Part shown: positions 1-29,670 of the stretch, piece by piece
Layout of the letters: each line of letters opens with the position of its first letter
Position numbering within the stretch: position 1 is the stretch's first letter
Virus record (IMG/VR): IMGVR_UViG_3300045988_131075
Span: 1 to 29,670 of that record
Strand: one strand, 5' to 3'
Origin: a virus
Length of the DNA: 29,670 nt
Translations under genes and position numbers: made by a program
The notes under the pieces: generated by a model
Seen by the model: the letters and a program-made list of their open reading frames with translations, nothing else
Database searches by the model: none
Told to the model about the DNA's origin: nothing

Positions 1-155
1 AATATTGCTAAAATTATTAATATTGCTATTAAAATTGCGAGAGTGTGAAAATTGTGAGAGTGTGAAAATTGCGAGAGTGTGAAAATTGCTAAAATTGCTA
101 TTAAAAGTGTGAGAGTTGTGAGAGTTGCGAGAGTGTGAAAAGTGTGAGAGTGTGG
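1..155. repeat. Degenerate tandem repeat array at the window start. The core unit is about 17 bp, attg(c/t)gagagtgtgaaa, in 3 perfect or near-perfect tandem copies at 34-84. Shorter derivatives (attgctaaaatt, attgctattaaa, gtgtgagag) flank them.
   Basis: Direct reading of the sequence; the three 17-mers at 34-50, 51-67 and 68-84 differ only at position 5 (c/t). Confidence 0.8.
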
Positions 156-211
156 TGCCGATCGATTTAACCAACCAACAACCACATTTTTCCATCTCCG
201 TTCTCCGAATC

Positions 212-252
212 TAAAAAAAAAGAGAGACTTTTTTTTAGTCTCTCTTTTTTCA
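212..252. terminator. Bidirectional intrinsic terminator: the hairpin agagagact-T8-agtctctct is flanked by an A9 run on the left and a T-run on the right.
   Basis: A perfect 9-bp stem. The A-run on the + strand becomes the T-run for the minus-strand gene that ends at 320. Confidence 0.7.
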
Positions 253-319
253 TATTAAGCAATTCTTGGTGAAATTGTCGATTCTTAGGATGAAAAGTAT
301 CTCACCCGACACATTGTGT

Positions 320-697
320 TCACTTATTGATGAACGTATTCAAAAAATCGGCAATTACATCATCATCAGTTCTCTTGACCTTCTTAACCTTTACCGGCTC
401 ACTTTTGGGAAAAAGTACGTCAAGAAGATCGTTAATCCCAGTCATAAGACCGTAAACCTCAGTAAAGATATTCTCCACATCGGACGCGGTCAACGCGGAA
501 TCCTTGTAACCATTAAGAGCGACATACTCGTTAATCCGATCAGCGATTTCCTGCGCGAGCGCGGTCTTCCGATCGGCCTGCTTGGTTTCCTTCTCCACCT
601 GCTTAACCGCATCGTTCAGAGACTTAGCCATTTCGTCCGCAATAGCCTGAGCGTCCTCACCATTTTTCAGACGAGCAATAATATCATTCATATCCAT
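320..697 (-). CDS. Hypothetical early protein of about 125 aa, beginning MDMNDIIARLKNGEDAQAIADEMAKSLNDAVKQ. The start was moved to the ATG that has an AAGAGG Shine-Dalgarno site 7 nt upstream; the ORF track's longer start at 778 lacks an RBS.
   Basis: Minus-strand ORF. Promoter TTGACA(751-756 rc)-17-TATAAT(728-733 rc) lies directly upstream. The RBS, on the + strand, is cctctt at 705-710. Confidence 0.6.
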   Translation of the reverse strand: MDMNDIIARLKNGEDAQAIADEMAKSLNDAVKQVEKETKQADRKTALAQEIADRINEYVALNGYKDSALTASDVENIFTEVYGLMTGINDLLDVLFPKSEPVKVKKVKRTDDDVIADFLNTFINK

Positions 698-1097
698 ATG
701 AATACCTCTTTTCTTATTTTCTATATATATTATATACTTTTTTTTTAAAAATGTCAAGATTTTTTTGGACGAAAACATACGCGTGAAACAATGTAAGGGC
801 GAAGCAATTTTTAATTAATCATAAGGCATATGATCCTACGCGGGCTTAAAAAAGTCTTTTTTTACCATTATAACATATTTTTTATAAAAAGTCAATTTTC
901 GGGATTTTTTTGGGCCATATGGAGAGGTGCTAGAAGTATGAAAAATTTTGCATATGGGTATACCGATCGGAAACTCGGCCCGGCACGTTCCATCGCGGGC
1001 CGGCCAAATAGACTGAGCATTCCGGGATTTTAGTCTGAGTCTATTTTAAACGTTTTTTTCGCGCAAAATTTACTAAACCTATAATTATTCCGAAATT

Positions 1098-1205
1098 CCG
1101 CCCGGAGCGTCAGTGATCGGGCGGTCCATTATACCACATTTTCCGATCGGTGTCAATAGGCAAAATGCACAAAAAAATCAGCAGGTTTTAGTCAACCTGC
1201 TGATT
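1098..1205. promoter_or_regulatory. Boundary module C1. It contains a GC hairpin ccgcccg-N13-cgggcgg (1098-1124) and a minus-strand promoter (-10 rc at 1128-1135 within GTGGTATAAT, -35 rc tgtcaa at 1151-1156). It ends with a bidirectional terminator hairpin at 1177-1204.
   Basis: Same architecture as C2-C6. Only a weak TATAAT sits on the + strand at about 1078, with no good -35. Confidence 0.65.
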
Positions 1206-1211
1206 GAATAT

Positions 1212-1628
1212 TTATGCAAGAAATGCGCTTACAATTTCATCGAACACTGTGGGGTTAATGTCCACATTAAAAAAGCGGTCGTTCTTGCGGAACGCTTTGG
1301 GGTATCGTCTAATCAGTTCCGCACGCAACGCGCTTTCCGCACCCTCGGCGGGATAGTCCCCGCAAGAACGGATTCGATGAACTTCAACGCGCGTGATAGA
1401 ATACTTTTTCGAGTATTCACCGATTTCATCACGCAAACGCCCTACAACATCTTTTGCGGAAGTGCCTACCTTGTTAAATTCAAGTTCGTCGTTGTGGTAA
1501 AACTTGAAAAAGTAAACTGCTTGTTCATTTTTCAGATTCTCGCCACAATTAGGCATAAACTCCATAGAAACGGGCGGTCTACCGTCCTTGAATCGACGTA
1601 ACTTAATAGTAATTTCTTCCATTAACAC
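1212..1628 (-). CDS. Hypothetical early protein of about 135 aa. The exact start is uncertain (GTG as in the ORF track, or the ATG two codons downstream).
   Basis: The ORF ends 7 bp from the C1 terminator. The conserved 29-nt leader element at 1641-1669 is upstream. Confidence 0.55.
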   Translation of the reverse strand: MLMEEITIKLRRFKDGRPPVSMEFMPNCGENLKNEQAVYFFKFYHNDELEFNKVGTSAKDVVGRLRDEIGEYSKKYSITRVEVHRIRSCGDYPAEGAESALRAELIRRYPKAFRKNDRFFNVDINPTVFDEIVSAFLA

Positions 1629-1745
1629 AAAATCCTCTCTATTGATTGAGGTTTACCATCGTTCTCTCAACCATTATTTTTTGCACTTTTTTGCTTGTTT
1701 TCGGGTGAAAAACCGCATTTTTCAGCGGTTTTTCACCCTTTTTTG

Positions 1746-2153
1746 TCAATTTTTGGGCTTTCGCTTCTGAATCAGGGTCAATTCATAGTCATTTTCGCCC
1801 ACATGGAACGCAATCATGCGCTCAATGTTCGTGATTTCCACATTTTCGCACGCATTTTCGCTGTTTTCACGCAAAAAAGTCGCAAGTTCAGCGATAATCG
1901 AGCGTTTTGTGGGGTTTTCCTTGCGCTGTCGCTTCTCAAACTTATAAGCGGTCGGCGCTTTGCGTGTTCCGGTCTTAGAATACTTGTTAGCTTCTTTGAG
2001 CTTTTCCGCGGACAAGTCAAAGTCTTTGGCGATTCCATGGTCAATGTCATCATCGTCCATGAGAATTTCTTTTGCTTCCTCGGCAGTACAATCCAACTTT
2101 TTCATCAGATTATCAATCTTTGCCTGAAAGTCCTTTTCACTCATTTTAGGCAT
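1746..2153 (-). CDS. Hypothetical early protein (135 aa) with an acidic, K-rich middle segment.
   Basis: RBS GGGGG 8 nt upstream of the ATG. Consensus promoter directly upstream, TTGACA(2201-2206 rc)-17-TATAAT(2178-2183 rc). Confidence 0.65.
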   Translation of the reverse strand: MPKMSEKDFQAKIDNLMKKLDCTAEEAKEILMDDDDIDHGIAKDFDLSAEKLKEANKYSKTGTRKAPTAYKFEKRQRKENPTKRSIIAELATFLRENSENACENVEITNIERMIAFHVGENDYELTLIQKRKPKN

Positions 2154-2221
2154 TTCTTTTGCCCCCTTTCAAGTATGATTATAACACCGCCGTCAGCAAA
2201 TGTCAAGAGAAATTTTTGGGA

Positions 2222-2250
2222 GCGCCTGATTTTTTTTCAGGCGCTCCCCT
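2222..2250. terminator. Strong intergenic hairpin gggagcgcctga-T8-tcaggcgctccc between two minus-strand genes. Possibly a terminator or attenuator, but it has no clear distal T-run.
   Basis: A 12-bp perfect stem with a T8 loop. It lies immediately downstream of gene 2255..2632 and upstream of the promoter at 2178-2206. Confidence 0.4.
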
Positions 2251-2254
2251 TGAA

Positions 2255-2632
2255 TCAATGCGCCATGCGGAAGTAGGACTTGCGCTTGTCCACAATCTTT
2301 TCCACCGTGTCTGCGTCAATCATCTGGCGCAGAAGAGCGGAAACGCGCTGGTTGGTGAGGTCGCCCAGACCGTCCACATTCTTAATGAGGTCGGTCACGG
2401 TATACAGCTTGTCAGGATTCGCGGACAGCTCAGCAAAGATAATGTCCTTGTAGCCGTCGTTGGCAATCTGATTCGCGGTCGGCTTCTTATCACCGGCGTT
2501 CTTGCGAGACAGCAGGTCGATTTCGTGATTGATAAACTCAACCATAGCGGGGTCAGCCTGAACCTCGCTCATTTTGAGCAAAGCCTCGAAACGGTCGCGC
2601 TTGGTGAGCTTCTTAACAGTAGAAGTAGACAT
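2255..2632 (-). CDS. Paralog A of a duplicated 125-aa early protein. The C-terminal part (KLYTVTDLIK...RVSALLRQMIDADTV) could be a winged-helix-like DNA-binding fold.
   Basis: RBS AAAGGAATTGATACT-ATG is identical to that of paralog B. Promoter TTGACA(2707-2712 rc)-17-TATACT(2684-2689 rc). About 70% identity to 4668..5048. Confidence 0.7.
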   Translation of the reverse strand: MSTSTVKKLTKRDRFEALLKMSEVQADPAMVEFINHEIDLLSRKNAGDKKPTANQIANDGYKDIIFAELSANPDKLYTVTDLIKNVDGLGDLTNQRVSALLRQMIDADTVEKIVDKRKSYFRMAH

Positions 2633-2930
2633 AGTATCAATTCCTTTCTTTGGCGGTAGGTCGCTACCCTTTTGATATTATTAAGTATACCACATTTTAG
2701 AGGGCTTGTCAAGAGGTTTCGCAAACTTTTCACACGAATTACTACCCCGACCTGACGGATAATTTATTGTTTGTTGATTCAATCTATTTGTCAGCAAAAA
2801 TGCTTCGAGGATAATTGGTTCAATCAAACTCACTTTCACGTTCAACGTTTGGCTTTACAACGTGGTGTATTATGTTTTCTTCCTATACTTTCTCAAGGTC
2901 GCGCGCCCTCGGATTTCTTGGGCTACTCCC

Positions 2931-3290
2931 TCTTGACATTTTCTATTGTAGCACACTCGCTGGGATTTGTCAAGAAGTTTTCAAGAAAAAACTCATGAAT
3001 TTTTTCTTTTATCCCGTGCGTTCCGCTCCGAAGAGACCTTAACGTAATAGGTGAACGGTCTATTGCTACTTCCAACCGTAGCCCCACACCGACCTGTGGC
3101 TCAGGGGTTTCCCTCTTGACATTATTTATTGTAGCACTTTTCGCGCTACTTGTCAAGAGGGAATTTCAAATTTCTTTGAAAACGGGTCAGTTACCGAGTT
3201 ATCACACCCATCAGCGAAGCCGTTCGGCAATTCACTGTTCCCTCCTGACATTATCTATTATAGCAGATTGCCCACAGATTACAATTGACA
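2931..3290 (-). promoter_or_regulatory. Non-coding array of three palindromic promoter-like elements, E1 (2931-2975), E2 (3114-3160) and E3 (3243-3290). Each has the form cTCTTGACAtt-N6-ATTGTAGCA-N12-TTGTCAAGA. On the minus strand each reads as TTGACA-17-TGCTACAAT (E1, E2) or as a perfect extended -10 TGCTATAAT (E3).
   Basis: No ORF with an RBS lies within 2690-3340. The elements are spaced about 185 and 130 bp apart. The ORF-track 77-aa ORF at 2923..3156 is just a translation of these repeats. Confidence 0.6.
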
Positions 3291-3342
3291 AAATAACCAA
3301 ATTACGGGAAAAAATTTTCTTCACTTTTGGTCAACTTTTCTC

Positions 3343-3490
3343 TTGACAAAATTGGCGGGGCGTGGTATAATGGAAAATTCGGACCGCCACGTGCGCCAGC
3401 GGTCCGCCAATTTTATCACAAAAATCCGCGTTTGTCAATAGGCAAAATAGACAAAAAAAACTGCCCATTTTTGGGCAGTTTTTTATTTTA
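3343..3490. promoter_or_regulatory. Boundary module C2. It has a + promoter TTGACA(3343-3348)-17-TATAAT(3366-3371) with TG extension, and a GC hairpin cggaccgc-N12-gcggtccg (3380-3406). A minus promoter follows (-10 rc 3410-3415 with TG, -35 rc 3433-3438), then a bidirectional terminator (stem 3461-3478, T-run to 3484).
   Basis: All elements were read directly. The convergent promoters face each other across the hairpin. Confidence 0.75.
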
Positions 3491-3673
3491 GTCCAGCAGG
3501 TTAATCTCGCCAGGAATCCTAAAAGAATCCGCGTCCAGCGTGGAATTATAGTCCTCGGTAAAGAGTTCAATCATTCCACACTCTGCGCAGATAATATAGT
3601 CATGGTCGATTAAAATGCCCATGTGAGGGTCATTGTCATCAGGGACTACAAAAAGGACTTGTTTAGCGTTCAT
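3488..3673 (-). CDS. Small early protein of about 61 aa (MNAKQVLFVVPDDNDPHMGILIDHDYIICAECGMIELF...), with CxxC plus His and Asp residues that might bind metal.
   Basis: Start re-assigned to the ATG with AAGAGG 8 nt upstream. The gene ends inside the C2 terminator. The hairpin-embedded promoter at 3722-3750 is upstream. Confidence 0.6.
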   Translation of the reverse strand: MNAKQVLFVVPDDNDPHMGILIDHDYIICAECGMIELFTEDYNSTLDADSFRIPGEINLLD

Positions 3674-3750
3674 GTAAAACACCTCTTTCATTTGATACAT
3701 TGATTATACCATAGGGAATAGGACTTGTCAAGCCCTATTCCCTATTTTTT

Positions 3751-4527
3751 TTAGCTCATGTTTATCATGGGATTTTCCTTAATGTTTCGCATGAGCGCGC
3801 GCTGAAACTCGGTAGGCTTGGGGCGTTCCACCGTGGGAGTTTTGAAAAGGGACTTTTCCATTTCCTTGTGCTGTCGGACGCAATAGCGCAGAATCTCAAC
3901 TTCAATGAGGACATCTTCTAATCCCGTGTGGGATTCATCAAAACTGTCCTCGCCGCTGATAAAGCGATAGAGAATTTCTGCGGTGAAACGGAGCTGTCCG
4001 TTCTTGGTCTTGTAGCCGTTCTTTTCGCAATAGTCGCGGTAAGTGGGCATTTTGCCGATAACCTGACGTGCCATTTTCAACGTGTCCCAAATTTCGAGGT
4101 CGTAGGGGAAGAAATAGCGATACTTGCTTTTCGTGTCCCATCTTTGCGCGTTGTTACAGGCGTTAAGGTCGAACCGCATATTATGAGCGCAGACAAAAGA
4201 GCAGTTGTAGCGCTCGACACATTCGCAGAACGCAAGACGAATTTCGTAAAGGTCAGCCATAATGCGAGTGCCGTTTTGAATGTCCTCGACATAGCGGGGA
4301 ATCTTGTCGGCATAGTATGCGGACTGCATGAGGTCGCGCTCGTAGCAGAAAATGTCGCGATTCACAAAAGAATGAGTTTCATAAACATTTCCCTTGGAAT
4401 CAATGACCGCCCACCCAAAGTCGTAGGGCAATACATTTGACATATCCAGCTTATCGCCGTCCTGAATGGTGTTTGCGGTTTCCGTGTCCAGCATAATACC
4501 GTAGTTTCTGCGCCTATCAATACCCAT
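3751..4527 (-). CDS. DEDDh-family (DnaQ-like) 3'-5' exonuclease, 258 aa.
   Basis: Motif Exo I is IMLDTETAN. The C-terminal segment YRFISGEDSFDESHTGLEDV carries the His-x4-Asp of Exo III. Promoter TTGACA-17-TATACT, then the conserved 29-nt leader and AGGAGA RBS upstream (4540-4620). Confidence 0.7.
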   Translation of the reverse strand: MGIDRRRNYGIMLDTETANTIQDGDKLDMSNVLPYDFGWAVIDSKGNVYETHSFVNRDIFCYERDLMQSAYYADKIPRYVEDIQNGTRIMADLYEIRLAFCECVERYNCSFVCAHNMRFDLNACNNAQRWDTKSKYRYFFPYDLEIWDTLKMARQVIGKMPTYRDYCEKNGYKTKNGQLRFTAEILYRFISGEDSFDESHTGLEDVLIEVEILRYCVRQHKEMEKSLFKTPTVERPKPTEFQRALMRNIKENPMINMS

Positions 4528-4667
4528 TTTATCGTCTCCTATTGGAAAAGTAGATTGAGGTTTACCATCGTTCTCTCAACCTCTAAATATAGTATAGCAC
4601 TTTACTATTGGTTTGTCAATAGTTTTTTTGTGGGGCAGGGGATTTTTTTATCCCCTGCCCTTTTCCC

Positions 4668-5048
4668 TTATGCGCGGGAGAAGTAGGACTTGCGGTTGCC
4701 AACCGTCTTGACAACCGTGTCTGCGTCAATCATCTGACGCAGAAGAGCGGAAACGTGCTGGTTGGTATACTCCGCAAGCTTGGGAACGCCCTTGATGAGG
4801 TCGGTCACAGTATACAGCTTGTCGGGGTTTGCGGTCATCTCGTCCAGAATGACCTGCTTCACAGCGTCATTCTCCATCTGCTTGGCCGTGGGCTTCTTGT
4901 CGCCCGCGTTCTTTTTGACGAGCAGTTCAATCTCATGCTCGATGAACGCCACCATATCAGGATTTGCCTGAACCTCGCTCATTTTGAGCAGGGCCTCGAA
5001 ACGGTCACGCTTGGTGAGCTTCTTAGTCGTAGTAGTAGAAGTAGCCAT
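4668..5048 (-). CDS. Paralog B of the duplicated 125-aa early protein. It starts at MATSTTTTKKLTKRD, not at the ORF-track M 17 codons upstream, because the promoter -10 at 5101-5107 would put the TSS inside that extension.
   Basis: RBS aaaggaattgatact-ATG is identical to that of 2255..2632. The two proteins are about 70% identical with conserved ends. Confidence 0.7.
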   Translation of the reverse strand: MATSTTTTKKLTKRDRFEALLKMSEVQANPDMVAFIEHEIELLVKKNAGDKKPTAKQMENDAVKQVILDEMTANPDKLYTVTDLIKGVPKLAEYTNQHVSALLRQMIDADTVVKTVGNRKSYFSRA

Positions 5049-5545
5049 AGTATCAATTCCTTTCTGGTTTTTGAGACTGTCCTTGTCTATGGTAGTCATT
5101 ATATCATAGGCGGGAGTAGGTTGTCAATAGGTTTTTGCAATTTTTTTTAAGGGCGGTCGCGAGGTTTATTACTATACATCTTGTTTATACCTACCTTTAT
5201 CTATACTCTTAATCCAATTCAATTTACTAAGCCATTAGTTTTTAAGGCGGTGGACGAGCATTAGAAGTCATCTTGTTTTTACCTCTCTCATTTGATGTAT
5301 TCATTATACCCTACGTAGAACGATTTGTCAAGGGGTTTTTCAAACTTTTTTGAAAGTTTGTTCGGCACGCCACGCTTGGAACATTCCGTCGGATTTTGGT
5401 ATAATGGTCAAGGGAACTGCCTTTCCGCAGGTCTTACTCTTTCCTCCTGACATTATGTAGTATAGCAGATTGGTAATGATTTGTCTATTGGTAAAATGAC
5501 CAAATAACGGGAAAAAATAAAATTGAAATTTGTGCGAAATTTCTC

Positions 5546-5690
5546 TTGACAAAAATGCTGGCAGGGTGTATAATGGTAAATTCCGGCCGTAGCGCGCGGA
5601 AACGGCCGGCCCATTATATCACATTCAAGGAACTTTGTCAATAGTCAAAGTAAACAAAAAAATCTCCCCATTTTTGGGGAGATTTTCTTT
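5546..5690. promoter_or_regulatory. Boundary module C3. It has a + promoter TTGACA(5546-5551)-17-TATAAT(5569-5574), a hairpin ccggccg-N13-cggccgg (5583-5609) and a minus promoter (-10 rc ATTATA at 5613-5618 with TG, -35 rc at 5636-5641). It ends in a terminator, tctcccca-T5-ggggaga at 5664-5682 plus T-run.
   Basis: Direct reading. Confidence 0.75.
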
Positions 5691-5947
5691 TAGCCAATCA
5701 CATTGACTTCGGTTTTGACAGGCGTTACCATCTTGTCGCGCGAGAACTCGCGAACCTGACCCGTTTCAAGATTCACCGCGTAGCAATACTGCAAACCTCT
5801 CGACCGGACAAACGGCGTGTTGTTGTTGCTGTCAATTTTGAGATACATTCCCATACCGACCCCATTGGAGCGCAGAGTGGTGAACGTGCCACCGCTGGGA
5901 ATGTTGATAATTTGGAGCTGACCCTTAGTGCCAAAATTTACTTTCAT
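5690..5947 (-). CDS. Hypothetical early protein of about 85 aa (MKVNFGTKGQLQIINIPSGGTF...). Start set at the ATG with AAGAGGG 7 nt upstream.
   Basis: Ends at the C3 terminator. The following gene (5962..6276) lies 15 bp upstream. Confidence 0.55.
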   Translation of the reverse strand: MKVNFGTKGQLQIINIPSGGTFTTLRSNGVGMGMYLKIDSNNNTPFVRSRGLQYCYAVNLETGQVREFSRDKMVTPVKTEVNVIG

Positions 5948-5961
5948 TTTTATTCCCTCTT

Positions 5962-6276
5962 TCAAAATTCTTCTAAAAAGTGAATCGGCTTATGGTTTGG
6001 TCTAAAAAATGCCATTCCCTCGGTATAAAGAGAATTAAACAAATCTGCGGACACTTCAAACCATTCCGTGCCGCTAATGCGATTGCCTAACTCACTTAAA
6101 GTCAGATGACAAGAATTTTCCATGTCTCGACTTCCAGCGCAAGTGCTACGCATTATTGCTTTTGGATTATGGCTATAATAGCTTTTACGACGCTTTGCAA
6201 GGTTTTTAGTGCCGTCAGAATAGCCAACTTTAACCAAATGGCTATTGGTTAAATTATCCATCATCAAATACAGCAT
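5962..6276 (-). CDS. T5orf172-domain (GIY-YIG-like) protein, 104 aa.
   Basis: N-terminal LVKVGYSDGTKNLAKRRKSY and the C-terminal TEWFEV motif are typical of the T5orf172 family. RBS GAGG 5 nt before the ATG. Confidence 0.5.
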   Translation of the reverse strand: MLYLMMDNLTNSHLVKVGYSDGTKNLAKRRKSYYSHNPKAIMRSTCAGSRDMENSCHLTLSELGNRISGTEWFEVSADLFNSLYTEGMAFFRPNHKPIHFLEEF

Positions 6277-6283
6277 TTTTACC

Positions 6284-6427
6284 TCACAGCAGATGGATAT
6301 TAACCCATTCTGCGGTCACAAGTCCGATTTCCTTAGAGACAACCGTTTCATAGCGGTAATTACCGCCATCAGTTCGTCCGGTCACTTTGGCGAGAACGCC
6401 AAGAGTAAGCCAAAAATAAGGCATCAT
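6284..6427 (-). CDS. Small protein of about 47 aa (MMPYFWLTLGVLAKVTGRTDGGNYRYETVVSKEIGLVTAEWVNIHLL). The ORF-track 97-aa ORF is an N-terminally over-extended version that overlaps the upstream gene.
   Basis: RBS AAAGGGG 8 nt upstream of the ATG. The preceding gene ends 6 bp upstream. Confidence 0.45.
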   Translation of the reverse strand: MMPYFWLTLGVLAKVTGRTDGGNYRYETVVSKEIGLVTAEWVNIHLL

Positions 6428-6432
6428 TTTTA

Positions 6433-6639
6433 TCACCCCTTTGGACCGACCGTAAAGAGCGAACGCAGAAGCAACAGAACAATCCAAATTGCGAGTGCCA
6501 GCTTCCACGAGAACACAATGACGAAAGTGCCGATTGCGGTGATACCGAGGGCGGGAAGAAGCCAACAGAGAAGCCAAACCAGACCAGAGGTGAGCAGGAA
6601 CGAAATTGCGAGAGACAGCAGAATCAAAAGAACAAACAT
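6433..6639 (-). CDS. Small polytopic membrane protein, 68 aa, almost entirely hydrophobic.
   Basis: Promoter, then the conserved leader (gaatacatcaaatgaaaaggaga) and RBS upstream at 6640-6700. The -35 lies in the gggctttgtcaagccc palindrome. Confidence 0.6.
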   Translation of the reverse strand: MFVLLILLSLAISFLLTSGLVWLLCWLLPALGITAIGTFVIVFSWKLALAIWIVLLLLRSLFTVGPKG

Positions 6640-6694
6640 TTTATTTTCTCCTTTTCATTTGATGTATTTATTATACCATTGGAGTAGGGCTTTG

Positions 6695-7195
6695 TCAAGC
6701 CCTTTTCTCCAAAAGTTCCGAAAGTTTTTCGATAATGTTTACTGCGGTCGGGTCAATGGTAGCGCCCAAGTGCCAACCATTCCGAACTTTTTCATTATCG
6801 TCAACCAAGATGGACACGTCATAGCGGTCGCGCACGCTGTCGGCCTTAGTTGCGCCATACTGGACGCCATGGAAGTGGTCATAGTGGAAGCCCTGTTCTT
6901 CAAGCCATGCGCGCTTTGCTTCACGCACGAGGCTTTTGTATTCCTCGCTCGAATCCTTAGAGAGCCAAGTAATGATATTGATTTCCCAGCCCTCGGCGCG
7001 GAGAAGTTCGCAAACCTCATTCAATTCAGCCATGTCGCACATGGGAACGGCAGTTCGATAGGGCTTAGGATTTTCCGAACGGAGAAGCGCAAGCCAATCC
7101 TTGACGCCGTAGAGGTCAGCGATAGTGCCGTCCATGTCAAAGTTGATGGAGCGCCGACGAGCCACAACGTGGGACTTGATGTAAGTGATTTTCAT
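6695..7195 (-). CDS. HAD-superfamily 5'(3')-deoxyribonucleotidase-like protein, 166 aa.
   Basis: HAD motif I is FDMDGTIAD (DxDGT). Motif IV is ILVDDN near the C-terminus. The size and layout match the NT5C-type phage nucleotidases. Confidence 0.6.
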   Translation of the reverse strand: MKITYIKSHVVARRRSINFDMDGTIADLYGVKDWLALLRSENPKPYRTAVPMCDMAELNEVCELLRAEGWEINIITWLSKDSSEEYKSLVREAKRAWLEEQGFHYDHFHGVQYGATKADSVRDRYDVSILVDDNEKVRNGWHLGATIDPTAVNIIEKLSELLEKRA

Positions 7196-7201
7196 AGACG
7201 T

Positions 7202-7444
7202 TTATCTCTCCCCATTATCGTCTTTTTTAATAGCAACGCAGTCGTTTGACAGGTCATAGCAGAGCATAACCATAGTGTCAATAGCTTCGCGGTTGAAGCA
7301 AGTGCCGTTAGCTTCAAATGTTGCGGTGTCCTGATGGTTGAGTTCAGCACGAATACTTTCAAGAATTTCACTCATGCGGTCGATAGTATCGAGTTCTTCA
7401 TCAGTGAATGTGATGATGGCTTTCGAGCAAGAGTTGATAATCAT
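7202..7444 (-). CDS. Hypothetical acidic early protein, 80 aa.
   Basis: Consensus promoter TTGACA-17-TATAAT upstream (7455-7510 rc) and GGGG RBS. Stop and start abut the neighbouring genes. Confidence 0.55.
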   Translation of the reverse strand: MIINSCSKAIITFTDEELDTIDRMSEILESIRAELNHQDTATFEANGTCFNREAIDTMVMLCYDLSNDCVAIKKDDNGER

Positions 7445-7535
7445 TTTGGTTTACCCCTTTCCTTTACTATACTTGTATTATACCACTATTGGATTTGCTT
7501 GTCAAGTGTTTTTTTCAAAATTTTCGCGGTCTTTC

Positions 7536-7679
7536 TCAATACACGAAAGATAAGAAATTAAGCAAAATCAGCACAGGAATAGCGTATACGATATTGAAAT
7601 AGTCCCACCCGAGACTTTCACAGGAATAAGCAAAAATAAAGCCAAAAACGAGGCCGAAAATGCCGATTAAAATAATCAT
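7536..7679 (-). CDS. Small membrane peptide of about 47 aa (MIILIGIFGLVFGFIFAYSCESLGWDYFNIVYAIPVLILLNFLSFVY). Its start ATG overlaps the stop of the upstream gene (ATGA).
   Basis: AGAGGA 6 nt upstream of the ATG. This is the C-terminal part of the ORF-track ORF 7536..7721. Confidence 0.45.
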   Translation of the reverse strand: MIILIGIFGLVFGFIFAYSCESLGWDYFNIVYAIPVLILLNFLSFVY

Positions 7680-7939
7680 TCTAAATCCTCTATATGACCA
7701 TAGTGTTCGTTGATATGCCATTCAAGATAGGTATTAGTCGCAATCTGAATTTCTCTATCCAGCCAGTCATAAAAATCCTCGGGGTCGCGGGCCATGCGTT
7801 CATCAATGATATCTTTGAGAGAAACGCGGTGAGCAAGGAATTCCGAAATATCAAGAGAATCCATAGAAGAAAGAAGTTCTTCCACACATTCTCCGCGAGT
7901 AGAGAACTTTTCAGTAGAAAAATCGTGAGTGTAATACAT
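7676..7939 (-). CDS. Hypothetical acidic early protein, 87 aa.
   Basis: Promoter TAGACA-17-TATACT (7960-8000 rc) and GGGG RBS. The longer overlapping ORF 7690..8124 reads through this promoter and is rejected. Confidence 0.55.
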   Translation of the reverse strand: MYYTHDFSTEKFSTRGECVEELLSSMDSLDISEFLAHRVSLKDIIDERMARDPEDFYDWLDREIQIATNTYLEWHINEHYGHIEDLE

Positions 7940-8057
7940 TGTTTGTATCCCCTTTCTTTATGGTAATTATAGTATAGCAGATTATTACATTCTTGTCTAT
8001 TGGTAAAATGCCCAAATTCGGGAAAATAATTAGTTGGACTTTTGGCTAAATTTCCTA

Positions 8058-8200
8058 TTGACAAATTGCTGAGATGGTGGTATAATGGAATTTCCGGCCG
8101 TGGCATGCGCGAACGGCCGGCCATTTTATCACACTATTGGATTTTTGTCAATAGGCAAAATAGCTAAAAAAATGAGGTGAAAATTCACCTCAAATTTTAT
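8058..8200. promoter_or_regulatory. Boundary module C4. It has a + promoter TTGACA(8058-8063)-17-TATAAT(8081-8086) with TGG extension, a hairpin ccggccg-N13-cggccgg (8094-8120) and a minus promoter (-10 rc 8123-8128, -35 rc 8146-8151). The terminator is gaggtgaaaattcacctc at 8174-8191.
   Basis: Direct reading. Confidence 0.75.
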
Positions 8201-8376
8201 CTGTGATAACTGGTAGTAATGGTTTTGAAAATCTGATAGATATTTTCATCTTCCATCAACTTTTGGATAAAAGCATCAGCTTCTTCTTCGGAATCAAAAC
8301 TAACTCGATTATCATAATACTGGTCCCAAGGATTTTTACCGCTGTAATCAACCCGGAATGTCTTTTCAATTTCCAT
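8197..8376 (-). CDS. 59-aa acidic protein missed by the 60-aa ORF threshold (MEIEKTFRVDYSGKNPWDQYYDNRVSFDSEEEADAFIQKLMEDENIYQIFKTITTSYHR).
   Basis: RBS AAAAGGGG 8 nt upstream. Hairpin-embedded promoter at 8410-8447. The gene ends at the C4 terminator. Confidence 0.55.
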   Translation of the reverse strand: MEIEKTFRVDYSGKNPWDQYYDNRVSFDSEEEADAFIQKLMEDENIYQIFKTITTSYHR

Positions 8377-8451
8377 TTTATTTGCCCCTTTTCTTTGATG
8401 CTTTTATTGTAGCACAAGGGACTTGTTTTGTCAAGCCCCTTGTGCTATTTT

Positions 8452-8904
8452 TTAACGTTCAGACACAATGCTAAGGTAGCGGACAATCATGTCCATTTCG
8501 CAACCCATGTCTTGCTGGTCGCAAACCGCATAACCCACAAGGTCGCCGTCCGCACAAATCGGGTAAACACCATAAGTGTTATTGAAAACAAATGGCTTTC
8601 TTTTAAAATCCCACTGGGTCGAAACATAAGGCGGAAAGTTTTCCATACCCCGCAGTTTCACGGTAGTATCATAGATTGCGATGGGACGCAGACCGGAATT
8701 CGATGCCATTGTAATAGCGGTTCGCAGAGCTTCTTCGGTCAGCGAACCAAGCACCGAATATCTCTTGAAGCAAACGCAGTCGTTGTCTTCAATGAAGATT
8801 TCAAGCGGGTCGCCCTCGCGAATCTTCAAAGTCCGGCGAATCTCTTTCGGAATGACCACACGTCCAAGGTCATCAATTCTGCGAACAATACCAGTAGCTT
8901 TCAT
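8452..8904 (-). CDS. SpoVT/AbrB-family transcriptional regulator, 150 aa, with an N-terminal swapped-hairpin AbrB domain.
   Basis: The N-terminus MKATGIVRRIDDLGRVVIPKEIRRTLKIREGDPLEIF is near-identical in pattern to Bacillus AbrB and SpoVT N-domains. Promoter and conserved leader upstream. Confidence 0.75.
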   Translation of the reverse strand: MKATGIVRRIDDLGRVVIPKEIRRTLKIREGDPLEIFIEDNDCVCFKRYSVLGSLTEEALRTAITMASNSGLRPIAIYDTTVKLRGMENFPPYVSTQWDFKRKPFVFNNTYGVYPICADGDLVGYAVCDQQDMGCEMDMIVRYLSIVSER

Positions 8905-8968
8905 TTTAATTTTCCCCTTTCACTTGATACGTTAAGTATAGCAGAACAAAAGGCTTTTGTCAAGCCCT

Positions 8969-9451
8969 TTATTCAAGATTTTTGCTTTCTGCGACAAAAT
9001 ATTTTGCTTCATATTGATTGGCAATAGCCTTGACTTTTGCACTTTCCTTTTGGGTCGCGCAGTAAAAATTGAAAAGCGTATGTTTATCGCTTAATTTAAT
9101 GTAAGAGTGTGGAACGTCATGCAAGCCAAAGTCAATGGTATTAGTGTATCTTGTCGGGACAGTCAGCTCGACTTTCCATAGCTTGTCTTTGCGGGCTTTC
9201 TCTTCAATCCACTTGACAAAGTAGACGCCTACGAAATTACAAACAGCAGTAATAGCCATTTTCAACCAGATAGGCATACCGTCCGCGGAAGTCAGCACAA
9301 TCACATAGGAATAAAAACCATAAGTGATAGCATTGATAAGAGATGCGCTAATTTTTCCGCCGTTGACAGTCAAAATGCTTTTGATAGTTGACAGAACCAC
9401 ATTTACCGCCGTGCAAAGCGCGAACAGAAGAATTGTATTCATTATTATCAC
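8969..9451 (-). CDS. Membrane protein of 160 aa with about 3 TM segments in the N-terminal half.
   Basis: ORF with RBS AAGGAAAGGG. A promoter is upstream at 9480-9505. Confidence 0.55.
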   Translation of the reverse strand: MIIMNTILLFALCTAVNVVLSTIKSILTVNGGKISASLINAITYGFYSYVIVLTSADGMPIWLKMAITAVCNFVGVYFVKWIEEKARKDKLWKVELTVPTRYTNTIDFGLHDVPHSYIKLSDKHTLFNFYCATQKESAKVKAIANQYEAKYFVAESKNLE

Positions 9452-9515
9452 CCTTTCCTTTTTCTATTATAATAATATCATATTATAATAGAAATGTCAA
9501 TAGAGAATTTTTAAT

Positions 9516-9674
9516 TTACTCTTTTAATTTTTCTAATAGAGCATCAGCACATTCATAGCTGGTACTTCTGCGGTCGCACTCGTTGGACAAAGGACAACAC
9601 GCGCAGTCGTTAAAGGTCTCTACCCAAGCGCGCAACCAGTCAATCAAGCGCAAAGTATTAACTTCCTCATACAT
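9516..9674 (-). CDS. Cys-rich 52-aa protein (MYEEVNTLRLIDWLRAWVETFNDCACCPLSNECDRRSTSYECADALLEKLKE) that is translationally coupled: its ATG sits inside the 3' end of the upstream gene.
   Basis: AAAGGAG 10 nt upstream. An ATGTATGA overlap with the stop of 9667..10014. Confidence 0.4.
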   Translation of the reverse strand: MYEEVNTLRLIDWLRAWVETFNDCACCPLSNECDRRSTSYECADALLEKLKE

Positions 9675-10014
9675 TGTTATCATTCTCCTTTACTCGGACA
9701 AAAAAGACCTTGTTATAGATTTTTGTTGCTTTAAGGTCAATCCAGAAATACACGTTTCCGCATACTCGATAGATTTTACAAGTCTCTCCGCTAACCTTTT
9801 TGACTTCCTCAAATTTCTCTGGTGTTGTAGGGTGGAAAACCGTCAGTTTGAGAAATATGCAATAGAAAGCCAAAGGAACGAAGCCGATAATCATAGCAAT
9901 CCATGCGAGAACATCAGTTAAAGTGTTTTCCCATTCACACTACTCATCGGTAATTGTAGCGAACGCAATACCTACGCAAAACGCGAGAATTAACCAATAC
10001 CATGCAACCATCAT
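9667..10014 (-). CDS. Two-TM membrane protein. It is 115 aa if the in-frame TAG at 9940-9942 is read through; otherwise it is a 24-aa peptide plus the ORF-track 75-aa ORF.
   Basis: The only strong RBS (GGGGG 6 nt before the ATG) is at the upstream start at 10014. The ORF-track start at 9894 has no Shine-Dalgarno site. The two ORFs are in the same frame and separated only by TAG. Promoter TAGACA-17-TAAGAT upstream. Confidence 0.45.
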
Positions 10015-10118
10015 TTTGTTCCCCCTTTATTTGTTGTATACATCTTACCACATTATAGGATTTTTGTCTATTGGCATTTTACACAAAAATTCGTGCGAAA
10101 ATTTGTTGAACTTACCTC

Positions 10119-10240
10119 TTGACAAAAAACTCGGCGCGCCACAATCGTCCGCGCGCCGCCAATTTTATCACATTCAAGGAACTTTGTCAATAGTGAAAGT
10201 AAACAAAAAAAATCACCCAAATTGGGTGATTTTTCATTTA
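10119..10240. promoter_or_regulatory. Boundary module C5. It has a + TTGACA (10119-10124) directly abutting the hairpin cggcgcgc-N11-gcgcgccg (10132-10158), with no + strand -10. A minus promoter follows (-10 rc 10162-10167, -35 rc 10185-10190), then a terminator tcacccaaattgggtga (10213-10229) plus T-run.
   Basis: Compared with C2-C4, about 23 bp between the + -35 and the hairpin are missing. Confidence 0.7.
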
Positions 10241-10414
10241 GTTTCCTACGGCTTCGAGGTCGACGAGAATGGGAACGAGCTTGTCTTCAAGAAGCGCGAC
10301 ACGCTCAATCATTTCATTTGCTGCTGTTCCGCCCGACGGGTATCTCTTCTGAATGCCGTATCGAGCCATTCTGCACACCGTTTCAACAACCTCGCTCAGT
10401 TTCTCATTCTTCAT
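10238..10414 (-). CDS. Small protein of about 58 aa (MKNEKLSEVVETVCRMARYGIQKRYPSGGTAANEMIERVALLEDKLVPILVDLEAVGN).
   Basis: GGAG 9 nt upstream of this ATG. The ORF-track start 5 codons upstream lacks an RBS. Confidence 0.5.
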   Translation of the reverse strand: MKNEKLSEVVETVCRMARYGIQKRYPSGGTAANEMIERVALLEDKLVPILVDLEAVGN

Positions 10415-10526
10415 TTTTCTTATCTCCATTCAATTTATTTTTTGGAAAGGGTGGCGGTTGTTTCAGGCACAACCGCCAAAGCCATAGGAAAGGGGGAGAA
10501 AAAACACGAACAAAAGTTCGGTTTTG

Positions 10527-10775
10527 TCAAGGGATAATCAGTTCCGCATCGTAGACAGGTCGAACCATGCAGGGCGCGCTGAAGCAGTCAAGATTGTAAG
10601 TGTCCAAATTGAGAGCGTTCCATTTTTCTGCGCCGGTATCTTCATCAACCACAGACGCAGTTTTGATGTAATAGACGTTTCCGGAAGCGGGGTCTTGAAA
10701 AATCATACCCTCGAGGAGGTCTTCAAATGCAACCATTTTGTTGCTATGCTTAACAGTAATTTTCATTTCATTCAC
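10527..10775 (-). CDS. Hypothetical protein of 82 aa or slightly shorter, overlapping the upstream gene by ATGA.
   Basis: ORF coupled to 10772..11125. A weak hairpin plus T-run is downstream at about 10500-10520 (minus strand). Confidence 0.5.
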   Translation of the reverse strand: MNEMKITVKHSNKMVAFEDLLEGMIFQDPASGNVYYIKTASVVDEDTGAEKWNALNLDTYNLDCFSAPCMVRPVYDAELIIP

Positions 10776-11125
10776 CCTTTATAATAGTATTTGTAAGCCC
10801 ATTCGATGATTTCATGACTTGTGGTAGTCCATTCCTCTTTGGGGCTATCGAACTTTTCCGCATACTTTTTGATGTAGTTATTATACTCCATGCGTGCGGT
10901 GTCGTATGCTCCAATAGCCACAATTAAGGCGTGCTTCGCTTCTTCGGCATCAGAGACGGCTTTCTTGCGGTCGGGGCAGTCAGGATAGAGGTTAATCACC
11001 CCTACGCGCGTAATGACTTGCCTTGTCTTTTCATAAAGGCGGTCGCGCGTTTCCCATACTTCATAGAGCTCATCATCTGCACGTTTTTCATAAGGGTTGA
11101 AAGGCTTCTTTTTCTTACCGAACAT
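10772..11125 (-). CDS. Hypothetical protein of about 117 aa (MFGKKKKPFNPYEKRADDELYEVWETRDRLYEK...). The ORF-track N-terminal extension runs into the upstream gene and is rejected.
   Basis: AAAAGGAG about 11 nt upstream of the ATG. Overlaps the stop of 11115..11453. Confidence 0.5.
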   Translation of the reverse strand: MFGKKKKPFNPYEKRADDELYEVWETRDRLYEKTRQVITRVGVINLYPDCPDRKKAVSDAEEAKHALIVAIGAYDTARMEYNNYIKKYAEKFDSPKEEWTTTSHEIIEWAYKYYYKG

Positions 11126-11453
11126 TTTTCTTTTTCTCCTTTTCCTGTTTATTCCACATTCTATCAAAGAACGCATTTGCGAGAACACGCTTGTAAAGGT
11201 TGTCAGGCATGGGGCGCTCGCCGTGCTTGTTTCTCCAAATCGCGGTGATTTTATCAATATCCGCGATATAGGCTGTAATGAGTGTGCCGTCCTTGGCGCT
11301 ACGAATAAGAAGAATACCGGTTGTAGTGATAGTGTAGAGAACATCGTCCTCAACGCTGTCGATATACGGTTCGCCGATTCCTACATTATCGTAGATGAAG
11401 AGCAGGCGGTCAATGCGGTCTTGCGTGGCGTGTTTTGACATTTTGATAAGCAT
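11115..11453 (-). CDS. Hypothetical protein of 112 aa.
   Basis: AAGAGG 8 nt upstream of the ATG. Extended -10 TGGTATAAT upstream (11468-11480 rc). Confidence 0.55.
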   Translation of the reverse strand: MLIKMSKHATQDRIDRLLFIYDNVGIGEPYIDSVEDDVLYTITTTGILLIRSAKDGTLITAYIADIDKITAIWRNKHGERPMPDNLYKRVLANAFFDRMWNKQEKEKKKNVR

Positions 11454-11514
11454 TTGTTTTACCTCTTTCTTTTCCTCTTGGATTGATTATATTATACCAT
11501 GCGGAAGGGCTTTT

Positions 11515-11550
11515 TGGAAAAAGAGGGAAAAATTTTCCCTCTTTATTTAT
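11515..11550. terminator. Bidirectional terminator agaggga-aaaatttt-tccctct with a flanking A-run and T-run.
   Basis: Downstream of the minus gene 11547..11819. The hairpin is at 11522-11542. Confidence 0.55.
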
Positions 11551-11819
11551 CCCCAATAGATTGAAAGAATCTTGTCAATGTAGCTGGCTTTATAGCCATA
11601 ATTCTGCATAATATCTTTGCAAGCCTGCTTGACCCTCTTGTCATTTATTGAAGCAAGAGAACATTCGTAAAGTGTTTCTCCCGTTCCGGCCACACGCTCA
11701 ATTTCTGGCATGATGTGGTCTTCAATGAACGCACGCGCAAGGGCATTATTTTTAGCTTGGATTTCTTTGCGAACTTCCTCGGCTTTGCGCGTCATTTCAT
11801 AAGCATATTTAATTTCCAT
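11547..11819 (-). CDS. Hypothetical protein of 90 aa.
   Basis: Promoter TTGACA-17-TACAAT sits in the hairpin gcatataggg/ccctatatgc (11852-11895). RBS AAAGGGAG. Confidence 0.6.
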   Translation of the reverse strand: MEIKYAYEMTRKAEEVRKEIQAKNNALARAFIEDHIMPEIERVAGTGETLYECSLASINDKRVKQACKDIMQNYGYKASYIDKILSIYWG

Positions 11820-11897
11820 GGTGTTTCTCCCTTTCCTTTATTGTATCTTTATTGTAGCATATAGGGCTTGTTTTGTCAAGCCCTATATGCAATTTTT

Positions 11898-12206
11898 TTA
11901 GCAATAGGCGAGATTCCCGCGTGCCCAGCCATATACGCTGATTTGATTGCACGCCTTGCCAATTTCAAGCGCCTGCTTTTTGGTCTGCACCCTCTTGGAC
12001 TTGTCAACATAATAGATGCCGTTCGCAAGCCATACACCGCAGTTTCCGCCGAAGCCCTTAACCGCATTGATAGCTTCGCGGGCGGTCTTGCACTCAACGC
12101 CGTTGGTAGCGACCTGCCAACCGGACTTGTAGTTGACTTTCTTGCCATATTTGAGGGTCATGCCGTCGTTTTCAGCGAGCTTGCGAATAGAACGAATGTT
12201 AATCAT
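11898..12206 (-). CDS. Hypothetical protein of about 102 aa (MINIRSIRKLAENDGMTLKYGKKVNYKSGWQVATNG...), with the start re-assigned.
   Basis: AAAGGGA 7 nt before this ATG. Promoter TAGACA-17-TATACT upstream. The ORF-track 156-aa version starts upstream of that promoter. Confidence 0.5.
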   Translation of the reverse strand: MINIRSIRKLAENDGMTLKYGKKVNYKSGWQVATNGVECKTAREAINAVKGFGGNCGVWLANGIYYVDKSKRVQTKKQALEIGKACNQISVYGWARGNLAYC

Positions 12207-12334
12207 GTTGTTATCCCTTTCCGGTTTGGTAGGTTTTCCTTCCCTTACTGTGATTATAGTATAGCACCGATTCGGGATTCTGTCTATTGACATTATGCAC
12301 AAACTTTCGTCATAAAAATTGTTGAACTTGCCTA

Positions 12335-12455
12335 TTGACACAAAATTCCGGCCGCGCCTGGCGTGCACGGCCGGCCGATTATATCACCAAGTTTTGAAAT
12401 TGTCAATAGGCAAAATATACAAAAAAATCTCCCCATTTTTGGAGAGATTTTTAAT
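12335..12455. promoter_or_regulatory. Boundary module C6. It has a + TTGACA (12335-12340) abutting the hairpin ccggccg-N13-cggccgg (12348-12374) and a minus promoter (-10 rc ATTATA at 12378-12383 with TG, -35 rc at 12401-12406). The terminator is tctcccca-T5-ggagaga (12428-12447).
   Basis: Like C5, it lacks the + strand -10. Confidence 0.7.
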
Positions 12456-12498
12456 TCAAAAAATTTAATTTTAACCATCAACATAAATGATAAGAACA

Positions 12499-12711
12499 TC
12501 ATCTTTGGCTTTCAAACCGCTGACAGGCAAATCCCAGCACCCATTCTTCGCTTACGCCCAAAACATCACCATTCAGAGTCATGCGACCTTTGCGGTCTTT
12601 GAGATAGCGCCCGCAAGTGTTTTCATTTATCACTTCAATGCCGTTCCCCTCATAGAACATCAGTGCGCCTTTTACCAGACCAATCACATTTTTAACCATG
12701 CCCAAAGTCAT
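12499..12711 (-). CDS. Hypothetical protein of about 70 aa (MTLGMVKNVIGLVKGALMFYEGNGIEV...).
   Basis: AAAGAGG 8 nt upstream. Promoter TTGACT-17-TATACT. Ends 45 bp from the C6 terminator. Confidence 0.55.
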   Translation of the reverse strand: MTLGMVKNVIGLVKGALMFYEGNGIEVINENTCGRYLKDRKGRMTLNGDVLGVSEEWVLGFACQRFESQR

Positions 12712-12820
12712 TTTATCAACCTCTTTCGTTTTTAATGTCGTTCCCTTGGAACAATTATAGTATAGCACAAGGTGTAGCAAAAGTCAACTTAAATTTTGGG
12801 ATTACCAATAGATAAAATGT

Positions 12821-12867
12821 ATAAAAATTCGGCAGGATTTTGTGTATCCTGCCGAATTTTTTTTATT
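12821..12867. terminator. Bidirectional terminator ggcaggat-tttgtgt-atcctgcc followed by T8.
   Basis: Stem at 12831-12853, with A/T runs on both sides. Confidence 0.6.
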
Positions 12868-13057
12868 CTTCCCAACTTTCGATGACTTCGCCGGTCATTG
12901 CATCGATGATGTCAACCGAGAGGACGTTGTCTGCGTCCATGACCTTCTGCCCGAGGGCATATGCGTTTTCCTGTCCCGCGACAGACACTTCATAGCGATA
13001 GCGGTTGTTATCGCCAGCCTTGTAATTGTAGTAGTTGACAGAAACAATAAATGACAT
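12863..13057 (-). CDS. Hypothetical protein of 64 aa.
   Basis: RBS AAAGGGGA. Promoter TTGACA-16/17-TATAAT upstream (13090-13130). Confidence 0.6.
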   Translation of the reverse strand: MSFIVSVNYYNYKAGDNNRYRYEVSVAGQENAYALGQKVMDADNVLSVDIIDAMTGEVIESWEE

Positions 13058-13161
13058 TTGGCTTATCCCCTTTCTTTTTATACTCTTATTATACCATAGA
13101 TTCAGGATTTGTCAATAGGTTTTTGAAAAAAGTTTGAAAAAAAATAAGGGCGTTTCCGCCC

Positions 13162-13419
13162 TTATTCTTCATAAATAATAATATTATTTTGTAGCAGTTT
13201 CACGCGAGAATCTTCACAAAAGTGATAGGTAAAACTCACGGAGAGGTGTTTGAGAAATTCGCGTCTCCATGTGCGGGACTTCGGCTCTAATTCAAAGAGA
13301 ATGTAAAGCGTTTCTTCTAACCGGTCGAGGAAGTTTTCAGTGTCCGCGACGTTGAACTTACCCGCGAATTTCGGAATAGGATTAGAAGTCCCAACAGTAA
13401 TAATGTTGTAAGTTGTCAT
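13162..13419 (-). CDS. Hypothetical protein of 85 aa.
   Basis: Conserved leader plus AAGGAG 8 nt upstream. Promoter TTGACA-17-TATAAT (13440-13475 rc). Confidence 0.6.
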   Translation of the reverse strand: MTTYNIITVGTSNPIPKFAGKFNVADTENFLDRLEETLYILFELEPKSRTWRREFLKHLSVSFTYHFCEDSRVKLLQNNIIIYEE

Positions 13420-13506
13420 GGAAAAATCTCCTTTTCATTTGATGCTTTTATTATACATGATAGTGTGGAACTTGTCAATACTTAAAATAGAAAAAAGAGA
13501 AGTTTT

Positions 13507-13611
13507 TCAACTTCTCTTTTTCAGTTTCTTTTCTGCCCATTCAATGAGCGCACCCACGGCGATTGTACCGGTATAAATGAAAAGTAAAACTAAACCATCA
13601 TGTAGACTCAT
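13507..13611 (-). CDS. Alternative model, gene 2 of 2: a 34-aa single-TM peptide (MSLHDGLVLLFIYTGTIAVGALIEWAEKKLKKRS).
   Basis: GGAGG 9 nt upstream of the ATG. Same frame and stop as the ORF-track 76-aa ORF 13507..13737. Confidence 0.4.
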   Translation of the reverse strand: MSLHDGLVLLFIYTGTIAVGALIEWAEKKLKKRS

Positions 13612-13612
13612 T

Positions 13613-13741
13613 TTAATATTCCTCCACATACTCTGTAAAAACAAGCTCCCAGTCAGGGCCAAGATCCGGAGCTTTGCAGTATCGCGACTGTCGAATGTCA
13701 TGCTCATTAGTGATTTTGTTGATAAACTCGAATTCATACAT
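13613..13741 (-). CDS. Alternative model, gene 1 of 2: a 42-aa acidic protein (MYEFEFINKITNEHDIRQSRYCKAPDLGPDWELVFTEYVEEY).
   Basis: AAAGGAGA about 10 nt upstream of this ATG (14 nt for the ORF-track ATG in another frame). Its TAA is followed after 1 nt by the ATG of gene 2. Confidence 0.4.
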   Translation of the reverse strand: MYEFEFINKITNEHDIRQSRYCKAPDLGPDWELVFTEYVEEY

Positions 13742-13830
13742 TTTTTATTATCTCCTTTTCTTTACTGTACCAATAGTATAGCAGATAACAGGGTATTTGT
13801 CAATACCATTTATAAAAAAATGTACGAGGT

Positions 13831-14127
13831 TTAATCCTCGTACATTTCCATTAACGATTTGATTTTTTCGATTGTATTTTCAATTTCTTCTACATAGTCG
13901 GCCTGTTCCTCACTTGCGCGCATTGCCTGTTCATATGCGTCATAGATAGCTTCACACTGTTCGCGGGTGTAGTCTTCTTCTGGAGCGTGTTCCATGGTGA
14001 CGACTGCCGTCCAAGCGAGCGTTTCCTTATCGTCAAGGTCATCGGCTTTTTCCGTGGCAGTGGTAAGCTCATGTTCGAGGCGCGTCTTTTCGAGCGAGAG
14101 GGTCTTGAGAAAATCCTTGTTAGTCAT
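13831..14127 (-). CDS. Acidic coiled-coil protein of about 98 aa (MTNKDFLKTLSLEKTRLEHELTTATEKADDLDDKE...).
   Basis: The ORF-track start is the ATG inside the conserved leader (caaATGaaaaggaga). The real start is 8 codons downstream, after that RBS. Confidence 0.6.
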   Translation of the reverse strand: MTNKDFLKTLSLEKTRLEHELTTATEKADDLDDKETLAWTAVVTMEHAPEEDYTREQCEAIYDAYEQAMRASEEQADYVEEIENTIEKIKSLMEMYED

Positions 14128-14328
14128 TGCGGTGTATCTCCTTTTCATTTGATGCCTTTATCATACCACTTCTGGACTGAATGTCAATAGGTTTTTGAAA
14201 AAAATATTTATTCATCAGGGCTGTATAAATATTCATGTATAAATATTCATTTTCGGGTGTATAAAGGCGACTGGCATAATGCACAAAATGGTTTCAAAAT
14301 TTTTGTGCAATATAACTATTGCAAAACT

Positions 14329-14355
14329 CGGCGCGCTGCGACCCACAGCGCGCCG
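14329..14355. promoter_or_regulatory. Orphan copy (C7) of the module GC hairpin, cggcgcgc-N11-gcgcgccg. It has no associated promoter or terminator.
   Basis: Same stem as C5, with a different loop. Flanked by AT-rich tandem repeats. Confidence 0.55.
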
Positions 14356-14382
14356 GCCAAATGCATATGTATGATTATTCAT

Positions 14383-14440
14383 GTATATTCATTGTATATT
14401 CATTGTATATTCATTGTATATTCATTGTATATTTATTCAT
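14383..14440. repeat. Tandem 11-bp repeat gtatattcatt, 4 perfect copies plus a variant. A second pair of 14-bp repeats, tgtataaatattca x2, is at 14222-14249.
   Basis: Direct reading. Confidence 0.8.
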
Positions 14441-14450
14441 ACATAATATG

Positions 14451-14484
14451 CAAAAATAGAGAGAGACTTAATAAGCCTCTCTCC
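14451..14484 (-). terminator. Intrinsic terminator for the minus-strand operon: hairpin gagagag-N11-ctctctc, followed on the minus strand by a T-run.
   Basis: The stop codon of 14468..14830 lies in the hairpin loop. Confidence 0.55.
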
Positions 14485-14830
14485 ACACCTTGATTATTTC
14501 ATCATCTGCTATATCATCTGTGTCATTGTCGTTTATCCACAAAAGCAGAAAATCATTATCATCAATGGTCATATTCTCAACTTCCCATTGGTTGCCACGT
14601 TCGTCCAGTAGCGTGATGGTGTTACCATTTCGGGAAACGACCTCTGCACCGATAAAGCGTATGCTTCCTCTCTCTGTGCCAGCGCCACACCATTCATCTA
14701 ATGCGGTGAGGTCGTAGGACTGGGGCGCTTCCTCACAGGCTTCCGCGGTTGTGTGGTCGTGAAATCCGAAGAAAGACACGGAGAGAATGATGGCAATGGC
14801 CATGGTGATGATTTTGGAAACGTTTTTCAT
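14468..14830 (-). CDS. Secreted or membrane-anchored protein of 120 aa with an N-terminal signal/TM segment (MKNVSKIITMAIAIILSVSFFGF).
   Basis: AAGAGG 9 nt upstream of the ATG. Hydrophobic N-terminus followed by an acidic domain. Confidence 0.6.
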   Translation of the reverse strand: MKNVSKIITMAIAIILSVSFFGFHDHTTAEACEEAPQSYDLTALDEWCGAGTERGSIRFIGAEVVSRNGNTITLLDERGNQWEVENMTIDDNDFLLLWINDNDTDDIADDEIIKVWREAY

Positions 14831-14852
14831 TTTGTTTTACCTCTTTCTTACT

Positions 14853-14996
14853 TTATAGGTTAGTAGCGATAGTGACAACAGCAATAAGCATGAGCGTGCT
14901 TGAGACAGCTTTGCCTACATTCTTGCTATCTATGGCATAGACAAAATTATATGCGCTTATAGCGGTAAGCACAATAATAGCGGCAATGATAGACAT
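14853..14996 (-). CDS. 47-aa membrane peptide (MSIIAAIIVLTAISAYNFVYAIDSKNVGKAVSSTLMLIAVVTIATNL).
   Basis: GGGGAG 8 nt upstream of the ATG. Lies between two larger genes with about 25-bp spacers. Confidence 0.45.
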   Translation of the reverse strand: MSIIAAIIVLTAISAYNFVYAIDSKNVGKAVSSTLMLIAVVTIATNL

Positions 14997-15026
14997 GGCA
15001 TATGCTCCCCTCTTTGAGCGAGTGGG

Positions 15027-15500
15027 TTAAACCCACTCGCTGAATAGCTCACTGATGAAGTCATCGTGGACGTCATCAGGCAGTTGGTCGATGGTACACT
15101 CATAGGTGCTTACCACGGTAAGCGATGAGCCATTTTCAAGGTTCTCACGCTCAAACTTATCCCGTTCGCCAGATGAAAGAAAAAATGCGGTATAATCGTA
15201 AGTGTCTTCTCCATCATTGATGGAATAATCCACTACCTTAAAGCGCGTCTTGTTCCAGAGGTTCGCTATGATGGAAAGATCCATGGCCAGCTCTTCCTCG
15301 TGGCGAACAGCTTCGAGAGACGCCTTATACTTGCGCCATGCGGCTACCGTAAAGTCTCTTATGCCGCACCCGATAAGACAATGGTATTCCTCTAAGTCTT
15401 TGATAACCAGTTTGCGTCCCTCGCGCACCATTTCCCAAGCGTTTTCTGCCATTGCGTTGATGGTGACAGCATCATATTTATGCAAGCCCTGAATTTTCAT
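15027..15500 (-). CDS. Hypothetical protein of 157 aa.
   Basis: Long ORF in the operon and no overlapping alternative. Confidence 0.55.
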   Translation of the reverse strand: MKIQGLHKYDAVTINAMAENAWEMVREGRKLVIKDLEEYHCLIGCGIRDFTVAAWRKYKASLEAVRHEEELAMDLSIIANLWNKTRFKVVDYSINDGEDTYDYTAFFLSSGERDKFERENLENGSSLTVVSTYECTIDQLPDDVHDDFISELFSEWV

Positions 15501-15581
15501 TGTGTAGCCCTTCCCGCGCTTTTTGCGCTATCGTGTTATATGTAGGTATGTTCCCCTTGTGGGGAGTGAGGGCTTACGCCC

Positions 15582-15875
15582 TCACTTTGCAATCTTTGCA
15601 GTAACGGAAGCCGCACGCGGCGCGCCAGTCTTCTTGTACTTTTCAAAACACTCCGCATAGAGTTTCGGAGCTTTGTTGCGGAACATTACTGTATCGAGTG
15701 TTTCAGTAGCCTTGCCACCCTTGCCGACGATAACAGTAAACTTATTGTAAGTAAAAGTAACGCTTTCGCCGTCGGCTTCCTCGCGGGCTTCCGCCTTGAG
15801 CAATTCTAACTGTTCCTTGAGCGCATCTATCTGCGCGGAAAGCTCACACATCTTTTTAATTTTGTTGTTCGTCAT
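15582..15875 (-). CDS. Hypothetical protein of 97 aa with an N-terminal coiled coil (LSAQIDALKEQLELLKAEAREE).
   Basis: ORF. A weaker promoter (TTGTAT-17-TACCAT) upstream at about 15905-15945. Confidence 0.5.
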   Translation of the reverse strand: MTNNKIKKMCELSAQIDALKEQLELLKAEAREEADGESVTFTYNKFTVIVGKGGKATETLDTVMFRNKAPKLYAECFEKYKKTGAPRAASVTAKIAK

Positions 15876-15959
15876 TTTTGAATCCTCGTTTCATGTAATT
15901 TACCGTTCGGTGTTTCGCCGTTCAGCATGGTTACATGGTAGCAGATTCAGCCACGGAAT

Positions 15960-16280
15960 ACAATTGACGGATTGCACAAAGATTTGTTTTATACGGGGCG
16001 GGCTTTTGTGCAATCTACCGCCGGGCGGCACCCTTACATCATACCTTTGCATTTTTATTCATTCAAGAATGAATAAAACCTGCATAGAGGGGGGGTGTAT
16101 TTCGGGAAAAATAAATTTTTATTTATCGTTTTTTCTTTTGCCTGGTCAAAACGCAATCTAAATCAATTTTCAATTTCAGATTACGAAGAATAATTTAAAT
16201 TTATCATAATCAATTTTCAATTTCAAAATACGGTTTAAAACAATAAATCAATTTTCGATTTCAAATTACGACTTCTTTTT
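15960..16280. promoter_or_regulatory. Non-coding region between the two genome modules. It holds a perfect 11-bp inverted repeat gattgcacaaa/tttgtgcaatc (15970-15980 and 16005-16015), a 22-bp palindrome ttattcattc-aa-gaatgaataa (16055-16076) and a palindrome aaaaataaatttttattt. Three iterons aatcaattttc(a/g)atttcaNaWtacg lie at about 16160, 16209 and 16246.
   Basis: Direct reading. No ORF with an RBS apart from the small gene at 16266-16400. Confidence 0.6.
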
Positions 16281-16400
16281 TCTACCTCTTTTAGGCTTCT
16301 CACCCCACATAAGAGTGTATAATCCAGAAGTAGCAGAGTAAGTAGCCTTCTGCTGATACTTTTTAGCGACTGCCTTCAAGGGACTGAGTGGTTTCCGCAT
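16266..16400 (-). CDS. 44-aa basic peptide (MRKPLSPLKAVAKKYQQKATYSATSGLYTLMWGEKPKRGRKKKS).
   Basis: GGAGG 9 nt upstream of the ATG. TAA stop. Its 3' end overlaps the third iteron. Confidence 0.4.
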   Translation of the reverse strand: MRKPLSPLKAVAKKYQQKATYSATSGLYTLMWGEKPKRGRKKKS

Positions 16401-16424
16401 TTAATTTTTCCTCCATATATTCGA

Positions 16425-16745
16425 TTAATTTATCTTTATATTTACAACTATCAATATATCTATTAATAATTTTTCCATTAAGTGTTCTAATACATATTTG
16501 TATTTATTCAACTGATATTCTTCTTGTTCTTCTTTGGTGCTTAATTGAGCCTTTTCCGCGTCTGATAAAGGTCTGTAAGTAATCGTTCTTGACCCATTAT
16601 CCTTTTGCTCAATACGTATTGTTTTAAATAATTTCCAATCTCTTACAAAAGGGTCTTTATCTCTTGTAGTGTTAAAATATTCTTGTTCTAATCTAAATAT
16701 TACCGCGTCTATCCCTCTTACTTCAAAAGGCTGGTTCCATCCCAT
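16425..16745 (-). CDS. Hypothetical protein of about 106 aa (MGWNQPFEVRGIDAVIFRLEQEYFNTTRDKDPFVRDWKLF...).
   Basis: GGGAGG 9 nt before this ATG, inside the 3' end of the upstream gene. The ORF-track N-terminal extension has no RBS. Confidence 0.5.
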   Translation of the reverse strand: MGWNQPFEVRGIDAVIFRLEQEYFNTTRDKDPFVRDWKLFKTIRIEQKDNGSRTITYRPLSDAEKAQLSTKEEQEEYQLNKYKYVLEHLMEKLLIDILIVVNIKIN

Positions 16746-17115
16746 CTTCAATATCCTCCCATTCAAATGTTCCATCATCTAATTCATATACAAATGCTTG
16801 TTTATAAAATGATGAAACAATTCCATCATTTGCGATTCCTTTTGGACTATTTTTCACATCATGAAAACAATTATAAACAATTAATCCTTGCGTTTCATAT
16901 CGTGAAAAATCTACTGCCCTTCCCTCAAAATCATAATTATAAAATATGTTTAATAATAGCATACACTCATATTGTGCGATTGGCCATTTATTTAATTCTT
17001 TTTGCTAATTTACCATTTTTTGATATAATACCAAAAAGGCTTTTCTATATAACCATAAAAAAAGAAGTGATGCTACTAACGCACAACTCAATAATACAAT
17101 AAAAATAGTTTCCAT
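16723..17115 (-). CDS. N-terminally membrane-anchored protein. It is about 130 aa if the in-frame TAG at 17005-17007 is read as sense; otherwise it is a 36-aa TM peptide plus the ORF-track 79-aa ORF.
   Basis: GGAG 5 nt before the ATG at 17115. The ORF-track start at 16962 has no RBS. The two ORFs share a frame and are separated only by TAG. Confidence 0.45.
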
Positions 17116-17264
17116 AAATACTCCTTTTCTTTTTTCTTTTTTTTTTCTTATAATAATAATAAAATAAAAATAAAGAAATGTCAAATCGTAGCGTGATTGG
17201 GCAAAAGTTATTTGTTTTGTTAAAAAAATTTTTAAATATAAAAAGAAAAAATTTTAAATAAAAC

Positions 17265-17293
17265 TTGACAAAAAAAATTTTTTCGAGTATAAT
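17265..17293 (+). promoter_or_regulatory. Consensus promoter of the late (structural) operon: TTGACA(17265-17270)-17-TATAAT(17288-17293). GGAGG lies 6 nt before the ATG at 17318.
   Basis: Direct reading. An extremely AT-rich UP-like region lies upstream (17100-17260). Confidence 0.75.
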
Positions 17294-17317
17294 ATAAATA
17301 TAGACTGGAGGTAAAAA

Positions 17318-18373
17318 ATGATAAAACTTGATTATTCTTTACAAACTCCAGAAGAAAGAAATCAATTAGTCGAACAAATTTTGGCTGATAATCCAGATCC
17401 GCCTGAAAAGTATTTAGAAATTTTAGCAGACTATTTGGTTCTTTGTATGGAGAAACAAGAAAAAAAGGAGAAAAAATTATTAACTGATAATCGTATGGCT
17501 ACAGTTAATAAGCGTGAGACTTCTTTTGAAGGTCTTGTTTCCCAACTCGAAAATGGCGAAGATGGAATTTATAATTTAATTACAGATAATAGAAATACAA
17601 TATTTCAACCACATATTACAATTACAAAAAAAGATTTAGAAGAGATACCAAGTTTAAATTAGTTAAGAGAAGCCATTAATGTTTGGGAGGCTAAATTAAA
17701 AGTAACAGAAGGTAAAGATGCTTTTGTTATTAAAAAGGCTCTTATTGAAATGCGTAAAGATTAGTATGTTATGAAAAATGCTTATCGTCGTCCAATAGTG
17801 CCTACAAAATTAACCAGATCAAAGTCTTATATTCCATTAGATGATAAAACATTTATTTTTGATGATGATGGTTTTCCCATTCCTGATGGAATTAGTTTAT
17901 TAAGACCTGAAATATGTTCTGCGGTTTTATGTAATTATTCCCGATTAAAACAAGATAGTTGGGGCGAATATGATAAAGATTTATGGTATTTAATGGAGGA
18001 TTTTGATAAGCTTTGTGATAAAGCGTTAGCTAATTATCCTCTTTATGATAGAATCGTTGAATATAAAATTGATGGTTTACAAAATATTGACATTCAAGAG
18101 AAAATACAAATGGAATTTGGTATTAAGCACAGCCTTGAATATATTTCAAGTTTATGGCGTAATAAAATTCCAAAATTAATTGCTTCGACTGCGGAAGATG
18201 AATATTTAGATAATTATTATTTAAATGTTGAAAAAGGTAAATATAAAAAATGTAGTCGTTGTGGTAAAATAAAATTAGCTCATAATAAATATTTTAGTAA
18301 AAATAAAACAAGTAAAGATGGCTTTTATAGTATTTGTAAAAGTTGTCGAAATTCTAAGGTCAAAAAATCTTAA
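17318..18373 (+). CDS. First late gene, about 351 aa with 2 in-frame TAG codons (at 17660 and 17762). It has a C-terminal Zn-ribbon, CSRCG...AHNKY...CKSCRN, possibly an HNH-like nuclease or a regulator.
   Basis: ORF-track ORFs 17318..17662 and 17771..18373 are in the same frame and are separated only by TAG codons. TAA stop. Confidence 0.55.
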
Positions 18374-18422
18374 TATTGTCTTTTTGTTTATAATAAATAG
18401 TTGAAAGGAGAATATTTTATTT

Positions 18423-19610
18423 ATGGCTGAAACATATTATTGCGAAAAATGTAATCGTACAATGAATAGCACGGAATTTTATTCGTCTAATAATTTAGAA
18501 AAATATCCTAATGATGGTAAATTTCCTGTGTGCAAAAAATGTATGACAATGCACGTCGATAATTGGAATCCAGATACTTATTTATGGATTTTACAAGAAG
18601 CGGATGTTCCTTATGTTCCAGATGAATGGAATAAATTAATGGAAAAATATGGGCGCGATCCGCAGTCTATGACTGGTATGACAATTCTTGGACGTTATTT
18701 GTCAAAAATGAAACTCAAATAGTTTAAAGATTATCGTTGGAAAGATACAGAATTTTTATAGTAGATGGCGAATAATAAATTAGAGCAAACTATGAAGCGT
18801 CAAGGATATGATGCTCAATAGATTGCAACCGCTATTGAAAAAAGTTCTATTGCTATTCCAGGAGGAGAATTAAAAGAACCGGTTTATGCTCCACCACCTA
18901 ATGCCCCTACGGAAGATTATTTCGCACAATAGAGTGGTAAAGTGGAACAAGAATTAGACTTAACTGATGAAGACCGCACTTACTTAAGACTTAAATGGGG
19001 TAAAACTTATAAACCTGAAGAATGGGTTAAGCTTGAATAGTTATATGAAGAAATGATGGCTTCTTATGATATTCAAGGCGCCGGACATAAAGATACGCTA
19101 AAATTAATATGTAAGACATCTTTAAAGGCAAATCAATTGATCGATATTGGTGATATTGAAGGTTTCCAAAAGATGAGCAAAGTATACGATAGCTTAATGA
19201 AGTCTGGTAAATTTACTGCTGCTCAAAACAAAGCAGAATCAGGTGAATTTGTTGATTCAATTGGTGAATTAATTGAATTGTGTGAAAAAGAAGGATATAT
19301 TGAAAGATATTATGTTGAATAGCCACATGATAAAGTGGATTTAACTATTCAAGATATGCAACGTTATACTCGTACTCTTATTGAAGATGAAACTAATATT
19401 AGCACAATGGTAGAAAAAGCTTTACGCGAAAATGCTAAAGAAGATGAAGAGAAAGCAAAGAACGCGGAAAGCGATATCGTTGATGATGCTGATTTAAGTA
19501 TTGAAGAACTTGAAAAAACTATTAAAGATAGTGATTACGCGGATTTTGAGGAATTTAAAGAATAGGAGTCCGCGCAAGATAATGAGTTCTTATAGAGTTT
19601 GGATAAATAA
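18423..19610 (+). CDS. Late protein of about 395 aa with about 8 in-frame TAG codons and an N-terminal CxxC...CxxC Zn-ribbon. Its position immediately upstream of terL suggests the small terminase subunit; this is speculative.
   Basis: ORF-track pieces 18423..18722, 19053..19322 and 19335..19565 share one frame. Only TAG separates them. Ends with TAA at 19608-19610. Confidence 0.55.
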
Positions 19611-21349
19611 TGGCATTACAAGATTTGTTATAGTTAAGTGATAGCCGTAGAAAAATAGGTCTATCACCTGAGCGAGTAGAAGCGGTAATGCCTACTATCC
19701 GCAAATACGTTGCCTTTTGGAGAGAATATCCTGATTTATTTGTAGATTTTATGGTGCGAGGAAGACGCACTGAAATAAAAGATGGAGAATTTAATTTTTA
19801 TTTTTATTAGAGAGTATTTCTCCGTTCTGTTATGCGTTATTAGTATGTTTACGCGGTTTTCCCTCGTGCTTATTCTAAATCATTCTTGTCTGTTATGGCA
19901 TTAATGATTAGATGTATTTTATATCCTGGTGCGCACTTGTTCGTTACTTCTGGAGGTAAAGAGCAAGGTGCTAGTATTCTTCATGATAAAGTTCAAGAAA
20001 TATGTGAACTTGTTCCAAGCTTTAATCGAGAAATTGATTGGAGTCGAGGAAAAACTCTTGAAGGAAAAGATAAAGTTAGATATGTGTTTAAAAATGGTTC
20101 AGTTTTGGATAACCTCGCAGCTCGTGAAAGCACTCGTGGTCAGCGTCGTCATGGTGGATTAATGGAAGAATGTGTCGGTATTGATGATACTATTCTTCGT
20201 GAAGTTATTATTCCTGTTATGGCAATTTCTCGTAGAGCTAAAGATGGCACTACCAATGAACAAGAGCCATTAAATAAATCACAAATTTATATTACTACTG
20301 CTGGTTATAAGGGCACATTCCCTTATGATAGACTTATTGGTTTCTTAGTTCGTATGGTGACTTAGCCCGATCGTTGTATGGTATTAGGCGGAACATGGCG
20401 AACTCCTGTTGCAGTAGGATTACAAAGTAAAACATTTATTACTGACCAAAAGAATGAAGGAACTTATAATGAAGCTTCATTCGAACGTGAATATGAATCT
20501 AAGTGGTCAGGAACTGTTGAGGATGCTTTCTTTAATGGAGAGCATTTTGATAGAAATAGAAAACTATTATAGCCTGAATATGAAGCTTCTGGGCGCGCGG
20601 GCGCACAAGCTTATTATGTGCTTTCTGTAGATGTAGGTCGTAAAGGATGCGATTCAGTAGTTTGTGTATTTAAAGTAACACCACAAGCTCAAGGTCCAGC
20701 TATTAAATCATTAGTAAATATGTATACTATGTCAGATGACCATTTTGAAGATTAGGCTATTAAATTAAAGAAATTATTTTATAAATATAAAGCTAAAACT
20801 TTAGTTATAGATGGTAATGGTTTAGGTATTGGACTTTTAGATTATATGGTAAAATCTCAAAATGATGAAGATGGTGAATTTTTACCTGATTTTGGTGTTG
20901 AGAATGATGATGATGGATATTATAAAAAATATCGCACACCAAATACTCAATTTGATGCTATGTATGTTATTAAAGCAAATGCTCCAATAAATACTGAATG
21001 TCATGCTAATGCTCAGACTCAATTGCAAGCGGGTAAAGTAAAATTCTTAATAGATGAGAGAACAGCTAAAGAAAAATTATTAGCTACTCAAAAAGGTTCA
21101 AAAATGACTTCTGAACAAAGGGCAGATTATTTAAAACCATTTACTTTAACCTCCATATTAAAAGAAGAAATGATGAATTTACGCGAAGAAAATGAAGGTA
21201 TTAATATTATCCTAAAACAGGCAAATCGCGGAATTCGTAAAGATAAATTTTCGGCTTTTGAATATGGATTATATTATTTAAAACTTGAAGAAGATAAAAA
21301 GAAAAAACGTAAAAAGTTTAATGCGGCTGATTGGTGCTTTTTAAATTAA
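19610..21349 (+). CDS. terL: Terminase large subunit, about 579 aa with at least 6 in-frame TAG codons.
   Basis: ATPase motifs PRAYSKSF (Walker A-like) and GLMEECVGID (Walker B). Nuclease motifs YVLSVDVGRKGCDSVVCVFK and LVIDGNGLGIG. The pieces 19886..20365, 20378..20572 and 20846..21349 are in the same frame. The start overlaps the upstream TAA (TAATG). Confidence 0.8.
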
Positions 21350-21361
21350 GGAGGGTGGAAA

Positions 21362-21718
21362 ATGCGTGCTTCAAGAGGAGAAATTAAAATTGAAGAAATC
21401 TTAGAAGAAGCAGGACTACCTTTTAAAATGGAATATATCTTTCCAGATTTAAAAAGCCCAAGCGGGCGTCCGCTTCGTTTTGATTTTGTTATATTTGATG
21501 ATGATGGAAAAATTGATTTCATTATTGAGTATTAGGGAAAATAGCATTATGAAGCCAGTTCTAAATTTGGTGGAAAACGCGGTTTATACCAATAGCAATA
21601 TAATGATAATCAAAAAAGACGTTTTTGCGCTTTACATGATTTTAGATTAATAGAGATTCCATATACCGACGAAAACCTTATTTCTTATGATTATATAATG
21701 AAATTAGCAGGTTATTAA
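21362..21718 (+). CDS. DUF559/Vsr-like (PD-(D/E)xK) endonuclease of about 118 aa with 3 in-frame TAG codons.
   Basis: RFDFVIFDDDGKIDFIIEYQGKQHYE matches the hDF...hIEhDGxQH signature. GGAGG 7 nt before the ATG. TAA stop. Confidence 0.45.
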
Positions 21719-21731
21719 AGGAGGTGGAACT

Positions 21732-23381
21732 TTGGATACGCAAGATCGTAATGATTAGATTCACGCTAAAGGTTTTGATATTTATAATAGTCGTTATGAA
21801 TATAATTATAATGACACTATGGATTATGCCAATAGAAAAATAAAAGTTGGCACAAAAACTTTAGATGATGCTATTTTAAAACTTGGTGATTATAGTAAGA
21901 TTAGATACCCAGGTCAAACTCGTATTATCACGAAACCTGATGTGCTTCGCGCACTAGCAGAAAGAGATTTAAATGCTTTGCGATATATTTCTAATCTTTA
22001 TTATGATATAAGTGGTGTATATCAACGAGTTTGTAATTATGTTGCTTTTTTATACCGCTATGATTGGTATATTGCAGCTGAAACTTATGATGATAATGTA
22101 AAAGAAGAAAAAGTTTTAAAAGATTTTTATAGAATGTTGAATTATTTTGATAATAGTTATATTAAAAAGATTTGCGGAGATATTGCTTTACAAGTCGTTA
22201 AAAATGGATGCTATTATGGATATATAGTTCCTTCAGAGAAAAATCTAATTTTACAAGAATTGCCAGTTAGATATTGTAGAACACGTTATAGTGTAAATAA
22301 TACCCCAGTTGTCGAATTTGATATGCGATTTTTTGATACTTTTAGAGATATGAATTACCGTTTAAAAGTATTAAAATTATTCCCAGAAGAATTTGCTAAA
22401 GGTTATGTTTTATATAAGCAAGGAAAACTTGCTTTAGATGATGCGGTTGGATGCTAGCATACTGGTAGTTGGTATGTTCTTGAGCCAGAAAATTGTATTA
22501 AATTTAATATTAATAATAGTGATGTTCCTATTTTTGTAAATTCCATTCCTACTATTATGGATTTAGATGCAGCGCAAGATCTTGACCGCAAGAAACAAAT
22601 GTAGAAGTTGCTTAAAATTTTAGTCCAAAAACTCCCAATGGATAAAAATGGTGATTTGATATTTGATGTTGATGAAGCCAGAGATATCCATAATAATGCC
22701 GTTTAGATGTTATAGAGGGCTATTGGAGTAGATGTTTTAACTACATTTACTGATGTAGATTCTATTGATATGTCTGATAAAAATACTACTACAACGACAG
22801 ATGATTTAGCTAAAGTTGAACGTAGTGTTTATAATTCATTAGGTATTTCATAGAATTTATTTAATACTGATGGTAATATGGCTTTAGAAAAATCAGTGTT
22901 AAATGATGAATCTACAATAAGAAGTTTAATTTTATAGTTTAATATATTCTTTAATAGAATTATTGAAAAAAAGAGTAGTAATAAGAAATATAATTTTAGA
23001 TTTTATTTATTAGAAACTACTTAGAATAATTATCAAACACTTTCTAAAATGTATAAAGAACAAGCGCAAATGGGACAATCAAAGCTATTGTCTTAGATTG
23101 CTCTTGGACATTCATAGAGTTTTATTCTTAATGCAGCTCATTTTGAAAATGAGATTTTACATTTAAGTGAAATTATGATTCCTCCTCTTATGAGTTCTAC
23201 TATGGGTAGTGAAGATATTTTGGGTTTAAAAGATTCATCATCTAATAATAAAACTCAAAATAATTCAGGAAGTTCAGGTTCTGGAACTGCTAAAACTTCT
23301 AATGGCGAGGCAGGACGTCCGGAAAAACCTGATGATTAGAAAAGTGAAAAAACTATTCAAAATAAAGAAGCAATGAAATAA
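21732..23381 (+). CDS. Portal protein, about 549 aa with about 12 in-frame TAG codons. It probably starts at TTG, 7 nt after an AAAGGAGG.
   Basis: One continuous frame from 21732 to the TAA at 23379, with no TAA or TGA inside. The position after terL and the size fit a portal. The ORF-track sees only 21819..22457. Confidence 0.55.
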
Positions 23382-23390
23382 GGAGGATTT

Positions 23391-24968
23391 ATGAAACATA
23401 CAAGTATTAAATTAAATACACCTTGTGAGTTTATAAATATAACTCCTGTAAATCCTTTAATTTCTAAATGCCAAATTAAGGTTTGTTATGTAGATGATAA
23501 GCCTAATCGTAATAAAAGCGTAATTACTAAAGATGTAGCGACTGAGATGGCTAATAGTCTTCCAGGCAGTCCTATTGTTGGCTTTTTTAACGAAAATACC
23601 GAAGATTTTGAAGAACATAATAGGATAATTGAATTATCTAACGGCGAATTTAGAATGAGAGATAATACTCGCCCTTATGGTTTTGTTGATCTTGGAGCTA
23701 AAGTTTGGTTTTAGAAATTTTTGGATGATGGTGTTGCTGAACGTGAGTATTTAATGACTGAAGGTTATTTGTGGACTGGTTAGTATCCTGAATGTAAACG
23801 TGTAGTTGAGAAAGGGAATAATCATTCTATGGAGCTTGATGAAAAAACATTAAATGCTACGTGGGCAAAAGATAGTAATGGAAAGCCTTAGTTTTTTATT
23901 ATAAATAAGGCAATTATTTCTAAACTTTGTATTTTGGGAGAAGAAAATGAACCTTGTTTCGAAGGCTCCCAAATCAATGTGAATTTTTCATTCGATGATG
24001 GTTTTAAGAACACTTTGTTCTCCATGATGAATGAACTTAAAGAATTTATGAAAGAAGGAGGAGCCAAAGTGTTTACACAATACGCTGTTAATATTGGCGA
24101 CAATTTGTGGAATTCTCTTTATTCTTATATTGAGAATAAGTATCCTGTCGAACCAAAGAATTATTGTTCTGTTTATCGCATTGAAGGTGTTTGCGAAGAT
24201 GGTGAACAAAAGTTTGCTGTTTTGAAGAATAAACAGGATGAAAAATACTATCGTATGGATTTTTCTCTTGAAGCAGAGAATTTCGTTCCTTCTGATACTT
24301 TGATTGAAGTAACTGATTATGCTCCTGCGGCAGAGCCTCAGTTTGCTCTTAATGCTGTAGAAGAATTTGAAAATGAGTATGCTTCAAAAAAGAAAGCAGA
24401 AGAGGACAAAAATAATAAATCAAATAATCCTGACGGTGAAAATAAATCAGAGGGCAATGATAATAAAAAGAACCCTGATAATGGAGAACCCTCTAATAAG
24501 TCTGATAAAGGCGACAACGGTGAGAATGATGATGATAAAAAGAAAAAGAAAAATTATTCTCTTGAGGACGTTGTTGAATATACTGAACTTAAAGCTCAGT
24601 ATGATGAATTACAGACTAAATTCGCAGCTCTTGAAACTGAAAATAATAGCTTGAAAGAGCAAATTGCTCCACTTGCTGAATTTAAAAATGCTGCTGAGAA
24701 GAAAGATAAAGAAGATATGATTGCTAAATTCTATATGCTTTCTGATGAAGATAAGGCTGATGTTGTTGAAAATATTGATAAATATTCTCTTGATGATATT
24801 GAAGCTAAATTATCTGTTATTTGTGTTCGCAACAAGGTGAGTTTCGACCTTGACGAAAATAATAAGCCCAATGGTGCTACTACTTTTAATTTGAACGATA
24901 ATGGTTCAGAAGATGATGATATGCCCGCTTGGGTGAAGGCGGCTTTTGCTACCGCCAACAAAAATTAA
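23391..24968 (+). CDS. Scaffold-like protein of about 525 aa with 3 in-frame TAG codons. It has a globular N-terminal domain, then a coiled-coil and a highly charged K/D/E/N-rich C-terminal half.
   Basis: ORF-track pieces 23391..23714 and 23934..24968 are in the same frame. GGAGG RBS. Position between portal and capsid genes. Confidence 0.5.
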
Positions 24969-24985
24969 TAAGGAGGACATACTAA

Positions 24986-25903
24986 ATGTTTAAAGACTTT
25001 TTGAATAAGAATCTTCCTATTAAGTCTCAGGCAAAGTATGTTGAGTTTGGTTACGGTCAGGTCGAGCCTAATCACCTTTCCGCACAAAGAAATGCTCAAA
25101 TCTATGCTCAACTTCCTGCCAATAAAGACATTGAGATTCTTGAAAACGGTCAGTTTGTAAAGTATGACTATGCTGCTAATGGTAATGGTATCGGCGAAGT
25201 CAACTTCACTGGCGAAGGCGAATGGATGCTCGTTTATAACGAGATTAAGCTTTATCGTGATCATTATGATGGCAGTAAGCAGTGGGATTGCGAATTTGCT
25301 ATGATTAAAGATGACTATCAGGCTCGTGTTTATAGCCCTTATGATTGGGAGCATACCGAGGTTGAATATGGTGGTCGTTTCTGGAACGGCGTTGATGAAA
25401 AGGGTCAAACCTATAAGTTAATCAATTAGACTGTTTCCGCAGATCAGGGCTTAAAGACTGTAACTATTGCTGGTCGTGTTTATGATGTCGATGAAGCCGG
25501 CAAGTTTACTTATGATGGTAATGACTATACTCTTGATAATAATCATCAGGTTGCTAATGTTCCTGTAAAGTATTACTATGATAAGCTTCTTACTGATGTT
25601 CCTGATATGTATGAAATGAATTGGACTAATGATCCATATCATAAGTTAGGTATCTATCATGAGAAGTTCATGGAATCTGGCACTTCTATGGTTCCTCGTG
25701 TATTTAAGACCATGATTGGTGATCTTTATACTACTAATATGATTAATGAAGAGACTCTTGCTGTTGGAGATAAGCTTTCTCCTTCTGCTGCTACAAAGGG
25801 TATTCTTAGCAAAACTGGCGACGATTCAATGACCTGGCAGGTTGTTAAGGTTTATACTATGCCTGATGGTCAAAAGGGCGTCAAGGTAATGCGTATTAAG
25901 TAA
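24986..25903 (+). CDS. Structural protein of about 305 aa (1 in-frame TAG), possibly a head decoration or minor capsid protein.
   Basis: AAGGAGG 8 nt before the ATG. The pieces 24986..25429 and 25607..25903 are in the same frame. Confidence 0.5.
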
Positions 25904-25920
25904 GAAAGGAGAAAAGGATA

Positions 25921-27027
25921 ATGTTAGATAAAAATAATTTAATTGCTCTTATGAAGCAAGTTGCTAAGGCTGATCCTTCTGCTCCTGTTGCTTATAGTTA
26001 TGAGGGAAAAAATCTTAGTTATGAAGCCTTAAATGAAACTCTTCGTAATGAAATGAATGAGTTGGCTGGTACTTACGCTCTTTATCGTGAAAATAAGAAT
26101 CTTATTTTCTCTATGATTGAGCAGACTCTTGATGAGGTTCTTCCTAAGAAAGTTATTCAGCAATATGATCAGTTTGCTGAGGTTAAAACTTTCGCTCAGG
26201 GTGATAAGCCTATTTTCCGTCGTCCTCTTAATAATCGTGCTCGTGCTAAGCAGTTTGTAACTCGCGTTGGTCTTGCTGGTATTTATGAAGTCTTCAAGCT
26301 CGGACCTAAAGAGAATGAAGCCTTTGAGGTACGTACTAGCGCTATCGGCGGAGCTGCTCAGATTGGCTTCGAAGAGTTCCTTGATGGTCGTGTTGATTTC
26401 GGTGAAGTAACCAAGATCATCATGGATGGTATGGATGAACTTATTTATAAAGAAGTTGCTGCCGCTCTTAGATCTTCTATCAATCAGCTTCCTCCTGCTA
26501 ACCGCGTTGCGGCTGCCGGATTTGATGAAGCTGCTATGGATCGTTTGATCACTATTGCTTCTGCTTATGGTACTCCTACCATTTATTGTACTTATGAGTT
26601 CGCTGTTAAGATGATTCCTCATGAGGCTTGGAGATATACTGAAGCTATGAAGAACGAGCTTTGGAATAATGGTCGTCTTGCTACTTACAAGGGCACTAAG
26701 GTTATTATTCTTGAGCAGGGCTTTGAAGATGAAACCAATACTCGTAAGGTTATTGATCCTGGTTATGCTTGGGTTATTCCTACGGGCGCTGATGGTAAGC
26801 CTGTAAAGATTGCTTTCGAAGGTGGCACTATTGTTGACGAGTTCAATAATTATGATCGTTCTCGTGAGATTCAGGTTTACAAGAAGGTTGGCGTAGTTTG
26901 TATGCTTGCTAATAACATCTGTGCTTATGTTGATACTTCACTTCTCGGTCAGATGTATACTTGGAATTATGATGGAGTTACCGGTAAGGTTATCACTTAT
27001 GATGGTCGCCTTGATGGTACTGTCTAA
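25921..27027 (+). CDS. Putative major capsid protein, 368 aa, with no TAG codons.
   Basis: Uninterrupted ORF with RBS AAGGAGAAAAGG and a TAA stop, followed immediately by a strong terminator. Position after the scaffold gene. Function inferred from gene order and size only. Confidence 0.55.
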   Translation: MLDKNNLIALMKQVAKADPSAPVAYSYEGKNLSYEALNETLRNEMNELAGTYALYRENKNLIFSMIEQTLDEVLPKKVIQQYDQFAEVKTFAQGDKPIFRRPLNNRARAKQFVTRVGLAGIYEVFKLGPKENEAFEVRTSAIGGAAQIGFEEFLDGRVDFGEVTKIIMDGMDELIYKEVAAALRSSINQLPPANRVAAAGFDEAAMDRLITIASAYGTPTIYCTYEFAVKMIPHEAWRYTEAMKNELWNNGRLATYKGTKVIILEQGFEDETNTRKVIDPGYAWVIPTGADGKPVKIAFEGGTIVDEFNNYDRSREIQVYKKVGVVCMLANNICAYVDTSLLGQMYTWNYDGVTGKVITYDGRLDGTV

Positions 27028-27045
27028 TTTAATATAAATTATTCC

Positions 27046-27090
27046 ATGGGGAGAAGGGATTAAACTCCCTCTCCCCATATTTTTGTTTTA
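27046..27090 (+). terminator. Intrinsic terminator after the capsid gene: hairpin ggggagaaggga-ttaaac-tccctctcccc, then a T-rich run atatttttgtttta.
   Basis: Direct reading. Confidence 0.7.
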
Positions 27091-27113
27091 TGAGTAAAAG
27101 GAGAAATTGAATA

Positions 27114-27707
27114 ATGATTAATAATGAAGATATTTATAATGTAAAAAATAGAAGCACTAGTGTAGTTGTTTATACTATTCCTGATACTAATTTGCGTCGT
27201 GAATTTGCGCCTGGTGAAACTAAGCGTATTCCATTTGGTGAGCTAGAGAAATTAACTTATCAGGCAGGCGGCCGCGAATTAATTGCTAATTTTTTACAAA
27301 TTTTAGAGCCAGAAGTAACTCATACTCTTAATGTTCATACTGAACCTGAATATAATATGTCAGAGCAACAAGTTGCTGATTTAATTCTTAATGGCTCATT
27401 AGATGCTTTCTTAGATGCTCTTGATTTTGCTCCTATTGGAATTATTGACTTAATCAAGAATTTATCTGTTAACCTTCCTATTACTGATATTAATAAGCGT
27501 AGAGCTTTGAAGGAAAAAACTGGGTTTGATGTTGATAAAGCTATTGCTAATGATATCGCTAGTAAAGAAGAAGATACTATCGTAGAGAAAGAACCGGCAG
27601 CTAAGCGTCGTGTAGTAAGAGAAGAACCTACTACTCAAGGTCGTCGTACAAGCGGTTCTGGATATAAAGTAATTAATAAAACCGAGGAAACTTCCTCCAA
27701 GAAATAA
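27114..27707 (+). CDS. Structural or head-associated protein of 197 aa with a basic C-terminal tail.
   Basis: Uninterrupted ORF with RBS AAAGGAGA and a TAA stop. Confidence 0.55.
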   Translation: MINNEDIYNVKNRSTSVVVYTIPDTNLRREFAPGETKRIPFGELEKLTYQAGGRELIANFLQILEPEVTHTLNVHTEPEYNMSEQQVADLILNGSLDAFLDALDFAPIGIIDLIKNLSVNLPITDINKRRALKEKTGFDVDKAIANDIASKEEDTIVEKEPAAKRRVVREEPTTQGRRTSGSGYKVINKTEETSSKK

Positions 27708-27726
27708 TTTATAGGAGGGCGATTAA

Positions 27727-28299
27727 GTGGGAACATTATTCTCAACTGTTTATAATCGCTTTCTAAACAAGGTTACTGATGATATGTATCTGGAATTGAC
27801 TCCTGAAGATACTCTAAGAGATTTATAGAATCTTATAATAGATGCTATTCCTGGATTTGAATTTCCGCGAAAAAATCTTTTAGATTATAATTTAGATGTC
27901 GCTACTATTAATGAATCTGACGCTATGCCGGATGATTTTATTGTAGGAACAGTATGGGGGGAACTTCCAGAACCGGGTGAAGAACCTCAAGTTTTAGTTG
28001 ATAGATCCAGTTTTAATTGTGATCTAACTGAAGAAGAAATTAATATTTTAGCTATTTTAATGATGTGCGGTTGGACGCAAAGACAAGTCACTTCAATTGA
28101 GAATACTCGAATGAAATATAGTGGCTCTGATTTTAAATTTACTTCTTAGGCAAATCATCTATCAAAGCTATTGAATTTATTAGGTGAATGCCAAAGACAA
28201 TCTCACCATATGTAGCGTTTATATAAACGCAGACGTTTAAATAATAAAGGTGAGTATGAATCTAATTGGGATGTATTTAAAAGTCGATATGATTACTAA
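27727..28299 (+). CDS. Head-tail adaptor or connector-like protein of about 190 aa with 3 in-frame TAG codons. GTG start.
   Basis: AGGAGG 8 nt before the GTG. ORF-track 27925..28149 is its in-frame middle part. TAA at 28297. Confidence 0.45.
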
Positions 28300-28597
28300 A
28301 TATAATTTTGATATTCCAATAGAGAGTATAAAAGTAAATTGTTTGCGCTTAACCAATCAATTATGGAAATTAATTCCAATGCGCGAAAATAATGAAGATT
28401 GGCATAAATAGCTAGAAACTGTTATAAATGAAATTGTGGGGTTTAGTGTGATTTTTAACGCTGAACCCCTTTATTTATAGTTATTAAATAAACTTGAGGG
28501 ATTGTAGAATCAAGATACTGATTTTAATTTTTATCGTAAGACTGTGTTTGAAACGATTAGTCTTTTATAGGAGATAAATTATGGCGTCAGGGTTTGA
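28289..28597 (+). CDS. Possible small late protein of about 102 aa with 4 in-frame TAG codons. It overlaps both neighbours.
   Basis: It is the only stop-free frame (under TAG read-through) filling the 280-bp gap. No clear RBS. Confidence 0.3.
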
Positions 28598-29645
28598 TTA
28601 TAGTAGTAAGCAACCTTTTAGATTATAGCAAGGTCGCTTAGGAATTTATGATAAGCCACCCTTTAAAGGTAGCCCTGTTGAAGGCGTTAATTATATGGCG
28701 GTTCGGCTCGGTCAGATGGGCGGAAATCGCCAACAAGAGCGTATGATTTTATCTAAGCGTAGAAGTTTAGATAGAGCAGTATGGAATTCATACCAAGCCG
28801 CAGAAATTATTAAATAGGATGCGGAATATAAAAAACCTATTAGGTGTTTGATTAATCCTAACAAATTGAAATAGGATTATGATGATAAGATTTTGTCTGT
28901 TGGAAATGAATATTAGTTTAAACCAGGAGATATTTTTGAATGGTGTGGAACTAATACCTATTGGATTTGTTATCTTTAGGATTTGACTGAATTAGCTTAT
29001 TTTAGAGGAGATATTAGAAAATGCTCTTATAAAATAAATTGGGTAGATGAGGGAGAGAAAAAGTCTACTTATGCAGCAATTCGCGGTCCTGTAGAAACGA
29101 AAATTAATTATATTCAAAAACATGAAATTAGTGTAGATATTCCTAATTATTCATTAAATATTTTGATGCCTAAGAATAAAGATACTTTGAGTTATTTTAA
29201 GCGGTATACAAAATTTTATTTAGATAGTTAGGATGATGGAGATAATTTAATTTGTTGGCGTGTTGAAGCTGTAGATTCTATAAGTATGCCTGGTATTTTA
29301 GAAGTCAATGCGACTGAATATTATATTAATGAGTAGGAAGATAATTTAAATGATAAGACTGTTGGTTCTTTAATTGCGGAACCGATTGATCCGAATCCTA
29401 CGACAACTGATATTATAGGAGAAACATTTATCTTTCCAAAGAAAAGTTATACTTATTATTTTGATGGTGAAGTTGTTTTAGAATGGAGCATAAAGAATAA
29501 TAAGAAGTTGCCGGTTTCTTTAAAAATTATTAAAGAAGCAAAAAAACCAACAGTTGAAATAAGTTGGACTTCTGGATATAGCGGATAGTTCGATTTATTA
29601 TATGGAGATTATAAAAAAACGATAATTGTTCAATCATTGTTTTAA
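28581..29645 (+). CDS. Late structural protein of about 354 aa with about 10 in-frame TAG codons.
   Basis: GGAG 7 nt before the ATG. ORF-track 28983..29231 is an in-frame internal piece. A single frame is free of TAA and TGA up to the TAA at 29643. Confidence 0.5.
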
Positions 29646-29670
29646 GGAGAAAAAGGTGTTATGAAGATTG

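Follow-up and report, generated by a model that had tools for sequence, protein, structure and literature searches.

Two described arrangements come closest to the locus analyzed here. The host-takeover module of Bacillus phage SPO1 comprises genes 37-60 (Stewart et al. 1998, via PMC6873191): small early genes of a large Gram-positive phage occupy 12-16 kb, and their numerous short operons have promoter and ribosome-binding sequences of the highly expressed type; our locus resembles it on each of these counts. The SPO1 module is located in a terminal repeat. The promoter-early stem-loop (PeSL) cassettes of T4-type phages are described in PMC2839356 and PMC4122927 as repeated composite elements in gene-variable, orphan-rich regions. 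In them a strong promoter of sigma-70 type is joined to an AT-rich stretch and to a G/C stem-loop, which may precede the -35 and -10, overlap them or lie in the interval separating them. Close relatives differ in cassette-flanked gene units, with crossovers in the stretch from the -10 to the ribosome-binding site, and all of these traits recur here. In contrast to PeSL, for which mini-circles have been mapped, the present cassettes are known from sequence alone, carry a Gram-positive TRTG motif, and belong to an unrelated phage lineage and a different host phylum. Common descent of the two is not likely. The layout is already known from model phages, and it is the density here that is unusual. 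A further parallel, by description only, is coliphage T5, whose pre-early and early promoters Gentz and Bujard reportedly found in 1985 to be exceptionally strong and of host-polymerase type: both have clusters of strong promoters, conserved flanks outside the hexamers and early takeover genes, but the host type differs and the sequences are not known to be related.

The window, meaning the whole stretch of 29,670 nucleotides that was analyzed, comes from a gut phage that has not been cultivated; its sequence places it among the relatives of phAss-1 in the TAG-recoding "code 15" group, and its capsid protein is 50% identical to the phAss-1 one. The host is probably a member of the Bacillota (Firmicutes), judging from the promoter style, the host prediction in the phAss-1 paper and the genome-bin labels of relatives, although none of these indications is strong. 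DNA of ~30% GC lies on either side of the island (for coordinates, see Table 1). The late block has tiled genes only when TAG is read as sense, and the island is written in the standard code. Unlike in SPO1, the island is a GC-rich, standard-code segment inside a TAG-recoded genome; its 36 proteins gave no match to SPO1 in tblastn at E<=0.01. The same one-strand promoter array is present in >200 relatives and in phAss-1. Wherever a relative's sequence includes upstream DNA, it contains 10-21 such promoters, again confined to that strand; in phAss-1 a single strand bears 46, of which 20 fall in the final 11 kb, and the structural genes have none. The sequence-only reading had proposed a phage region of host-takeover type, which is supported by the standard-code island beside TAG-recoded late genes, by proteins that are mostly orphans, and by this conservation.

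Table 1. Predicted features of the putative early-gene island and its surroundings, in window positions (x/12, hexamer bases matching; TG, present one base 5' of the -10)
Feature	Position	Strand	Remarks
Early-gene island	200..16150	-	~36 small genes, median 93 aa, 69% coding, 42-47% GC, standard code
Promoter	729..757	-	12/12, without TG; start of gene 697..320 at 32 nt past -10
Promoter	867..895	-	11/12, TG (TTGACT/TATAAT); no ORF ahead of next promoter
Promoter, P1 of hairpin cassette	1128..1156	-	12/12, TG
Promoter	2178..2206	-	12/12, TG; gene 2153..1746 behind
Promoter	2684..2712	-	11/12, TG; gene 2632..2255 behind
Promoter	2945..2973	-	11/12, TG; AATGTCAAGAGGGA leader class; without conserved ORF
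Promoter	3128..3156	-	11/12, TG; AATGTCAAGAGGGA leader class; without conserved ORF
Promoter, P1 of hairpin cassette	3410..3438	-	11/12, TG
Promoter	3703..3731	-	12/12, TG; -35 within GGGCTTGACAAGTCC hairpin; ATCAAATGA leader; gene 3673..3488
Promoter	4591..4619	-	11/12, TG; exonuclease-like gene 4527..3751 behind
Promoter	5098..5127	-	12/12, TG, spacer 18 nt; gene 5048..4668 behind
Promoter	5303..5331	-	12/12; ATCAAATGA leader; micro-ORF 5271..5242 (MTSNARPPP, stop) behind
Promoter, P1 of hairpin cassette	5613..5641	-	12/12, TG
Promoter	6670..6698	-	12/12, TG; -35 within GGGCTTGACAAAGCCC hairpin; exact shared leader 6647-6663; gene 6639..6433
Promoter	7477..7505	-	12/12, TG; gene 7444..7202 behind
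Promoter, P1 of hairpin cassette	8123..8151	-	11/12, TG
Promoter	8406..8434	-	11/12, TG; -35 in hairpin; leader variant, one-base deletion; gene 8376..8197
Promoter	8935..8963	-	11/12, TG; leader variant ATCAAGTGA; AbrB/MazE-like gene 8904..8452 behind
Promoter	9472..9500	-	11/12, TG; gene 9442..8969 behind
Promoter, P1 of hairpin cassette	10162..10190	-	11/12, TG
Promoter	11851..11879	-	11/12, TG; -35 in loop of 12-bp hairpin 11857-11890; gene 11819..11547
Promoter, P1 of hairpin cassette	12378..12406	-	12/12, TG
Promoter	13088..13115	-	12/12, TG, spacer 16 nt; gene 13057..12863 behind
Promoter	13450..13478	-	12/12; exact shared leader 13427-13443; gene 13419..13162 behind
Promoter	13775..13803	-	11/12, TG; genes 13741..13613 and 13611..13507 behind
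Promoter	14160..14187	-	11/12, TG, spacer 16 nt; exact shared leader 14137-14153; gene 14127..13831
P2 promoter of cassette 3438	3257..3284	-	10/12, TG
P2 promoter of cassette 5641	5459..5487	-	TAGACA-17-TATACT, TG
P2 promoter of cassette 8151	7971..7999	-	TAGACA-17-TATACT, TG; gene 7939..7676 behind
P2 promoter of cassette 12406	12258..12286	-	TAGACA-17-TATACT, TG; gene 12206..11898 behind
Promoter facing P1-3438	3343..3371	+	perfect; -10 ends 7 nt from hairpin
Promoter facing P1-5641	5546..5574	+	perfect
Promoter facing P1-8151	8058..8086	+	perfect
27-nt GC hairpin	976..1002	.	consensus promoter directly upstream absent
27-nt GC hairpin	1098..1124	.	3 nt past -10 of P1-1156
27-nt GC hairpin	3380..3406	.	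between P1-3438 and plus-strand promoter 3343
27-nt GC hairpin	5583..5609	.	between P1-5641 and plus-strand promoter 5546
27-nt GC hairpin	8094..8120	.	between P1-8151 and plus-strand promoter 8058
27-nt GC hairpin	10132..10158	.	after P1-10190; then AGTTTTTT
27-nt GC hairpin	12348..12374	.	after P1-12406
27-nt GC hairpin, 10-bp stem	14329..14355	.	without upstream consensus promoter; after 11-nt tandem repeat
Two-way terminator	1176..1205	.	directly upstream of cassette 1156
Terminators equivalent to 1176..1205	3455-3484, 5656-5689, 8173-8192, 10207-10235, 12423-12452		
Promoter, half of divergent pair	17156..17184	-	11/12; pair kept in nearly all relatives
Promoter heading TAG-recoded gene block	17265..17293	+	perfect; block on plus strand

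We scanned both strands and compared the minus strand of positions 700-14200 with 300 dinucleotide shuffles. Perfect sites of the form TTGACA-N16-18-TATAAT number 12 on that strand (0.003 expected); 26 sites match at least 11 of the 12 hexamer bases (0.16 expected; shuffle maximum, two), and 38 match at least 10 (2.2 expected; shuffle maximum, seven). The earlier estimate of more than 30 near-consensus promoters on one strand in 14 kb stands, since ~32 intergenic sites are left once the ~6 intragenic ones, probably chance matches, are removed from the 38. TG lies one base 5' of the -10 in 23 of the best 26. The plus strand carries three perfect promoters (3343, 5546, and 8058). On both strands together there are 15 perfect sites here, 29 at >=11/12, and 45 at >=10/12; the same scan of two strands finds 0, 5, and 15 in SPO1. 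In a separate scan, positions 1-15000 contained 73 promoter-like sites where shuffles gave 31.3 ± 5.2, and 15 of the 73 were perfect (12/12). The remainder of the window, its AT-richer half, showed no enrichment (75 vs. 66.4 ± 8.2). Near-perfect host-type promoters occur about once per ~400 bases over a 16-kb block, and the island's first ~1.6 kb (15875-14468) has no near-consensus promoter.

Three features on which the scan made no selection recur in 770 promoter contexts from the phage family: a TRTG motif ahead of the -10 (its bases present in 72%, 52%, 91%, and 90%, in that order), an A-tract located -5 to -10 relative to the -35, and a predicted start on A in 77%. Across 237 promoter-by-relative pairs, the mismatch rate is 0.16% in the -35, 2.8% in the -10 (nearly all at its third position), 8.4% in the spacer, and 10% just downstream. 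A change in the -35 hexamer is 50 times rarer among close relatives than one in the spacer, and the hexamers are under purifying selection. A start codon led by a ribosome-binding site follows 17 of the 26 best promoters at 25-64 nt, mostly at 30-34 nt, which supports the proposal that these are sigma-A-type, that is, housekeeping-sigma, promoters for small minus-strand genes; we infer that it is the host's sigma-A that uses them. The other nine, comprising six promoters followed by a hairpin (P1) and those at 895, 2973, and 3156, have no gene directly behind them, so protein expression is insufficient to account for every promoter.

Our best explanation, to which we give a probability of about 0.8, is that the block is an early gene island of host-takeover type, with per-gene expression units assembled from portable cassettes. 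Nearly each gene or gene pair would be its own unit, with an A-rich upstream tract, a near-consensus housekeeping-sigma promoter whose -10 is extended by the TRTG of Gram-positive bacteria, and a leader with a strong ribosome-binding site, setting the start codon ~30-34 nt past the -10. The hairpin of a unit would often serve also as the terminator of the preceding gene or as the site of the next -35. The host's unmodified RNA polymerase and ribosomes could then express the island on DNA entry, presumably early, before the phage suppressor tRNA and other functions make the TAG-containing late genes readable. Promoter, leader, and terminator pieces fall into a few repeat families and may act as portable expression modules and homology patches, which would explain why relatives differ by whole promoter-gene-terminator units.

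Such unit-wise differences, along with ORF swaps that have crossovers in the leader, are what the relatives display, and the cassettes mark the sites. The unit 8170-8448 (promoter, 59-aa gene, and terminator) is cleanly missing from the 95%-identical relative c118370, and in one relative the ORF at 7202-7444 is swapped. The crossover in that swap falls downstream of the -10 and ahead of the ribosome-binding site, matching the position reported for PeSL mini-circles (PMC2839356). Breakpoint clusters are non-coding in 35 of 44 cases, against 35% expected (p ~1e-9). Self-comparison finds that all internal repeats bar one gene duplicate are regulatory cassettes (70-93% identity across 30-280 bp). 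The chances are about even that the cassettes persist chiefly as recombination modules, as has been proposed for T4 PeSL; they would then be homology patches with which orphan genes move in and out along with their expression signals, and promoter density would be a by-product of gene-by-gene acquisition. However, an indel of a T5orf172 gene (5962-6276) lacks flanking cassettes, and random recombination with selection against gene-breaking events gives the same pattern; because selection alone would also leave breakpoints at gene boundaries, recombination at the cassettes themselves is something we infer. This reading adds to the per-gene expression island and does not replace it.

A more tentative proposal, which we consider possible but doubtful, is that the P1-hairpin cassettes, of which there are six, do not act as ordinary gene promoters but form a control device of their own. 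A 27-nt GC hairpin begins 2-4 nt past each P1 -10, and in three cassettes it faces a perfect opposite-strand promoter at a constant 7 nt, with perfect hexamers kept and spacers unrelated. In 51 distinct hairpins, picked by flanks and GC content alone, the outer eight positions are 92% Watson-Crick paired, a figure that falls to ~30% once the register is shifted; the stems co-vary, each position showing more than one type of pair across copies. Length is exactly 27 nt in 82 of 147 copies, and one copy is retained in phAss-1. The predicted plus-strand RNAs (from promoter 3343, ~110 nt ending at terminator 3455-3484) fold into a 5' hairpin, a middle hairpin, and the terminator (z -4 to -6). At the start of a transcript, and in some copies clamped between two facing consensus promoters, the hairpin could protect mRNA from 5'-end-dependent decay, halt most transcripts after ~38 nt, or render polymerase resistant to the many downstream terminators; two small RNAs antisense to each other are a further possible product. 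Against such a device, whose function is purely hypothetical, a ~24-nt deletion has removed the facing promoter from half of the six cassettes, a consensus promoter is missing at two hairpins, and the hairpin matches no Rfam family; the near-absence of G-U pairs is as compatible with a constraint on the DNA or on both strands as with one on RNA.

Partial precedents exist for both elements. Bechhofer and colleagues are said to have described 5'-terminal stem-loop mRNA stabilizers in Bacillus (ermC and aprE leaders, SP82 early RNA), and stable hairpins at or near the 5' end are likewise predicted here for P1 transcripts and plus-strand RNAs. Here the conserved length of 27 nt and the ACG of the loop point to a factor that recognizes the hairpin, which simple stabilizers do not require. 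The face-to-face promoters pR and pL of coliphage 186, reportedly characterized by Callen et al. in 2004, are said to start 62 bp apart, with genes on both sides, in a lysis-lysogeny switch where polymerases hinder each other (transcriptional interference). Promoters fire at each other across a short distance here too, but the predicted starts are ~25 bp apart with a GC hairpin in between, the plus-strand promoter is predicted to make only a short RNA without coding capacity, and the arrangement occurs three times in one genome. A P1-hairpin cassette with a facing and a weaker second promoter is not among the PeSL elements described in the passages of PMC2839356 and PMC4122927 used for the comparison.

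The sequence-only reading had suggested titration of host RNA polymerase as a further effect of the array. It is unlikely that the array mainly soaks up host RNA polymerase away from host genes, with gene expression secondary. Density and perfection do exceed apparent expression needs (12 perfect sites, where the SPO1 module has none), nine of the strong promoters lack a gene immediately behind them, and the three perfect plus-strand promoters are aimed at terminators only. However, only ~40 sites per infecting genome would compete for the thousands of RNA polymerases that a bacterial cell holds, and a sink and a strong promoter look alike in sequence. Gene expression is the simpler reading, because 17 of the 26 best promoters precede a gene led by a ribosome-binding site at a short, fixed distance. 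Chance or compositional matches, or binding sites of a protein other than RNA polymerase, have a negligible probability: beyond the general caveat that a consensus match is no proof of function, this idea is contradicted by the scan statistics (a 160-fold excess at >=11/12 over dinucleotide shuffles, with none in the AT-richer half), by a textbook sigma-70 substitution profile (-35 invariant; -10 invariant bar the third position), and by the TRTG, A-tract, and start A that lay outside the search criteria.

The leaders themselves are heterogeneous. The core ATCAAATGA occurs in five copies on the minus strand and none on the plus, three of them within an exact 17-mer (6647, 13427, and 14137). 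Two further copies, one near 8912 and the other near 8390, have diverged. The sequence-only reading was right about its seven places (~3690, 5290, 6650, 8390, 8920, 13430, and 14140) but not in holding the leader common to most promoters: seven of 26-38, about a fifth, have it. Its view of a repeatedly duplicated promoter-leader cassette survives insofar as self-comparison finds cassettes, although ATCAAATGA is one of at least three leader classes and terminators and hairpins are also included. The ATG inside the leader does mislead ORF calling, as had been noted: the listed ORF 13831..14148 begins there, and the start behind the Shine-Dalgarno site is 14127.

In positions 1-15000 a tool scan picked up 73 promoter-like sites (31.3 ± 5.2 in shuffled sequence), among them 15 perfect ones, and 40 terminator-like hairpins (14.4 ± 3.4 in shuffled sequence). 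We rescanned 700-14200 more strictly, on both strands and against 300 dinucleotide-preserving shuffles, scoring each site by its matches to the 12 hexamer bases of TTGACA-N16-18-TATAAT. The minus strand carries 12 sites at 12/12 (0.003 expected; shuffle maximum 1), 26 sites at at least 11/12 (0.16 expected; maximum 2), and 38 at at least 10/12 (2.2 expected; maximum 7). On the plus strand three sites score at least 11/12, all of them perfect (0.12 expected). About 6 of the 38 minus-strand sites are intragenic, leaving ~32 intergenic promoters, or one per ~420 bp. The sequence-only reading had claimed more than 30 near-consensus promoters on one strand; both this density and a strong enrichment of paired -35 and -10 elements over shuffled sequence are borne out. 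A TG lies one base 5′ of the -10 in 23 of the 26 sites scoring at least 11/12, and 17 of these 26 are followed, after 25-64 nt (mostly 30-34 nt), by a start codon led by a ribosome-binding site. There is no promoter excess in 15001-29670 (75 sites vs. 66.4 ± 8.2; terminators 9 vs. 6.9), the exception there being a divergent promoter pair at 17184 (-) and 17265 (+).

The array lies in an island of minus-strand early genes (~200-16150), and for the marker protein adjoining this island >200 relatives were found in viral contigs. Wherever a relative covers the upstream 9 kb, it has 10-21 sites of at least 11/12 on the same strand, and the divergent pair is kept in nearly all relatives covering the boundary region. 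Among 770 distinct promoter contexts of the family, the bases before the -10 follow the pattern TRTG (T 72%, G 52%, T 91%, G 90%), an A-tract is found at -5 to -10 from the -35, and the predicted start is A in 77%; none of these features was among the scan criteria. TRTG before the -10 and an A-tract upstream of the -35 are reportedly hallmarks of Gram-positive sigma-A promoters. Over 237 orthologous promoter-by-relative pairs, the mismatch rate is 0.16% in the -35 and 2.8% in the -10 (nearly all at position 3), against 8.4% in the spacer and 10% in the first ten transcribed bases. Judged by spacing, by TRTG and A-tract, and by hexamer constraint, these predicted promoters fit the sigma-70/sigma-A class with a Gram-positive extended -10. 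We conclude that the array is real and under selection. For use in Bacillota it would provide ~30 modules of naturally diverse sequence, each with a predicted very strong promoter and a ribosome-binding site.

A near-identity DNA search with 700-14200 matched none of 50,697 phage records; the window was identified instead through its capsid protein, which shares 50% identity with the phAss-1 capsid protein across 92% of its length (E 2e-100). The nearest capsid matches come from phAss-1 and from phages of Enterococcus or Bacillus, with no T4-type phage among them. A phage of the human gut, phAss-1 belongs to the 'Caudoviricetes code 15 clade' and decodes TAG as glutamine; the phAss-1 paper predicts Clostridia as hosts and nowhere mentions promoters. 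In the phAss-1 genome one strand carries 46 such sites, of which 20 fall in the last 11 kb (50%-53% GC); the structural block has none. In the window, ORFs of at least 100 aa add up to 2475 aa with TAG as a stop and to 4301 aa with TAG as sense, and only in the latter case do plus-strand ORFs tile 17315-29645, with 0-12 in-frame TAG codons per gene. The late genes are thus intact only with TAG as a sense codon, which places the phage among the TAG-recoding 'code 15' Caudoviricetes. TAG is a sense codon also in the low-GC gene 17115..16723 (-). We found no tRNA genes in the window, and no Rfam family matched it at curated thresholds, every sub-threshold match being terminator-driven. The bins holding capsid genes of relatives (12 out of 13 labelled Clostridia, Lachnospiraceae, Bacillota, Erysipelotrichaceae, Bacilli, or Mollicutes) suggest, weakly but consistently, a Bacillota-type host. 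Many contigs of relatives (L127-L206) span 190-201 kb, so the genome of this lineage is probably well above the 136 kb of phAss-1; one contig of 402 kb holds two diverged marker copies.

The island has 42%-47% GC, compared with ~30% in its flanks, and uses the standard genetic code. It comprises ~36 minus-strand genes (median 93 aa; 69% coding) with strong Shine-Dalgarno sites and their own promoters. Most of the proteins have no family match. The matches found are to an AbrB/MazE-like domain, a nucleotidase-like HAD protein, an exonuclease-like protein, and a T5orf172 domain, and the first three predicted products faintly hint at a role in host shut-off. In the window and in phAss-1 alike (125-136 kb against 5-35 kb in the latter), the GC content of the promoter-rich block exceeds that of the late genes by 10-15 percentage points; the early genes may be adapted to translation by the host, and the late genes to the tRNAs of the phage itself.

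In the best reading, host polymerase drives the array as the early programme of a TAG-recoding gut phage, and shuffled expression cassettes are its building blocks. The island, with its standard code and higher GC, would be read immediately by host polymerase and ribosomes, and the lower-GC block would be expressed afterwards, dependent on the phage's suppressor tRNA. This kind of system is already known, and the present instance is extreme; for a group of TAG-recoding gut phages that has never been cultured, it offers a concrete view of the infection programme. Titration of RNA polymerase by the array is speculation. A single TAG is seen at codon 25 of 10014..9667 (-), the gene of a 115-aa two-helix membrane protein. 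Programmed recoding at this codon is rejected, the codon being TGG (Trp) in eight out of eight relatives; the TAG is therefore a recent mutation, perhaps tolerated via a suppressor tRNA.

The sequence-only reading had also attributed one conserved leader to most of the promoters. The seven places it named are correct, yet they make up only about a fifth of the promoters, and the claim is overstated. The exact 17-mer has three copies. The core ATCAAATGA is present in five, all confined to the minus strand, and two more copies, both diverged, are located near 8912 and 8390. Its remark that an ATG within the leader misleads ORF calling holds true: One call begins at 14148, and the real start is behind the ribosome-binding site at 14127. 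In viral contigs an 18-mer of the leader is found at seven places in six contigs, five of which are also among the close relatives. Two micro-ORFs, MTSNARPPP* and MYSNKPRDRP*, preserve the C-termini ARPPP-stop and RDRP-stop in 9-10 relatives despite synonymous changes, the earlier residues varying; in their predicted peptides they resemble proline-rich ribosome-arrest leader peptides. An identical 29-nt sequence, GGTTGAGAGAACGATGGTAAACCTCAATC, is present in the leaders of two unrelated genes, the first of which has no Pfam or PHROG match.

Comparison of the island with itself shows repeats confined to regulatory DNA, with the exception of one duplicated gene. The repeats form three classes of cassette (see table). 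Class A combines a two-way terminator, the conserved ATTTTGCCTATTGACA, a strong first promoter (P1), and a 27-nt GC hairpin, to which, in three of the six copies, a facing plus-strand promoter of perfect sequence is added. At ~150 nt beyond lies a second promoter (P2), whose sub-optimal hexamers TAGACA and TATACT are conserved. As a 16-mer, ATTTTGCCTATTGACA has >118 matches across viral contigs, mostly unrelated singles, and is uninformative. In the third class the motif ATGTCA(A/G)GAGG begins five bases past the -10, which would put the transcript start at or beside the AUG. Leaderless mRNAs for small proteins were considered for all four copies and are rejected for the one at 5453, since frame-shifting indels break the frame in relatives whose DNA is 95%-100% identical; the product is probably a non-coding RNA. 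Several strong hairpins have a T-run on the plus strand only; they would stop antisense transcription across the island, not end its genes.

Positions of cassettes, repeats, and selected genes in the window
Feature	Position	Strand	Remark
Class A cassettes	1156, 3438, 5641, 8151, 10190, 12406		P1 positions, by which cassettes are named; 6 copies aligned
Class C cassettes	~3690, 5290, 6650, 8390, 8920, 13430, 14140		carry the leader of the sequence-only reading; -35 often within GGGC...GCCC hairpin
-35 hexamers inside GGGC...GCCC hairpins	3731, 6698, 8434, 8963, 11879
Third cassette class	3251, 3122, 2939, 5453	-	transcripts predicted to begin AUGUCA(A/G)GAGG
Hairpins with plus-strand T-run	1703-1738, 4632-4661, 11857-11890
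Duplicated gene	2270-2649 / 4680-5065
T5orf172/MUG113-domain gene	5962-6276	-
Micro-ORF MTSNARPPP*	5271..5242	-
Micro-ORF MYSNKPRDRP*	5179..5147	-
GGTTGAGAGAACGATGGTAAACCTCAATC, two copies	1644-1672, 4553-4581
Gene behind GGTTGAGAGAACGATGGTAAACCTCAATC copy 1	1622..1212		putative GIY-YIG/T5orf172-like, by eye
Gene behind GGTTGAGAGAACGATGGTAAACCTCAATC copy 2	4527..3751		exonuclease-like
580-aa ORF	19607-21349	+	putative terminase, judged by eye
559-aa ORF	21702-23381	+	putative portal, judged by eye
Capsid protein	25921-27027

Alignments with 11 close relatives consist of blocks 90%-95% identical that are interrupted at recurring points. Breakpoint clusters fall in non-coding DNA in 35 cases out of 44, compared with 35% expected, an excess that could also come from selection alone. 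The unit at 8170-8448 (promoter, gene of 59 aa, and terminator) has another terminator in its place in one relative, and the ORF at 7202-7444 is exchanged in a relative, the crossover lying downstream of the -10 and ahead of the ribosome-binding site. No cassettes flank the T5orf172/MUG113-domain gene, which some close relatives have and others cleanly lack; a free-standing mobile gene would be expected to behave in this way.

For the PeSL cassettes of T4-type phages, a component list like that of the island is described, and a mini-circle crossover has been mapped between the Shine-Dalgarno and -10 boxes (PMC2839356). The island repeats likewise place a strong early promoter beside a G/C stem-loop and an AT-rich tract, and close relatives of the phage differ by cassette-bounded insertions, deletions, and replacements. 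However, the phage is not T4-type by its capsid, and the island promoters bear the Gram-positive TRTG; the island resembles PeSL regions in behaviour and is not classed as PeSL. The host-takeover module of SPO1 is described (PMC6873191) as small early genes with the promoters and ribosome-binding sites of highly expressed genes, and the island likewise groups small genes into short operons that have strong promoters and ribosome-binding sites. It is, in contrast, markedly denser in promoters (the same scan of SPO1 1-15000 gives none perfect, five at at least 11/12, and 15 at at least 10/12) and lacks homologues of gp37-gp60; none of 36 island proteins matches SPO1 1-15000 at E ≤ 0.01 (tblastn). 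With a shared organisation but no SPO1 homologues, the island functions like the SPO1 module and the PeSL regions and is a member of neither. The idea of cassette shuffling is thereby carried from T4-type phages to an unrelated lineage.

The window has eight copies of the GC hairpin, which recurs roughly once per 2 kb along the island. Across the family its length is exactly 27 nt in 82 out of 147 distinct copies. In 51 copies, selected solely on their flanks and GC content, the outer eight positions are 92% Watson-Crick paired, as opposed to ~30% when the register is shifted; the pairs at a given position are of several types, G-U and A-C pairs are almost absent, and the loop ACG is conserved. 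phAss-1 has one recognisable copy. The hairpin starts 2-4 nt past the P1 -10, and the -10 of the facing promoter invariably ends 7 nt from it, so that the two predicted starts are ~25 bp apart. The predicted plus-strand RNAs consist of a 5′ hairpin, a middle hairpin, and a terminator (folding z -4 to -6); folding of the minus-strand leaders gave no unusual structure beyond the hairpin.

We regard the hairpin as a conserved element without known counterpart; that it represents a type of control element so far undescribed in model phages seems to us unlikely. One possible role is a head-on polymerase collision switch acting with two hairpin-capped antisense small RNAs, together timing early-gene shut-off; another is a cis-acting RNA letting polymerase pass the many terminators of the island. 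More broadly, its candidate roles are a 5′ stabiliser, an attenuator, read-through control, antisense RNAs, a collision switch, or priming of replication by a transcript. A CRISPR-repeat mimic or a standard intrinsic terminator is rejected, the loop of 7-13 nt and short T-run fitting poorly. An even spacing with a function of its own is likewise rejected: Intervals of 2.0-2.5 kb (~2.2 kb) in close relatives loosen to 0.7-4 kb in distant ones, and the evenness may reflect shared ancestry and the one ~2.4-kb segmental duplication seen in the self-comparison. The hairpin cassettes are a well-defined and inexpensive target for reporter and small-RNA work.

The first four genes of the island, 15875-14468 (-), lack a near-consensus promoter. 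The 390-nt non-coding stretch ahead of them has a degenerate cassette-like hairpin pair, and a 9/12 site, TTGAAT-17-TATGAT, is seen by eye near 16070 (in 15900-16100) and is absent from the tool scan list. The island was also considered as a possible long terminal repeat like those of SPO1 or T5; the contigs of three relatives (L131, L133, and L207) stop at the island edges and most others continue through, in assemblies that cannot show genome ends. At the GC boundary (16159-16271) a segment of ~28 nt is repeated 85 nt apart. Tandem repeats occur directly before a promoter-less GC hairpin (14376-14437; an 11-nt unit, 5.7 copies) and at the far end of the island (31-154; a 17-nt unit, seven copies).

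Follow-up and report, generated by a model that had tools for sequence, protein, structure and literature searches.

Three putative structured RNA genes arranged as exchangeable, promoter-linked cassettes in the early region of a TAG-recoded human-gut phage

Introduction

Phages with a recoded stop codon are common in the human gut, and their early programme is almost uncharted. The DNA analysed here (the window, 29,670 nucleotides, positions 1 to 29,670 of the IMG/VR virus record IMGVR_UViG_3300045988_131075) belongs to a phAss-1-like human-gut phage whose late genes are TAG-recoded. Within its immediate-early region, which uses the standard code, as distinct from the late genes that read TAG as a sense codon, a preliminary description had singled out positions 2690-3340 as a 650-bp stretch with three palindromic promoter-like elements (E1-E3) and no genes. 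The locus raises the question of what these promoters transcribe. The comparisons presented below make it probable, in our judgement, that the stretch carries in tandem three genes, each with its own promoter, for small structured non-coding RNAs (E3, E2, and E1), which would act early, abundantly and in trans as accessory RNAs. Read in this way, the locus shows that part of the early programme is non-coding and consists of structured small-RNA families placed behind consensus promoters, families that are swapped like cassettes between near-identical phages and are missed by protein-based annotation.

Layout of the array and its promoters

The stretch free of protein genes was found to span 2633-3487 (855 bp), extending rightward beyond the interval first described. 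The earlier statement that it holds no genes stands for protein genes, but the 650 bp are not empty: they are filled by three predicted minus-strand RNA units (Table 1). The transcript lengths first proposed (about 230, 120, and 100 nt) agree with those of E1 and E3 (about 234 and 102 nt), whereas E2 is longer, about 156 nt.

Table 1. Features of the array and its immediate surroundings (window positions).
Feature	Positions	Strand	Description
Flanking protein gene	2255..2632	-	125 aa, without Pfam family; downstream neighbour of the array
E0 promoter and 5' leader of the 125-aa gene	2633..2712	-	-35 2712-2707, -10 2689-2684
E1 RNA unit	2707..2940	-	234 nt; predicted 10-bp terminal helix, Ha, candidate Hb, long hairpin; from alignments
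E1 promoter	2945..2973	-	-35 TTGACA 2973-2968, 17-nt spacer, TGC-TACAAT, -10 2950-2945
E2 RNA unit	2968..3123	-	156 nt; predicted 10-bp terminal helix, internal hairpins; from fold and haplotypes
E2 promoter	3128..3156	-	-35 TTGACA 3156-3151, 17-nt spacer, TGC-TACAAT, -10 3133-3128
E3 RNA unit	3151..3252	-	102 nt; predicted 13-bp terminal helix, hairpins 1-3; homologue covariation
E3 promoter	3257..3284	-	-35 TTGTAA 3284-3279, 16-nt spacer, perfect TGC-TATAAT, -10 3262-3257
Conserved module beside the array	3343..3484		face-to-face promoters, GC-rich hairpin, bidirectional terminator

Judged against the sigma-70/sigma-A consensus (the hexamers TTGACA and TATAAT separated by 16-18 nt, frequently with a TG extension), E1 and E2 match at 11 of 12 positions and E3 at 10 of 12, all three with the TG, and are predicted to be active. 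The initial account gave each element a TTGACA followed by 17 nt or a perfect -10; this is accurate for E1 and E2 and for the -10 of E3, but the -35 of E3 is TTGTAA and its spacer has 16 nt. The left edge of the interval is occupied by a fourth promoter of the same series, E0, which belongs to the 125-aa gene, whose leader forms a local 5' hairpin (GGUAG-CGAC-CUACC) and carries a true ribosome-binding site, AAAGGAA. On the other side, the array is preceded in every relative by a module in which two convergent promoters (plus strand, 3343-3371; minus strand, 3438-3410) enclose a GC-rich hairpin (3380-3406), with a bidirectional terminator beyond them (3455-3484); on its plus strand the module looks like a gene for a terminated small RNA of about 115 nt. 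The E1-E3 promoters are kept in 14 relatives, that of E3 being 91-99% conserved in L001-L014 and always joined to this module on its right.

Promoter-like sites are dense throughout the early region. Nine were counted in 2600-3500, as against 1.7 +/- 1.3 in shuffled sequences, and 81 in the left 16 kb, where 34.6 were expected and about 35 are near-consensus, so that strong promoters are not peculiar to 2690-3340. A (C/T)TC upstream of TTGACA is rarer, being present in only 4 of 33 minus-strand promoters, which include all three that follow a leader-bearing RNA unit.

On the minus strand from 3340 to 2633, no terminator-like site was found between the units, only A/U-rich hairpins lacking a U tract, and no unit ends in the GC-rich hairpin with U tract of an intrinsic terminator. 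Discrete small RNAs would therefore require processing, and the 125-aa gene, lying downstream of the array, would receive any read-through. All three promoters would then read into that gene, as they should if the locus were a cluster of tandem promoters ahead of a long, structured 5' UTR, with bodies that act only in cis, as spacers or 5' stabilisers, and promoters that either drive and stabilise transcription of the 125-aa gene or load host polymerase early, like A1-A3 at the left end of phage T7. We regard this alternative as unlikely. A near-consensus promoter, E0, is already provided for the 125-aa gene 50 nt ahead of it, and further evidence, taken up with the individual units and with their distribution, bears on the same point.

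The inverted repeats correspond to terminal helices of the predicted RNAs

The E2 promoter is bracketed by a perfect 13-nt inverted repeat (TTCCCTCTTGACA at 3109-3121 and TGTCAAGAGGGAA at 3151-3163), a length reached in none of 200 dinucleotide shuffles, and E1 by the arms TCCCTCTTGACA (2927-2938) and TTGTCAAGA (2966-2975). E3 has a downstream arm only (TTCCCTCCTGACA, 3238-3250), with no TGTCAAGA arm upstream of it. Of the three elements described as palindromic, E1 and E2 are thus bracketed by arms, while E3 is half-palindromic.

The predicted 5' start of every RNA, AAUGUCA(A/G)GAGGG, is complementary to CCCUCUUGACA at the end of the same unit. As shown by covariation, this leader pairs with (UU)CCCUCUUGACA at the unit end in a terminal helix of 10-13 bp. 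The 3' arm CCCUCUUGACA coincides with the -35 hexamer of the promoter that follows and with its upstream flank: the -35 of E2 plus 7 upstream nt is the 3' arm of the E3 helix, the -35 of E1 with its flank is that of the E2 helix, and the -35 of E0 plus CCTC is that of the E1 helix. Since the units are packed head to tail, the 3' arm of each one doubles as -35 and flank of the next promoter, and what was first perceived as a palindromic promoter consists of the 3' arm of one RNA and the 5' arm of the following RNA on either side of a promoter core. Two codes therefore overlap unusually tightly, the same 10-13 nt being an RNA helix arm and the -35 region with upstream flank of a promoter.

An alternative is that the palindromes TCTTGACA...TGTCAAGA matter as DNA, the RNA being irrelevant. 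They would then be operators to which a dimeric regulator binds, decoys that titrate sigma or a -35-binding protein, or sites at which cassettes are exchanged by recombination. The perfect repeat around the E2 promoter core is what such sites would look like, and cassette joints fall inside the repeat blocks, although homologous recombination in the only shared sequence explains the joints equally well. Several observations make this alternative quite improbable. Leaders pair over 10-14 bp with the downstream arm even where their own -35 region pairs over 6 bp or less, and E3 and many other units that have no arm at their own promoter keep the downstream complement. In type-B E1 units, the 3' arm lies about 45 nt before the next promoter, away from any promoter, and is still complementary, the helix being extended to 15 bp; UUGGCA variants of this type place a U:G pair in it. 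An A:U to G:C exchange was found in the arms of the E3 family (pair 14:96), and most one-sided arm changes (A replaced by G in the 5' arm, C by U in the 3' arm, UUGGCA) yield G:U wobbles only on the minus-strand RNA, whereas a cruciform or the other strand would have A.C mismatches. One family, at 5453-5326, is an exception: its helix contains an A.C mismatch, for which the opposite strand would have a wobble. Neither recognition of the -35 inverted repeat by a dimeric protein nor a decoy or sponge for sigma factor or a -35-binding regulator, both proposed at the outset, is therefore our primary reading.

A promoter hairpin, in which the -35 arm of a unit pairs with that unit's own leader, was considered and rejected as a selected pairing; it could form in read-through RNA. 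In relatives, the leader also begins mRNAs, in which it folds into a local 5' hairpin, and stands at the head of a tRNA array. It is a generic 5' start of early transcripts, mRNAs included, so that the complementarity could be partly a by-product of two generic motifs. The shared mRNA leader fits a 5' UTR as well.

Structure and covariation of the individual units

The fold of E3 (z = -5.3) looks like a multi-hairpin junction closed by the terminal helix (5' arm 3238-3250, 3' arm 3151-3163). Hairpin 1 is variable, being capped by GAAC, GCAA, or UCGG-type loops among the relatives, and hairpin 3 is A/U-rich. Hairpin 2 (3182-3211) presents the loop GUGAUAACUCGGUAACUG (3188-3205), unique within the window and identical across phages at 18 of 18 nt. 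Such invariance, maintained despite clear divergence of the 125-aa protein, would be needless in a passive spacer and speaks against the 5' UTR alternative. Across the family (8 distinct homologues, few and related as these are), pairing is preserved in 184 of 184 cells, and each of three helices, the terminal helix among them, shows one compensatory pair.

E1 combines invariant blocks with a hypervariable hairpin and shows indels of 1, 2, 8, 12, and 14 nt. Its predicted fold looks like a three-way junction, closed by the terminal helix (2929-2938 with 2707-2716). Hairpin Ha (CGAGG-N8-CCUUG, 2907-2911 with 2894-2898) is intact in all 57 distinct sequences (9 haplotypes), with substitutions at pair 2 (GU/GC/AU/UG) and pair 3 (AU/CG), and was the only E1 helix recovered cleanly when a MAFFT alignment was screened automatically for stacks that covary. 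A candidate helix Hb would join GAAAAC (about 2874-2879) to GUUUGC (about 2720-2725), and the long hairpin (about 2767-2829), although hypervariable, folds as a hairpin in all variants. In sets of 21-57 sequences, few and related as these are, 96.8% of the cells of the scaffold are paired, with four compensatory pairs, as against 19-51% in slid controls. The covariation check proposed at the outset for the transcript downstream of E1 thus came out in favour of a structured RNA. A first RNAalifold structure of E1 (a GCCC/GGGC hairpin and the long-range helices GCGCGA/UCGUGU and CCUUGA/UCGGGG) is absent from type-B, type-C, and L052 homologues and was discarded, Ha being the hairpin that covariation supports in its place. 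A possible CCG/CGG hairpin in the E1 core UUAUCCGUCAGGUCGGGG is broken by some variants.

E2 is nearly invariant, with 6 haplotypes among 35 copies, so that its internal structure is mostly a prediction. Its terminal helix (3112-3121 with 2968-2977) includes a G:U pair in this window. Several internal hairpins are predicted, one of them UUCG-capped, and compensatory changes are confined to the A/U-rich 3' hairpin (UUCAUGAG / UUCGCGAA / UCCAUGGA).

Searches for RNA families and coding capacity

No match to Rfam 15 was obtained on the window at the gathering score. Relaxing the search to E <= 10 over 2600-3520 returned sub-threshold noise only: E1 and E2 drew no match, E3 a single snoRNA-like one (21.9 of 49 bits), and among 15 related loci only tRNAs were detected; ARAGORN found no tRNA in the window. 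The predicted RNA families thus match no Rfam model, and dozens of putative cassette families share their design.

Coding capacity was also considered, in the form of micro-proteins translated from a leaderless AUG at or next to the predicted start (MS(R/G)G...) or from a short ORF with GGAGGG as its Shine-Dalgarno sequence. An AUG is indeed found at nt 2-4 of every unit, and GGAGGGG is the ribosome-binding site of HicA-like genes in related contigs, but no conserved reading frame was found among the E1 and E3 homologues. Frames are interrupted by indels of 1, 2, 8, and 14 nt, and the 2-nt greater length of E3 homologues ahead of the conserved segment breaks any reading frame. The position of the would-be stop in E1 shows U, C, A, and G inside an otherwise invariant block, so that the ORF would have 18 or more than 40 codons. 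The observed changes preserve pairs and are not synonymous, the longest stop-free frames cross cassette junctions found only in this window, and reading TAG as a sense codon creates no gene across the stretch. Micro-proteins are, on these grounds, very improbable. The 25-codon TTG-initiated ORF first noted as the possible exception to a lack of ORFs with ribosome-binding sites does exist, but its frame is not conserved among homologues. The units have the general features of structured non-coding RNAs, namely compensatory helices, non-triplet indels, and no conserved frame; of the roles originally listed, non-coding RNA is the only one that the conserved bodies and compensatory changes support.

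Units as exchangeable cassettes

Seven different arrangements were found in 15 genomes, units being present, absent, or swapped among the 14 close relatives, with the recombination joints inside shared promoter/leader blocks (the -35 block or the -10/+1 block). The units are thus exchangeable cassettes, of which close relatives carry different subsets and bodies. The bodies of E2 and E3 are 96-100% identical across relatives, compared with 78-98% for the flanking genes, and related RNAs recur in 80 or more gut-phage contigs, being widespread in gut metagenomes and phage-specific. More than 30 sibling families built on the same plan were identified in related gut phages. The suggestion that the region is a relic of deleted genes is refuted by this degree of conservation and recurrence. 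Array length does differ among relatives, as leftovers that merely kept their promoters might do, but bodies that are structured, covarying, and better conserved than neighbouring genes leave such a reading hardly credible.

The same comparison bears on the 5' UTR alternative. E1-type RNAs always stand directly 5' of a promoter and a gene, as a leader would, but at least three unrelated genes are found in that position, and E2 and E3 are present in some and absent from others of a set of near-identical phages in which the 125-aa gene is unchanged.

A blastn search of 2400-3800 against 50,697 phage records gave no match. The 5' domain of E1, compared with 185,579 bacterial and archaeal genomes, matched a single 164-kb contig labelled 'Mollicutes MAG'. 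This contig shares the early genes of the phage and probably represents phage DNA; the sole bacterial match therefore gives no sign of a host origin for E1.

Proposed function and comparison with known systems

In the favoured reading, that of independent RNA genes, a host polymerase of the sigma-70/sigma-A type would start each RNA about 6 nt past the -10, judging from the promoter consensus, at AAUGUCA(A/G)GAGGG, and primary transcripts might read on into the 125-aa gene. The terminal helices would bury the 5' end and define or protect the individual RNAs, possibly serving as processing stalks. From the sequence we infer transcription of E1-E3, together with their start sites, 3' ends, stability, and processing. 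Candidate roles in trans are host takeover, counter-defence, or scaffolding of bound proteins, which our best guess prefers over roles as cis-leaders or DNA sites. Since a search within the window for antisense targets of four RNAs found only the arms themselves, a trans-acting function is a guess.

Phage T7 has tandem strong host-polymerase promoters, A1, A2, and A3, within a few hundred bp at the start of its early region, with no protein gene between them; they stand ahead of the first early gene and close to the end of the genome that is first to enter the cell. The array resembles this arrangement in its tandem, predicted strong host-type promoters, its lack of protein genes, and its position at the start of the early region. 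It differs in that the segments between promoters are conserved, structured, and exchangeable, each with a predicted 5'/3' terminal helix, and in that such promoters occur in large numbers throughout the 16-kb early region. The early host-takeover regions of the Bacillus phages SPO1 and SP82 contain many consensus sigma-A promoters, RNase III processing hairpins, and 5' stabilisers, either SP82 polypurine or STAB-SD in type. Dense consensus promoters, short early units, hairpins between units, and a purine-rich, Shine-Dalgarno-like 5' end are common to both cases. A 5' stabiliser is a Shine-Dalgarno-like sequence or a stem, no more than a few nt from the 5' end, that lengthens the half-life of an RNA; the sequence of the present units, with GAGGG at nt 9-13 and a predicted helix from nt 3, would suit such a role. 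In SPO1/SP82, however, the units are protein-coding, whereas here three consecutive units appear non-coding and the 5' element would pair with the next -35 region; blastn revealed no sequence similarity.

Phage T4 encodes the stable RNAs species 1 and 2 (bands C and D) in its tRNA cluster. These, like the present units, are small structured phage RNAs from adjacent genes with no assigned function, and in relatives of the present phage the leader/promoter also heads tRNA genes; here, in contrast, there is no tRNA-like fold, each RNA has its own promoter, and the families are unrelated. Phages also use RNA in counter-defence, as in solitary-repeat RNA anti-CRISPRs and pseudo-ToxI antitoxin repeats. 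These share with the array their nature as small non-coding RNAs at variable accessory positions that differ between close relatives, together with high expression, which is predicted here; the bodies of the array, however, are not repeats of one another.

Integron cassettes are promoterless, carry attC sites with R''/R' core sites (RYYYAAC / GTTRRRY), and have an IntI integrase nearby. The array resembles them as an ordered series of short cassettes that can be exchanged, with imperfect palindromes of about 55 bp between them. Identity with integron cassettes or attC was rejected: the arms CTCTTGACA / TGTCAAGAG are unlike those cores, each cassette brings its own promoter, and a scan of window ORFs revealed no integrase. 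The joints call for no more than homologous recombination within the blocks that the cassettes share.

6S RNA is a rod of about 180-200 nt with a large central bubble and a closing stem, which binds the sigma-70 holoenzyme and supports pRNA synthesis. The predicted RNAs are likewise closed by a 5'/3' helix, which here is an RNA copy of the -35 box and thereby invites the idea of a polymerase decoy. They were not identified as 6S RNA, there being no RF00013 match (at gathering score or E <= 10) and the predicted folds being multi-branched, not a rod with a central bubble.

A bolder conception, to which we give little credence, is that the units and their 30 or more sibling families form a constantly reshuffled repertoire of RNA effectors released at the very start of infection, an RNA counterpart of the protein islands for anti-defence and host takeover. 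In its boldest version the RNAs would be promoter mimics: the terminal helix would reproduce the host -35 box as double-stranded RNA, followed in read-through RNA by a single-stranded spacer and -10 copy, and the RNAs would sequester host sigma-A holoenzyme, or capture a different host factor, during the takeover by the phage's sigma-like protein and its TAG-recoded late programme. The host is probably a Clostridia/Oscillospiraceae bacterium. Should the RNAs act on host factors, they would be new tools and targets for studying how phages take over Clostridia-type gut bacteria; should they serve in processing or stability alone, they would still be reusable parts for stable RNA expression.

No specific description of such RNAs was found in the literature on recoded or gut phages, and RNAs of this kind are unmentioned in the abstract and two sections of the phAss-1 paper. 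The published phAss-1 genome shows the same architecture; its homologous early region abuts a genome end and, in the GenBank record, one unit underlies a "hypothetical protein" on the opposite strand.

Promoters of the stretch without protein genes

The units E1, E2 and E3 lie head to tail on the minus strand, each behind the promoter that shares its name. The sequence and consensus scans agreed with the preliminary description for the E1 and E2 promoters, and for the inverted repeats around both: that of E2 is perfect over 13 nt (3109-3121 / 3151-3163), a length reached by 0 of 200 dinucleotide shuffles, and that of E1 is shorter. A minus-strand promoter is also present at E3, but with a divergent -35 and spacing, and of the palindrome described there only the downstream half exists. 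The stretch indeed lacks protein genes, although its limits had to be corrected (see table). Nine promoter-like sites were found by consensus scan in 2600-3500, against 1.7 expected. Strong promoters are a feature of the entire left 16 kb, beyond E1-E3: near-consensus sites number about 35 there, and nearly all of them face the minus-strand direction. Many protein-gene promoters carry hairpins centred on the -35, for example ATAGGGAATAGGGC-TTGACAA-GTCCTATTCCCTAT, and here the 3' structure of the preceding unit likewise overlaps the next promoter.

Coordinates of features in the window
Feature	Position	Strand	Description
Stretch without protein genes	2633-3487		corrected limits
E0 promoter	2712-2684		fourth in the series; serves the 125-aa gene 2255-2632(-)
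E1 promoter	2973-2945	-	TTGACA, 17-nt spacer, TGC-TACAAT
E2 promoter	3156-3128	-	TTGACA, 17-nt spacer, TGC-TACAAT
E3 promoter	3284-3257	-	-35 TTGTAA, 16-nt spacing
-35-centred hairpins	3711-3745, 11857-11890, around 6698, 8434, 8963		at protein-gene promoters
Fourth gene-less cassette	5326-5487	-	promoter TAGACA...TGC-TATACT, leader AUGUCAGGAGGAAAG, 128-nt body (5453-5326) ending CCCCTTGACA
Convergent modules	3343-3438, 5546-5641, 8058-8151		face-to-face consensus promoters around a ~27-nt GC-rich hairpin, then AAUUUU
Promoters after convergent pairs	3284, 5487, 7999		TAGACA/TTGTAA...TGC-TATA(C/A)T
Solitary module copies	near 1156, 10190, 12406	-	copy 12406 followed by promoter 12286
Plus-strand unit	3378-3494	+	ends in bidirectional terminator
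70-aa ORF	3488-3700	-	matches relatives as two pieces
Sigma-factor-like protein	17315-18373	+	PHROG 5767

The units probably encode structured RNAs

The proposal that the stretch yields non-coding RNAs was supported, since the bodies of E1-E3 show compensatory pairs and no common reading frame. Pattern scans of viral and human-gut metagenome contigs gave 58 distinct E1-type sequences, which fall into three types (A, B and C) with a common scaffold and a different middle. Near-invariant 5' and 3' blocks flank a segment of 55-68 nt that is wholly different between relatives (length differences of 1, 2, 8, 12 and 14 nt) and folds as a long hairpin in all of them. In 57 of 57 sequences, comprising nine haplotypes, the hairpin CGAGG-N8-CCUUG is preserved, with GU, GC, AU or UG at pair 2 and AU or CG at pair 3. 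A second helix, GUAAAC/GUUUGC, is GUAAG/CUUGU in other types. The covariation check suggested for E1 was positive: when this hairpin and the second helix are counted along with the terminal helix at its invariant end, pairing is found in 96.8% of 315 cells, and both sides are changed in four pairs, in sequences that are few and related. The covariation score is higher than in any of 500 shuffles; in slid controls 19-51% pair. All four bases occur at one position of a block that is otherwise invariant, giving stop, Gln, Lys or Glu in the sole AUG-initiated frame. GUAAAC/GUUUGC would give a candidate three-way-junction scaffold in which the conserved strands at the junction are purine-rich and the middle domain can be exchanged; the candidate helix joins E1 2720-2725 with 2874-2879 (alignment A3 columns 68-73 and 239-244).

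Among eight distinct homologues of E3, few and related, 184 of 184 cells in three helices pair, with one compensatory pair per helix. Hairpin 1 is remade in both stem and loop (GAAC, GCAA or UCGG-type) between homologues; the loop of hairpin 2 is the same 18 nt in all. A 2-nt length difference between homologues breaks any common frame, that of the 25-codon TTG micro-ORF suggested earlier included. E2 is nearly invariant (six haplotypes in 35 copies), compensatory changes being confined to its A/U-rich 3' hairpin; the motif CAGGUCGG is common to E1 and E2. The longest stop-free frames of the stretch span cassette junctions found only in this window. No Rfam family or tRNA matched the stretch, and the E1 domain was not found in 185,579 bacterial and archaeal genomes except on one 164-kb contig resembling phage DNA.

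Helix arms of neighbouring RNAs probably form the palindromes

Each unit starts, about 6 nt past the -10, with the leader AAUGUCA(A/G)GAGGG, complementary to (UU)CCCUCUUGACA. Two partners are conceivable, the unit's own -35 region or that of the next promoter. Five lines favour the latter, in which the pairing would form a terminal helix closing each RNA. First, the E3 promoter is armless, yet the E3 leader pairs over 13 bp with the region upstream of E2; in many units of related contigs the leader likewise pairs over 10-14 bp downstream and at most 6 bp with its own promoter. Second, the type-B E1 3' arm (GUUCCCCUGUUG(A/G)CA) is displaced about 45 nt ahead of the next real promoter and still fits an extended leader (UGUCAAGAGGGGAAC), with a single G.G mismatch in 15 positions, a UUGGCA variant retaining a U:G in the helix. 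Third, covariation is seen in the helix: at pair 14:96, five sequences of the E3 family have A:U and three have G:C. Fourth, most single arm changes give a G:U pair on the minus-strand RNA: 5' arms show A to G, and 3' arms show C to U, as in the window's own CUUCUUGACA. Read on the opposite strand, or as DNA, such changes would produce A.C mismatches. An exception is the family 5453-5326, which has a minus-strand A.C mismatch. Fifth, the window has 33 minus-strand promoters, and (C/T)TC stands directly 5' of TTGACA at four of them; the three promoters preceded by a leader-bearing RNA unit are all among these four.

On this reading, the "palindromic promoter" is a promoter core lying between the 3' arm of the preceding RNA and the 5' arm of the following one. 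Such overlap of an RNA helix arm with the next promoter's -35 is unusual. On mRNA, the same leader pairs locally (GAGGGC-AAA-GCCCUC), with the true ribosome-binding site further on. The same promoter with a AUGUCAAGAGGG leader heads a 24-tRNA array in one relative (L140, about 200-9340, minus strand), and promoter and leader adjoin a tRNA-Asn gene in another contig (L097 1143-1355); the leader is therefore a generic 5' beginning of early stable RNAs. What all these cases have in common is that the 5' end lies within a helix from nt 3.

Cassette turnover and breadth

The same neighbourhood was found in 14 IMG/VR contigs, whose flanking 258-aa protein is 91-98% identical to that of the window. 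Mapping window pieces onto these relatives and listing promoters revealed seven arrangements among the fifteen genomes: E3-E2-E1 (the window), E2-E1 (seven contigs), E3-E1 (one), E1 alone (two) and three with bodies absent from the window. Joints fall within shared blocks, either the -35 or the -10/+1 block. Where present, E2 is 96-100% and E3 100% identical in DNA, against 82-96% for the 258-aa gene and 78-98% for the 125-aa gene; junk would not be better conserved than the surrounding genes, and the idea of a relic is thus contradicted. The two pieces of the 70-aa ORF stand about 320 bp apart in most relatives, so the window has apparently undergone a deletion or fusion at this point.

Scanning for promoter-leader junctions, followed by clustering, yielded, in large contigs of gut phages, more than 30 families of the same design with 65-285-nt bodies. 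The fourth cassette of the window (5453-5326) represents one of these families; it has nine variants in relatives, and its terminal helix contains an A.C mismatch. In phAss-1 (OQ749652) promoters are just as dense, convergent promoter modules recur, and there is a 55-nt leader-bearing cassette overlapping an opposite-strand GenBank 'hypothetical protein' CDS, WIC39741.1, which may be a spurious call; features were noted at 3211-3306 and in the unannotated gap 6607-7747.

Proposed function

The analysis shows consensus promoters, conserved structured bodies, covariation-backed terminal helices and cassette turnover. The host polymerase would fire the E1-E3 promoters directly after entry. Because scans of the window found no terminator-like site between units, the RNAs would either be cut out or continue into the following unit and into the 125-aa gene. 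Terminal helices may shield the 5' end from 5'-dependent decay, against which 5' stems guard Firmicute mRNAs, and may also act as processing stalks, as found in rRNA and scRNA precursors. A gene-specific leader role is disfavoured, since the genes that follow E1-type RNAs include at least three unrelated ones. No antisense targets were found within the window. Accessory functions in host takeover or counter-defence are typically marked by early timing, strength, invariant loops and rapid exchange of cassettes, and this fit suggests, with modest confidence, that the E-unit RNAs act in trans.

In layout the array recalls the T7 promoters A1-A3, although conserved bodies are not a T7 feature, and also SPO1/SP82, whose early regions are likewise rich in promoters; its products recall the T4 stable RNAs of unknown function. 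Defining features of SPO1/SP82 and of the T4 RNAs are lacking. The closing helix resembles that of 6S RNA and the exchangeable units integron cassettes, but the E units lack defining features of each. We rate the locus as belonging among phage-encoded small RNAs, with RNA families that are undescribed.

A recoded phage and its other modules

The nearest published relatives of the flanking proteins are from Enterococcus phages EF1/EF5/VRE9 and the human-gut 'Phage Phass-1', presented in PMC10607447 as the type of a clade decoding TAG as glutamine. The left 16 kb (1-16000) is coded on the minus strand at about 43% G+C, and the right part, from 16.5 kb rightward (16500-29670), on the plus strand at about 31%, the drop coinciding with the early/late coding boundary. 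With TAG read as sense, ORFs of the left part are hardly altered, whereas fragments of the right part fuse into back-to-back frames of 352, 401, 580, 559 (portal-like), 528 and 305 codons, holding 1-12 in-frame TAGs each. The right half thus reads as TAG-recoded late genes. The window behaves like phAss-1 in this respect, and the E1-E3 array therefore falls within the early, standard-code part of a gut phage with recoding. The sigma-factor-like protein, whose C-terminal 200 aa give the match at E = 3e-35, has two in-frame TAGs and an end resembling HNH/zinc-finger proteins; it could be the phage sigma that serves the late genes.

The hairpin of the convergent modules shows compensatory changes among relatives, and the plus-strand unit has an sRNA-like fold of about 115 nt (z = -5.4).

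Follow-up and report, generated by a model that had tools for sequence, protein, structure and literature searches.

The window analysed here, a stretch of 29,670 nucleotides, is the early region of a gut siphovirus, as yet uncultivated, which is kin to phAss-1, uses TAG as a sense codon and probably has a host among the Clostridia (PMC10607447). The early region lies on the minus strand and contains six full modules (C1 to C6, compared by a six-module alignment) at a spacing of about 2.0-2.5 kb, each with a terminator (T1) and a minus-strand promoter (P1). Modules C2, C3 and C4 carry a further promoter, P+, on the opposite strand, with a hairpin between it and P1 (Table 1). Contigs from IMG/VR and from MAGs hold over 120 modules with the same cassette. 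Inter-module distances vary between relatives, and relatives with identical T1 differ both in these distances and in their left module halves.

Table 1. Module features in the window; promoter matches are to the consensus hexamers, and all start sites are predicted.
Feature	Coordinates	Strand	Elements and remarks
Orphan hairpin near C1	976-1002		
Module C1, type C	1098-1205		Hairpin 1098-1124; P1 1128-1156 (minus); T1 1176-1205; without + strand -35 or -10
C2 P2	3257-3284	-	TTGTAA-16-TATAAT with TG; second minus promoter, divergent from P+
C2 P+	3343-3371	+	TTGACA-17-TGgTATAAT, 12/12; start ~3377/3378
C2 central hairpin	3380-3406		8-bp GC stem, 11-nt loop
C2 P1	3410-3438	-	TTGACA-17-TGaTAAAAT, 11/12; -10 3410-3415; -35 3433-3438; start ~3403/3404, within hairpin arm
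C2 T1, bidirectional terminator	3455-3484		Ends right-hand minus operon and predicted + RNA (~3378-3487); flagged on both strands; fold
C3 P2	5459-5487	-	TAGACA-17-TATACT with TG
C3 P+	5546-5574	+	TTGACA-17-TATAAT, 12/12, without TG; start ~5580/5581
C3 central hairpin	5583-5609		
C3 P1	5613-5641	-	TTGACA-17-TGaTATAAT, 12/12; -10 5613-5618; -35 5636-5641; start ~5606/5607
C3 T1, bidirectional terminator	5656-5689		Predicted + RNA ~5581-5691
C4 P2	7971-7999	-	TAGACA-17-TATACT with TG
C4 P+	8058-8086	+	TTGACA-17-TGgTATAAT, 12/12; start ~8092/8093
C4 central hairpin	8094-8120		
C4 P1	8123-8151	-	TTGACA-17-TGaTAAAAT, 11/12; -10 8123-8128; -35 8146-8151; start ~8116/8117
C4 T1	8173-8192		+ strand T-tract weak (AAATTTTAT)
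Module C5, type B	10119-10235		+ TTGACA 10119-10124; hairpin 10132-10158; P1 10162-10190 (minus); T1 10207-10235; without + strand -10
Module C6, type B	12335-12452		+ TTGACA 12335-12340; hairpin 12348-12374; P1 12378-12406 (minus); T1 12423-12452
Degenerate eighth module	14329-14486		Hairpin 14329-14355; 11-nt tandem repeat 14376-14435 in place of P1; minus terminator 14456-14486

The window holds 14 exact copies of TTGACA-N17-TATAAT, where chance predicts 0.02. Only four are on the + strand, namely the three copies of P+ and one at 17265 that drives the first + strand gene. The sequence-only reading had described a perfect TTGACA-17-TGnTATAAT promoter in C2 to C4, aimed into the hairpin and the minus-strand promoter. 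The coordinates agree with this direction in all three modules and the hexamers and spacer are perfect in each, with the correction that the TG is missing from C3. Among 122 related IMG/VR modules the number of P+ mismatches is bimodal, being zero in 56, one in 2, and at least three in the rest. The -35 and the -10 are each 99.6% identical in the 46 distinct modules with P+, compared with 72% for the spacer, 76% for the initial transcribed 8 nt and 69% for the upstream region, and perfect copies stand beside quite different hairpins in independent MAG contigs. Because P+ is found in perfect form or not at all and its hexamers vary less than its spacer, we judge it to be under selection. These observations support P+ as a real promoter of the host sigma-A/sigma-70 type, whose activity we infer.

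P1 is likewise near-consensus (11-12/12), with a TG, a T-rich upstream region and a GG discriminator. It converges with P+ from the opposite strand, and the predicted transcripts overlap. In the related modules the two -10 hexamers are separated by 36-39 nt (mode 38), the stem of the hairpin lying 7-8 nt from the -10 of P+ and 2-4 nt from that of P1; the 27-nt GC hairpins of C2 to C4 begin 8 or 7 nt past the + strand -10. This puts the predicted starts about 24-26 bp from each other, too close for two polymerases to occupy P+ and P1 together. In known pairs with starts 39-62 bp apart both polymerases can bind, and interference works by collision or the 'sitting duck' mechanism; at the separation found here, competition or occlusion is predicted instead. 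As P1 is near-consensus, the winner of this competition is not readable from sequence alone. Of 54 modules with P+, 38 have a non-consensus P1 -10, mostly TAAAAT, versus 12 of the 47 without P+ (Fisher p = 9e-6, the modules not being phylogenetically independent). A weaker P1 -10 beside P+ is in keeping with P+ as the dominant promoter and P1 as the subordinate one. Shared ancestry could also explain part of the association, as could selection on the + RNA to have a U-run (AUUUUA) past its hairpin. P2 sits to the left of P+ on each operon, where the + RNA never reaches it, and since P2 is untouched by P+ the effect of P+ on the operon may be modest. P1, P2 and P+ have one -35 context in common, CT[A/C]TTGACAAA, with T-rich sequence upstream.

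The predicted + RNAs measure about 110 nt in C2, 111 nt in C3 and 106 nt in C4, in line with the 105-110 nt proposed earlier. The + strand T-tract of T1 is good in C2 and C3 and weak in C4, whose transcript may read through to a + strand terminator at about 8411-8453 (family D5). Most relatives with P+ also have a good T-tract; modules with P+ show no improvement in it over those without (p = 0.057), and some relatives have none on the + strand (e.g., L029:7935-8055 and L067:7850-7969). Given that the + strand termination signal is not conserved, the act of transcription, and not a defined RNA, appears to be the conserved feature. The earlier description, of an RNA wholly antisense to the minus operon's promoter and 5' end, was too broad: by coordinates, taking the predicted ends, it overlaps only about 24-26 nt of the P1 transcript. 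The remainder covers untranscribed promoter DNA and the 3'-terminal hairpin (the terminator) of the mRNA from the neighbouring, right-hand operon, to which about 35 nt are complementary. The predicted RNA folds as a 5'-terminal stem-loop and a 3' terminator, with z-scores of about -5. The Rfam 15 covariance models gave no match at the gathering score, and those obtained at E <= 1 were sub-threshold and centred on the terminator. Two roles had been offered for this arrangement, interference or antisense control and a family of small structured RNAs. A head-on promoter facing P1 is borne out; the structured RNA family is unlikely, since the hairpin, the P1 region and the terminator are equally conserved without P+ and the T-tract is missing in several relatives.

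The hairpin occurs in eight copies in the window and not in six as first counted, the additional ones being the orphan near C1 and that of the degenerate module. Across 76 modules, 93% of positions are paired, 119 cells contain double changes, and the covariation score is 0.50 versus 0.16 in shuffles. The GC stem would suit an intrinsic terminator, but the loop is 11 nt long in most modules, longer than the 3-8 nt usual there; it has a conserved C..CGT. Conservation and covariation, outer pairs included, are equal with and without P+, and the rare G:T and A:C pairs number 14 each, so neither strand is favoured. The + RNA is predicted to start 2-3 nt before the stem, and the P1 RNA to be without the outer 2-3 pairs. 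After the hairpin, P+ modules have a run of only AAUUUU on the minus strand or CCAAUUUUAU on the + strand. In type B modules the minus strand has a few bases and then T6 (CGAG+T6 after the 8-bp stem, G+T6 in relatives with 9 bp), and a terminator scanner flags the minus-strand hairpins at 3406-3380 and 12374-12348. The hairpin is structurally selected in every module, and neither promoter accounts for it.

C5 and C6 had been read as decayed copies that have lost about 23 bp including the + strand -10. The loss itself is seen in the alignment as a 24-column gap over the spacer and -10, with TTGACA retained; in C1 the -35 is missing as well. Decay is a poor description, as the variant that keeps TTGACA intact but has no -10 recurs in 37 distinct modules from distant phages and is, by its sequence, stable and conserved. 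Competition between P+ and P1 gives no account of the + strand TTGACA kept in these modules.

We give roughly even chances to an arrangement in which P+ is a functional host-type promoter that competes with P1 and occludes it, the short antisense RNA being either a product or a by-product. P+ stands head-on to the strong early promoter P1 of the same module, and polymerase from P+ would pass over P1 at every transcription event. As the polymerases would exclude each other and P+ transcription would cross P1, the main effect would be in cis, with a reduced contribution of P1 to the leftward early operon, though the direction and size of this interference are predictions. P2, behind P+ and divergent from it, would supply the operon at a basal level. 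The + RNA, about 106-111 nt long, would begin at the base of the GC hairpin and stop at the bidirectional terminator in C2 and C3, and it would be antisense to the first ~24-26 nt of the P1 RNA and to the ~35-nt terminator hairpin of the right-hand mRNA. Pairing of this RNA may add control at the RNA level, though it is not the conserved feature.

The + RNA could itself be the effector, a cis-antisense RNA comparable to lambda OOP or P22 sar. Its pairing partners would be the 3' hairpin of the right-hand mRNA, read-through transcripts that cross P1, and the P1 RNA at its 5' end, and RNase III would cut the duplexes and shorten the life of these early mRNAs. The molecule has the design of a stable RNA (a 5' stem-loop, a 3' terminator and the low fold z-scores), its complementarity to both targets is perfect by coordinates, and most P+ modules have a usable + strand T-tract. 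However, the + strand terminator is not significantly better with P+ and is missing in some modules, the overlaps span few nucleotides and fall within stable hairpins, and no part of the RNA is specific to P+, the same segments being conserved without it. We consider this explanation unlikely. Very unlikely, in our judgment, is that P+ serves to deliver the hairpin as a pause, termination or protein-binding RNA element, for example by stalling the P+ polymerase over the P1 -10 at AUUUUA or as a decoy hairpin RNA. The strong structural selection on the hairpin and its conserved loop would be consistent with such a role, as would a complete hairpin in the + RNA, whereas the P1 RNA would be without the outer pairs, and the TAAAAT of P1 in most P+ modules, which places U4 past the stem in the + RNA. 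Yet the hairpin is equally conserved where P+ is absent, two copies have no adjacent promoter at all, neither strand is favoured, and an 11-nt loop with a 3-nt gap before the 4-U run makes a poor terminator.

An origin of P+ as a functionless by-product, an inverted copy carried in recombination-prone promoter-terminator cassettes like PeSL, would be in keeping with the common -35 context of the three promoters, the recurrence of modules about every 2.0-2.5 kb and the differing distances in relatives. Neutral copies should decay gradually, but P+ is either intact to the letter or lost, the hexamers stay invariant beside a variable spacer and variable flanks, and the arrangement persists beside unrelated hairpins in distant phages; there is little probability left for this origin. 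Least probable is that the + RNAs are autonomous or trans-acting small structured RNAs, for instance regulating host or late phage genes or serving as an anti-defence decoy. A very strong promoter, three copies per genome and a compact, stable RNA would suit that role. Against it, Rfam gave no match apart from the sub-threshold, terminator-centred ones, the central part of the RNA is just P1 and its upstream T-run in complement, hairpins that differ in sequence among copies and phages offer no common seed, and the 3' end is not conserved.

It is distinctly unlikely that the hairpin-centred, head-on promoter pair works without a repressor as a timer, or as a gauge of how much host polymerase is available, in selected early operons of this stop-codon-recoded phage. 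With abundant sigma-A polymerase P+ would silence P1, and P1 would fire when polymerase or GTP is depleted or redirected by the phage or by starvation; the operons of C2 to C4 would follow another schedule than those of C1, C5 and C6, and the hairpin would be an additional, hitherto undescribed element that acts on minus-strand read-through or as a pause site. P+ has a predicted A or U start in an AT-rich start region, and P1 a predicted G start in a GC block.

Head-on promoter pairs are a simple means of gene regulation without a repressor, and to our knowledge bacteria and phages have yielded few documented examples. Here such a pair is a standard, repeated part, strictly conserved in a large family of uncultivated gut phages with TAG as a sense codon, and attached to some early operons only. 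If P+ throttles P1, the early operons would have built-in grading or timing, and the unit of about 150 bp (terminator, promoter, hairpin and opposed promoter) would be a compact natural cassette for Gram-positive synthetic biology.

Several known systems resemble this layout in part. In coliphages 186 (pR/pL) and P2 (Pe/Pc), convergent promoters interfere as the stronger passes over the weaker, and the phage cassette is like them in its layout. The face-to-face starts of 186 reportedly lie 62 bp apart, according to Callen et al. in 2004. Unlike the phage cassette, 186 has a single lysis-lysogeny switch under a repressor, without a hairpin, a short terminated RNA or a repeated early-operon cassette. 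P22 sar (Pant/Psar) and lambda OOP are antisense RNAs of about 70-77 nt made from an opposed promoter and ended by an intrinsic terminator, OOP targeting the 3' end of cII mRNA through RNase III. The + RNA would be similarly short and opposed to an early transcript, and in C2 and C3 it would end at an intrinsic terminator. The two known RNAs overlap the coding or ribosome-binding sequence of one gene, whereas the + RNA overlaps a 5' hairpin and a terminator hairpin, and its 3' end is not conserved among relatives. The prgQ/prgX pair of Enterococcus pCF10 also combines convergent Firmicute promoters, transcriptional interference and antisense RNA; it differs in its 223-bp overlap, its control by a peptide pheromone and repressor, and its single copy.

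The PeSL elements of T4-like phages combine an early promoter with a stem-loop terminator, recur among the small early genes of a variable region and probably serve as substrates for modular shuffling (PMC2839356, PMC4122927). The modules described here share this layout of repeated composites flanking small early genes; PeSL elements have no opposed promoter or promoter-proximal covarying hairpin, and belong to phages of Gram-negative hosts. Bacillota offer a precedent for the competition model: in Bacillus subtilis, PhelD and Panti-helD converge 39 bp apart, and the stronger antisense promoter represses the sense promoter and yields a terminated RNA of about 90 nt; shortening the gap by 17 bp, to 22 bp (helD del17), leads to steric exclusion, and Ppps/Panti-pps is a second dual convergent pair (PMC12802891). 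The phage cassette, known from its sequence, can be likened to this Bacillota-type system in its face-to-face sigma-A-type promoters tens of bp apart, in a predicted antisense RNA that, in C2 and C3, would end at an intrinsic terminator beside that of the upstream gene, and in proposed repression through polymerase traffic without a repressor protein. It differs in that both polymerases can bind at helD, whereas the closer phage starts would be mutually exclusive, and in having a covarying GC hairpin between the promoters, three copies per genome and P2 behind the antisense promoter. The phage cassette has no known link to rifampicin or another signal. The proposed control is thus of a kind already described, packaged here in a new form as a repeated unit.

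Exact matches to TTGACA-17-TATAAT occur 14 times in the window, against 0.02 expected, and only four of them are on the + strand. Three of these four are the promoters that face P1, the minus-strand early promoter, in control modules C2, C3 and C4 (P+; see the table), and the fourth, at 17265, serves a sigma-like gene. The sequence-only reading had placed a perfect extended promoter in all three modules. Hexamers and spacing are indeed exact at each site, but only C2 and C4 have the extended -10 TG; C3 does not.

Read along the minus strand, a module consists of the terminator hairpin (T1), P1, the central hairpin, the reversed P+ (in C2-C4 only), a spacer of about 60 nt, the second minus-strand promoter P2 and the first gene, in place of which C2 and C3 have a short unit that contains no long ORF. 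In C2-C4, the minus-strand -10 of P1 lies 2-3 nt beyond the central hairpin and is followed by the P1 -35, a conserved ATAGGCAAAAT..AAAAAAA stretch and the terminator hairpin. T1 is the terminator of the right-hand operon, and its U-run doubles as the T-rich upstream region of P1. P2 is weaker (TAGACA-17-TATACT or TTGTAA-16-TATAAT, with TG). P+ points towards P1 and away from P2, and all three promoters have their -35 context in common.

Positions of the modules, their elements and other features in the window
Feature	Coordinates	Strand	Remarks
P+, exact TTGACA-17-TATAAT	3343-3371, 5546-5574, 8058-8086	+	promoter scan
Central hairpin, 27-nt GC	3380-3406, 5583-5609, 8094-8120		7-8 nt past P+
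Predicted + strand RNAs	about 3378 to 3487, 5581 to 5691, 8093 to 8198	+	predicted ends
Module starts, C1-C6	1092, 3374, 5577, 8087, 10126, 12342		spacings 2282, 2203, 2510, 2039, 2216
Hairpins of the GGGCTTGACAAGCCC type	3700-3750, 6667-6717, 8403-8453, 8932-8982, 11848-11898		minus-strand -35 TTGACA in loop
Perfect promoter before sigma-factor-like gene	17265-17293	+
Sigma-factor-like gene	17315-18373	+	two in-frame TAGs
Gene for AbrB/MazE (SpoVT-AbrB) DNA-binding domain protein	8452-8904	minus	early gene
T5orf172-domain protein	5962-6276
Tandem array at window start	1-154		17-nt unit AAAATTGCGAGAGTGTG, about 7 copies, nested in 73-nt repeat

The modules belong to a minus-strand early region that extends from base 1 to about 17,200 (GC about 42%). 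A scan of the first 20 kb for near-consensus sigma-70/sigma-A promoters gave 103 promoter-like sites, compared with 51 ± 7 in shuffles; about 30 of those on the minus strand score 11-12 of 12. Genes on the + strand occupy the sequence from 17,300 onward (GC about 31%), and the sharp fall in GC at about 16000-17300 coincides with the divergent early/late boundary. The late genes (17315-29645, + strand) form 11 back-to-back ORFs of 122-580 aa only under a code in which TAG is a sense codon; they contain 47 in-frame TAGs, all 11 stop at TAA, and their products include the sigma-like protein and a portal protein. Early minus-strand genes stop at TAA (23), TGA (13) or TAG (1), and no suppressor tRNA was found within the window. 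The tandem array at the window start may be a genome end, packaging site or origin, and the AbrB/MazE-domain protein may be a phage regulator and could target the module promoters.

Segmental units of ~2.0-2.5 kb seem to make up the early region, and neighbouring units carry paralogous genes with 74-89% DNA identity (stretches compared: 2255-2632 and 4668-5048). The spacing of corresponding modules varies among relatives, an indication that cassettes are shuffled at these sites. At 2660-3290 and 5330-5460 (minus strand) there are strong promoters (P2 of C2, those at 3156 and 2973, and P2 of C3), and a conserved ATGTCA(A/G)GAGG without a long ORF is found 5 nt past their -10. These units could be either leaderless mini-ORFs of 18-38 aa that start MSGG/MSRG, or non-coding RNAs, and they had no Rfam match.

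Among named phages, the TAG-recoded gut siphovirus phAss-1 is the nearest relative, with 50% amino-acid identity in one structural-region protein. Its host was predicted by its authors to be Clostridia, and promoters or repeats are not described in their paper (PMC10607447). No such module was found in the first 40 kb of phAss-1, and neither megablast of 3000-9000 nor sensitive blastn of a whole module gave a nucleotide match among 50,697 phage records. Many relatives are present in IMG/VR source 3300045988. Relatives were gathered with a pattern derived from the P1 -35 and its upstream region, which matched 89 IMG/VR loci, mostly on contigs of 80-200 kb, and many MAG contigs, largely binned as Clostridia. 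The MAG contig CAMELE010000001.1 (163.9 kb; L125, L133, L134; "uncultured Mollicutes" MAG) carries six of the modules, ordered as in the window, and probably represents a complete phage related to this one that was mis-binned with a bacterial MAG.

The 121 distinct modules fall into 55 with P+ (type A), 37 in which just its TTGACA is present, abutting the hairpin (type B), and 29 that lack both hexamers (type C). The distribution is bimodal: 56 of 122 instances have no mismatch to P+, two have one, and all others have at least three. Each P+ hexamer is 99.6% conserved in 46 distinct type A modules; the values are 72% for the spacer, 76% for the first 8 transcribed nt and 69% for the upstream region. 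Judged by sequence, this pattern bears the mark of purifying selection on a promoter and not of chance or decay, and we regard P+ as very probably a real promoter. The -10 hexamers of the head-on pair are 36-39 nt apart in canonical modules, and the pair is kept around quite different hairpins in distant relatives (L013, L031, L033, L048; L098-L120).

A 24-column gap in the six-module alignment takes out the spacer and -10 in C5 and C6 and leaves TTGACA in place, as had been noticed from the sequence alone; C1 lacks both the -35 and the -10. The description of C5 and C6 as decayed copies does not hold. Intact TTGACA and a T-rich upstream context in 37 distinct modules of distant phages argue that type B is a maintained variant. 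Inspection of the -10-less modules revealed no hidden -10 17 nt past TTGACA, nor one with the hairpin "removed" as a cruciform.

Just 2-4 nt separate the P1 -10 from the stem, and the predicted P1 start, a G in 91% of modules, is 6-7 nt past this -10, so that P1 transcription would begin inside the stem arm. The predicted P+ start is 2-3 nt ahead of the stem and about 24-26 bp from that of P1. Since each open complex covers to about +20, two open complexes at this spacing would clash. The convergent starts of Bacillus subtilis helD are 39 bp apart, and shortening by 17 bp was reported to lead to steric exclusion; the antisense promoter there is the stronger and escapes faster (PMC12802891). 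In our modules the P1 -10 is non-consensus, mostly TAAAAT, in 38/54 with P+ versus 12/47 without (Fisher p = 9e-6, for non-independent modules), which suggests that, as at helD, the antisense promoter (P+) is dominant and P1 subordinate. Head-on transcription as such would let P+ compete with and occlude P1. P2 lies behind P+, so the operon would be tuned and not switched off. The P1 leader folds weakly (z about -2 in type B, where the inverted -35 regions of P+ and P2 account for the fold, and about 0 in type A). Pairing of the G-rich P+ spacer with the hairpin loop was rejected, the complementarity being found in C2 and not C3 and taken as coincidence.

The alternative is that P+ serves to make a small RNA. 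The predicted + RNAs fold into a 5' hairpin and a terminator (z about -5), and a terminated RNA of ~110 nt from P+ is likely in C2 and C3; C4 has a weak + strand T-tract. They contain no ribosome-binding site or start codon, the only + strand ORF listed there (3327-3491) begins upstream of the predicted P+ start, and an Rfam search (gathering score and E <= 1) gave nothing meaningful. P+ modules do not have a significantly better + strand T-tract (p = 0.057, modules non-independent), in some P+ modules the terminator would function for the minus strand only, and each segment of the predicted RNA is equally conserved in modules without P+. Together with the start spacing and the weak P1 -10, the unmaintained + terminator and this equal conservation make head-on transcription itself the favoured explanation, ahead of a dedicated small RNA. 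The interpretation proposed previously, antisense or transcriptional-interference control of each early operon or else a family of structured small RNAs, is partly supported, and we see about an even chance that cis interference with P1 is the main role of P+. Effects at the RNA level are possible, if the + RNA pairs with the first ~24-26 nt of the P1 RNA or, like OOP, with the ~35-nt hairpin at the 3' end of the right-hand operon's mRNA. Genome entry driven by transcription, starting at the left end, was rejected, because P+ transcripts would meet a terminator after about 110 nt. A second promoter class has its minus-strand -35 in the loop of GGGCTTGACAAGCCC-type hairpins. On the + strand T6-7 comes after each such hairpin, so these are + strand-only terminators inside minus-strand operons, which suggests that antisense transcription does occur across the early region at a level that has to be terminated.

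The central hairpin is an element separate from P+. Its 8-bp stem is 93% paired over 76 modules; there are 119 double-change cells, and the covariation score is 0.50, compared with 0.16 in shuffles and 0.09 or less in shifted registers. The outer pairs covary even without P+ (pair 10-34 has 0 mismatches among 34 such modules), although the predicted P1 RNA would be without them. The loop retains C..CGT (+ strand), and AAATT to the left and CC to the right of the stem are conserved in all module types. Eight copies occur in the window, against 0.1 expected. The copy at 976-1002, outside the six modules, is an orphan without an adjoining promoter beside a ~122-nt insertion relative to relatives; that at 14329-14355 belongs to a degenerate module in which five copies of an 11-nt tandem repeat, ATTCATTGTAT (14376-14435), stand in place of P1. 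A G:U strand test favoured neither strand, G:T (14) and A:C (14) being equally rare. One candidate function is to stop or pause minus-strand read-through as a back-up: the minus strand past the stem reads A(A/G)UUU, or in type B a few bases and then U6, and P1 transcripts, starting inside the hairpin, would escape such a stop. A stabilising terminal stem-loop is another candidate. A palindrome acting at the DNA level is a third. CRISPR-repeat mimicry was rejected, given that the hairpin varies in sequence and that the sole weak CRISPR-DR match is elsewhere (3915-3939).

Comparable arrangements include coliphage 186 pR/pL, P22 Pant/Psar, lambda OOP and pCF10 prgQ/prgX, and the closest mechanistic match is the B. 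subtilis PhelD/Panti-helD dual promoter. The modules also resemble the PeSL motifs of T4-like phages, in that both are promoter-terminator cassettes which recur between small early genes (PMC2839356, PMC4122927). The novelty lies in the package, a hairpin-centred head-on pair of fixed geometry, three per genome and at some modules only, which by its sequence pattern is conserved across a large uncultivated phage family.

Follow-up and report, generated by a model that had tools for sequence, protein, structure and literature searches.

A large phage of gut Firmicutes carries the three sites described here in its early-gene region, within a window (the whole stretch of DNA analysed) of 29,670 nucleotides. 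At each, a hairpin of 11-16 pairs bears at its tip the -35 hexamer of a minus-strand consensus promoter of the sigma-A type, and one arm of the hairpin fills the promoter spacer (Table 1). Reading along the minus strand, the stop codon of gene 1 is followed by a run of six to eight adenines and then by the 5′ arm of the hairpin, which is the upstream region of the promoter. Next come the -35 at the tip, the 3′ arm as the 17-bp spacer, the -10, the leader (5′UTR) and the ribosome-binding site and ATG of gene 2. The gene upstream of site 1 has a homologue in Enterococcus phage H1 that is annotated as exodeoxyribonuclease.

Table 1. Positions of the hairpins, promoters, genes and related elements in the window.
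Feature	Position	Strand	Details
Site 1 (3711-3752), hairpin	3711-3745		core arms 3712-3722 (TAGGGAATAGG on +) and 3734-3744 (CCTATTCCCTA on +); loop 3723-3733
Site 1, tail	3745-3752		T8 on +, A8 on -; overlaps TAA stop codon of upstream gene (3753-3751)
Site 1, promoter	3703-3731	-	-35 TTGACA 3731-3726; 17-bp spacer; TG; -10 TATAAT 3708-3703
Site 1, upstream gene	3751-4527	-	258 aa
Site 1, downstream gene (putatively driven)	3488-3673	-	61 aa
Site 2 (8410-8453), hairpin	8410-8447		16 pairs, 6-nt loop; one pair G-U on - strand RNA, A/C on + strand RNA
Site 2, tail	8448-8453		T6 on +, A6 on -; overlaps TAA stop codon (8454-8452)
Site 2, promoter	8406-8434	-	-35 8434-8429; -10 TACAAT 8411-8406
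Site 2, upstream gene	8452-8904	-	150 aa, AbrB/MazE-type domain
Site 2, downstream gene (putatively driven)	8197-8376	-	59 aa
Site 3 (11857-11899), hairpin	11857-11890		14 perfect pairs, 6-nt loop
Site 3, tail	11891-11899		AA + T7 on +, A7 then TT on -; overlaps TAA stop codon (11900-11898)
Site 3, promoter	11851-11879	-	-35 11879-11874; -10 TACAAT 11856-11851
Site 3, upstream gene	11898-12368	-	156 aa
Site 3, downstream gene (putatively driven)	11547-11819	-	90 aa
Short version of the design	6686-6703		7-bp stem AGGGCTT/AAGCCCT round -35 of promoter 6698-6670
Degenerate version	8945-8973		round -35 of promoter 8963-8935; 12 pairs, two G-U on - strand RNA
Consensus promoter	3343-3371	+	next minus-strand promoter met after convergent partner: site 1
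Consensus promoter	5546-5574	+	next minus-strand promoter met after convergent partner: short-hairpin promoter 6698
Consensus promoter	8058-8086	+	next minus-strand promoter met after convergent partner: site 2
Ordinary bidirectional terminators, same region	3455-3484, 10208-10234, 12823-12861, 13492-13521		A-tract, hairpin, U-tract
A-run-only hairpins	4632-4661, 1703-1738		behind gene-strand genes, no linked promoter

The three promoters match 11-12 of the 12 consensus positions, with a 17-bp spacer, a TG extension and TATAAT or TACAAT as the -10; as predictions they are as good as sequence allows. At site 2 the stem takes in the first two bases of the -10. In the predicted folds the CTTG/CAAG sequences flanking the -35 also pair, so that the hexamer straddles an inner stem and a loop of 3-6 nt; at site 1 inner CTT/AAG pairs bring it to the tip. 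A preliminary description had placed the -35 in a hairpin loop at all three sites. This observation is confirmed, although it began sites 1 and 3 about 10 bases too far to the right. Its suggestion that the hairpin might modulate promoter clearance through the transcript does not hold, since relative to the start site the structure occupies about -15 to -50 and is thus absent from the RNA of its own promoter.

The three structures are not the product of chance. All rank within the top ten by length of the inverted repeats listed for the window (I2, I6 and I10), and the six RNA folds have z-scores of -4.2 to -8.8. Of 1051 unique consensus promoters from related phage loci, 72 have their -35 enclosed by a stem of at least 9 bp, compared with 45 of 4025 control positions, a six-fold enrichment. 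Among unrelated IMG/VR promoters that share the GGGCTTGACAA...TATAAT motif, such a stem is present in only three of 104 unique sequences (118 matches). Compensatory changes in related phage contigs indicate that the stems are kept by selection for pairing. In the site-2 family alignment 96.6% of cells are paired, both sides change in seven of 17 pairs, and the covariation score is matched by none of 500 shuffles; for site 1 and for site 3 a single compensatory change is seen, in L013 and in L102/L107/L112, respectively. Substitutions of this kind keep the stems in related genomes, as the preliminary description had expected.

How general is the arrangement? Many relatives, Enterococcus phage EF1 and phAss-1 among them, have the same layout built from unrelated stems; in these phages the majority of promoters of this class are free of a hairpin. 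The fused hairpins are also related to ordinary terminators. In L033 and L036 the site-2 hairpin is flanked by A7-8 and T6-7 and has no -10, so that it is a plain bidirectional terminator there; L036 keeps the stem although its -35 is decayed, reading TTAACA. In L114-L123 the orthologous position of site 3 is taken by an ordinary terminator that shares the core stem (ATAGGGC-gaaa-GCCCTAT, with a T-run of about T8 that is interrupted in three loci), and a separate promoter lies about 10-25 nt downstream of it. The short-stem relative EF1 has its T-run in the spacer (AAAAGGGCTTGA-caagc-TCAAGCCCTTTT-gtTATACT), so that its promoter contains a canonical terminator of the gene strand. A recombination junction falls exactly in the -35 in L106, L129 and L140, where the 5′ arm is kept and the 3′ arm replaced. 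The hairpin is of the type found in bidirectional intrinsic terminators (A-tract, hairpin, U-tract), and the L033/L036 form is exactly such an element. At the three sites one U-tract is replaced by the -10, which would leave a one-directional terminator pointing against the genes.

The hairpins have the look of a complete terminator on the + strand only. Here the predicted folds, at -18.9, -25.0 and -25.2 kcal/mol for sites 1, 2 and 3, are followed by T8, T6 and AA-T7, and the textbook intrinsic terminator anatomy that had been read on this strand is present at each site. A gene-strand U-tract is absent from all three; the gene-strand tails UGGUAUAAU, CAAUAAAAG and UACAAUAAA score about 1.8-2.0, compared with 4.6-5.9 on the other strand. 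More widely, the antisense tail scores at least 3.5 in ten of 25 stem families and the sense tail in one. An A-run of at least five stands beside the stem in 72% of fused promoters, and a T-run never does. Termination on the + strand is the only canonical terminator reading of the three sites, and it receives some support from an association with + strand consensus promoters. The second gene-strand promoter met from the antisense promoter of a convergent module is of the hairpin type in 24 of 36 unique modules compared with 136 of 954 overall, a proportion that is inflated by orthologous copies and becomes about six of 12 by independent family; within the window it is three of three. The window promoter survey gave no + strand promoter near site 3. 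Moreover, transcription from any + strand promoter of the window would have to pass first a GC-rich hairpin and then an A/T-flanked bidirectional terminator before it came to a fused site, and with these two terminators in the way little antisense transcription may arrive.

We propose that the sites are compact terminator-promoter composites, each with a complete one-way intrinsic terminator on the + strand, a reading to which we give an even chance. The hairpin would be an RNA-type terminator hairpin, its pairing under selection, that is interchangeable with ordinary terminators at the same position in relatives, and it would play no part in promoter recognition. Host polymerase arriving from gene 1 would mostly read through, since at the long-stem sites the -10 sits where a gene-strand U-tract would be, and the promoter would add further transcription of gene 2. 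On the + strand, the stem and U6-8 would release antisense polymerases that have passed gene 2 and its promoter, before they reach gene 1; the + strand consensus promoters at 3343, 5546 and 8058 are possible sources. The interpretation in the preliminary description is overall partly supported; that + strand polymerases arrive and stop at the three sites is its putative element. T7 class II terminators, which act as E. coli promoters, similarly combine termination and initiation signals on one short DNA segment (bioRxiv 10.64898/2026.02.12.705533), but their signals are hairpin-less, or separate elements, whereas the phage sites are hairpin-based. By analogy with the single-molecule reinitiation after termination that is cited within that preprint, a polymerase released beside a promoter might possibly re-engage it.

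The hairpin may instead serve the gene strand, as a structure at the 3′ end of the upstream cistron. One possible role is that of a terminator or attenuator, leaky or factor-assisted, by which the promoter is screened from oncoming polymerases; another is that of a 3′-end stabilizer or processing site in a read-through mRNA. The A-run would then be just the upstream A-tract of the promoter and a spacer behind the stop codon. We consider this unlikely. The hairpin always lies directly behind the stop codon of a gene-strand gene, and the ordinary terminator of L114-L123, the full terminator of L033/L036 and the canonical terminators of short-stem relatives such as EF1 all fit such a role. The A-run of the fused sites, at about -49 to -55, falls where the ordinary promoters of these phages have their distal A-tract (about 50% A, and phased with a second A-tract at -40 to -45), and so may be no more than an UP-like element of the promoter. 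The gene-strand fold is more stable than that of the + strand at sites 1 and 2. Wobbles in fused hairpins are G-U on gene-strand RNA (A/C on the + strand) in 15 cases by sequence compared with three of the reverse, so that + strand RNA is not the favoured strand; by independent event, however, the numbers are roughly seven and three on a background of 64 to 36, and the excess corrected for non-independence is not above background bias. In favour of the + strand reading, antisense-type wobbles outnumber sense-type ones in the A-run-only class (seven and four), the opposite of what sense-only terminators show (six and 24). A point against that reading is that a terminator with a perfect U-tract can do with a stem shorter than these 14-17 bp. 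A gene-strand role has to contend with the missing U-tract and low tail scores on that strand, and it leaves unexplained why the run is homopolymeric A and never T, when ordinary promoters tolerate T-runs upstream.

Co-directional overlap of a terminator and a promoter is already known, which also speaks for a gene-strand role. At the Salmonella tufB terminator/secE-nusG promoter and three other ribosomal operon junctions, the terminator hairpin of one unit overlaps the -35/-10 region of the next, a conserved arrangement that couples neighbouring units (Brandis et al. 2019, PMC6735719). The Salmonella overlap terminates on the gene strand, whereas at the phage sites the canonical terminator is that of the opposite strand alone; the phage hairpin also carries the -35 at its tip and fills the spacer with its 3′ arm, and the design recurs many times in one region with unrelated stems. 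The three sites belong with the known terminator-promoter overlaps, as a variant that is compact and recurs.

Could the stems be functionless terminator remnants, left by insertion of promoter-gene cassettes through recombination at the conserved -35 motif? The site-2 promoter-plus-gene cassette is missing from several close relatives and is present or absent among near-identical genomes, and the junctions in L106, L129 and L140 would fit such events. Yet compensatory substitutions preserve pairing across diverged relatives, the architecture arose with many unrelated stems, and the enrichment over control positions argues against mere leftovers; this explanation is improbable.

At the DNA level, a supercoil-sensitive cruciform would put the -35 in a single-stranded loop and turn the promoter off, extrusion being driven by the strong negative supercoiling in the wake of heavily transcribed early genes. 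Perfect repeats of 14-17 bp, separated by 6-8-nt spacers and set in very AT-rich flanks, are present at site 3 and in several relatives, a geometry that favours extrusion, and an engineered sigma-70-type E. coli promoter with a palindrome centred on its -35 is reportedly regulated in this way (Horwitz and Loeb 1988, cited in PMC6060812). We nevertheless think it quite improbable here. The DNA stems of sites 1 and 2 are interrupted by a G/T mismatch, and the remaining 11-12-bp arms with 11-16-nt loops make poor cruciforms. In contrast to the engineered promoter, the phage stems tolerate G-U pairs, which point to RNA, and interchange with RNA terminators, the same hairpin without a -10 being a plain terminator in L033/L036. 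N4-type virion RNA polymerase promoters (LUZ7/N4) are likewise phage early promoters with a DNA hairpin, but have 5-7-bp stems, 3-nt loops and no -35 or -10, whereas the sites described here have consensus -35 and -10 sequences and stems of 11-17 bp of variable sequence.

Binding of dimeric regulators to the palindromes, occluding the -35 and shutting off early promoters, is very improbable. The palindromes do occupy the classical position of a repressor, over the -35 and spacer, and the gene immediately upstream of site 2 is a DNA-binding one of the AbrB/MazE type. Yet the arm sequences differ among the three sites of one genome and covary at seven of 17 positions among close relatives, their dozens of unrelated sequences in relatives would need dozens of regulators, and 14-17-bp arms abutting the loop are unlike half-sites.

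The window also holds a short version of the same design, with TTTTCTC as its + strand tail, and a degenerate version (Table 1).

The stretch from 1 to 17,200 is a one-directional array of short minus-strand genes. About 30 promoters of the host type, consensus or close to it, lie on that strand, and the array has many hairpin terminators flanked by A and T runs. At 17,265 the coding strand switches to +, and the region beyond is AT-rich, with many in-frame TAG codons. Megablast gave no match between the window and GenBank phage DNA, and relatives were therefore located through their proteins. These are IMG/VR phage contigs of 100-197 kb, the human-gut phage phAss-1, a member of the 'code 15 clade' (PMC10607447), and Enterococcus phages of 134-142 kb. 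Together the gene array and the protein relatives indicate that the window covers the junction between the early and late parts of a large phage of gut Firmicutes, with the three sites discussed here inside its early, host-polymerase-dependent region. This promoter-dense region is similar to those used for host takeover by large Firmicutes phages. The majority of its promoters have in common the leader CATCAAATGAAAAGGAG, a TG extension and phased A-tracts near -43 and -53.

Each site carries a minus-strand promoter of the sigma-70/sigma-A type, defined by a -35 TTGACA, a 16-18-bp spacer and a -10 TATAAT. In the promoter scan site 1 agrees with the consensus at 12 of 12 positions and sites 2 and 3 at 11 of 12, all three having a 17-bp spacer and the TG extension. 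The -35 and -10 boxes are invariant in the alignments A1-A3, except for variants that are still promoter-like. The promoter half of the composite is predicted to be an ordinary promoter.

The order of elements on the minus strand is the same at every site. The TAA stop codon of the upstream gene is followed by a run of A6-8 that begins within the TAA, then by an arm of 10-11 nt, and then by (G)CTTGACAA with the -35 inside it. The spacer is taken up by the complementary arm; after it come TATAAT or TACAAT and a conserved leader, CATCAAA(T)GAAAGG..ATG, with the ribosome-binding site and start codon. CTTG and CAAG on either side of the -35 pair too, and the predicted folds accordingly put the hexamer partly in the inner stem and partly in a loop of 3-6 nt. 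Read on the + strand, each site becomes a stem-loop with a tail of T8 (site 1), T6 (site 2) or AA-T7 (site 3). For sites 1, 2 and 3 the fold energies are -18.9, -25.0 and -25.2 kcal/mol for + strand RNA (z-scores -4.2 to -7.2), and -23.9, -27.7 and -24.4 kcal/mol for minus-strand RNA; both strands fold far more stably than shuffled sequences at all three sites. The hairpins are I2, I6 and I10 of the inverted repeats listed for the window, within the ten longest. The preliminary description of a -35 in a hairpin stands, with the hairpin starts at sites 1 and 3 moved by about 10 bases. The hairpin begins 6-9 nt past the upstream stop codon and occupies roughly -15 to -50 relative to the promoter that follows. 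It is therefore outside that promoter's own RNA, and the suggestion that it might modulate promoter clearance from within the transcript fails.

Promoter-linked and neighbouring features (window positions, except where a related phage locus is named)
Feature	Position	Strand	Description
Site 1	3711-3752	minus	promoter with -35 at hairpin tip
Site 2	8410-8453	minus	promoter with -35 at hairpin tip
Site 3	11857-11899	minus	promoter with -35 at hairpin tip
Promoter pair	3343-3438	both	face-to-face consensus promoters, ~40 bp apart
Promoter pair	5546-5641	both	face-to-face consensus promoters, ~40 bp apart
Promoter pair	8058-8151	both	face-to-face consensus promoters, ~40 bp apart
Single promoter with hairpin	1128-1156	minus	minus promoter only
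Single promoter with hairpin	10162-10190	minus	minus promoter only
Single promoter with hairpin	12378-12406	minus	minus promoter only
A-run-only hairpin	1703-1738		T-run on + strand only
A-run-only hairpin	4632-4661		T-run on + strand only
Consensus promoter	3000-3156	minus	-35 at 3156
Consensus promoter	2790-2973	minus	-35 at 2973
Inverted repeat	9461-9494		perfect, 14 bp; over promoter 9500-9472
Site 3 orthologue	L106:3440-3500		recombination junction in -35
Site 3 orthologue	L140:3470-3530		recombination junction in -35
Site 3 orthologue	L129:3460-3520		recombination junction in -35
Divergent promoter region	17156-17293		perfect host-type promoter at 17265-17293
Sigma-factor homologue	17315-18373		phrog_5767
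Late genes	17315-29645	+	many in-frame TAG

Comparison with related phages shows that the hairpin is under selection. In the site-2 family 12 distinct versions form a helix of 17 pairs in which 96.6% of cells are paired; both sides have changed in 7 of the 17 pairs, and neither shuffles nor slid registers come anywhere near this. At site 3 ATATAGGG/CCCTATAT is exchanged for ATAGAGGG/CCCTCTAT by a compensatory swap in three relatives, and at site 1 AATAGG/CCTATT becomes AACAGG/CCTGTT in the related locus L013. The preliminary description had staked its reading on conservation of the stems in related genomes, and they are indeed kept, through paired changes, at all three sites.

How widespread is the arrangement? 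The same layout recurs with unrelated stems in remoter relatives (loci L018, L019, L043, L015, L024 and others), in Enterococcus phage EF1 (MF001358; five promoters within 3 kb, at 14381, 15153, 15948, 16709 and 17130 of L279) and in phAss-1 (three promoters). In the related loci, 6.9% of unique consensus promoters have a stem of at least 9 bp around the -35, compared with 1.1% of control positions. An IMG/VR scan for GGGCTTGACAA-N15-TATAAT, intended to widen the sample, was used as a control only because its matches were mostly unrelated phages without long stems; among unrelated phage promoters with the same extended -35, such stems occur in 3 of 104.

The hairpin has close kin among terminators. 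In the related loci L033 and L036 the site-2 hairpin, with compensatory changes, lies between A7-8 and T6-7 with no -10, and is by its anatomy a predicted plain bidirectional terminator; in L036 the stem is intact and its loop hexamer degraded to TTAACA. At the position orthologous to site 3, loci L114-L123 have an ordinary terminator, ATAGGGC-gaaa-GCCCTAT and then a T-run of about T8 that is broken up in three of these loci; its core stem is that of site 3, and a separate promoter lies about 10-25 nt downstream. Since, moreover, the majority of promoters of the same class have no hairpin, these forms tie the hairpin to terminators and not to promoter recognition. Short-stem relatives have a T-run inside the spacer, giving a full gene-strand terminator within the promoter, as in the EF1 example AAAAGGGCTTGA-caagc-TCAAGCCCTTTT-gtTATACT. 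These forms thus make up a continuum. Sites 1-3 stand at the long-stem extreme, the arm taking up the spacer and leaving no gene-strand U-tract. The best-supported reading is that the three sites are terminator-promoter composites whose terminator hairpin is kept by selection. In these long-stem versions the full terminator anatomy is retained in the + orientation only.

Which strand, then, does the hairpin serve? On the + strand all three sites have a stable G+C-containing stem with a short loop, and a U-tract of at least 5-6 U located 0-2 nt from the stem. On the gene strand the stem is followed by UGGUAUAAU, CAAUAAAAG and UACAAUAAA, with tail scores of about 1.8-2.0; a U-tract directly after the stem is absent at sites 1-3, and present in L033/L036 and the short-stem versions. 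As the hairpin is upstream of the promoter start, its gene-strand copy is made only by polymerases coming from the upstream gene. We put at about even the chance that termination of antisense (+ strand) transcription is a selected activity.

We regard a purely gene-strand role as rather unlikely; in such a role the hairpin might terminate leakily, protect the promoter from occlusion or serve as the 3′ hairpin of an mRNA, and the A-run would act as an upstream promoter element. The flank of the stem speaks for the + orientation: a homopolymeric A-run adjoins it in 72% of fused promoters (those whose -35 is bracketed by a stem) and a T-run never does, while ordinary promoters have upstream T-runs in 26%. 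Against giving the + strand precedence, the A-run lies exactly where the ordinary promoters of these phages have their distal A-tract, phased with the proximal one, and may be promoter-related; its position relative to the stem end fits both an antisense U-tract and an upstream A-tract set as close as the stem allows. The strand bias of G-U wobbles behaves as expected for sense-only terminators (24 versus 6). Fused stems contain 15 wobbles of gene-strand type versus 3 of + strand type by sequence, or about 7 versus 3 by event, against a background of 64 to 36; a few inherited positions account for most of this excess, which does not rise above background once shared ancestry is corrected for, and the wobbles do not discriminate between the strands. 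Hairpins with an A-run only are a further point for the + orientation, having as a class a bias opposite to that of sense-only terminators. Two of these in the window, both strong, lie directly 3′ of minus-strand genes, one inside an operon and the other separated by 13 nt from the -35 of a promoter downstream, at 4619. Gene-strand read-through at both would be needed or harmless. They resemble terminators for antisense transcription only, or stabiliser hairpins between cistrons, and neither is fused to a promoter.

If antisense termination is selected, a source of + strand transcripts may lie in the face-to-face promoter pairs. On the paths of the consensus + promoters at 3343, 5546 and 8058 the second minus-strand promoter is site 1, a 7-bp version (6698) and site 2, respectively. 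In related loci the second promoter is of the hairpin type in 24 of 36 unique modules versus 14% of promoters overall, an association that speaks for the + orientation but shrinks to about 6 of 12 by independent family. It also counts against the + strand that from each + promoter of the window two other terminators intervene before the fused site; site 3 has no + promoter nearby. A late-promoter motif sending + strand transcription into the early region was sought, and the late intergenic regions of the window were too few to define one. A polymerase starting at the + promoter of a convergent module would cross exactly one early operon and its promoter, causing interference, and would be released at the T-run on the upstream edge of the hairpin-type promoter; it might even be passed straight to that promoter, in terminator-coupled reinitiation. 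That the two kinds of promoter together form such built-in antisense units strikes us as improbable. If they did, the timing or balance of early operons would be encoded in cis without dedicated regulators.

What probability remains is shared among three readings: cruciform switch, operator and remnant. Site 3 would suit a cruciform, being a perfect repeat of 14 bp with a 6-nt spacer centred on the -35, but the stems of sites 1 and 2 each contain an internal DNA mismatch. A palindromic operator is rejected, as the three arm sequences differ within the window, arms covary in relatives and dozens of unrelated arms occur. In N4-type promoters the hairpin itself is the recognition element and there are no -35 or -10 boxes; the consensus boxes found here, and the many hairpin-less promoters of the class, dispose of that comparison.

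Literature searches turned up terminator-promoter overlaps and bidirectional terminators, and no description of a -35 within a terminator loop. In Salmonella ribosomal operons (PMC6735719) the hairpin of the upstream unit likewise overlaps the next co-directional -35 and -10, but those terminators act on the upstream unit's transcript, whereas sites 1-3, judged by anatomy only, have no gene-strand U-tract. Ordinary bidirectional terminators and the recently described combined terminator-promoters (bioRxiv 10.64898/2026.02.12.705533) are also among the closest known systems. The novelty lies in the geometry, in what looks like an inversion of strand, and in a layout that recurs with covarying arms across a phage clade. 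If the element acts in the proposed way, the signals of promoter and terminator can be interwoven down to single bases, with the upstream A-tract doubling as U-tract, the -35 as loop and the spacer as 3′ arm, and a terminator could be retained for one strand only. This would bear on the insulation of many strong transcription units in dense phage early regions, the confinement of antisense transcription, and how very compact synthetic insulators might be designed. Cultured Enterococcus phages such as EF1 have the arrangement too, which makes it directly testable.

Three orthologues of site 3 have recombination junctions exactly in the -35: on one side they carry the 5′ arm of site 3 and GGGCTTGACAA, and on the other the spacer, -10 and gene that belong to another promoter. 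The conserved -35 motif thus seems to be a crossover point for gene-cassette exchange, and the composite may also be a recombination boundary for gene cassettes, of relevance to phage mosaicism.

Other structures are associated with promoters in the early region. The paired-promoter modules, of which the relatives have at least 36 distinct examples, enclose a GC-rich hairpin of 8-10 pairs whose sequence varies from copy to copy. It begins 2-3 nt past the minus -10, placing the minus start site within the stem, and 8 nt past the plus -10, so that the plus promoter would yield a hairpin RNA, about 40 nt long and with UUUU at its end. Module hairpins have no Rfam match, nor did Rfam and tRNA scans of the window give any. 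The consensus minus promoters at 3156 and 2973 have similar leaders (AATGTCAAGAGGGA...), with no convincing reading frame within about 130-150 nt after them; their RNAs are candidate non-coding species. The inverted repeat TTTCTATTATAATA / TATTATAATAGAAA spans the spacer, -10 and start region of its promoter, and is a promoter palindrome of a different kind from sites 1-3.

On the late side, the host-type promoter of the divergent region is predicted to drive a phage sigma-factor homologue with two TAG interruptions and a zinc-finger/HNH-like C-terminus. Late genes have up to 12 in-frame TAG each, and frames of 190-580 codons if TAG is read through, while TAG is almost absent from early genes. 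The pattern would fit TAG recoding (code 15) of the kind used by the relative phAss-1 (PMC10607447).

Follow-up and report, generated by a model that had tools for sequence, protein, structure and literature searches.

The described protein closest to the one considered here is bacterial SpoVT. In Bacillus subtilis, spoVT is a chromosomal gene that is expressed in the forespore from a sigma-G promoter, and bacterial SpoVT is known to autoregulate; it acts on the sigma-G regulon and on the maturation of the spore. AbrB, with about 94 aa in total, consists of an AbrB-type N-domain and a C-terminal multimerisation domain. The dependence of SpoVT on sigma-G has also been described in C. difficile (PMC11237016).

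Then, do phages carry such a regulator as well? The gene spoVT (K04769) has been listed among the sporulation genes that are enriched in the phages of spore-formers, and the phage-borne sporulation regulators of the same study include sigF/sigG-like sigma factors and, in gut phages, truncated copies of spo0A without the receiver/sensing domain (Schwartz et al., 2023; PMC10294663). The phage-borne spo0A resembles the protein described below in that it is likewise a phage copy of a host sporulation factor with its sensing part reduced. In addition, DAU68643.1, from a phage MAG in GenBank and named ‘stage V sporulation protein T’, falls in the same 90%-identity cluster as our protein, DAH18101.1 (‘MAG TPA: stage V sporulation protein T [Caudoviricetes sp.]’) lies within the same short family, as one of its divergent members, and A0A8S5PY96, a UniProt phage entry of 137 aa with the same name, is the top match in a viral structure library. 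It should be noted that these three records and the K04769 entry are name-level annotations or a table row only. Therefore, given the GenBank naming and the 2023 list, the SpoVT identity of the phage protein is not new. What appears undescribed in the searchable literature on SpoVT and phages is a phage-restricted architecture with a miniature GAF domain; in the literature on phage SpoVT, we found no description of the GAF deletion, of the restriction to phages or of the place of the gene in a TAG-recoded phage's early region.

The window studied here (the whole stretch of 29,670 nt that was analysed, IMG/VR record IMGVR_UViG_3300045988_131075) is part of a ~190-kb TAG-recoded phage of the human gut, which is very common. 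Its right arm (17.3-29.7 kb, plus strand, GC ~31%) is a tight row of long ORFs if TAG is read as a sense codon; in this late arm, 45 TAG codons lie in frame, and TAA serves as the stop in all 11 cases. Among its products, matches were obtained to the terminase large subunit (phrog_2), the portal (phrog_2739, E 8e-81), a capsid-region protein (phrog_4088) and a PHROG annotated as a sigma factor. The left arm lies on the minus strand with a GC content of ~42%, has 19 TAA and 12 TGA stops without any in-frame TAG, and forms a long array of small genes without known families. The SpoVT-like gene sits in this standard-code array, which, with its sigma-A-type promoters, looks like an early region, as the first-pass annotation had proposed. 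The phage origin that it had also assumed is borne out by the terminase, portal and capsid genes, the TAG-recoded late arm and the relatives on viral contigs. The features discussed below are as follows, in order along the window.

3751-4527, exonuclease-like PHROG (Pfam/PHROGs)
5962-6276, T5orf172-domain protein (Pfam/PHROGs)
6695-7195, HAD/PNK-like phosphatase (Pfam/PHROGs)
Downstream neighbour of the SpoVT-like gene, 59-aa protein
8411..8446, no strand assigned, inverted repeat with 10-bp arms AGCACAAGGG / CCCTTGTGCT, directly past the stop codon, family D5
8452..8904, minus strand, coding sequence of the short SpoVT-like protein, ATG at 8904-8902, TAA at 8454-8452, no in-frame TAG
8455..8736, minus strand, reduced GAF domain, residues 57-150 (hhalign, AlphaFold2, Foldseek, conserved columns)
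8755..8904, minus strand, SpoVT-type swapped-hairpin (AbrB/MazE/SpoVT) DNA-binding domain, residues 1-50 (profiles, alignments, Foldseek)
8914..8921, minus strand, ribosome-binding site GAAAGGGG, 9 nt before the ATG, conserved in relatives
8935..8963, minus strand, sigma-A/sigma-70-type promoter TTGACA-17 nt-TATACT with a TG extension, 11 of 12 consensus positions
8952..8966, no strand assigned, short hairpin GGCTTGACAAAAGCC, which encloses the -35 box and has a TTTTGTT tail on the minus strand
8969-9451, predicted membrane protein of 160 aa, upstream of the SpoVT-like gene

The relatives of the window lie on contigs of 178-199 kb, with a maximum of 224,908 bp, and on IMG/VR viral contigs of up to 197 kb. 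A contig of 0.2-1 Mb that could reveal the host was sought among the relatives, and the longest of them, that of 224,908 bp, is still phage-sized; in 185,579 species genomes, no close relative occurred among the best 80 matches. Consequently, there is no indication of a prophage. The size and the TAG-recoded late genes recall the large recoded gut-phage clades (Borges et al., bioRxiv 10.1101/2021.08.26.457843). The zeta crAss-like phages, which are similar in size and recoding, were considered and rejected, since the capsid, portal and terminase instead match proteins of phAss-1 and of the siphovirus type from Enterococcus and Bacillus phages. For example, the capsid-region protein of 368 aa shows 50% identity to that of phAss-1, ~40% to those of Enterococcus phages of ~140 kb and 25-27% to those of large Bacillus phages; phAss-1, a siphovirus of the gut that is TAG-recoded too, has a predicted host among the Clostridia/Eubacteriales (PMC10607447). 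With megablast, 25 kb of the window found no match among the INPHARED phages, where relatives are detectable at the protein level only. Scans of the window revealed neither a tRNA nor a suppressor tRNA, and no Rfam match at the gathering thresholds. A host among the Bacillota, which the first-pass annotation had guessed, is supported indirectly, by the kinship of the capsid to phAss-1 and to Enterococcus and Bacillus phages, and by the nearest SpoVT proteins (best 80 matches), which come from gut Clostridia.

The SpoVT-like gene is an intact ORF of 150 aa (8452..8904, minus strand) with an ATG start and a TAA stop, and it is the only gene of this kind in the whole window. Among 14 close relatives (78 pairs, dS ~0.38), purifying selection is seen over both parts of the protein, dN/dS being 0.07 over codons 1-55 and 0.19 over codons 56-150. 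The ORF is thus a working gene, of which both domains are constrained. The identical 150-aa protein is present on 68 contigs, and its cluster at 90% identity comprises 900 member sequences.

The promoter of the gene is kept 59 nt upstream of it in most close relatives, and similar promoters are found ahead of the SpoVT-like gene in more distant phages of the lineage. This conserved host-type promoter suggests that the gene could be expressed early by the unmodified host machinery. Most genes of the left arm are preceded by a promoter/5′UTR cassette, composed of TTGACA-17-TGnTAtAAT and then CATCAAATGAAAAGGAG (repeat families D2, D3, D5, D8 and D15), and the promoter of the SpoVT-like gene belongs to this repeated cassette family (D2, D3, D5). 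About ten of the cassette copies carry CATCAAATG between the -10 box and the ribosome-binding site. The hairpin at 8952..8966 is probably the terminator of the upstream gene for the 160-aa membrane protein. The inverted repeat at 8411..8446 surrounds the -35 box in the promoter of the next gene (8434..8406), is terminator-like (a hairpin with a T run) on the plus strand only, and differs in its stem sequence between the copies at 3700-3750 and 11848-11898; whether this candidate terminator acts as one is uncertain. To judge from its own promoter and the hairpins on both sides, the SpoVT-like gene is predicted to be monocistronic.

The first-pass annotation had read the first 50 residues as an AbrB/SpoVT swapped-hairpin domain, and the profile searches confirm it, with SpoVT as the best family. 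Both PF04014 (40.1 bits, cut-off 24.7, Pfam) and TIGR01439 (44.3 bits, cut-off 28.3, NCBIfam) score above their cut-offs, and the best match in the PDB is B. subtilis SpoVT (2w1t, E 7.5e-23), to which residues 1-37 are identical except for one Lys/Arg change. Residues 1-38 are 94.7% identical to a consensus built from 79 bacterial SpoVT proteins. Against PDB chains, the N-domain scores 76.6 bits with SpoVT, 52 with AbrB and 40 with Abh, and the AbrB chains align to residues 1-49 only, while the SpoVT model TIGR02851 (E 4.3e-28) places residues 2-67 on its positions 1-66 of 180. R8, R9, R15, K20, R23 and R24 are all kept in the 150-aa protein, and across 44 sequences of the short family R15 and R23 are invariant and R8 and R9 are at least 90% conserved; R8, R15, R23 and R24 (AbrB numbering) are the residues that we take to contact DNA. 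In Foldseek, the predicted N-domain superposes on the SpoVT N-domain 2ro5 with an rmsd of 2.3 Å at 80% identity, and it also aligns to the AbrB N-domains 1yfb and 1z0r. The pLDDT of the N-domain in the monomer model is lower, 52-84, as would be expected for an obligate dimer. On these profile matches and the model, the protein belongs to the AbrB/MazE/SpoVT superfamily and is predicted to bind DNA. The same N-terminal fold and the same arginine positions are found in AbrB, Abh and the AbrB-like proteins of Bacillota phages; however, AbrB has a different, non-GAF C-terminal domain.

The first-pass annotation had put the C-terminal domain at about 100 aa, shorter than the GAF domain of SpoVT, and it indeed has 95 residues, compared to ~125 in canonical SpoVT. 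Apart from the N-terminal match, HMMER gives a second weak stretch in which query residues 109-133 correspond to SpoVT 131-155. When a profile of 44 short proteins was compared with one of 25 canonical SpoVT proteins by hhalign, the two aligned end to end, and the C-domains alone, with the N-domain and linker removed, aligned with a probability of 97.7% (E 1.9e-12). The roughly 30 extra residues of canonical SpoVT fall between query residues ~86 and ~106, that is, between GAF strands 2 and 3, and we take them to be a helical segment of the canonical protein. At this position the short family has a replacement loop with the consensus FP..VP..W, which reads FPPYVSTQW in the 150-aa protein, and P91 and W98 of the loop are conserved in 70% of the family.

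The fold predicted by AlphaFold2 from the alignment of the short proteins (mean pLDDT 89, pTM 0.80) is GAF-like in the C-domain, where the pLDDT reaches 93-97. It has helices at residues 57-69 and at the C-terminal end, 135-149, and strands at 76-78, 82-86, 105-107, 111-118 and 121-129. The top Foldseek match in the PDB is full-length SpoVT (2w1t_A, E 2.9e-11, TM 0.67), followed by AbrB/SpoVT N-domains and then by many GAF domains, including the isolated SpoVT C-domain 2w1r. By the profile comparison and the predicted structure, the C-terminal domain is a genuine but trimmed homologue of the GAF domain of SpoVT, and the deletion would remove the putative ligand pocket.

How is this short form distributed? 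A search of 1.84 billion representative proteins returned many proteins of 139-160 aa that align over the full length at 40-74% identity, whereas the SpoVT proteins of ~180 aa align over the first ~80 residues only. At 50% identity, the short-form proteins fall into more than 40 clusters, all seen on viral contigs or on contigs of no more than ~220 kb; ten divergent clusters that were looked up have longest contigs of 0.9-220 kb, none of them chromosome-sized. Among the viral matches listed from IMG/VR, short forms of 133-158 aa with 41-99% identity occur on contigs of 85-212 kb, and a few contigs carry SpoVT copies of canonical length. On the bacterial side, every one of the best 80 matches in the 185,579 species genomes is a canonical SpoVT with a length of 175-188 aa (one has 161 aa and is apparently cut short), and most come from gut Clostridia and Paenibacillus. 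Those of them with 54-68% identity cover only residues 1-71 to 1-87, and where the alignment extends into the C-domain the identity is 35-45%. Among the cultured phages in INPHARED, AbrB-like proteins from Paenibacillus, Bacillus and Listeria phages match residues 1-50 to 1-61 only, at 54-76% identity (most 58-64%), and none matches the miniature GAF domain; only one record, a faecal phage contig without annotation, covers 80% or more of the query. In a neighbour-joining tree, 53 of 54 short sequences lie apart from the canonical clade, but the tree is star-like and influenced by gaps, and consequently a single origin of the short form is not rested on it. As judged from the viral matches listed and the best 80 bacterial matches, the restriction of the short form to phages is well supported, though not proven.

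The comparison with bacterial SpoVT (TIGR02851; 2w1t, 2w1r and 2ro5) can now be drawn. The phage protein is nearly identical to it in the N-domain and in the linker motif K.YS..G.L, and both proteins have the first and last GAF helices and the strand motif P-I...G(D/E)..G. However, the phage protein has 150 aa instead of 175-188, is at most 45% identical to the best 80 bacterial SpoVT proteins over alignments that include the C-domain, misses the full-length cut-off of TIGR02851 (98.4 vs. 235.9 bits), and is encoded by a phage gene behind a sigma-A-type promoter, whereas bacterial SpoVT is chromosomal. The score below the cut-off, the shortened GAF domain and the different genomic and promoter context point to a derivative of SpoVT and not an equivalog. 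On sequence and modelled structure, the protein is a phage-borne derivative of this sporulation regulator.

What, then, could the phage use it for? The domain name in Pfam, MazE_antitoxin, and PHROG 4681 and 36746, labelled ‘antitoxin from a toxin-antitoxin system’, could suggest a MazE-type antitoxin of a phage toxin-antitoxin or defence module. The PF04014 superfamily domain is indeed shared with the MazE antitoxins, but the phage protein lacks a toxin partner, and instead of a short tail for toxin binding it has a folded, GAF-like domain at its C-terminus. In agreement with the first-pass annotation, which saw no toxin nearby, MazF/PemK, Doc, PIN and other toxins are absent among the neighbours according to Pfam, PHROGs and PADLOC. 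For 20 neighbours, Pfam and PHROGs gave only three matches (the phosphatase, the T5orf172-domain protein and the exonuclease-like PHROG), with neither a toxin nor a sporulation gene among them, and PADLOC gave no match for the SpoVT-like protein and nine neighbours. The apparently monocistronic gene, with its own promoter and flanking hairpins, also argues against such a module, as does the NCBIfam MazE model, which matches with E 7.8e-4 compared to 4.3e-28 for SpoVT. When 37 related viral loci are compared, the SpoVT-like gene has a varying gene order around it and no constant neighbour, hence there is no fixed partner. With neither a toxin nor a fixed partner, we reject the antitoxin reading as scarcely credible despite the Pfam and PHROG names; ‘MazE_antitoxin’ is the name of the shared superfamily domain and no evidence of an antitoxin.

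The remaining readings differ in whether the protein would act on the phage or on its host; the first-pass annotation had raised both, as a rewiring of sporulation or transition-state regulons and as an early-late switch of the phage itself, and both are conjectural. One is that it is an AbrB-type regulator of phage promoters, for early shut-off or for the timing of a late switch, whose likeness to SpoVT reflects ancestry; the candidate sites would be the early promoter/5′UTR cassettes or the AT-rich junction (15.9-17.3 kb) ahead of the late arm. In favour of this, phages of Bacillota commonly encode small proteins with an AbrB domain, annotated as transcription regulators, the cassettes shared by the early genes, about ten of them with CATCAAATG, could be common operators, the early/late junction contains palindromes and three 28-nt direct repeats, and the autoregulation of bacterial SpoVT fits as well. 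However, the AbrB-like TGGNA-type sites that the first-pass annotation had suggested looking for are not enriched: 11 were counted in the junction against 8.0 ± 2.8 expected, and one paired site in the whole window against 1.9 expected, though TGGNA predicts such sites poorly. Nor did any motif turn up whose presence follows that of the SpoVT-like gene. In a tblastn search with the protein, phAss-1 is absent among the best 40 of 65 matching records, and in none of the 65 does the organism name start with ‘Phage’; since phAss-1 is not among the matches listed, the gene does not look like a core switch of the wider group. The head, moreover, is 86-95% identical to the bacterial SpoVT consensus while the rest has drifted to ~21%, and the other phage AbrB-like proteins have drifted to 54-76% (most 58-64%). 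We regard a role confined to phage promoters as possible but somewhat unlikely.

It is this uneven conservation that favours a role directed at the host. In the short family, the head averages 86% identity to the bacterial SpoVT consensus, and the C-domains average ~21% identity in pairwise comparison. The values of the AbrB-like proteins from cultured phages imply that the SpoVT sequence is not a general constraint on the AbrB-type regulators of phages, and a regulator of phage operators could co-evolve with its sites, whereas a protein that reads host sites or partners with a host protein could not. The sequence comparisons give about an even chance that the SpoVT-like protein acts on the host, as a DNA-binding protein in the control of sporulation or the transition state. 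A separate reading would be a poison subunit, in which the host-identical head pairs with SpoVT or an AbrB/Abh-like protein of the host and the trimmed GAF domain blocks tetramer formation or the response to the signal. The near identity of the N-domain and linker motif to host SpoVT fits this, as do the obligate intertwined dimer formed by the swapped hairpin in AbrB and SpoVT (PDB 1yfb, 2ro5 and 2w1t) and the loop of its own that the short family keeps where the segment is deleted. However, host SpoVT is absent from vegetative cells, where a sigma-A promoter fires, and all the DNA-contact arginines, unneeded by a pure poison, are retained; we consider such a poison subunit quite improbable. 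Some considerations weigh against the host-directed DNA-binding role. SpoVT normally works late in the forespore under sigma-G. In addition, some structural relatives of the phage infect Enterococcus, which does not sporulate, and the conserved head could reflect a partner or a phage DNA target instead of host operators.

Under the host-directed role, the protein would be made by the vegetative RNA polymerase and the ribosomes of the host right after infection, before the switch of the genetic code. It may assemble as SpoVT does, with the N-domains pairing and the retained first and last GAF helices driving higher-order assembly, and its DNA binding would be independent of whatever signal the full GAF domain senses. 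The most likely targets would be operator sites of the SpoVT/AbrB type in the host; alternatively, the host SpoVT/AbrB protein itself could be targeted through mixed dimers. The phage might in this way override late forespore or transition-state control, so that dormancy is blocked or exploited in a spore-forming Clostridia host.

A broader picture can be drawn, which we offer as distinctly tentative and rather unlikely in its full extent. The signal-blind SpoVT with a miniature GAF domain would be an invention of phages with a single origin, spread among many large gut phages of 100-220 kb and switched on from a host promoter within minutes of infection; by seizing or jamming the SpoVT/AbrB control of dormancy, through host operators or mixed dimers, it would serve the TAG-recoded phages of gut Clostridia as a general device against dormancy or for hitchhiking in spores. 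The gut microbiome includes spore-forming Clostridia among its major members, whose transmission, like their escape from phages, is governed by sporulation. These phages are very common, too: the index of the assembly collection lists a neighbouring gene in ~1,430 blocks. If phage genes are the sole targets, the protein would be an ordinary early regulator with an unusual ancestry. If it is instead a ligand-independent form of a late sporulation regulator, it would be a clonable candidate for how virulent phages handle the dormancy of their hosts, and, as a natural deletion variant, it could help to reveal the function of the GAF domain of SpoVT.

The two arms of the window are read in different genetic codes. 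The late arm is coherent solely when TAG is taken as a sense codon, while the early arm follows the standard code, and the extents of the two are as follows.

1-16960, minus strand: early arm, standard code
17315-29670, plus strand: late arm, open only with TAG as a sense codon

With TAG read as sense, the late arm yields ORFs of 352, 401, 580, 559, 528, 305 and 375 aa in the window, among which the 580-aa ORF is the terminase and the 559-aa ORF the portal. This arm contains 45 in-frame TAG codons, and TAA is the stop codon in 11 of 11 cases. In the early arm TAG is found neither in frame nor as a stop, the stops being 19 TAA and 12 TGA. The GC content falls from about 42% to about 31% near 16 kb, and a tRNA scan found no suppressor tRNA within the window.

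The junction between the arms carries three repeat features.

15968-16280: arm junction
About 15971-16017: inverted repeat GATTGCACAAAG / CTTTTGTGCAATC
16056-16077: perfect palindrome TTATTCATTCAAGAATGAATAA
16159, 16206 and 16244: three 28-nt direct repeats TAAATCAATTTTCAATTTCAGATTACGA

The three direct repeats resemble iterons, and the junction could serve either as an origin or in regulation. The first-pass annotation had pointed to operator-like repeats here for the SpoVT-like protein (150 aa, the short form with a reduced GAF domain); no link between the junction repeats and this protein was found. SpoVT genes of canonical length (178-181 aa), rather than the short form, occur on four IMG/VR contigs (L116, L118, L120 and L128), either as phage genes or as host DNA, and in two of them a consensus sigma-A promoter lies upstream.

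Two kinds of repeated element are distributed along the early arm.

About 3670-14170: promoter and 5'UTR cassette in about 10 copies (e.g., 6636-6705, 8372-8441, 8901-8970 and 13416-13485)
8411-8446, 11848-11898 and 3700-3750: cassette hairpins enclosing the -35 box
1092-1206, 3374-3488, 5577-5691, 8089-8203, 10126-10240 and 12342-12456: copies of the ~115-nt element

Many early genes are preceded by a copy of the cassette, which reads GGGCTTGACA...TGGTATAAT...CATCAAATGAAAAGGAG...ATG on the minus strand. Several copies have the -35 box in a hairpin loop. These hairpins have stems that vary in sequence from copy to copy, and on the plus strand they are terminator-like. The six copies of the ~115-nt element are spaced by 2.0-2.5 kb, and each contains an 8-bp GC-rich hairpin, with compensatory changes at four of the eight pairs. 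The minus strand of every copy also has a promoter (TTGACA...TGTGATAAAAT) together with a further hairpin that resembles a terminator, and in three of the copies a consensus promoter on the plus strand (at 3343, 5546 and 8058) opposes it. The element has no match in Rfam; its copies may form stem-loops at the 5' ends of early transcripts, or else represent small convergent RNAs.

Some other features of the early arm are listed below.

1-160, left window end: short repeats (AAAATTGCGAGAGTGTG / AAAATTGCTATT type) in irregular tandem
2255-2632 and 4668-5099, minus strand: paralogous genes (125 and 143 aa)
5962-6276, minus strand: small T5orf172-domain gene, also matching MUG113

The paralogues share 74-89% nucleotide identity across about 350 nt and belong to no known family. 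The T5orf172 gene is patchy among close relatives, being present in some and absent from others (L085, L090 and L093), and in one relative an HNH/NUMOD4 endonuclease gene has inserted close to this locus (L171, entry coordinates 3146-3760). We suspect that mobile endonuclease-type genes are moving about within the early region.

The late arm opens with a sigma-factor-like gene.

17265-18373, plus strand: sigma-factor-like gene with its promoter
17265-17293, plus strand: perfect sigma-A consensus promoter TTGACAAAA...GAGTATAAT, 5' of the gene

Its product matches phrog_5767, a PHROG labelled sigma factor (E 9e-55), with no match in Pfam. Since the gene combines the sigma-A promoter with two in-frame TAG codons, it could be transcribed early and translated in full length only once the code has switched.

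Follow-up and report, generated by a model that had tools for sequence, protein, structure and literature searches.

A probable natural tryptophan-to-amber allele of an early membrane-protein gene in a phage that reads TAG as glutamine

The window analysed here is the whole 29,670-nucleotide stretch of virus record IMGVR_UViG_3300045988_131075. On its minus strand, at 9667..10014, lies a gene for a predicted two-helix membrane protein of 114 or 115 aa, with a single in-frame TAG at 9942..9940 (codon 25 counted from the ATG at 10014) where the ancestral codon is TGG (Trp). The 24 codons ahead of the TAG encode a hydrophobic helix, MMVAWYWLILAFCVGIAFATITDE, and past the TAG the same frame runs open as far as the TGA at 9669..9667. 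There are two adjacent ATG codons (10014..10012 and 10011..10009) behind a GGGGG Shine-Dalgarno sequence (10025..10021; 6 nt before the first ATG and 9 nt before the second) that is invariant in 11 aligned sequences. The original prediction placed the start at the first of these, and both that ATG and its spacing from the GGGGG are as described. Nonetheless, the first ATG is ATA or absent in 11 of 28 relatives (4 of 10 from IMG/VR and 7 of 18 from metagenomes), so the conserved start is ATG 10011, from which the TAG is codon 24 of a predicted 114-aa protein.

The only start in 9667..10014 with a ribosome-binding site is the one served by the GGGGG, as was first claimed. The internal ATG at 9892..9894 (minus strand), which opens a 75-aa ORF (9667..9894), lacks a purine-rich Shine-Dalgarno sequence; relatives encode Met, Leu or Ile at this position inside helix 2, and it is not a conserved start. 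Gene callers that use the standard code split the gene here and report a spurious 75-aa product. Immediately downstream is a 52-aa gene (9516..9674, minus strand) with its own AGGAG, which is called as a gene in three relatives (L091-L093) and whose start codon overlaps the stop codon of 9667..10014 (ATGTATGA). Pfam and PHROG scans of the neighbouring genes found an AbrB/MazE-type protein and proteins without an assigned role.

Upstream of the gene, on the same strand, is a sigma-70-type promoter at 10042..10070 (TAGACA at 10070..10065, a 17-nt spacer and TAAGAT at 10047..10042, with a TG upstream as in extended -10 elements). It is nearly invariant among relatives and, as was first noted, of an early type. 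This promoter is P2 of a repeated intergenic module of ~230 nt, one copy of which lies directly upstream of the gene. The module occurs in five minus-strand copies (3250-3490, 5440-5690, 7950-8200, 10030-10240 and 12240-12460), each consisting, in order, of a terminator hairpin, a consensus promoter P1, a GC-rich hairpin and promoter P2, which drives the next gene. The GC-rich hairpin has a stem of 8-10 bp that varies in sequence among the copies, sits approximately at the predicted transcription start and has a folding energy of -17 to -23 kcal/mol. An Rfam scan of the whole window, module included, returned no match; we speculate that the hairpin is a 5ʹ-terminal mRNA stabiliser or a short RNA specifier. 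Elsewhere on the minus strand, two closely similar paralogues of 125 and 143 aa (2255..2632 and 4668..5099; ...KKLTKRDRFEALLKMSEVQA...KNAGDKKPTA...) are each preceded by a promoter.

Kyte-Doolittle windows place two hydrophobic segments in the 115-aa protein, at residues ~3-21 and ~35-59, followed by a charged tail, in agreement with the two membrane segments first proposed for the read-through product. The loop between the helices, which holds the TAG, is acidic and free of Lys and Arg; all Lys and Arg residues sit in the ~55-residue tail after helix 2. By the positive-inside rule, both ends are therefore predicted to be cytoplasmic: the N-terminus would lie inside, the acidic loop would face outwards, and the C-terminal ~55 residues would make up a basic cytoplasmic domain. 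An AlphaFold2 model (mean pLDDT 60) is too uncertain to use; at this low confidence it has helices at 3-25 and 30-60, with the C-terminal 55 residues as a helix and three strands. Pfam and PHROG scans of this protein and of the second TAG-containing protein discussed below were uninformative, with no match better than E = 0.03 for the 115-aa protein. The GC3 of the gene (0.42) resembles that of early genes (about 0.5), unlike that of late genes (about 0.2). In IMG/VR the gene was found at 10 loci, compared with 121 hits for the putative capsid protein; it is conserved but non-universal. From its placement and size we would guess at an early host-takeover or exclusion-type membrane protein.

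The window is sharply divided in composition. In the early region (1..17300), GC3 is near 0.5 and CAG is favoured; in the late region (17300..29670), GC3 is near 0.2 and CAA is favoured. Within 1..17400, some 30 sigma-70 promoters that match the consensus perfectly or nearly so lie on the minus strand, most of them with an extended -10 (89 hits in a promoter scan, compared with 39 expected), and the plus-strand block has no excess. The putative capsid gene (25921..27027) is atypical within the late block, with a GC content of 0.40, a preference for CAG and no TAG.

Under the standard code the plus strand from 17315 is fragmented, and long contiguous ORFs, with up to 12 TAGs each, appear across 17315..29645 only when TAG is a sense codon. 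This block includes the portal gene (PHROG match), which itself carries 12 TAGs. At 47 TAG sites in the window, CAA (26 sites) and CAG (12 sites) are the codons that relatives most often have instead, and TAGs of relatives in turn mostly align with CAA or CAG in the window. This exchange indicates that the phage reads TAG as Gln, and it substantiates the earlier premise that TAG is read as an amino acid. TAG as Trp, suggested by the alignment of TAG 9942 with TGG, was rejected, since TAG elsewhere swaps overwhelmingly with CAA and CAG.

Early and late genes differ strikingly in their use of TAG. In the 11 late genes, 45 of 157 Gln-type codons are TAG (29%), whereas 34 early-side genes, the two candidates being excluded, have none among 78 Gln codons (Fisher p = 1.9e-9). 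TAG does not serve as a stop codon in any gene of the window: 36 early-side genes end in TAA (21) or TGA (15), and all 11 late genes end in TAA. In up to 10 relatives for each early gene there is no in-frame TAG; the single exception is one relative in which a CAG six codons before the end of one gene has become TAG. This comparison across relatives rests on a hand-checked gene set. An automated TAG census of extended loci had also suggested a frequent TGG/TAG polymorphism in another early-side gene, which we rejected as an out-of-frame artefact of an over-extended ORF; it is a synonymous GTG/GTA change in the preceding gene. We infer that TAG is not decoded well while early genes are translated, in agreement with the published model for recoded phages.

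No tRNA gene was found in the window or in the first 58 relatives' loci scanned. The tRNA array of this clade, reached in relatives by three 10-kb walking steps and one DNA-pattern scan, lies ~45 kb past the early/late junction of their contigs, in the orientation of the early genes. One relative contig (IMGVR_UViG_3300045988_119030) carries a predicted tRNA with anticodon CUA (locus L147, 2988..3077, minus strand; detected by ARAGORN and by the Rfam tRNA model at 56 bits) and also an intact copy of the 115-aa gene (L004). Hence, the suppressor tRNA that the original prediction called for is absent from the window but present in a relative of the same clade. The tRNA(CUA) is 90 nt long, with 17 extra nucleotides in the variable region of the Rfam alignment, a U1/U72 mismatch and G73. 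In five relatives, the head of the array carries a tRNA-like gene of 71 nt to which ARAGORN assigns a two-base anticodon, 'tt' or 'tc' (L133 17650..17720; L134 17646; L140 18445; L145 62; L146 3709). Just upstream of the array in L133 (contig IMGVR_UViG_3300045988_118370; 10649..17570, plus strand), a crude automatic ORF call gives large multi-TAG ORFs on the strand of the early genes, with TAG swapping with CAA and CAG in relatives; TAG use thus appears to extend beyond the plus-strand block of the window.

A second gene, at 16723..17115 on the minus strand, had been put forward as the same situation. It encodes a predicted 130-aa protein with an N-terminal membrane anchor and has a TAG at codon 37 (17007..17005), an AAGGAG upstream of ATG 17115 and a sigma-70-type promoter at 17156..17184 (TTGACA, 17 nt, TATTAT; promoter scan, minus strand). 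The ribosome-binding site, the TAG and a single gene of 130 codons, which is one ORF in 16 relatives, are all as proposed. In other respects the likeness fails: the codon is TAG in 13 of the 16 relatives, CAA in one and CAG in two, two relatives (L014 and L016) have additional TAGs at other Gln codons of the gene, and the composition (GC 0.29, GC3 0.18) is late-like, unlike that of early genes. To judge by these exchanges, TAG 17007..17005 is a genuine and mostly conserved Gln-type TAG, in line with the published recoding model, which it does not extend.

The first gene on the plus strand (17318..18373) is sigma-factor-like (PHROG 5767, E = 2e-35) and is preceded by a perfect TTGACA-17-TATAAT promoter (region 17265..18373). 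Of 20 relatives, 18 share both of its in-frame TAGs (17660 and 17762) and two have CAA at both sites. As a candidate for a code-gated switch, such a sigma-like factor, with its host-type promoter and its dependence on suppression, is stronger than the gene at 9667..10014.

Comparison with relatives shows that TAG 9942 is of a different kind. All 10 IMG/VR contigs that carry the gene have TGG (Trp) at the TAG site and an unbroken ORF of 114 or 115 codons, and TGG is retained even in a copy that is only 64% identical in protein. All 18 metagenome loci, which were retrieved regardless of reading frame, likewise have TGG, and 17 of them have an uninterrupted ORF. The ORF is therefore continuous in 27 of 28 relatives; the exception (L106, on a contig with coverage 2.5) is broken by an insertion and by a stop at Trp38, yet still has TGG at the TAG site. 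Neither TAG nor CAA or CAG occurs at this codon in any of the 28 loci, so the site does not behave as a Gln-type recoded codon. Indeed, among 20 aligned database proteins the residue at this position is Trp in 19, Phe in one and Gln in none. A search with the 115-aa protein returned 13 protein clusters, the largest with 1,276 member sequences; these hold only close relatives, and none of the clusters has a source name or a Pfam domain. The pN/pS ratio is 0.02 for codons 2-24, where changes at third positions are synonymous, and 0.14 for codons 26-108, which argues that both halves are coding and constrained as one protein. At the level of sequence, these comparisons confirm that 9667..10014 is a single gene split by a TAG, as originally proposed, and the continuous ORFs of relatives make a chance alignment of two halves untenable.

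Is the TAG real? We met it again only in L091 (ENA ERZ27261196), which is 99.8% identical to the window across 16.2 kb. The 7 mismatches and 2 gaps between them mark L091 as a separate assembly of the same strain, and a one-off error is unlikely because this separate assembly has the same TAG. Hence, TAG 9942 is probably real and private to one strain. The nearest intact relative (L001) differs from the window in this gene by the TAG and three synonymous changes and by nothing else, which makes the lesion look recent. The lack of any nonsynonymous change after the TAG relative to L001 fits either a recent lesion or continued use of the gene by read-through. Read from the alignment, the TAG is a derived, single G-to-A transition of a conserved Trp codon, TGG to TAG, that is rare in the population.

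Other alleles, broken independently, came to light in a look-up of the exact 75-aa product. This look-up is biased towards disrupted alleles because standard-code callers report that product only when the N-terminus is broken. Besides L091, it returned a different amber, a TAG at Trp38, in L092 (3367..3711) and a TGA at Cys13 in L094 (coverage 0.58). The database also contains several variants that look frameshifted or truncated (proteins P0004, P0007-P0009, P0011 and P0013). In the unbiased samples, the gene is disrupted in only one of 28 loci.

What is the functional significance of the TAG? We think it likely that the window carries a natural Trp-to-amber allele of an early membrane protein, partly buffered by a suppressor of the phage, and that the gene is neither a timer nor a lysis protein. 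The gene would be transcribed from a host-type sigma-70 promoter within the standard-code early block. With host factors only, the host release factor would end translation after 24 residues, leaving an allele that is null or strongly reduced. Once the phage tRNA(CUA) has accumulated, the TAG would be read as Gln to give a full-length Trp25Gln protein; given the 12 TAGs of the portal gene, late suppression has to be efficient. A full-length product made only late is plausible for the TAG allele because early-side genes avoid TAG (0 of 78), and since the downstream two thirds of the gene has not decayed, the allele may still be functional in a suppressor-dependent way. If suppression starts early, the TAG allele amounts to a plain Trp-to-Gln missense change. 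Late-only translation, as first reasoned, may well hold for this allele, but as an accident of one strain and not a conserved design. If the allele is functional and late-only, it would illustrate how nonsense mutations are buffered by a suppressor that the phage itself carries, and how the timing of a gene could change in one step. We regard it as improbable that the change from TGG to TAG in this suppressor-carrying phage is such a one-step switch from early to late production, here as Trp25Gln, and not a knock-out. Were that so, alleles of this kind would be natural intermediates for the spread of TAG into early genes or for the re-tuning of timing.

The original prediction went further, in that it took the TAG for an evolved, suppressor-gated timer, kept by selection to restrict a membrane protein, perhaps a holin, to late production although its promoter is early. 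Several observations agree with such a timer: the phage reads TAG as Gln while its early-side genes otherwise avoid TAG, the sequence downstream of the TAG has not decayed, the protein has two helices with both ends predicted inside, as in some holins, and a published model proposes the same logic for lysis genes. However, relatives carry a sense codon, TGG in 28 of 28, and do not conserve the arrangement, which is the outcome that the original prediction itself had named as its refutation. Trp instead of Gln as the ancestral residue points to a recent G-to-A lesion in place of an evolved timer, and codon usage in the gene is of the early type. The proposed role in lysis also finds no support, as there is no match to holin families in Pfam or PHROG, weak hits included, no endolysin among the neighbours scanned, and no hit for the Phass-1 amidase either in the window or among the loci retrieved for the clade. 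We therefore judge an evolved timer very unlikely.

An alternative explanation is that the loss itself is selected, because knocking out a non-universal membrane protein pays in some hosts, for example where it is costly or sensed by defence; null alleles would then recur. There are at least four different premature stops and several frameshifted-looking forms, in separate assemblies. However, most of these variants come from the biased 75-aa look-up, two of the stop alleles are on contigs with coverage of 0.58 and 2.5 and may be errors, the unbiased samples contain a single disrupted locus, and intact alleles are under strong purifying selection. Hence, selected loss seems unlikely. A sequencing or assembly error at a true TGG codon would account for a single-base difference, but the same TAG stands in the separately assembled 16.2 kb of L091, and we consider an error highly improbable.

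Two-helix class II holins such as S21 are small proteins with two transmembrane helices and an N-in/C-in topology. The 115-aa protein shares the small size, the two transmembrane helices and the predicted N-in/C-in arrangement. Unlike S21, it has no family match, does not lie beside an endolysin gene, and has an early-type promoter and codon usage. In place of a short charged tail, its C-terminal 55 residues are predicted, with low confidence, to form a helix and three strands.

Another parallel is with classical amber mutants that are rescued by a Gln-inserting suppressor, for example in supE hosts of lambda and T4. As in those mutants, a single-base change from TGG to TAG would leave the product truncated unless a tRNA with anticodon CUA inserts Gln. 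Unlike those mutants, the allele described here arose in nature and the suppressor is borne by the phage; whether the product is rescued would accordingly be decided by how far infection has progressed and not by the strain of the host.

This phage clade is previously undescribed. The closest described phage, to which it is distantly related, is Phass-1 (OQ749652), whose putative capsid protein is 50% identical in a protein search; at the DNA level, neither the locus nor the plus-strand block matched any GenBank phage, Phass-1 included. Phass-1, of the proposed Phassvirus group of the human gut, uses TAG for Gln and carries suppressor tRNAs (PMC10607447). The relatives of the window likewise come from human-gut metagenomes, and the two phages have in common the reading of TAG as Gln and a large tRNA array, which in Phass-1 includes tRNA-Sup-CTA. 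In both, a block of small genes abuts, in the opposite orientation, a block with the capsid-gene homologue. The analogy with Phass-1 makes a host among the Clostridia probable. In contrast to Phass-1 (136 kb), contigs of this clade reach about 190-200 kb, and the 90-nt tRNA(CUA) with its long variable region differs in sequence from the Phass-1 suppressor.

Delay of late or lysis gene translation by an in-frame TAG has already been proposed for gut phages with genetic code 15 (bioRxiv 10.1101/2021.08.26.457843), and code 15, in which TAG is reassigned to Gln, has experimental support (PMC9523058). The phage studied here resembles the published code-15 phages in its standard-code early genes, its TAG-rich portal block, the tRNA(CUA) of its relative and the interchange of TAG with CAA and CAG. 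The second site (17007..17005) and the sigma-factor-like gene at 17318..18373 also fit the code-15 model. The phage thus exemplifies published ideas twice: in the sharp split between TAG-free early genes with host promoters and a TAG-rich portal block, and in a sigma-factor-like gene with two conserved TAGs behind a consensus host promoter. TAG 9942 departs from the code-15 design, since it replaces a Trp codon, is not conserved, and lies in an early-type gene without a link to lysis; on these grounds we take it to be a mutation in a recoded phage and not part of the recoding design. Stop-codon recoding is an already known phenomenon, and the specific allele is a rare mutation. In the annotation of code-15 phages, a lone TAG within an early gene that otherwise lacks TAG calls for comparison with relatives before a regulatory role is assigned to it.

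Follow-up and report, generated by a model that had tools for sequence, protein, structure and literature searches.

A compositional break in a TAG-recoded gut phage genome as a possible border between two codon regimes

Here, we propose that the sharp compositional break near 16 kb in the window (the whole stretch of phage DNA analysed, 29,670 nt) is the border of two codon regimes within one genuine phage genome, where an early array readable by the host meets late genes that use TAG. We lean towards this reading over its rivals. It is based on composition and codon statistics, a conserved architecture, the use of TAG as a glutamine codon, the distribution of promoters, and a suppressor tRNA encoded on the same contigs as the junction. 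The source phage has a genome of about 190 kb and is very common in human gut metagenomes. Its junction is carried by ten ENA contigs (55-397 kb, from different studies and assemblers) and by about 35 IMG/VR contigs, and the GC change point is identically placed in all close relatives. The two-composition layout also extends to relatives with a first late-gene product of only 71-78% identity and to phage phAss-1; such an architecture in related phages is part of what the initial annotation had said would remove its concern about an assembly artefact. When the capsid gene was used to look for the host among GTDB genomes, all hits were metagenome bins whose labels disagree (Mollicutes, Clostridium, Lachnospiraceae, Muribaculaceae and others); we read these as mis-binned phage contigs and hence make no host call.

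The initial annotation had described G+C-rich DNA with G- or C-ending codons giving way to A+T-rich DNA near 16 kb, and had suggested GC and codon-usage profiles, which uphold the break and place it chiefly at third positions. The best two-segment split of the window by maximum likelihood is at 16,033 (log-likelihood gain 164), with a GC content of 0.425 to the left vs 0.323 to the right, and local GC falls from 0.42-0.51 at 15.0-16.0 kb to 0.16-0.35 at 16.1-17.4 kb. Almost all of the difference lies in the third codon position, as GC1/GC2/GC3 are 0.49/0.34/0.52 in the 34 early genes vs 0.455/0.32/0.215 in the late genes, and per-gene GC3 is 0.51 +/- 0.09 vs 0.22 +/- 0.06 (Mann-Whitney p = 8e-7). 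There are two separate boundaries about 1.2 kb apart: composition changes at ~16.03-16.15 kb and the coding strand switches at 17.12-17.32 kb. The DNA right of about 16.3 kb is A+T-rich, as had been described, but the plus-strand genes attributed to it begin only at 17,318. The features up to the head of the late operon are as follows.

155..16033, minus strand: early-type array of about 34 small genes (47-258 aa), GC3 0.52, most with their own sigma-A-type promoter
15582..15875, minus strand: gene for a 97-aa product (phrog_6244) at the array end next to the break, GC3 0.55, in only 9% of relatives
15876..16155: upstream leader of the last array gene, with the change point (16,033) and the resumption of between-strain homology (15,884-16,091)
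16156..16270: three direct repeats, core AATCAATTTTCRATTTCA, spacing 47 and 38 nt, just downstream of the 44-aa gene and overlapping its end
16266..16400, minus strand: very basic 44-aa protein, last gene of a conserved A+T-rich operon
16425..16826, minus strand: gene of ~131-134 aa (131 aa as called in relatives), A+T-rich, GC3 0.29, in-frame TAG at 16,779-16,781
16723..17115, minus strand: 130-aa protein, called at this length in all relatives, N-terminal membrane helix, GC3 0.18, in-frame TAG at 17,005-17,007
17116..17317: strand switch within a region of divergent promoters, where A+T content is highest (GC 0.16)
17,184-17,156, minus strand: promoter TTGACA-17-TATTAT
17,265-17,293, plus strand: promoter TTGACA-17-TATAAT followed by a GGAGG ribosome-binding site, both conserved across the family
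17318..18373, plus strand: first late gene, 351-aa sigma-factor-like protein with a C-terminal zinc ribbon, GC3 0.15

Folding of 15,990-16,280 revealed an A+T-rich hairpin at ~16,047-16,072, inside the leader, and no canonical terminator at the break. The boundary repeat gave 4 matches vs 0.36 expected and is present in 1-6 copies at the same boundary in relatives. Exact copies of the 44-aa protein are found in 1,223 indexed blocks of the collection, and relatives of the 78% class have a 47-aa homologue in the same position. The product of 16425..16826 would be 117 aa long if its start lies after the TAG, and the L004 version of the 130-aa gene is without TAG. All three minus-strand genes at 16,266-17,115 are A+T-rich (GC3 0.18-0.45) and at least two have an in-frame TAG. 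The code switch thus does not coincide with the strand switch, the TAG-bearing genes at 16,425-17,115 being on the same strand as the array.

The genes of the array, labelled early solely on the grounds of promoters, gene size and code neutrality, are separated by hairpins and terminators. Minus-strand genes with promoter cassettes had been noted on this side, and 26 minus-strand TTGACA-N16-18-TATAAT sites matching at 11/12 positions at least are found there, 23 of them with an extended TG. The late part has one TTGACA/TATAAT site on its coding (plus) strand and two 11/12 minus-strand matches in the portal gene region, a total that equals the shuffle expectation. The 34 array genes stop at TAA (20) or TGA (14) and never at TAG, none of their 72 glutamine codons is TAG (as compared with a share of 0.29 in late genes), and the TAG trinucleotide occurs on the array coding strand at 0.33 of expectation. 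Because TAG is neither sense nor stop there, the array can be read under either code, and its 34 translations are identical under codes 11 and 15. The array prefers C- and G-ending codons, with CAG for glutamine. Since G-ending codons are enriched too (four-fold G 0.20) and intergenic DNA is also richer in G+C (0.378 in the array vs 0.30), this is a general GC shift and not a classical optimal-codon set; abundant late proteins, unlike the early genes, prefer T/C endings (four-fold T 0.70, G 0.02). Bacterial or Pfam relatives are absent for most array proteins. A single sub-threshold RybB-like match (8,384-8,453), the only result of an Rfam search of the whole window, was taken as chance.

The late operon (17,318-29,645, plus strand) continues from the sigma-like gene with the following genes.

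18,423-19,610, plus strand: YonG-like protein
19,610-21,349, plus strand: large terminase
21,362-21,718, plus strand: 118-aa protein
21,819-23,381, plus strand: portal
23,391-24,968, plus strand: YonD-like protein
24,986-25,903, plus strand: 305-aa protein
25,921-27,027, plus strand: major capsid protein (YonB-like)
27,114-27,707, plus strand: 197-aa protein
27,727-28,299, plus strand: 190-aa protein
28,581-29,645, plus strand: 354-aa protein

The sigma-like gene has in-frame TAGs at 17,660-17,662 and 17,762-17,764, and the structure of its product was predicted with a 99%-identical database protein as input. It stands at the head of the late operon, and no YonO-type single-subunit RNA polymerase is found within the 29,670-nt window. 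In the structural operon (18423..29645) all stops are TAA, GC3 is 0.15-0.34 and each gene has 0-12 in-frame TAGs, in agreement with the initial reading of TAG as a sense codon right of the break. The late genes favour codons ending in T or A. The capsid and 197-aa protein genes are TAG-free, as is that of the downstream tail tube protein in relatives, and the 305-aa protein gene has one TAG in the window and none in L004. Precomputed Pfam hits in 20 relatives give YonG_N, YonD_N, YonB, YomW, YomV_2nd and YomU_Tube in this order, which is an SPbeta-like structural module, and tblastn hits at 22-27% identity fall in SPbeta-like phages of Bacillus and Staphylococcus. Pfam searches of both window halves gave almost no matches. 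The initial annotation had also suggested comparing each half with database phages separately; megablast against 50,697 phage records found no match for either, but relatives were found at the protein level (phAss-1 and SPbeta-like phages).

Several lines of evidence identify TAG as a glutamine codon. When TAG is read as sense, late open reading frames join into proteins of 351-579 aa, PHROG matches (terminase, portal and others) span the full length of these proteins, and the coding density of a close relative rises from 0.55 (code 11) to 0.97 (code 15). Both TAGs of the sigma-like gene align with glutamine in the unrecoded relatives L076, L108, L113 and L117. In late genes, unrecoded relatives use CAA and CAG about equally (~65 each) and recoded relatives have ~26 CAG and ~37 TAG, the loss of CAG being roughly as large as the gain of TAG; in recoded late genes, TAG has taken over from most CAG. 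The TAG/(TAG+CAG) ratio of 0.79-0.85 in this lineage compares with a four-fold T/(T+C) ratio of 0.82-0.85, and the values in phAss-1 are 0.79 and 0.80. In late genes under weak constraint, TAG resembles a neutral variant of CAG that differs by a pyrimidine. No suppressor tRNA lies inside the 29,670-nt window; a pattern scan found a tRNA(CUA) on three junction-bearing contigs (IMG/VR ..118370, ..110853 and ..126669), and junction contigs also hold tRNAs for A/T-ending codons (Thr-AGT, Leu-AAG, Ile-TAT, Leu-TAG, Val-TAC, Ala-TGC and Arg-TCT).

Composition tracks gene class, not strand or position. GC3, the C share of C/T-ending two-fold codons, and the number of TAGs are 0.52, 0.47 and 0 in early genes; 0.40, 0.32 and 0 in middle genes; 0.305, 0.24 and 0 in genes for abundant virion proteins; and 0.206, 0.10 and 91 in other late genes. 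Among 73 genes, median GC3 is 0.19 in those with TAG vs 0.45 in the others (p = 1e-9, rho = -0.71). The middle genes sit in a compact, conserved block, and both they and the abundant late genes lie outside the array. In relatives, the far end of the array adjoins opposite-strand genes that bear TAG, with a GC3 of 0.07-0.26 and 2-5 TAGs each. The tiers are also present in phAss-1, where TAG-rich genes have a GC3 of 0.14-0.27 and other genes 0.45-0.7. Between orthologues here and in phAss-1, the correlation of GC3 is weak (rho 0.47, p = 0.06) and that of TAG density modest (rho 0.58, p = 0.02). The early/late gap in GC3 is widest in the recoded lineages of the family; it is weaker in unrecoded relatives and almost nil in Enterococcus phage EF1. 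In the cultured relative PMBT24, abundant proteins shift to C-ending codons, with glutamine encoded by CAG only (0 CAA, 36 CAG). Polarised four-fold substitution counts in late genes gave an apparent AT-to-GC excess (e.g. 26 vs 5) and were discarded as uninformative, because the outgroup is saturated and T-rich, which biases parsimony toward AT-to-GC changes.

In light of these tiers, how might two codon regimes arise and be maintained? A strong A+T-directed baseline would set the composition of weakly constrained late genes, in which the TAG:CAG ratio is near the T:C ratio at four-fold sites. Genes that need immediate translation by the unmodified apparatus of the host may be held by selection at TAG-free and putatively host-compatible codons, and this could underlie the high early GC3. 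Early and middle transcription would then continue into the phage tRNA region, including the CUA suppressor, and only afterwards might the TAG-bearing genes be translated, among them the sigma-like factor behind its consensus host promoter. The expression times of these classes, selection as the cause of the high early GC3 and such a translational gate are what we infer. Selection linked to recoding, one of the options in the initial annotation, comes closest to this proposal, but a weaker early/late gap already exists in unrecoded relatives. Other observations count against the proposal. The 30-point gap in GC3 is larger than the usual effect of translational selection, the tRNA set of phAss-1 is without bias to A/T-ending codons, and the small early genes of PMBT24 have a GC3 of only 0.30, in a phage whose host has a G+C content of about 49%. 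In addition, GC-biased conversion or gene flux suits an array that is a hot spot of recombination just as well.

A bolder version, which we hold only tentatively, is that the two codon dialects form a layered translational timer, in which late genes would be locked both by TAG and by T/A-ending codons needing phage tRNAs. It is a similarly speculative part of this idea that the late lock may involve the unusual A34 tRNAs (Thr-AGT, Leu-AAG) and that the late transcription factor may itself be TAG-gated behind a host-type promoter.

A mosaic origin, in which cassettes of the array were imported and repeatedly swapped from a G+C-richer pool (phages of the same host, or the host) with turnover outpacing amelioration, strikes us as unlikely, although the array is indeed hypervariable. 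Its gene content is mosaic between strains, with 13.5-16.0 kb of the window found in only 12-28% of 22 relatives, whereas the DNA right of 16.0 kb aligns in 23/23 at ~95% identity; nucleotide identity between strains is 86-94% in the array vs 95% in the late part. The array promoters and G+C-rich hairpins lie in repeat families D1-D6 and D16, and homology breakpoints vs the two relatives L029 and L031 are at or beside these repeats. GC3 is also more heterogeneous in the array (0.34-0.70) than among late genes, and an AbrB-like N-terminus has homologues in many unrelated Firmicutes phages. However, better conserved array genes are higher in GC3 (rho = +0.42), the opposite of what amelioration predicts, and most array proteins lack bacterial or Pfam relatives. 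For the 258-aa array gene (3751-4527), homologues at 29-38% identity occur in the corresponding early regions of phAss-1 and Enterococcus phages, and the GC3 of this gene varies by lineage (0.61 here, 0.66 in phAss-1, 0.26 in EF1), so that separate origins do not explain the pattern. Nor do they account for the tiering of middle and abundant late genes outside the array, or for an architecture shared with the distant relatives described above. Of the mosaicism initially suggested, strain-to-strain variability of the array therefore stands, but a different origin of the early and late modules is not supported, given the conserved layout, the class effect seen on both strands and the higher GC3 of conserved array genes.

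Somewhat less probable still is a regional, non-selective bias, by which GC-biased gene conversion or a local mutation and repair regime would lift the G+C content of the array, coding and non-coding alike. This would suit a recombination hot spot in which G-ending codons, C-ending codons and intergenic DNA are all enriched in G+C. It leaves unexplained the missing sense and stop TAG and the depleted TAG trinucleotide in the array, the intermediate middle genes in their compact block, and the TAG-free, slightly GC3-richer abundant virion proteins within the conserved late operon; moreover, in EF1 an array of the same organisation shows almost no excess of GC3.

Strand or replication asymmetry, with the switch due to an origin near 17 kb at which the coding or leading strand changes, is highly improbable: GC skew does flip sign, with the cumulative skew minimal at ~16.5-17.5 kb where the DNA is most A+T-rich, but skew shifts G vs C and A vs T rather than G+C content, the compositional break is 1.2 kb away from the strand switch, and both the three minus-strand genes adjoining the array and the opposite-strand TAG-bearing genes at its far end are A+T-rich. 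A chimeric assembly of two unrelated sequences, raised in the initial annotation, is refuted. In its favour are only the sharpness of the break and some assemblies that terminate at the tandem repeat at window 1-154 or at repeated cassettes inside the array. More than 40 independent public contigs cross the junction with a conserved change point, and the contigs of 55-397 kb in which it is internal were built from many samples and with several assemblers (MEGAHIT, SPAdes, scaffolds); one near-identical contig is 99.3-100% identical across the junction save for the boundary repeat (6 copies vs 3 in the window).

The worry of misassembly is lifted for a widespread gut phage, and the result is a testable picture in which stop-codon recoding is nested within a wider partition of codon usage, with TAG kept out of early, middle and abundant-protein genes. 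If the tiering is general, GC3 profiles could serve as an inexpensive guide to code blocks and expression class where phages are uncultured, and could help gene callers to place code boundaries away from strand switches. Were the timer idea true, the break would be the visible signature of a switch in translation regime, detectable in other recoded phages by GC3 profiles.

How does this phage compare with known systems? Hyperplastic early regions with promoter/stem-loop cassettes are found as the PeSL elements of T4-type phages and in the host-takeover module of SPO1. As here, many small early genes have a strong host-type promoter and hairpins, and breakpoints fall at repeated cassettes, but the phage lineage is unrelated. 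To our knowledge, these systems have not been described as differing in composition from the rest of their genomes. Temporal gene classes within one phage are reported to differ in synonymous codon use (PMC5683454); particular to the present case are the size of the gap (GC3 0.52 vs 0.21) and its coupling to stop-codon reassignment.

A link to the large SPbeta-like Firmicutes siphoviruses (SPbeta; PMBT24, OQ326496, Enterocloster; EF1, MF001358, Enterococcus) is that structural proteins here match the Pfam families YonB, YonD, YonG, YomU, YomV and YomW. Like this phage, EF1 has a minus-strand array of small genes whose transcription leads away from the late operon, and it encodes a homologue of the 258-aa early protein. 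PMBT24 and EF1 differ in being unrecoded and nearly uniform in composition (GC3 0.19-0.30). The late operon of PMBT24 opens with a gene whose annotation reads RNA-dependent RNA polymerase and whose product may be YonO-like, and the sigma-like protein is in that place here. Another relative is phAss-1 (proposed genus Phassvirus; PMC10607447; OQ749652), whose capsid protein is 50% identical and whose late gene order is the same. It likewise reads TAG as glutamine, with 3 suppressor tRNAs among 36 tRNAs, but it is 136 kb long and G+C-richer overall (0.445), and its A+T-rich, TAG-rich class is a minority of the genome. Compositional heterogeneity is not mentioned in the Results of the phAss-1 paper (PMC10607447).

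Also among the closest known systems are TAG-recoded (code 15) phages with a dual-coded early block and a recoded late block, as described in the preprints of Borges et al., Pfennig et al. (Mgcod) and one on amber-recoded Crassvirales (10.1101/2021.08.26.457843; 10.1101/2022.06.29.495998; 10.64898/2026.08.21.746148). As in those phages, only structural and late genes carry in-frame TAG, the early block is free of TAG as sense and as stop, the major capsid gene has no TAG, and a suppressor tRNA(CUA) is encoded in another part of the genome; recoded modules occur at scattered positions, as described for the large Jade, Sapphire, Agate and Lak clades. Unlike in those phages, the boundary is not at the strand switch, TAG-bearing genes are on both strands beside the array, and the recoded strand does not carry the suppressor at its 5' end. 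These preprints tie low G+C to recoding at the whole-genome level only (10.1101/2021.08.26.457843; 10.1101/2022.06.29.495998; 10.64898/2026.08.21.746148), and the papers searched say nothing of a 30-point gap in GC3 between blocks that is graded by expression class. Thus, the architecture of a dual-coded early block and a recoded late block is already known, and the strong compositional tiering presented here is a modest addition to it.

As the reading that the sequences support best, we propose that the codon regimes of this phage are partitioned by expression class over a strong A+T-directed baseline. Late genes under weak constraint would rest at that baseline, and CAG would drift to TAG in them because a suppressor renders TAG harmless. 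Genes whose translation must precede the suppressor or do without it, and genes whose products are needed in very large amounts, would exclude TAG and hold more C/G-ending codons.

A sliding-window profile gives a GC of 0.37-0.48 across 0-16 kb and of 0.27-0.41 across 16.5-29.7 kb; in 200-nt windows, GC drops from 0.42-0.51 at 15.0-16.1 kb to 0.24 at 16.1-16.3 kb, with a minimum of 0.16 at 17.1-17.3 kb. The best two-segment split by maximum likelihood lies at 16,033 (GC 0.425 to the left vs 0.323 to the right; log-likelihood gain 164), bearing out the abrupt change near 16 kb reported in the initial annotation. Its picture of the flanks also holds: on the left, an array of about 34 small minus-strand ORFs with repeated cassettes between them, and on the right, TAG as a sense codon, with 0-12 in-frame TAGs per gene. 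Only when TAG is so read are long plus-strand ORFs obtained there (351, 395, 579, 520, 525, 305, and 368 aa, among others). The plus-strand genes, placed from about 16.3 kb, in fact first appear at 17,318. Three further minus-strand genes, A+T-rich (GC3 0.18-0.45) and with in-frame TAG in at least two, occupy 16,266-17,115; because they lie in between, the compositional break (~16.03-16.15 kb) is distinct from the strand switch (17.12-17.32 kb). The boundary holds these elements:

16,161-16,263: direct repeats AATCAATTTTCRATTTCA, three copies, downstream of the minus-strand operon
16,266-16,400, minus strand: gene for a very basic 44-aa protein, MRKPLSPLKAVAKKYQQKATYSATSGLYTLMWGEKPKRGRKKKS, identical in 1,223 blocks of the collection
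17,184-17,156, minus strand: second predicted promoter, facing the three-gene minus-strand operon
17,265-17,293, plus strand: promoter-like site, followed by the 351-aa sigma-like gene with its GGAGG ribosome-binding site

Sites matching TTGACA-N16-18-TATAAT at 11 or more of 12 positions number 26 on the minus strand of the array (23 with an extended TG) and one on the coding strand of the late part, where the total count equals the shuffle expectation. The site at 17,265-17,293 is kept in much of the family: of 19 loci checked, 11 have the full consensus, and most others have a -10 element at that place. The sigma-like gene has two TAGs, both at invariant Gln positions; in other recoded lineages it has 1-7, at partly different positions. 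The boundary repeat is found in three copies in the window, six in a near-identical contig (L011 9002-9340), and 1-4 in other strains, a difference that may be a genuine variable-number repeat or assembly collapse. The 44-aa protein, for which a family match was sought and none found, also occupies this boundary position, conserved, among relatives of the 78% class. Within the repeated cassettes, three perfect TTGACA-17-TATAAT sites on the plus strand (3343-3371, 5546-5574, 8058-8086) oppose the array genes and could be promoters of antisense or small RNAs. The gene content of the A+T-rich minus-strand operon differs among lineages: in two unrecoded ones (L076 8468-9307 and L113 8474-9331, both minus strand) a longer operon beside the late operon encodes, by eye, a FolD-like protein of 279-285 aa and an AbrB/SpoVT-like protein.

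GC1/GC2 are nearly equal in early and late genes (0.49/0.34 vs 0.455/0.32), whereas GC3 is 0.52 vs 0.215, in line with the G/C-ending codons earlier remarked on the left. Four-fold sites are T 0.32, C 0.33, G 0.20, and A 0.15 in early genes and T 0.605, C 0.11, G 0.06, and A 0.23 in late genes. Two-fold pyrimidine codons pass from C-ending to T-ending, the GAC share of Asp codons falling from 0.59 to 0.08. Gln is encoded by 20 CAA, 52 CAG, and no TAG in the array, and by 84 CAA, 28 CAG, and 45 TAG in late genes; array stops are 20 TAA and 14 TGA, with TAG in none of 34 genes, and late-gene stops are all TAA. On its coding strand the TAG trinucleotide reaches 0.33 of expectation; using TAG neither as sense nor as stop, the array is “dual-coded” in the sense of the Mgcod preprint (10.1101/2022.06.29.495998). 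Two paralogous array genes (2255-2632 and 4668-5099, minus strand; 125 and 143 aa; 74-89% nucleotide identity) have the top GC3 of the window, 0.70 and 0.69, and one weakly matches the Mnd1 helix-turn-helix.

Composition tracks gene class, neither strand nor position. The minus-strand genes adjoining the array (16,266-17,115) fall in the A+T-rich, TAG-bearing class. In relatives, 2-5 opposite-strand genes lie beyond the far end of the array (in contig L029 four, with GC3 0.07-0.26 and 2-5 TAGs each), followed by a compact TAG-free “middle” block of GC3 0.3-0.5. Within the late operon, the capsid, 197-aa, and tail tube protein genes have no TAG, and the 305-aa protein gene, with a single TAG in the window, lacks it in the relative L004. 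There, the four genes together have a GC3 of 0.305 vs 0.206 in other late genes (Fisher, C- vs T-ending p = 5e-11; CAG vs CAA p = 3e-9). Across 73 genes, median GC3 is 0.19 in TAG-bearing vs 0.45 in TAG-free genes (Mann-Whitney p = 1e-9), and TAG density correlates with GC3 at a Spearman coefficient of -0.71.

By PHROG profiles, the window encodes a large terminase, a portal, and a member of a “sigma factor” family. The exact capsid protein occurs in 1,068 indexed blocks (longest contigs 186-200 kb). Public contigs that encode it have precomputed Pfam matches to YonG, YonD, YonB, YomW, YomV, and YomU, after which comes a tape-measure protein of about 2,750 aa; as judged from these matches, the structural module is of the SPbeta-like siphovirus type. 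Family contigs from GTDB genomes (L035-L047) were assigned to metagenome bins that carry the labels Mollicutes, Clostridium, Lachnospiraceae, Erysipelotrichaceae, Muribaculaceae, and others, and are most likely mis-binned phage DNA within species-representative genomes. The closest named genome is phAss-1 (OQ749652; capsid protein 50% identical), a TAG-recoded gut phage (PMC10607447). Enterococcus phages EF1 and VRE9 are more remote (39-40%). The cultured Enterocloster phage PMBT24 has a late operon of the same type, which opens (L133 9612-12107) with a gene annotated “RNA-dependent RNA polymerase”, which we take to be YonO-like, and then a histone-like DNA-binding protein, whereas our phage has the sigma-like protein at the head. 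The PMBT24 sequence was retrieved by the accession given for an Enterocloster phage in the phAss-1 paper (PMC10607447).

Among relatives with 71-84% identity in the first late protein, recoded lineages have GC3 of 0.18-0.25 in late and 0.41-0.55 in early genes; one (L124/L125) has no gap, and its left flank may not be array. In the unrecoded L076, L113, and L108/L117, an early GC3 excess of 0.12-0.18 remains. Late Gln codons in unrecoded lineages are CAA and CAG in near equality (about 57-79 each) vs CAG ~26 and TAG ~37 in recoded ones, where TAG has taken the place of CAG. Where late genes of the window's lineage bear TAG, TAG/(TAG+CAG) runs at 0.79-0.85 and four-fold T/(T+C) at 0.82-0.85 (phAss-1, 0.79 and 0.80), so that the first base of their YAG Gln codons acts like a neutral pyrimidine site. 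In less fully recoded lineages the former ratio is below the latter.

No tRNA genes were found in the window; a walk over related contigs places a tRNA region about 30 kb past the array's far end, along the direction of early/middle transcription. Three junction-bearing contigs proved, in a pattern scan, to encode a tRNA with anticodon CTA. The tRNAs of four- and six-codon families include Thr-AGT, Leu-AAG, Ile-TAT, Leu-TAG, Val-TAC, Ala-TGC, Arg-TCT, and Pro-TGG and suit A/T-ending codons, Leu-CAA and Ser-GCT excepted; the set agrees with, without proving, a dependence of late genes on phage tRNAs. That of phAss-1 is more balanced. The tRNA region (L136 20566-20640; L178 3243-3330; L182 7726-7805) includes the unusual A34 tRNAs Thr-AGT and Leu-AAG and, in one strain, a tRNA whose anticodon, TCA, would decode TGA, although the genes examined hold no in-frame TGA. 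One A+T-rich gene (L136 19345-19415; L140 20140-20210; L144 19341-19411) resembles a tRNA with a 6-nt anticodon loop; its anticodon region reads ATTTAA or CTTCAA depending on the strain, and it has no ARAGORN assignment (Lys/Stop or Glu/SeC suggested).

The early-array signature is a general GC shift, with G-ending codons and intergenic DNA enriched too, and differs from the T/C-ending optimal set of abundant late proteins. The array's GC3 of 0.52 could possibly come from matching the host's average codon usage, from GC-biased conversion in a recombination hot spot, or from gene flux. The modular mosaicism first suggested stands insofar as the array is hypervariable between strains: from 16.0 kb rightward the alignment is complete in every one of 23 relatives (~95% identity), whereas in the array it is patchy (86-94%), which makes the break also the edge of a hypervariable region. 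The adjoining 2.5 kb (13.5-16.0 kb) are present in just 12-28% of relatives, homology with two relatives restarts at 15,884 and 16,091, and homology breakpoints within the array fall at the repeated promoter cassettes. Simple recent import is disfavoured, and high array GC3 is no mark of it, because presence of array genes across strains rises with GC3 (rho = 0.42, p = 0.014) and the early regions of phAss-1 and Enterococcus phages contain homologues of a 258-aa gene (3751-4527), with GC3 of 0.61 in the window, 0.66 in phAss-1, and 0.26 in EF1. Two tandem repeats also lie here: a 17-nt unit, AAAATTGCGAGAGTGTG, in ~7 copies at the array's far end (31-154), at or near which several public assemblies stop, and an intergenic 11-nt unit, TATTCATTGTA, in 5.7 copies (96% matches) in the hypervariable part (14376-14437).

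A chimeric assembly, also raised initially, is excluded, since the junction recurs with a conserved change point in independent contigs. Ten ENA contigs, the output of various projects and assemblers, encode the 44-aa protein; every one keeps the order late operon, 130-, 131-, and 44-aa genes, small-gene array, in most with the junction deep within the contig, and on each the best GC change point lies 100-370 nt past the 44-aa gene (0.32 vs 0.41-0.43). Searched with the first late protein, IMG/VR yielded 475 related stretches; the 49 loci with full flanks show the two-composition architecture, proposed earlier as a check, in close relatives (change point 1.15-1.25 kb upstream of the first late gene) and in most distant ones too. 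One contig is 99.3-100% identical to the window over the junction, boundary-repeat copy number being the sole difference.

How does the proposed partition by expression class compare with named phages? The genomes of phAss-1, EF1, and PMBT24 are already published or deposited. GC ranges from 0.31 to 0.56 along phAss-1, with GC3 of 0.14-0.27 in TAG-rich and 0.45-0.7 in other genes; its four-fold C share falls from 0.44 in small early genes, through 0.27-0.30 for the replication and capsid blocks, to 0.12 where genes are TAG-rich. EF1 shares the layout, in that transcription of its small-gene array leads away from the late operon, but its GC3 is only 0.24 vs 0.19. In PMBT24, small early genes have a GC3 of 0.30 and the remainder 0.21-0.22, and abundant proteins shift to C-ending codons, with Gln as CAG only. 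Already known from recoded phages are a code-neutral early block beside a TAG-recoded late block, capsid genes without TAG, scattered recoded modules, and a link of low genome G+C with recoding (10.1101/2021.08.26.457843; 10.1101/2022.06.29.495998; 10.64898/2026.08.21.746148). Our search of the literature on recoded phages turned up no account of how large the GC3 difference is or how it is graded from gene to gene, of TAG:CAG agreeing with four-fold T:C, or of an offset between the code/composition boundary and the strand switch; these are modest, testable additions to the known architecture.

Follow-up and report, generated by a model that had tools for sequence, protein, structure and literature searches.

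Repeats that bind the small terminase next to bent DNA are the known design of the lambda cosB and SPP1 pacL packaging sites, and the iteron origins of lambda (ori), SPP1 (oriL) and theta plasmids carry direct repeats of ~25 bp beside an A/T-rich stretch at one locus per genome. The host-takeover module of SPO1 and the pre-early region of T5, with its injection-stop signal, serve as comparison systems for a boundary between an early arm and the rest of a phage genome. Phages with recoded stop codons are thought to time their life cycle through the switch in genetic code; to our knowledge, it has so far not been defined at which point of the DNA, and by what means, the early (standard-code) programme is set apart from the late (recoded) one.

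In SPbeta-like phages, which package their DNA by the headful mechanism, the start of packaging was mapped to the yonR-yonP intergenic region using restriction analysis and PhageTerm (10.1101/2021.11.22.469490). We placed the 250-bp pac fragment of SPbeta ~1.2 kb upstream of where the late operon begins; two small genes separate the fragment from the operon, toward which packaging proceeds.

Here, we analysed a viral DNA sequence of 29,670 nucleotides (IMG/VR record IMGVR_UViG_3300045988_131075), referred to as the window, in which a sequence-only reading had flagged a repeat-rich region at 15,960-16,280 as a candidate replication origin or early-late operator. The only conserved feature of the flagged region is a single-copy, length-constrained DNA element of 90-91 bp, which probably belongs to a known kind of cis-site. 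Our comparisons show that this core element is a previously undescribed, deeply conserved boundary element of abundant gut phages in which TAG is recoded.

The junction between the early arm and the TAG-recoded arm

The major capsid and TerL proteins group the phage with phAss-1 (assigned at NCBI to the 'Caudoviricetes code 15 clade') and link it also to GVE3, to Enterococcus phages of ~140 kb, to the Lactococcus 949 group, to Tsamsa-like Bacillus phages and, distantly, to SPbeta. TerL itself falls in the SPbeta / 949 / Tsamsa / GVE3 lineage. The phage is ~190-198 kb in size, contigs of the family reaching ~198 kb. A search with the YonG-like protein encoded upstream of TerL yielded 7,995 significant matches, the best 120 of which were at least 98% identical; the protein had no match in the Pfam library searched and no relative in the PDB.

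The genes of the left arm (Table 1) have strong Shine-Dalgarno sites and end in TAA (24), TGA (20) or TAG (6). This arm contains 76 matches to sigma-70 (sigma-A)-type promoters against 33 expected, 15 of which fit the consensus at 12 of 12 positions (TTGACA-17-TATAAT), mostly with an extended TG and with 12 of the 15 on the minus strand. Terminator-like hairpins are likewise in excess (40 versus 17 expected), and the arm as a whole looks like an early, host-takeover-type region. The right arm, from position 17318 onward, has a GC content of ~30% and a strong positive GC skew. Its open reading frames are fragmented unless TAG is read as sense, upon which they merge into sigma-like, YonG-like, TerL, portal, scaffold-like and major-capsid-sized genes. 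The element sits where the standard-code early arm, rich in sigma-A promoters, meets the AT-rich, TAG-recoded part of the genome. The earlier proposal of a repeat-rich non-coding region at a module junction was thus borne out, in that base composition, genetic code and promoter type all change at this point. Much as in SPO1 and T5, a non-coding boundary element rich in repeats and palindromes separates the rest of the genome from an arm of numerous small genes, all of which have a strong host-type promoter and a terminator; there is, however, no sequence relationship to these phages.

Table 1. Features of the window in and around the junction
Feature	Position	Strand	Evidence or remarks
Early arm	1-15875	-	~45 small standard-code genes, ~43% GC
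First early-arm gene, 97 aa	15582-15875	-	Weak match to phrog_6244
Inverted repeat	15970-16015	-	Inside the ~155-nt 5' leader of gene 15875-15582
First early-arm promoter	16038-16078	-	-35 TTGAAT 16066-16061, 17-nt spacer, -10 TATGAT 16043-16038
Core element, single copy	16089-16185 (element proper 16095-16185, 91 bp; G-run before)	+	Comparative alignment
G-run of core element	16089-16095	+	
Block 3 of core element, GTGTATTTCGGGAAAAA	16095-16111	+	
A-tract/T-tract palindrome of core element	16106-16127	+	
Block 2 of core element, TTTTGCCTGGTCAAAAC	16136-16152	+	
Terminal motif of core element = iteron 1	16161-16185	+	
Iterons 2 and 3	16208-16232 and 16246-16270	+	Long spacer AAGAATAATTTAAATTTATCAT, short spacer GTTTAAAACAATA
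Gene for 44-aa basic protein	16266-16400	-	GGAGG ribosome-binding site; stop codon inside iteron 3
Low-GC accessory gene, 117 aa	16425-16778	-	No family match
Low-GC accessory gene, 130 aa	16723-17115	-	One in-frame TAG; no family match
Divergent promoter pair, leftward	17184-17156	-	TTGACA-17-TATTAT, 11/12 consensus
Divergent promoter pair, rightward	17265-17293	+	TTGACA-17-TATAAT, 12/12 consensus
Late/packaging operon start, TAG-recoded	17318-21349	+	Matches to phrog_5767 (E 9e-55) and phrog_3314 (E 6e-59)
Sigma-like gene	17318-18373	+	
YonG-like gene, putative small terminase	18423-19610	+	BLASTP to YonG, E 1e-11
TerL gene	19610-21349	+	TerL relatives

Contrary to what the sequence-only reading had assumed, the genes next to the element do not diverge from it: those on both sides (15582-15875 to the left; 16266-16400, 16425-16778 and 16723-17115 to the right) are located on the minus strand, and purine skew placed the element between co-directional minus-strand genes in every lineage examined. 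Plus-strand open reading frames to the left of the element in other lineages, which would mean convergent transcription, were rejected as low-complexity antisense junk. The 97-aa product of the first early-arm gene showed a weak RecE-like match (E 0.004). The gene for the 44-aa basic protein had 110 synonymous and 10 non-synonymous codon differences across 17 relatives, which places it under purifying selection; its product had no PHROG or Pfam match. In other lineages, the slot between the element and the late operon is occupied by different minus-strand genes, among them FolD-like, AbrB-like and macro-like ones.

The true divergent promoter pair is located at 17156-17293, ~1 kb to the right of the element. 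The element is not an operator of the divergent early/late promoters, since it does not lie between these promoters and the palindromes near it are not conserved. The cumulative GC skew, which had been proposed as a check, reaches its minimum at ~17.0-17.3 kb, at the divergent promoters and not at the repeats. In the relatives, the purine skew flips together with gene orientation where the late operon begins, which is 1-3.5 kb to the right of the element.

A conserved element of fixed length

To compare the junction among phages, we collected 475 related IMG/VR contigs by a search with the sigma-like protein and aligned the junction in 17 close relatives that were ~97-99% identical in this protein. 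The block from the G-run to the end of the first repeat was conserved even at 61-75% identity in the sigma-like protein. Pattern scans of viral, genome and metagenome collections recovered the element in ~150 contigs, corresponding to 124 unique instances in 40 clades (85% identity), with one copy per contig. The layout consists of the G-run and GTGTATTTCGGGAAAA, an A-tract/T-tract segment, CTGG.CA and the terminal motif AAATC.ATTTTC.ATTTCRRWTTACG, which can be summarised as a consensus of gGGGGGTGTATTTCGGGAAAAA, the A-tract/T-tract, a variable stretch, CTGG.CA and AAAtC.aTTTTcgATTTCggAa.ACG. A near-identity search of positions 8000-24000 of the window against GenBank phages gave no match, and no paper in the literature was found to contain the element sequence, unrelated primer matches aside.

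The length of the element is more constrained than its sequence. In one set of 46 related unique instances, GTGTATTTCGGG...TACG always covered 90 or 91 bp; the same was true of 107 of 108 metagenome instances, for which the search pattern permitted lengths of 78-103 bp. The central ~35 bp vary freely in sequence while the total length stays fixed, and the A-tract-to-T-tract feature was seen in 108 of the 124 instances. A length of 90/91 bp despite the variable middle fits fixed helical phasing between protein sites. Using RNAalifold on both strands, no base pairs and no consensus RNA structure were obtained for the element, a scan for tRNA/tmRNA genes gave nothing, and Rfam families gave no match at the gathering threshold. 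Taken together, these results favour a nucleoprotein complex of fixed phasing, for which the element would be the assembly site, given that its length is fixed, its end blocks are conserved and no RNA structure is present.

The same data bear on whether the element could instead belong to a small RNA, transcribed on the plus strand from the G-run to a downstream hairpin terminator, which would be either antisense to the flanking genes or independent of them. A -10-like TATAG, CATAG or TATAA directly precedes the G-run in many lineages, and many have a hairpin with a T-run 10-60 nt after TACG. Large clades, however, have AAACCGGGGG or GTACGGGGGC in place of the -10-like motif, a conserved -35 was not apparent in the upstream flanks, and no terminator follows the element in the clade of the window. 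Neither strand showed the conserved secondary structure that such an RNA might be expected to have, and the best Rfam hit was to fstAT with 20.5 bits (E 0.61), to be compared with a gathering score of 72. We therefore regard a small RNA as very improbable.

The position of the element is as stable as its length. In every lineage with enough flanking sequence, it is located 1.06-3.5 kb upstream of the operon for the sigma-like protein, the YonG-like protein, TerL and the portal, and its orientation and synteny are fixed down to amino acid identities of 61% (sigma-like) and 51% (YonG-like). In all lineages the GC content steps from 42-50% to 30-38% at the element. A packaging site alone does not explain this step. 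In many lineages, the element is followed directly on its right by a bidirectional hairpin terminator.

The edges of the element coincide with mosaic breakpoints. In most of the 17 relatives, the DNA homology to the window stops abruptly at 16074-16091, and to the left of this breakpoint the relatives carry one of two unrelated alleles (A and B). The mosaic breakpoint is at the left edge of the element in the clade of the window and at the right edge in a second large clade (L107 type). Sharp mosaic boundaries at both edges and an asymmetric architecture of several blocks would also be in line with a phage attachment site (attP) or another site of site-specific recombination. Against this, the element matched only 6 times among 185,579 bacterial and archaeal species represented by one genome each, and all six matches were intact and located on contigs of metagenome-assembled genomes of mixed taxonomy. 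No integrated copies interrupted by host DNA were found, no recombinase gene is located nearby, and in the temperate relative GVE3 attP lies inside the gene for pyrimidine nucleoside phosphorylase, next to a resolvase gene (PMC8303945). Of all the readings considered, a recombination site is the one to which we give the least credence.

Repeats and palindromes around the element

The three direct repeats of the flagged region (AATCAATTTTC[A/G]ATTTCA[G/A]A[T/A]TACG) are present on the plus strand with starts at 16161, 16208 and 16246, although the distances from start to start measured 47 and 38 bp and not ~49 and ~37 bp as previously given. The repeats are not random, as no match at <=3 mismatches was obtained in any shuffle of the window, and a search for further copies elsewhere on the contig, as had been suggested, found none in the window beyond these three. 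Iterons 2 and 3 are lineage-specific extra copies of the terminal motif of the core element that arose by recent tandem duplication and would be dispensable. Phages with ~99% identity in the neighbouring sigma-like protein carry anything from 1 to 5 copies of the repeat, and two IMG/VR contigs break within the iteron array. The terminal motif is single in 101 of the 124 unique instances, and one copy is thus sufficient in most lineages. Absence of the repeats from related genomes had been named as evidence against the sequence-only reading, and here the outcome was divided: the extra copies and the palindromes are not conserved, whereas the first copy and the core are deeply conserved.

In many lineages, the early side of the element contains extra shared motifs before the first TTGACA promoter, namely AAAGTCTATAGTC in one or two copies, CCACCCCC, a GC hairpin and TTTGTGCAAAATGACGAA. 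If the locus were a replication origin, an initiator from the phage or the host would bind the terminal motif (the iterons) and block 3, the DNA would be unwound in the A/T-rich middle, and early-side motifs (GACTATAGAC repeats, a C-run, the GC hairpin and TTTGTGCAAAATGACGAA) would aid the loading of the primosome. Such a role would be consistent with the single copy, the fixed spacing, the A/T tract and the direct repeats, with a larger conserved non-coding complex of ~300 bp that reaches toward the early arm, and with the location of the cumulative skew minimum within ~1 kb of the element. The GenBank record of GVE3 opens 56 nt from a motif similar to block 3; replication landmarks were placed by its authors with the help of GC skew and repeats (reviewed in PMC8303945), and the start of the record may have been chosen by them from the GC skew. 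A stretch in this record that resembles the element (GGGGCGGTATTTTAC...GATTACC, spanning ~90 nt at record positions 57-150) is no more than suggestive of a diverged counterpart.

However, an iteron origin would be expected to have a conserved number and phasing of repeats, an adjacent initiator gene and a skew switch that is independent of gene orientation, and the locus has none of these. A single repeat is the norm in the element family, the copy number is unconstrained among near-identical genomes, and the three repeats in the window are spaced without helical phasing. Across the whole window, no gene for an initiator, a helicase or a primase was detected, and PHROG and Pfam searches with the flanking proteins detected no gene for a replication initiator or a repressor beside the element, in contrast to the iteron origins, where an initiator gene overlaps or adjoins the site. 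The skew flip tracks gene orientation in all lineages, and the A/T segment is just ~20-35 bp long in an arm that is already ~70% A+T. We consider an origin unlikely. What stands of the origin or operator proposal is that the region is of a protein-binding type and lies at a real module junction; the iteron-like appearance is specific to a lineage and the skew inflects elsewhere.

The inverted sequences of the flagged region were also recovered. The perfect 11-bp inverted repeat (GATTGCACAAA/TTTGTGCAATC) is located at 15970-15980 and 16005-16015 with a spacer of 24 nt, and the AT palindrome has arms at 16106-16115 and 16118-16127 that are 90% complementary. The perfect 22-bp palindrome turned out to be slightly longer, its arms (16053-16064 and 16067-16078) being perfect over 12 nt and separated by 2 nt. 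This palindrome and the inverted repeat are separate from the core element and correspond to the -35 region and the 5' leader, respectively, of the first early promoter.

The palindrome at 16053-16078 (12+12 nt) overlaps the -35 of this promoter, which is of the ordinary sigma-A type and resembles the promoter cassettes repeated along the early arm. It is perfect in the window only and degenerate in four relatives (L028, L032, L041 and L066), in two of which (L028 and L032) the -10 and the spacer of the promoter are retained despite the degenerate palindrome. Its half-site TATTCATT is enriched in the window (12 copies versus 3.5 expected), most of the excess being due to an 11-bp tandem array at 14376-14437 that is shorter in the closest relatives. 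The palindrome, the inverted repeat and the half-site array are local and lineage-specific, and they may be sites for a regulator. As for the 11-bp inverted repeat, it could be either a hairpin in the leader or a pair of candidate TTTGTGCA protein-binding sites. The leader of gene 15875-15582 folds somewhat better than shuffled sequences (z = -2.66). Only the 8-bp core TGCACAAA/TTTGTGCA of the repeat is kept, within the relatives that carry allele A, and there are no compensatory changes; TTTGTGCA is found again in the unrelated allele B, and other lineages have it as TTTGTGCAAAATGACGAA. TTGTGCA is not enriched in the window as a dispersed operator motif (6 copies versus 4.4 expected).

These sites raise the question of whether the element controls transcription of the early arm. 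A regulator, for which the AbrB/MazE-like protein, the 44-aa basic protein and the sigma-like factor are candidates, would then bind the element together with the neighbouring palindrome or the TTTGTGCA sites and insulate, repress or time the transcription that enters the early arm. The element is located immediately upstream of the first early promoter in all lineages, and in many of these the bidirectional hairpin terminator separates it from the upstream minus-strand genes. The overlap of the palindrome with the -35 and the enrichment of TATTCATT sites in the window point in the same direction, and an AbrB-like gene adjoins the element in one lineage (L091) while another is present in the early arm of the window. 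Yet at least 26 near-consensus promoters are located within the early arm itself, and a single upstream site could not control the whole arm. Reading of the alignment revealed no conserved sigma-70 (-35/-10) or sigma-54 (-24/-12) pair within the element, neither the palindrome nor the exact inverted repeat is conserved, and the divergent promoters of the early and late programmes are located elsewhere. A regulatory role for the element therefore seems quite unlikely to us.

A candidate packaging site and DNA entry

The reading that we rank first, and hold to be plausible rather than probable, is that the core element is a pac-type packaging-recognition site, or 'genome opening point'. The two end blocks would be bound by the recognition subunit of the terminase, presumably the YonG-like zinc-ribbon protein, across the central A/T tract, which probably bends the DNA, and packaging would start at the element and run toward the late operon. 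In SPbeta, YonG, the homologue of the YonG-like protein, is encoded directly upstream of YonF (TerL) and YonE (the portal); gene order next to TerL makes the YonG-like protein a putative small terminase.

This ranking follows from the position of the SPbeta pac, which is topologically the same as that of the element. Both are intergenic at the boundary between early and late genes, 1-3.5 kb upstream of a late operon with homologous YonG-like, TerL (YonF) and portal genes, with few small genes between the site and the operon. Both are single copy and rich in A/T tracts and short repeats. As would be expected of a packaging site, the element is a single locus upstream of, and syntenic with, the late operon that contains the terminase genes. 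The recombination breakpoints at both edges of the element and the GC step were also counted in favour of packaging.

The two sites differ in other respects. There is no statistically supported sequence homology between SPbeta and the element, and motifs of similar appearance occur in another order in SPbeta. Searches with an nhmmer profile and a position weight matrix (PWM) of the element found nothing significant in the mapped pac region of SPbeta (phi3T-type), in Enterococcus phage VRE9_1, in phAss-1 or in GVE3. A 17-nt identity between the SPbeta pac fragment and the iteron of one relative (L068) is anecdotal, the order of the motifs being different in SPbeta. SPbeta is a temperate Bacillus phage of ~130 kb with the standard code, whereas the phage studied here is larger, TAG-recoded and shows no sign of integration. 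Moreover, the physical ends of SPbeta have been mapped, whereas the packaging start of the phage studied here is a candidate from sequence.

Cultured relatives with the same gene order exist. The Enterococcus phages VRE9 and EF1 have a repeat-rich non-coding junction at the place equivalent to that of the element. In phAss-1, the major capsid protein of which is 50% identical, neither the sigma-like gene nor the element was found within record positions 1-59 kb. The paper on phage phiL47 contained nothing on termini, and a review that covers GVE3 named only replication landmarks based on skew.

The proposed packaging site also resembles lambda cosB and SPP1 pacL/pacR in that short blocks of a protein-binding kind surround a bend with constant spacing and precede the terminase genes, the bend of the element being predicted to be intrinsic (A-tract/T-tract). 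The resemblance is one of design only, and the element has no defined cleavage site. It is, in addition, located several kb from the terminase genes and neither adjoins nor lies inside terS, unlike the lambda and SPP1 sites.

We also inspected where contigs end in relation to the element. Most contigs run straight through it. Among the whole metagenome contigs, 11 of 55 ended within 110 nt to the right of the element, compared with ~2 expected, with end positions that were scattered. Given this scatter, repeats, branching due to strain mosaicism or the terminator hairpin can account for the excess, perhaps better than a terminus would.

If the site is used for packaging in the direction of the late operon, we infer that the early arm would be packaged last and ejected first. 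It is conceivable, albeit doubtful, that the element marks the packaging start and hence the ejection end of widespread TAG-recoded gut phages of ~190 kb, and thereby fixes the polarity of DNA entry such that the early arm is the last to be packaged and the first to enter, followed by the TAG-recoded genes. Were this true, a single boundary would unite the architecture of the genome end, the GC step and the switch of genetic code. In a rarer variant, the element would be a signal for injection stop or first-step transfer of the T5 kind.

The repeats and palindromes that were noticed first are mostly lineage-specific additions, whereas the element provides a conserved and base-pair-precise landmark for the early/late boundary in a very abundant family of gut phages. 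If it is the packaging start, the genomes could be linearised correctly, the order of DNA entry could be predicted, and there would be a handle for engineering or detecting these phages. If it is an origin or an insulator instead, the element would still be the key cis-element of the family.

Repeats and cassettes of the early arm

Repeated cassettes make up the early arm (window positions 1-15875). Modules about 115 nt long, each with a terminator and a promoter, recur between its genes, and the genes at 2255-2632 and 4668-5048 are paralogues with DNA blocks that are 74-89% identical. Judged from these sequences, the recurring modules and the paralogous genes suggest that units of about 2.2-2.4 kb were duplicated in tandem. 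Positions 14200-14450 form a second intergenic region rich in repeats, with an 11-bp tandem array that the closest relatives have in a form shortened by about 22 nt and that other relatives lack.

Repeats, promoter and predicted DNA-binding protein gene, with positions in the window
Feature	Position	Strand	Remark
Tandem array AAAATTGCGAGAGTGTG, 17-nt period, ~7 copies	10-154		left edge of window
Intergenic modules of ~115 nt (terminator + promoter)	recurring at 1092, 3374, 5577, 10126, 12342		early arm
Predicted AbrB/MazE/SpoVT-type DNA-binding protein	8452-8904	-	PF04014 match, E 3.5e-10
TGTATAAATATTCA, two copies	14222-14250		second repeat-rich intergenic region
Inverted pair TGCACAA/TTGTGCA	14280-14309		second repeat-rich intergenic region
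11-bp tandem repeat TATTCATTGTA, 5.7 copies	14376-14437		second repeat-rich intergenic region
Perfect sigma-A consensus promoter TTGACA-17-TATAAT	17265-17293		upstream of the sigma-like gene at 17318-18373

Base composition and neighbouring proteins at the conserved element

The GC content drops sharply from about 43% on the left to about 30% on the right at the element, the conserved single-copy DNA block; the step falls at window ~16000-16300, and diverse relatives (loci L026-L161) share it, with 42-50% on one side and 30-38% on the other. The minus-strand gene at 16266-16400, which has a GGAGG ribosome-binding site, encodes a very basic product of 44 aa with the C-terminus KPKRGRKKKS, and its stop codon falls within iteron 3, the third of the direct repeats. 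This gene is under purifying selection, with 110 synonymous versus 10 non-synonymous codon differences.

In the lineage of locus L091, an 87-aa protein that appears AbrB-like by eye directly adjoins the element, 482-745 nt to its right.

Related phages, abundance and genome size

The layout of the window recurs in a cultured temperate relative, Geobacillus virus E3 (GVE3, NC_029073), where a minus-strand early arm is followed by some 850 nt of non-coding complex and then by an operon for a sigma factor, a YonG-like protein and TerL. GTGGACA repeats lie in this non-coding complex (L274 1-480 plus the end of L275), together with a diverged sequence that resembles the element, and the GenBank record opens within it, at a distance of 56 nt from the G-run motif. 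In the cultured Enterococcus phage VRE9_1 (PP680567; L164 19260-20800), the corresponding early/late junction spans about 1.5 kb, in which no convincing genes were found, and is rich in palindromes, including three copies of TTGTGAAATATTTCACAA, several copies of the AATAACAAGTGTTATTT type and two of TGTAAGCGCTTACA. PHROG families 20187, 19455 and 30233 are common to the early arm of VRE9_1 and the left arm of the window.

Of 8,000 candidates scored in a search with the YonG-like protein, 7,995 matched significantly. The best 120 of these (P0001-P0120) were at least 98% identical to the query, and the longest contigs carrying them group at about 186-198 kb. The phage is accordingly very frequent in publicly available gut metagenomes, and its genome is probably about 190-198 kb in size. 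The same 120 proteins carry the precomputed Pfam tag PF27269.1, for which the Pfam scan performed here gave no match. One record of 402,311 bp, IMGVR_UViG_3300032167_000002, contains two different lineages of the family about 204 kb apart (L071 and L080), which differ in both their elements and their sigma-like genes; probably either the assembly is chimeric or it joins two related genomes.

The boundary of the genetic code

On the plus strand at 17318-29645, TAG is a sense codon: 44 in-frame TAGs are spread over ten ORFs, and genes of TerL, portal and capsid size were obtained by merging ORFs only with TAG readthrough, which the ORFs of the left arm do not need. The code boundary and the element coincide with a tolerance of about 1 kb: one in-frame TAG is already present in the minus-strand gene at 16723-17115, to the right of the element. 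With two in-frame TAG codons, the sigma-like gene would depend on a suppressor tRNA for its translation, as read from its sequence. A code-gated cascade toward late transcription could arise from such a TAG-containing gene.
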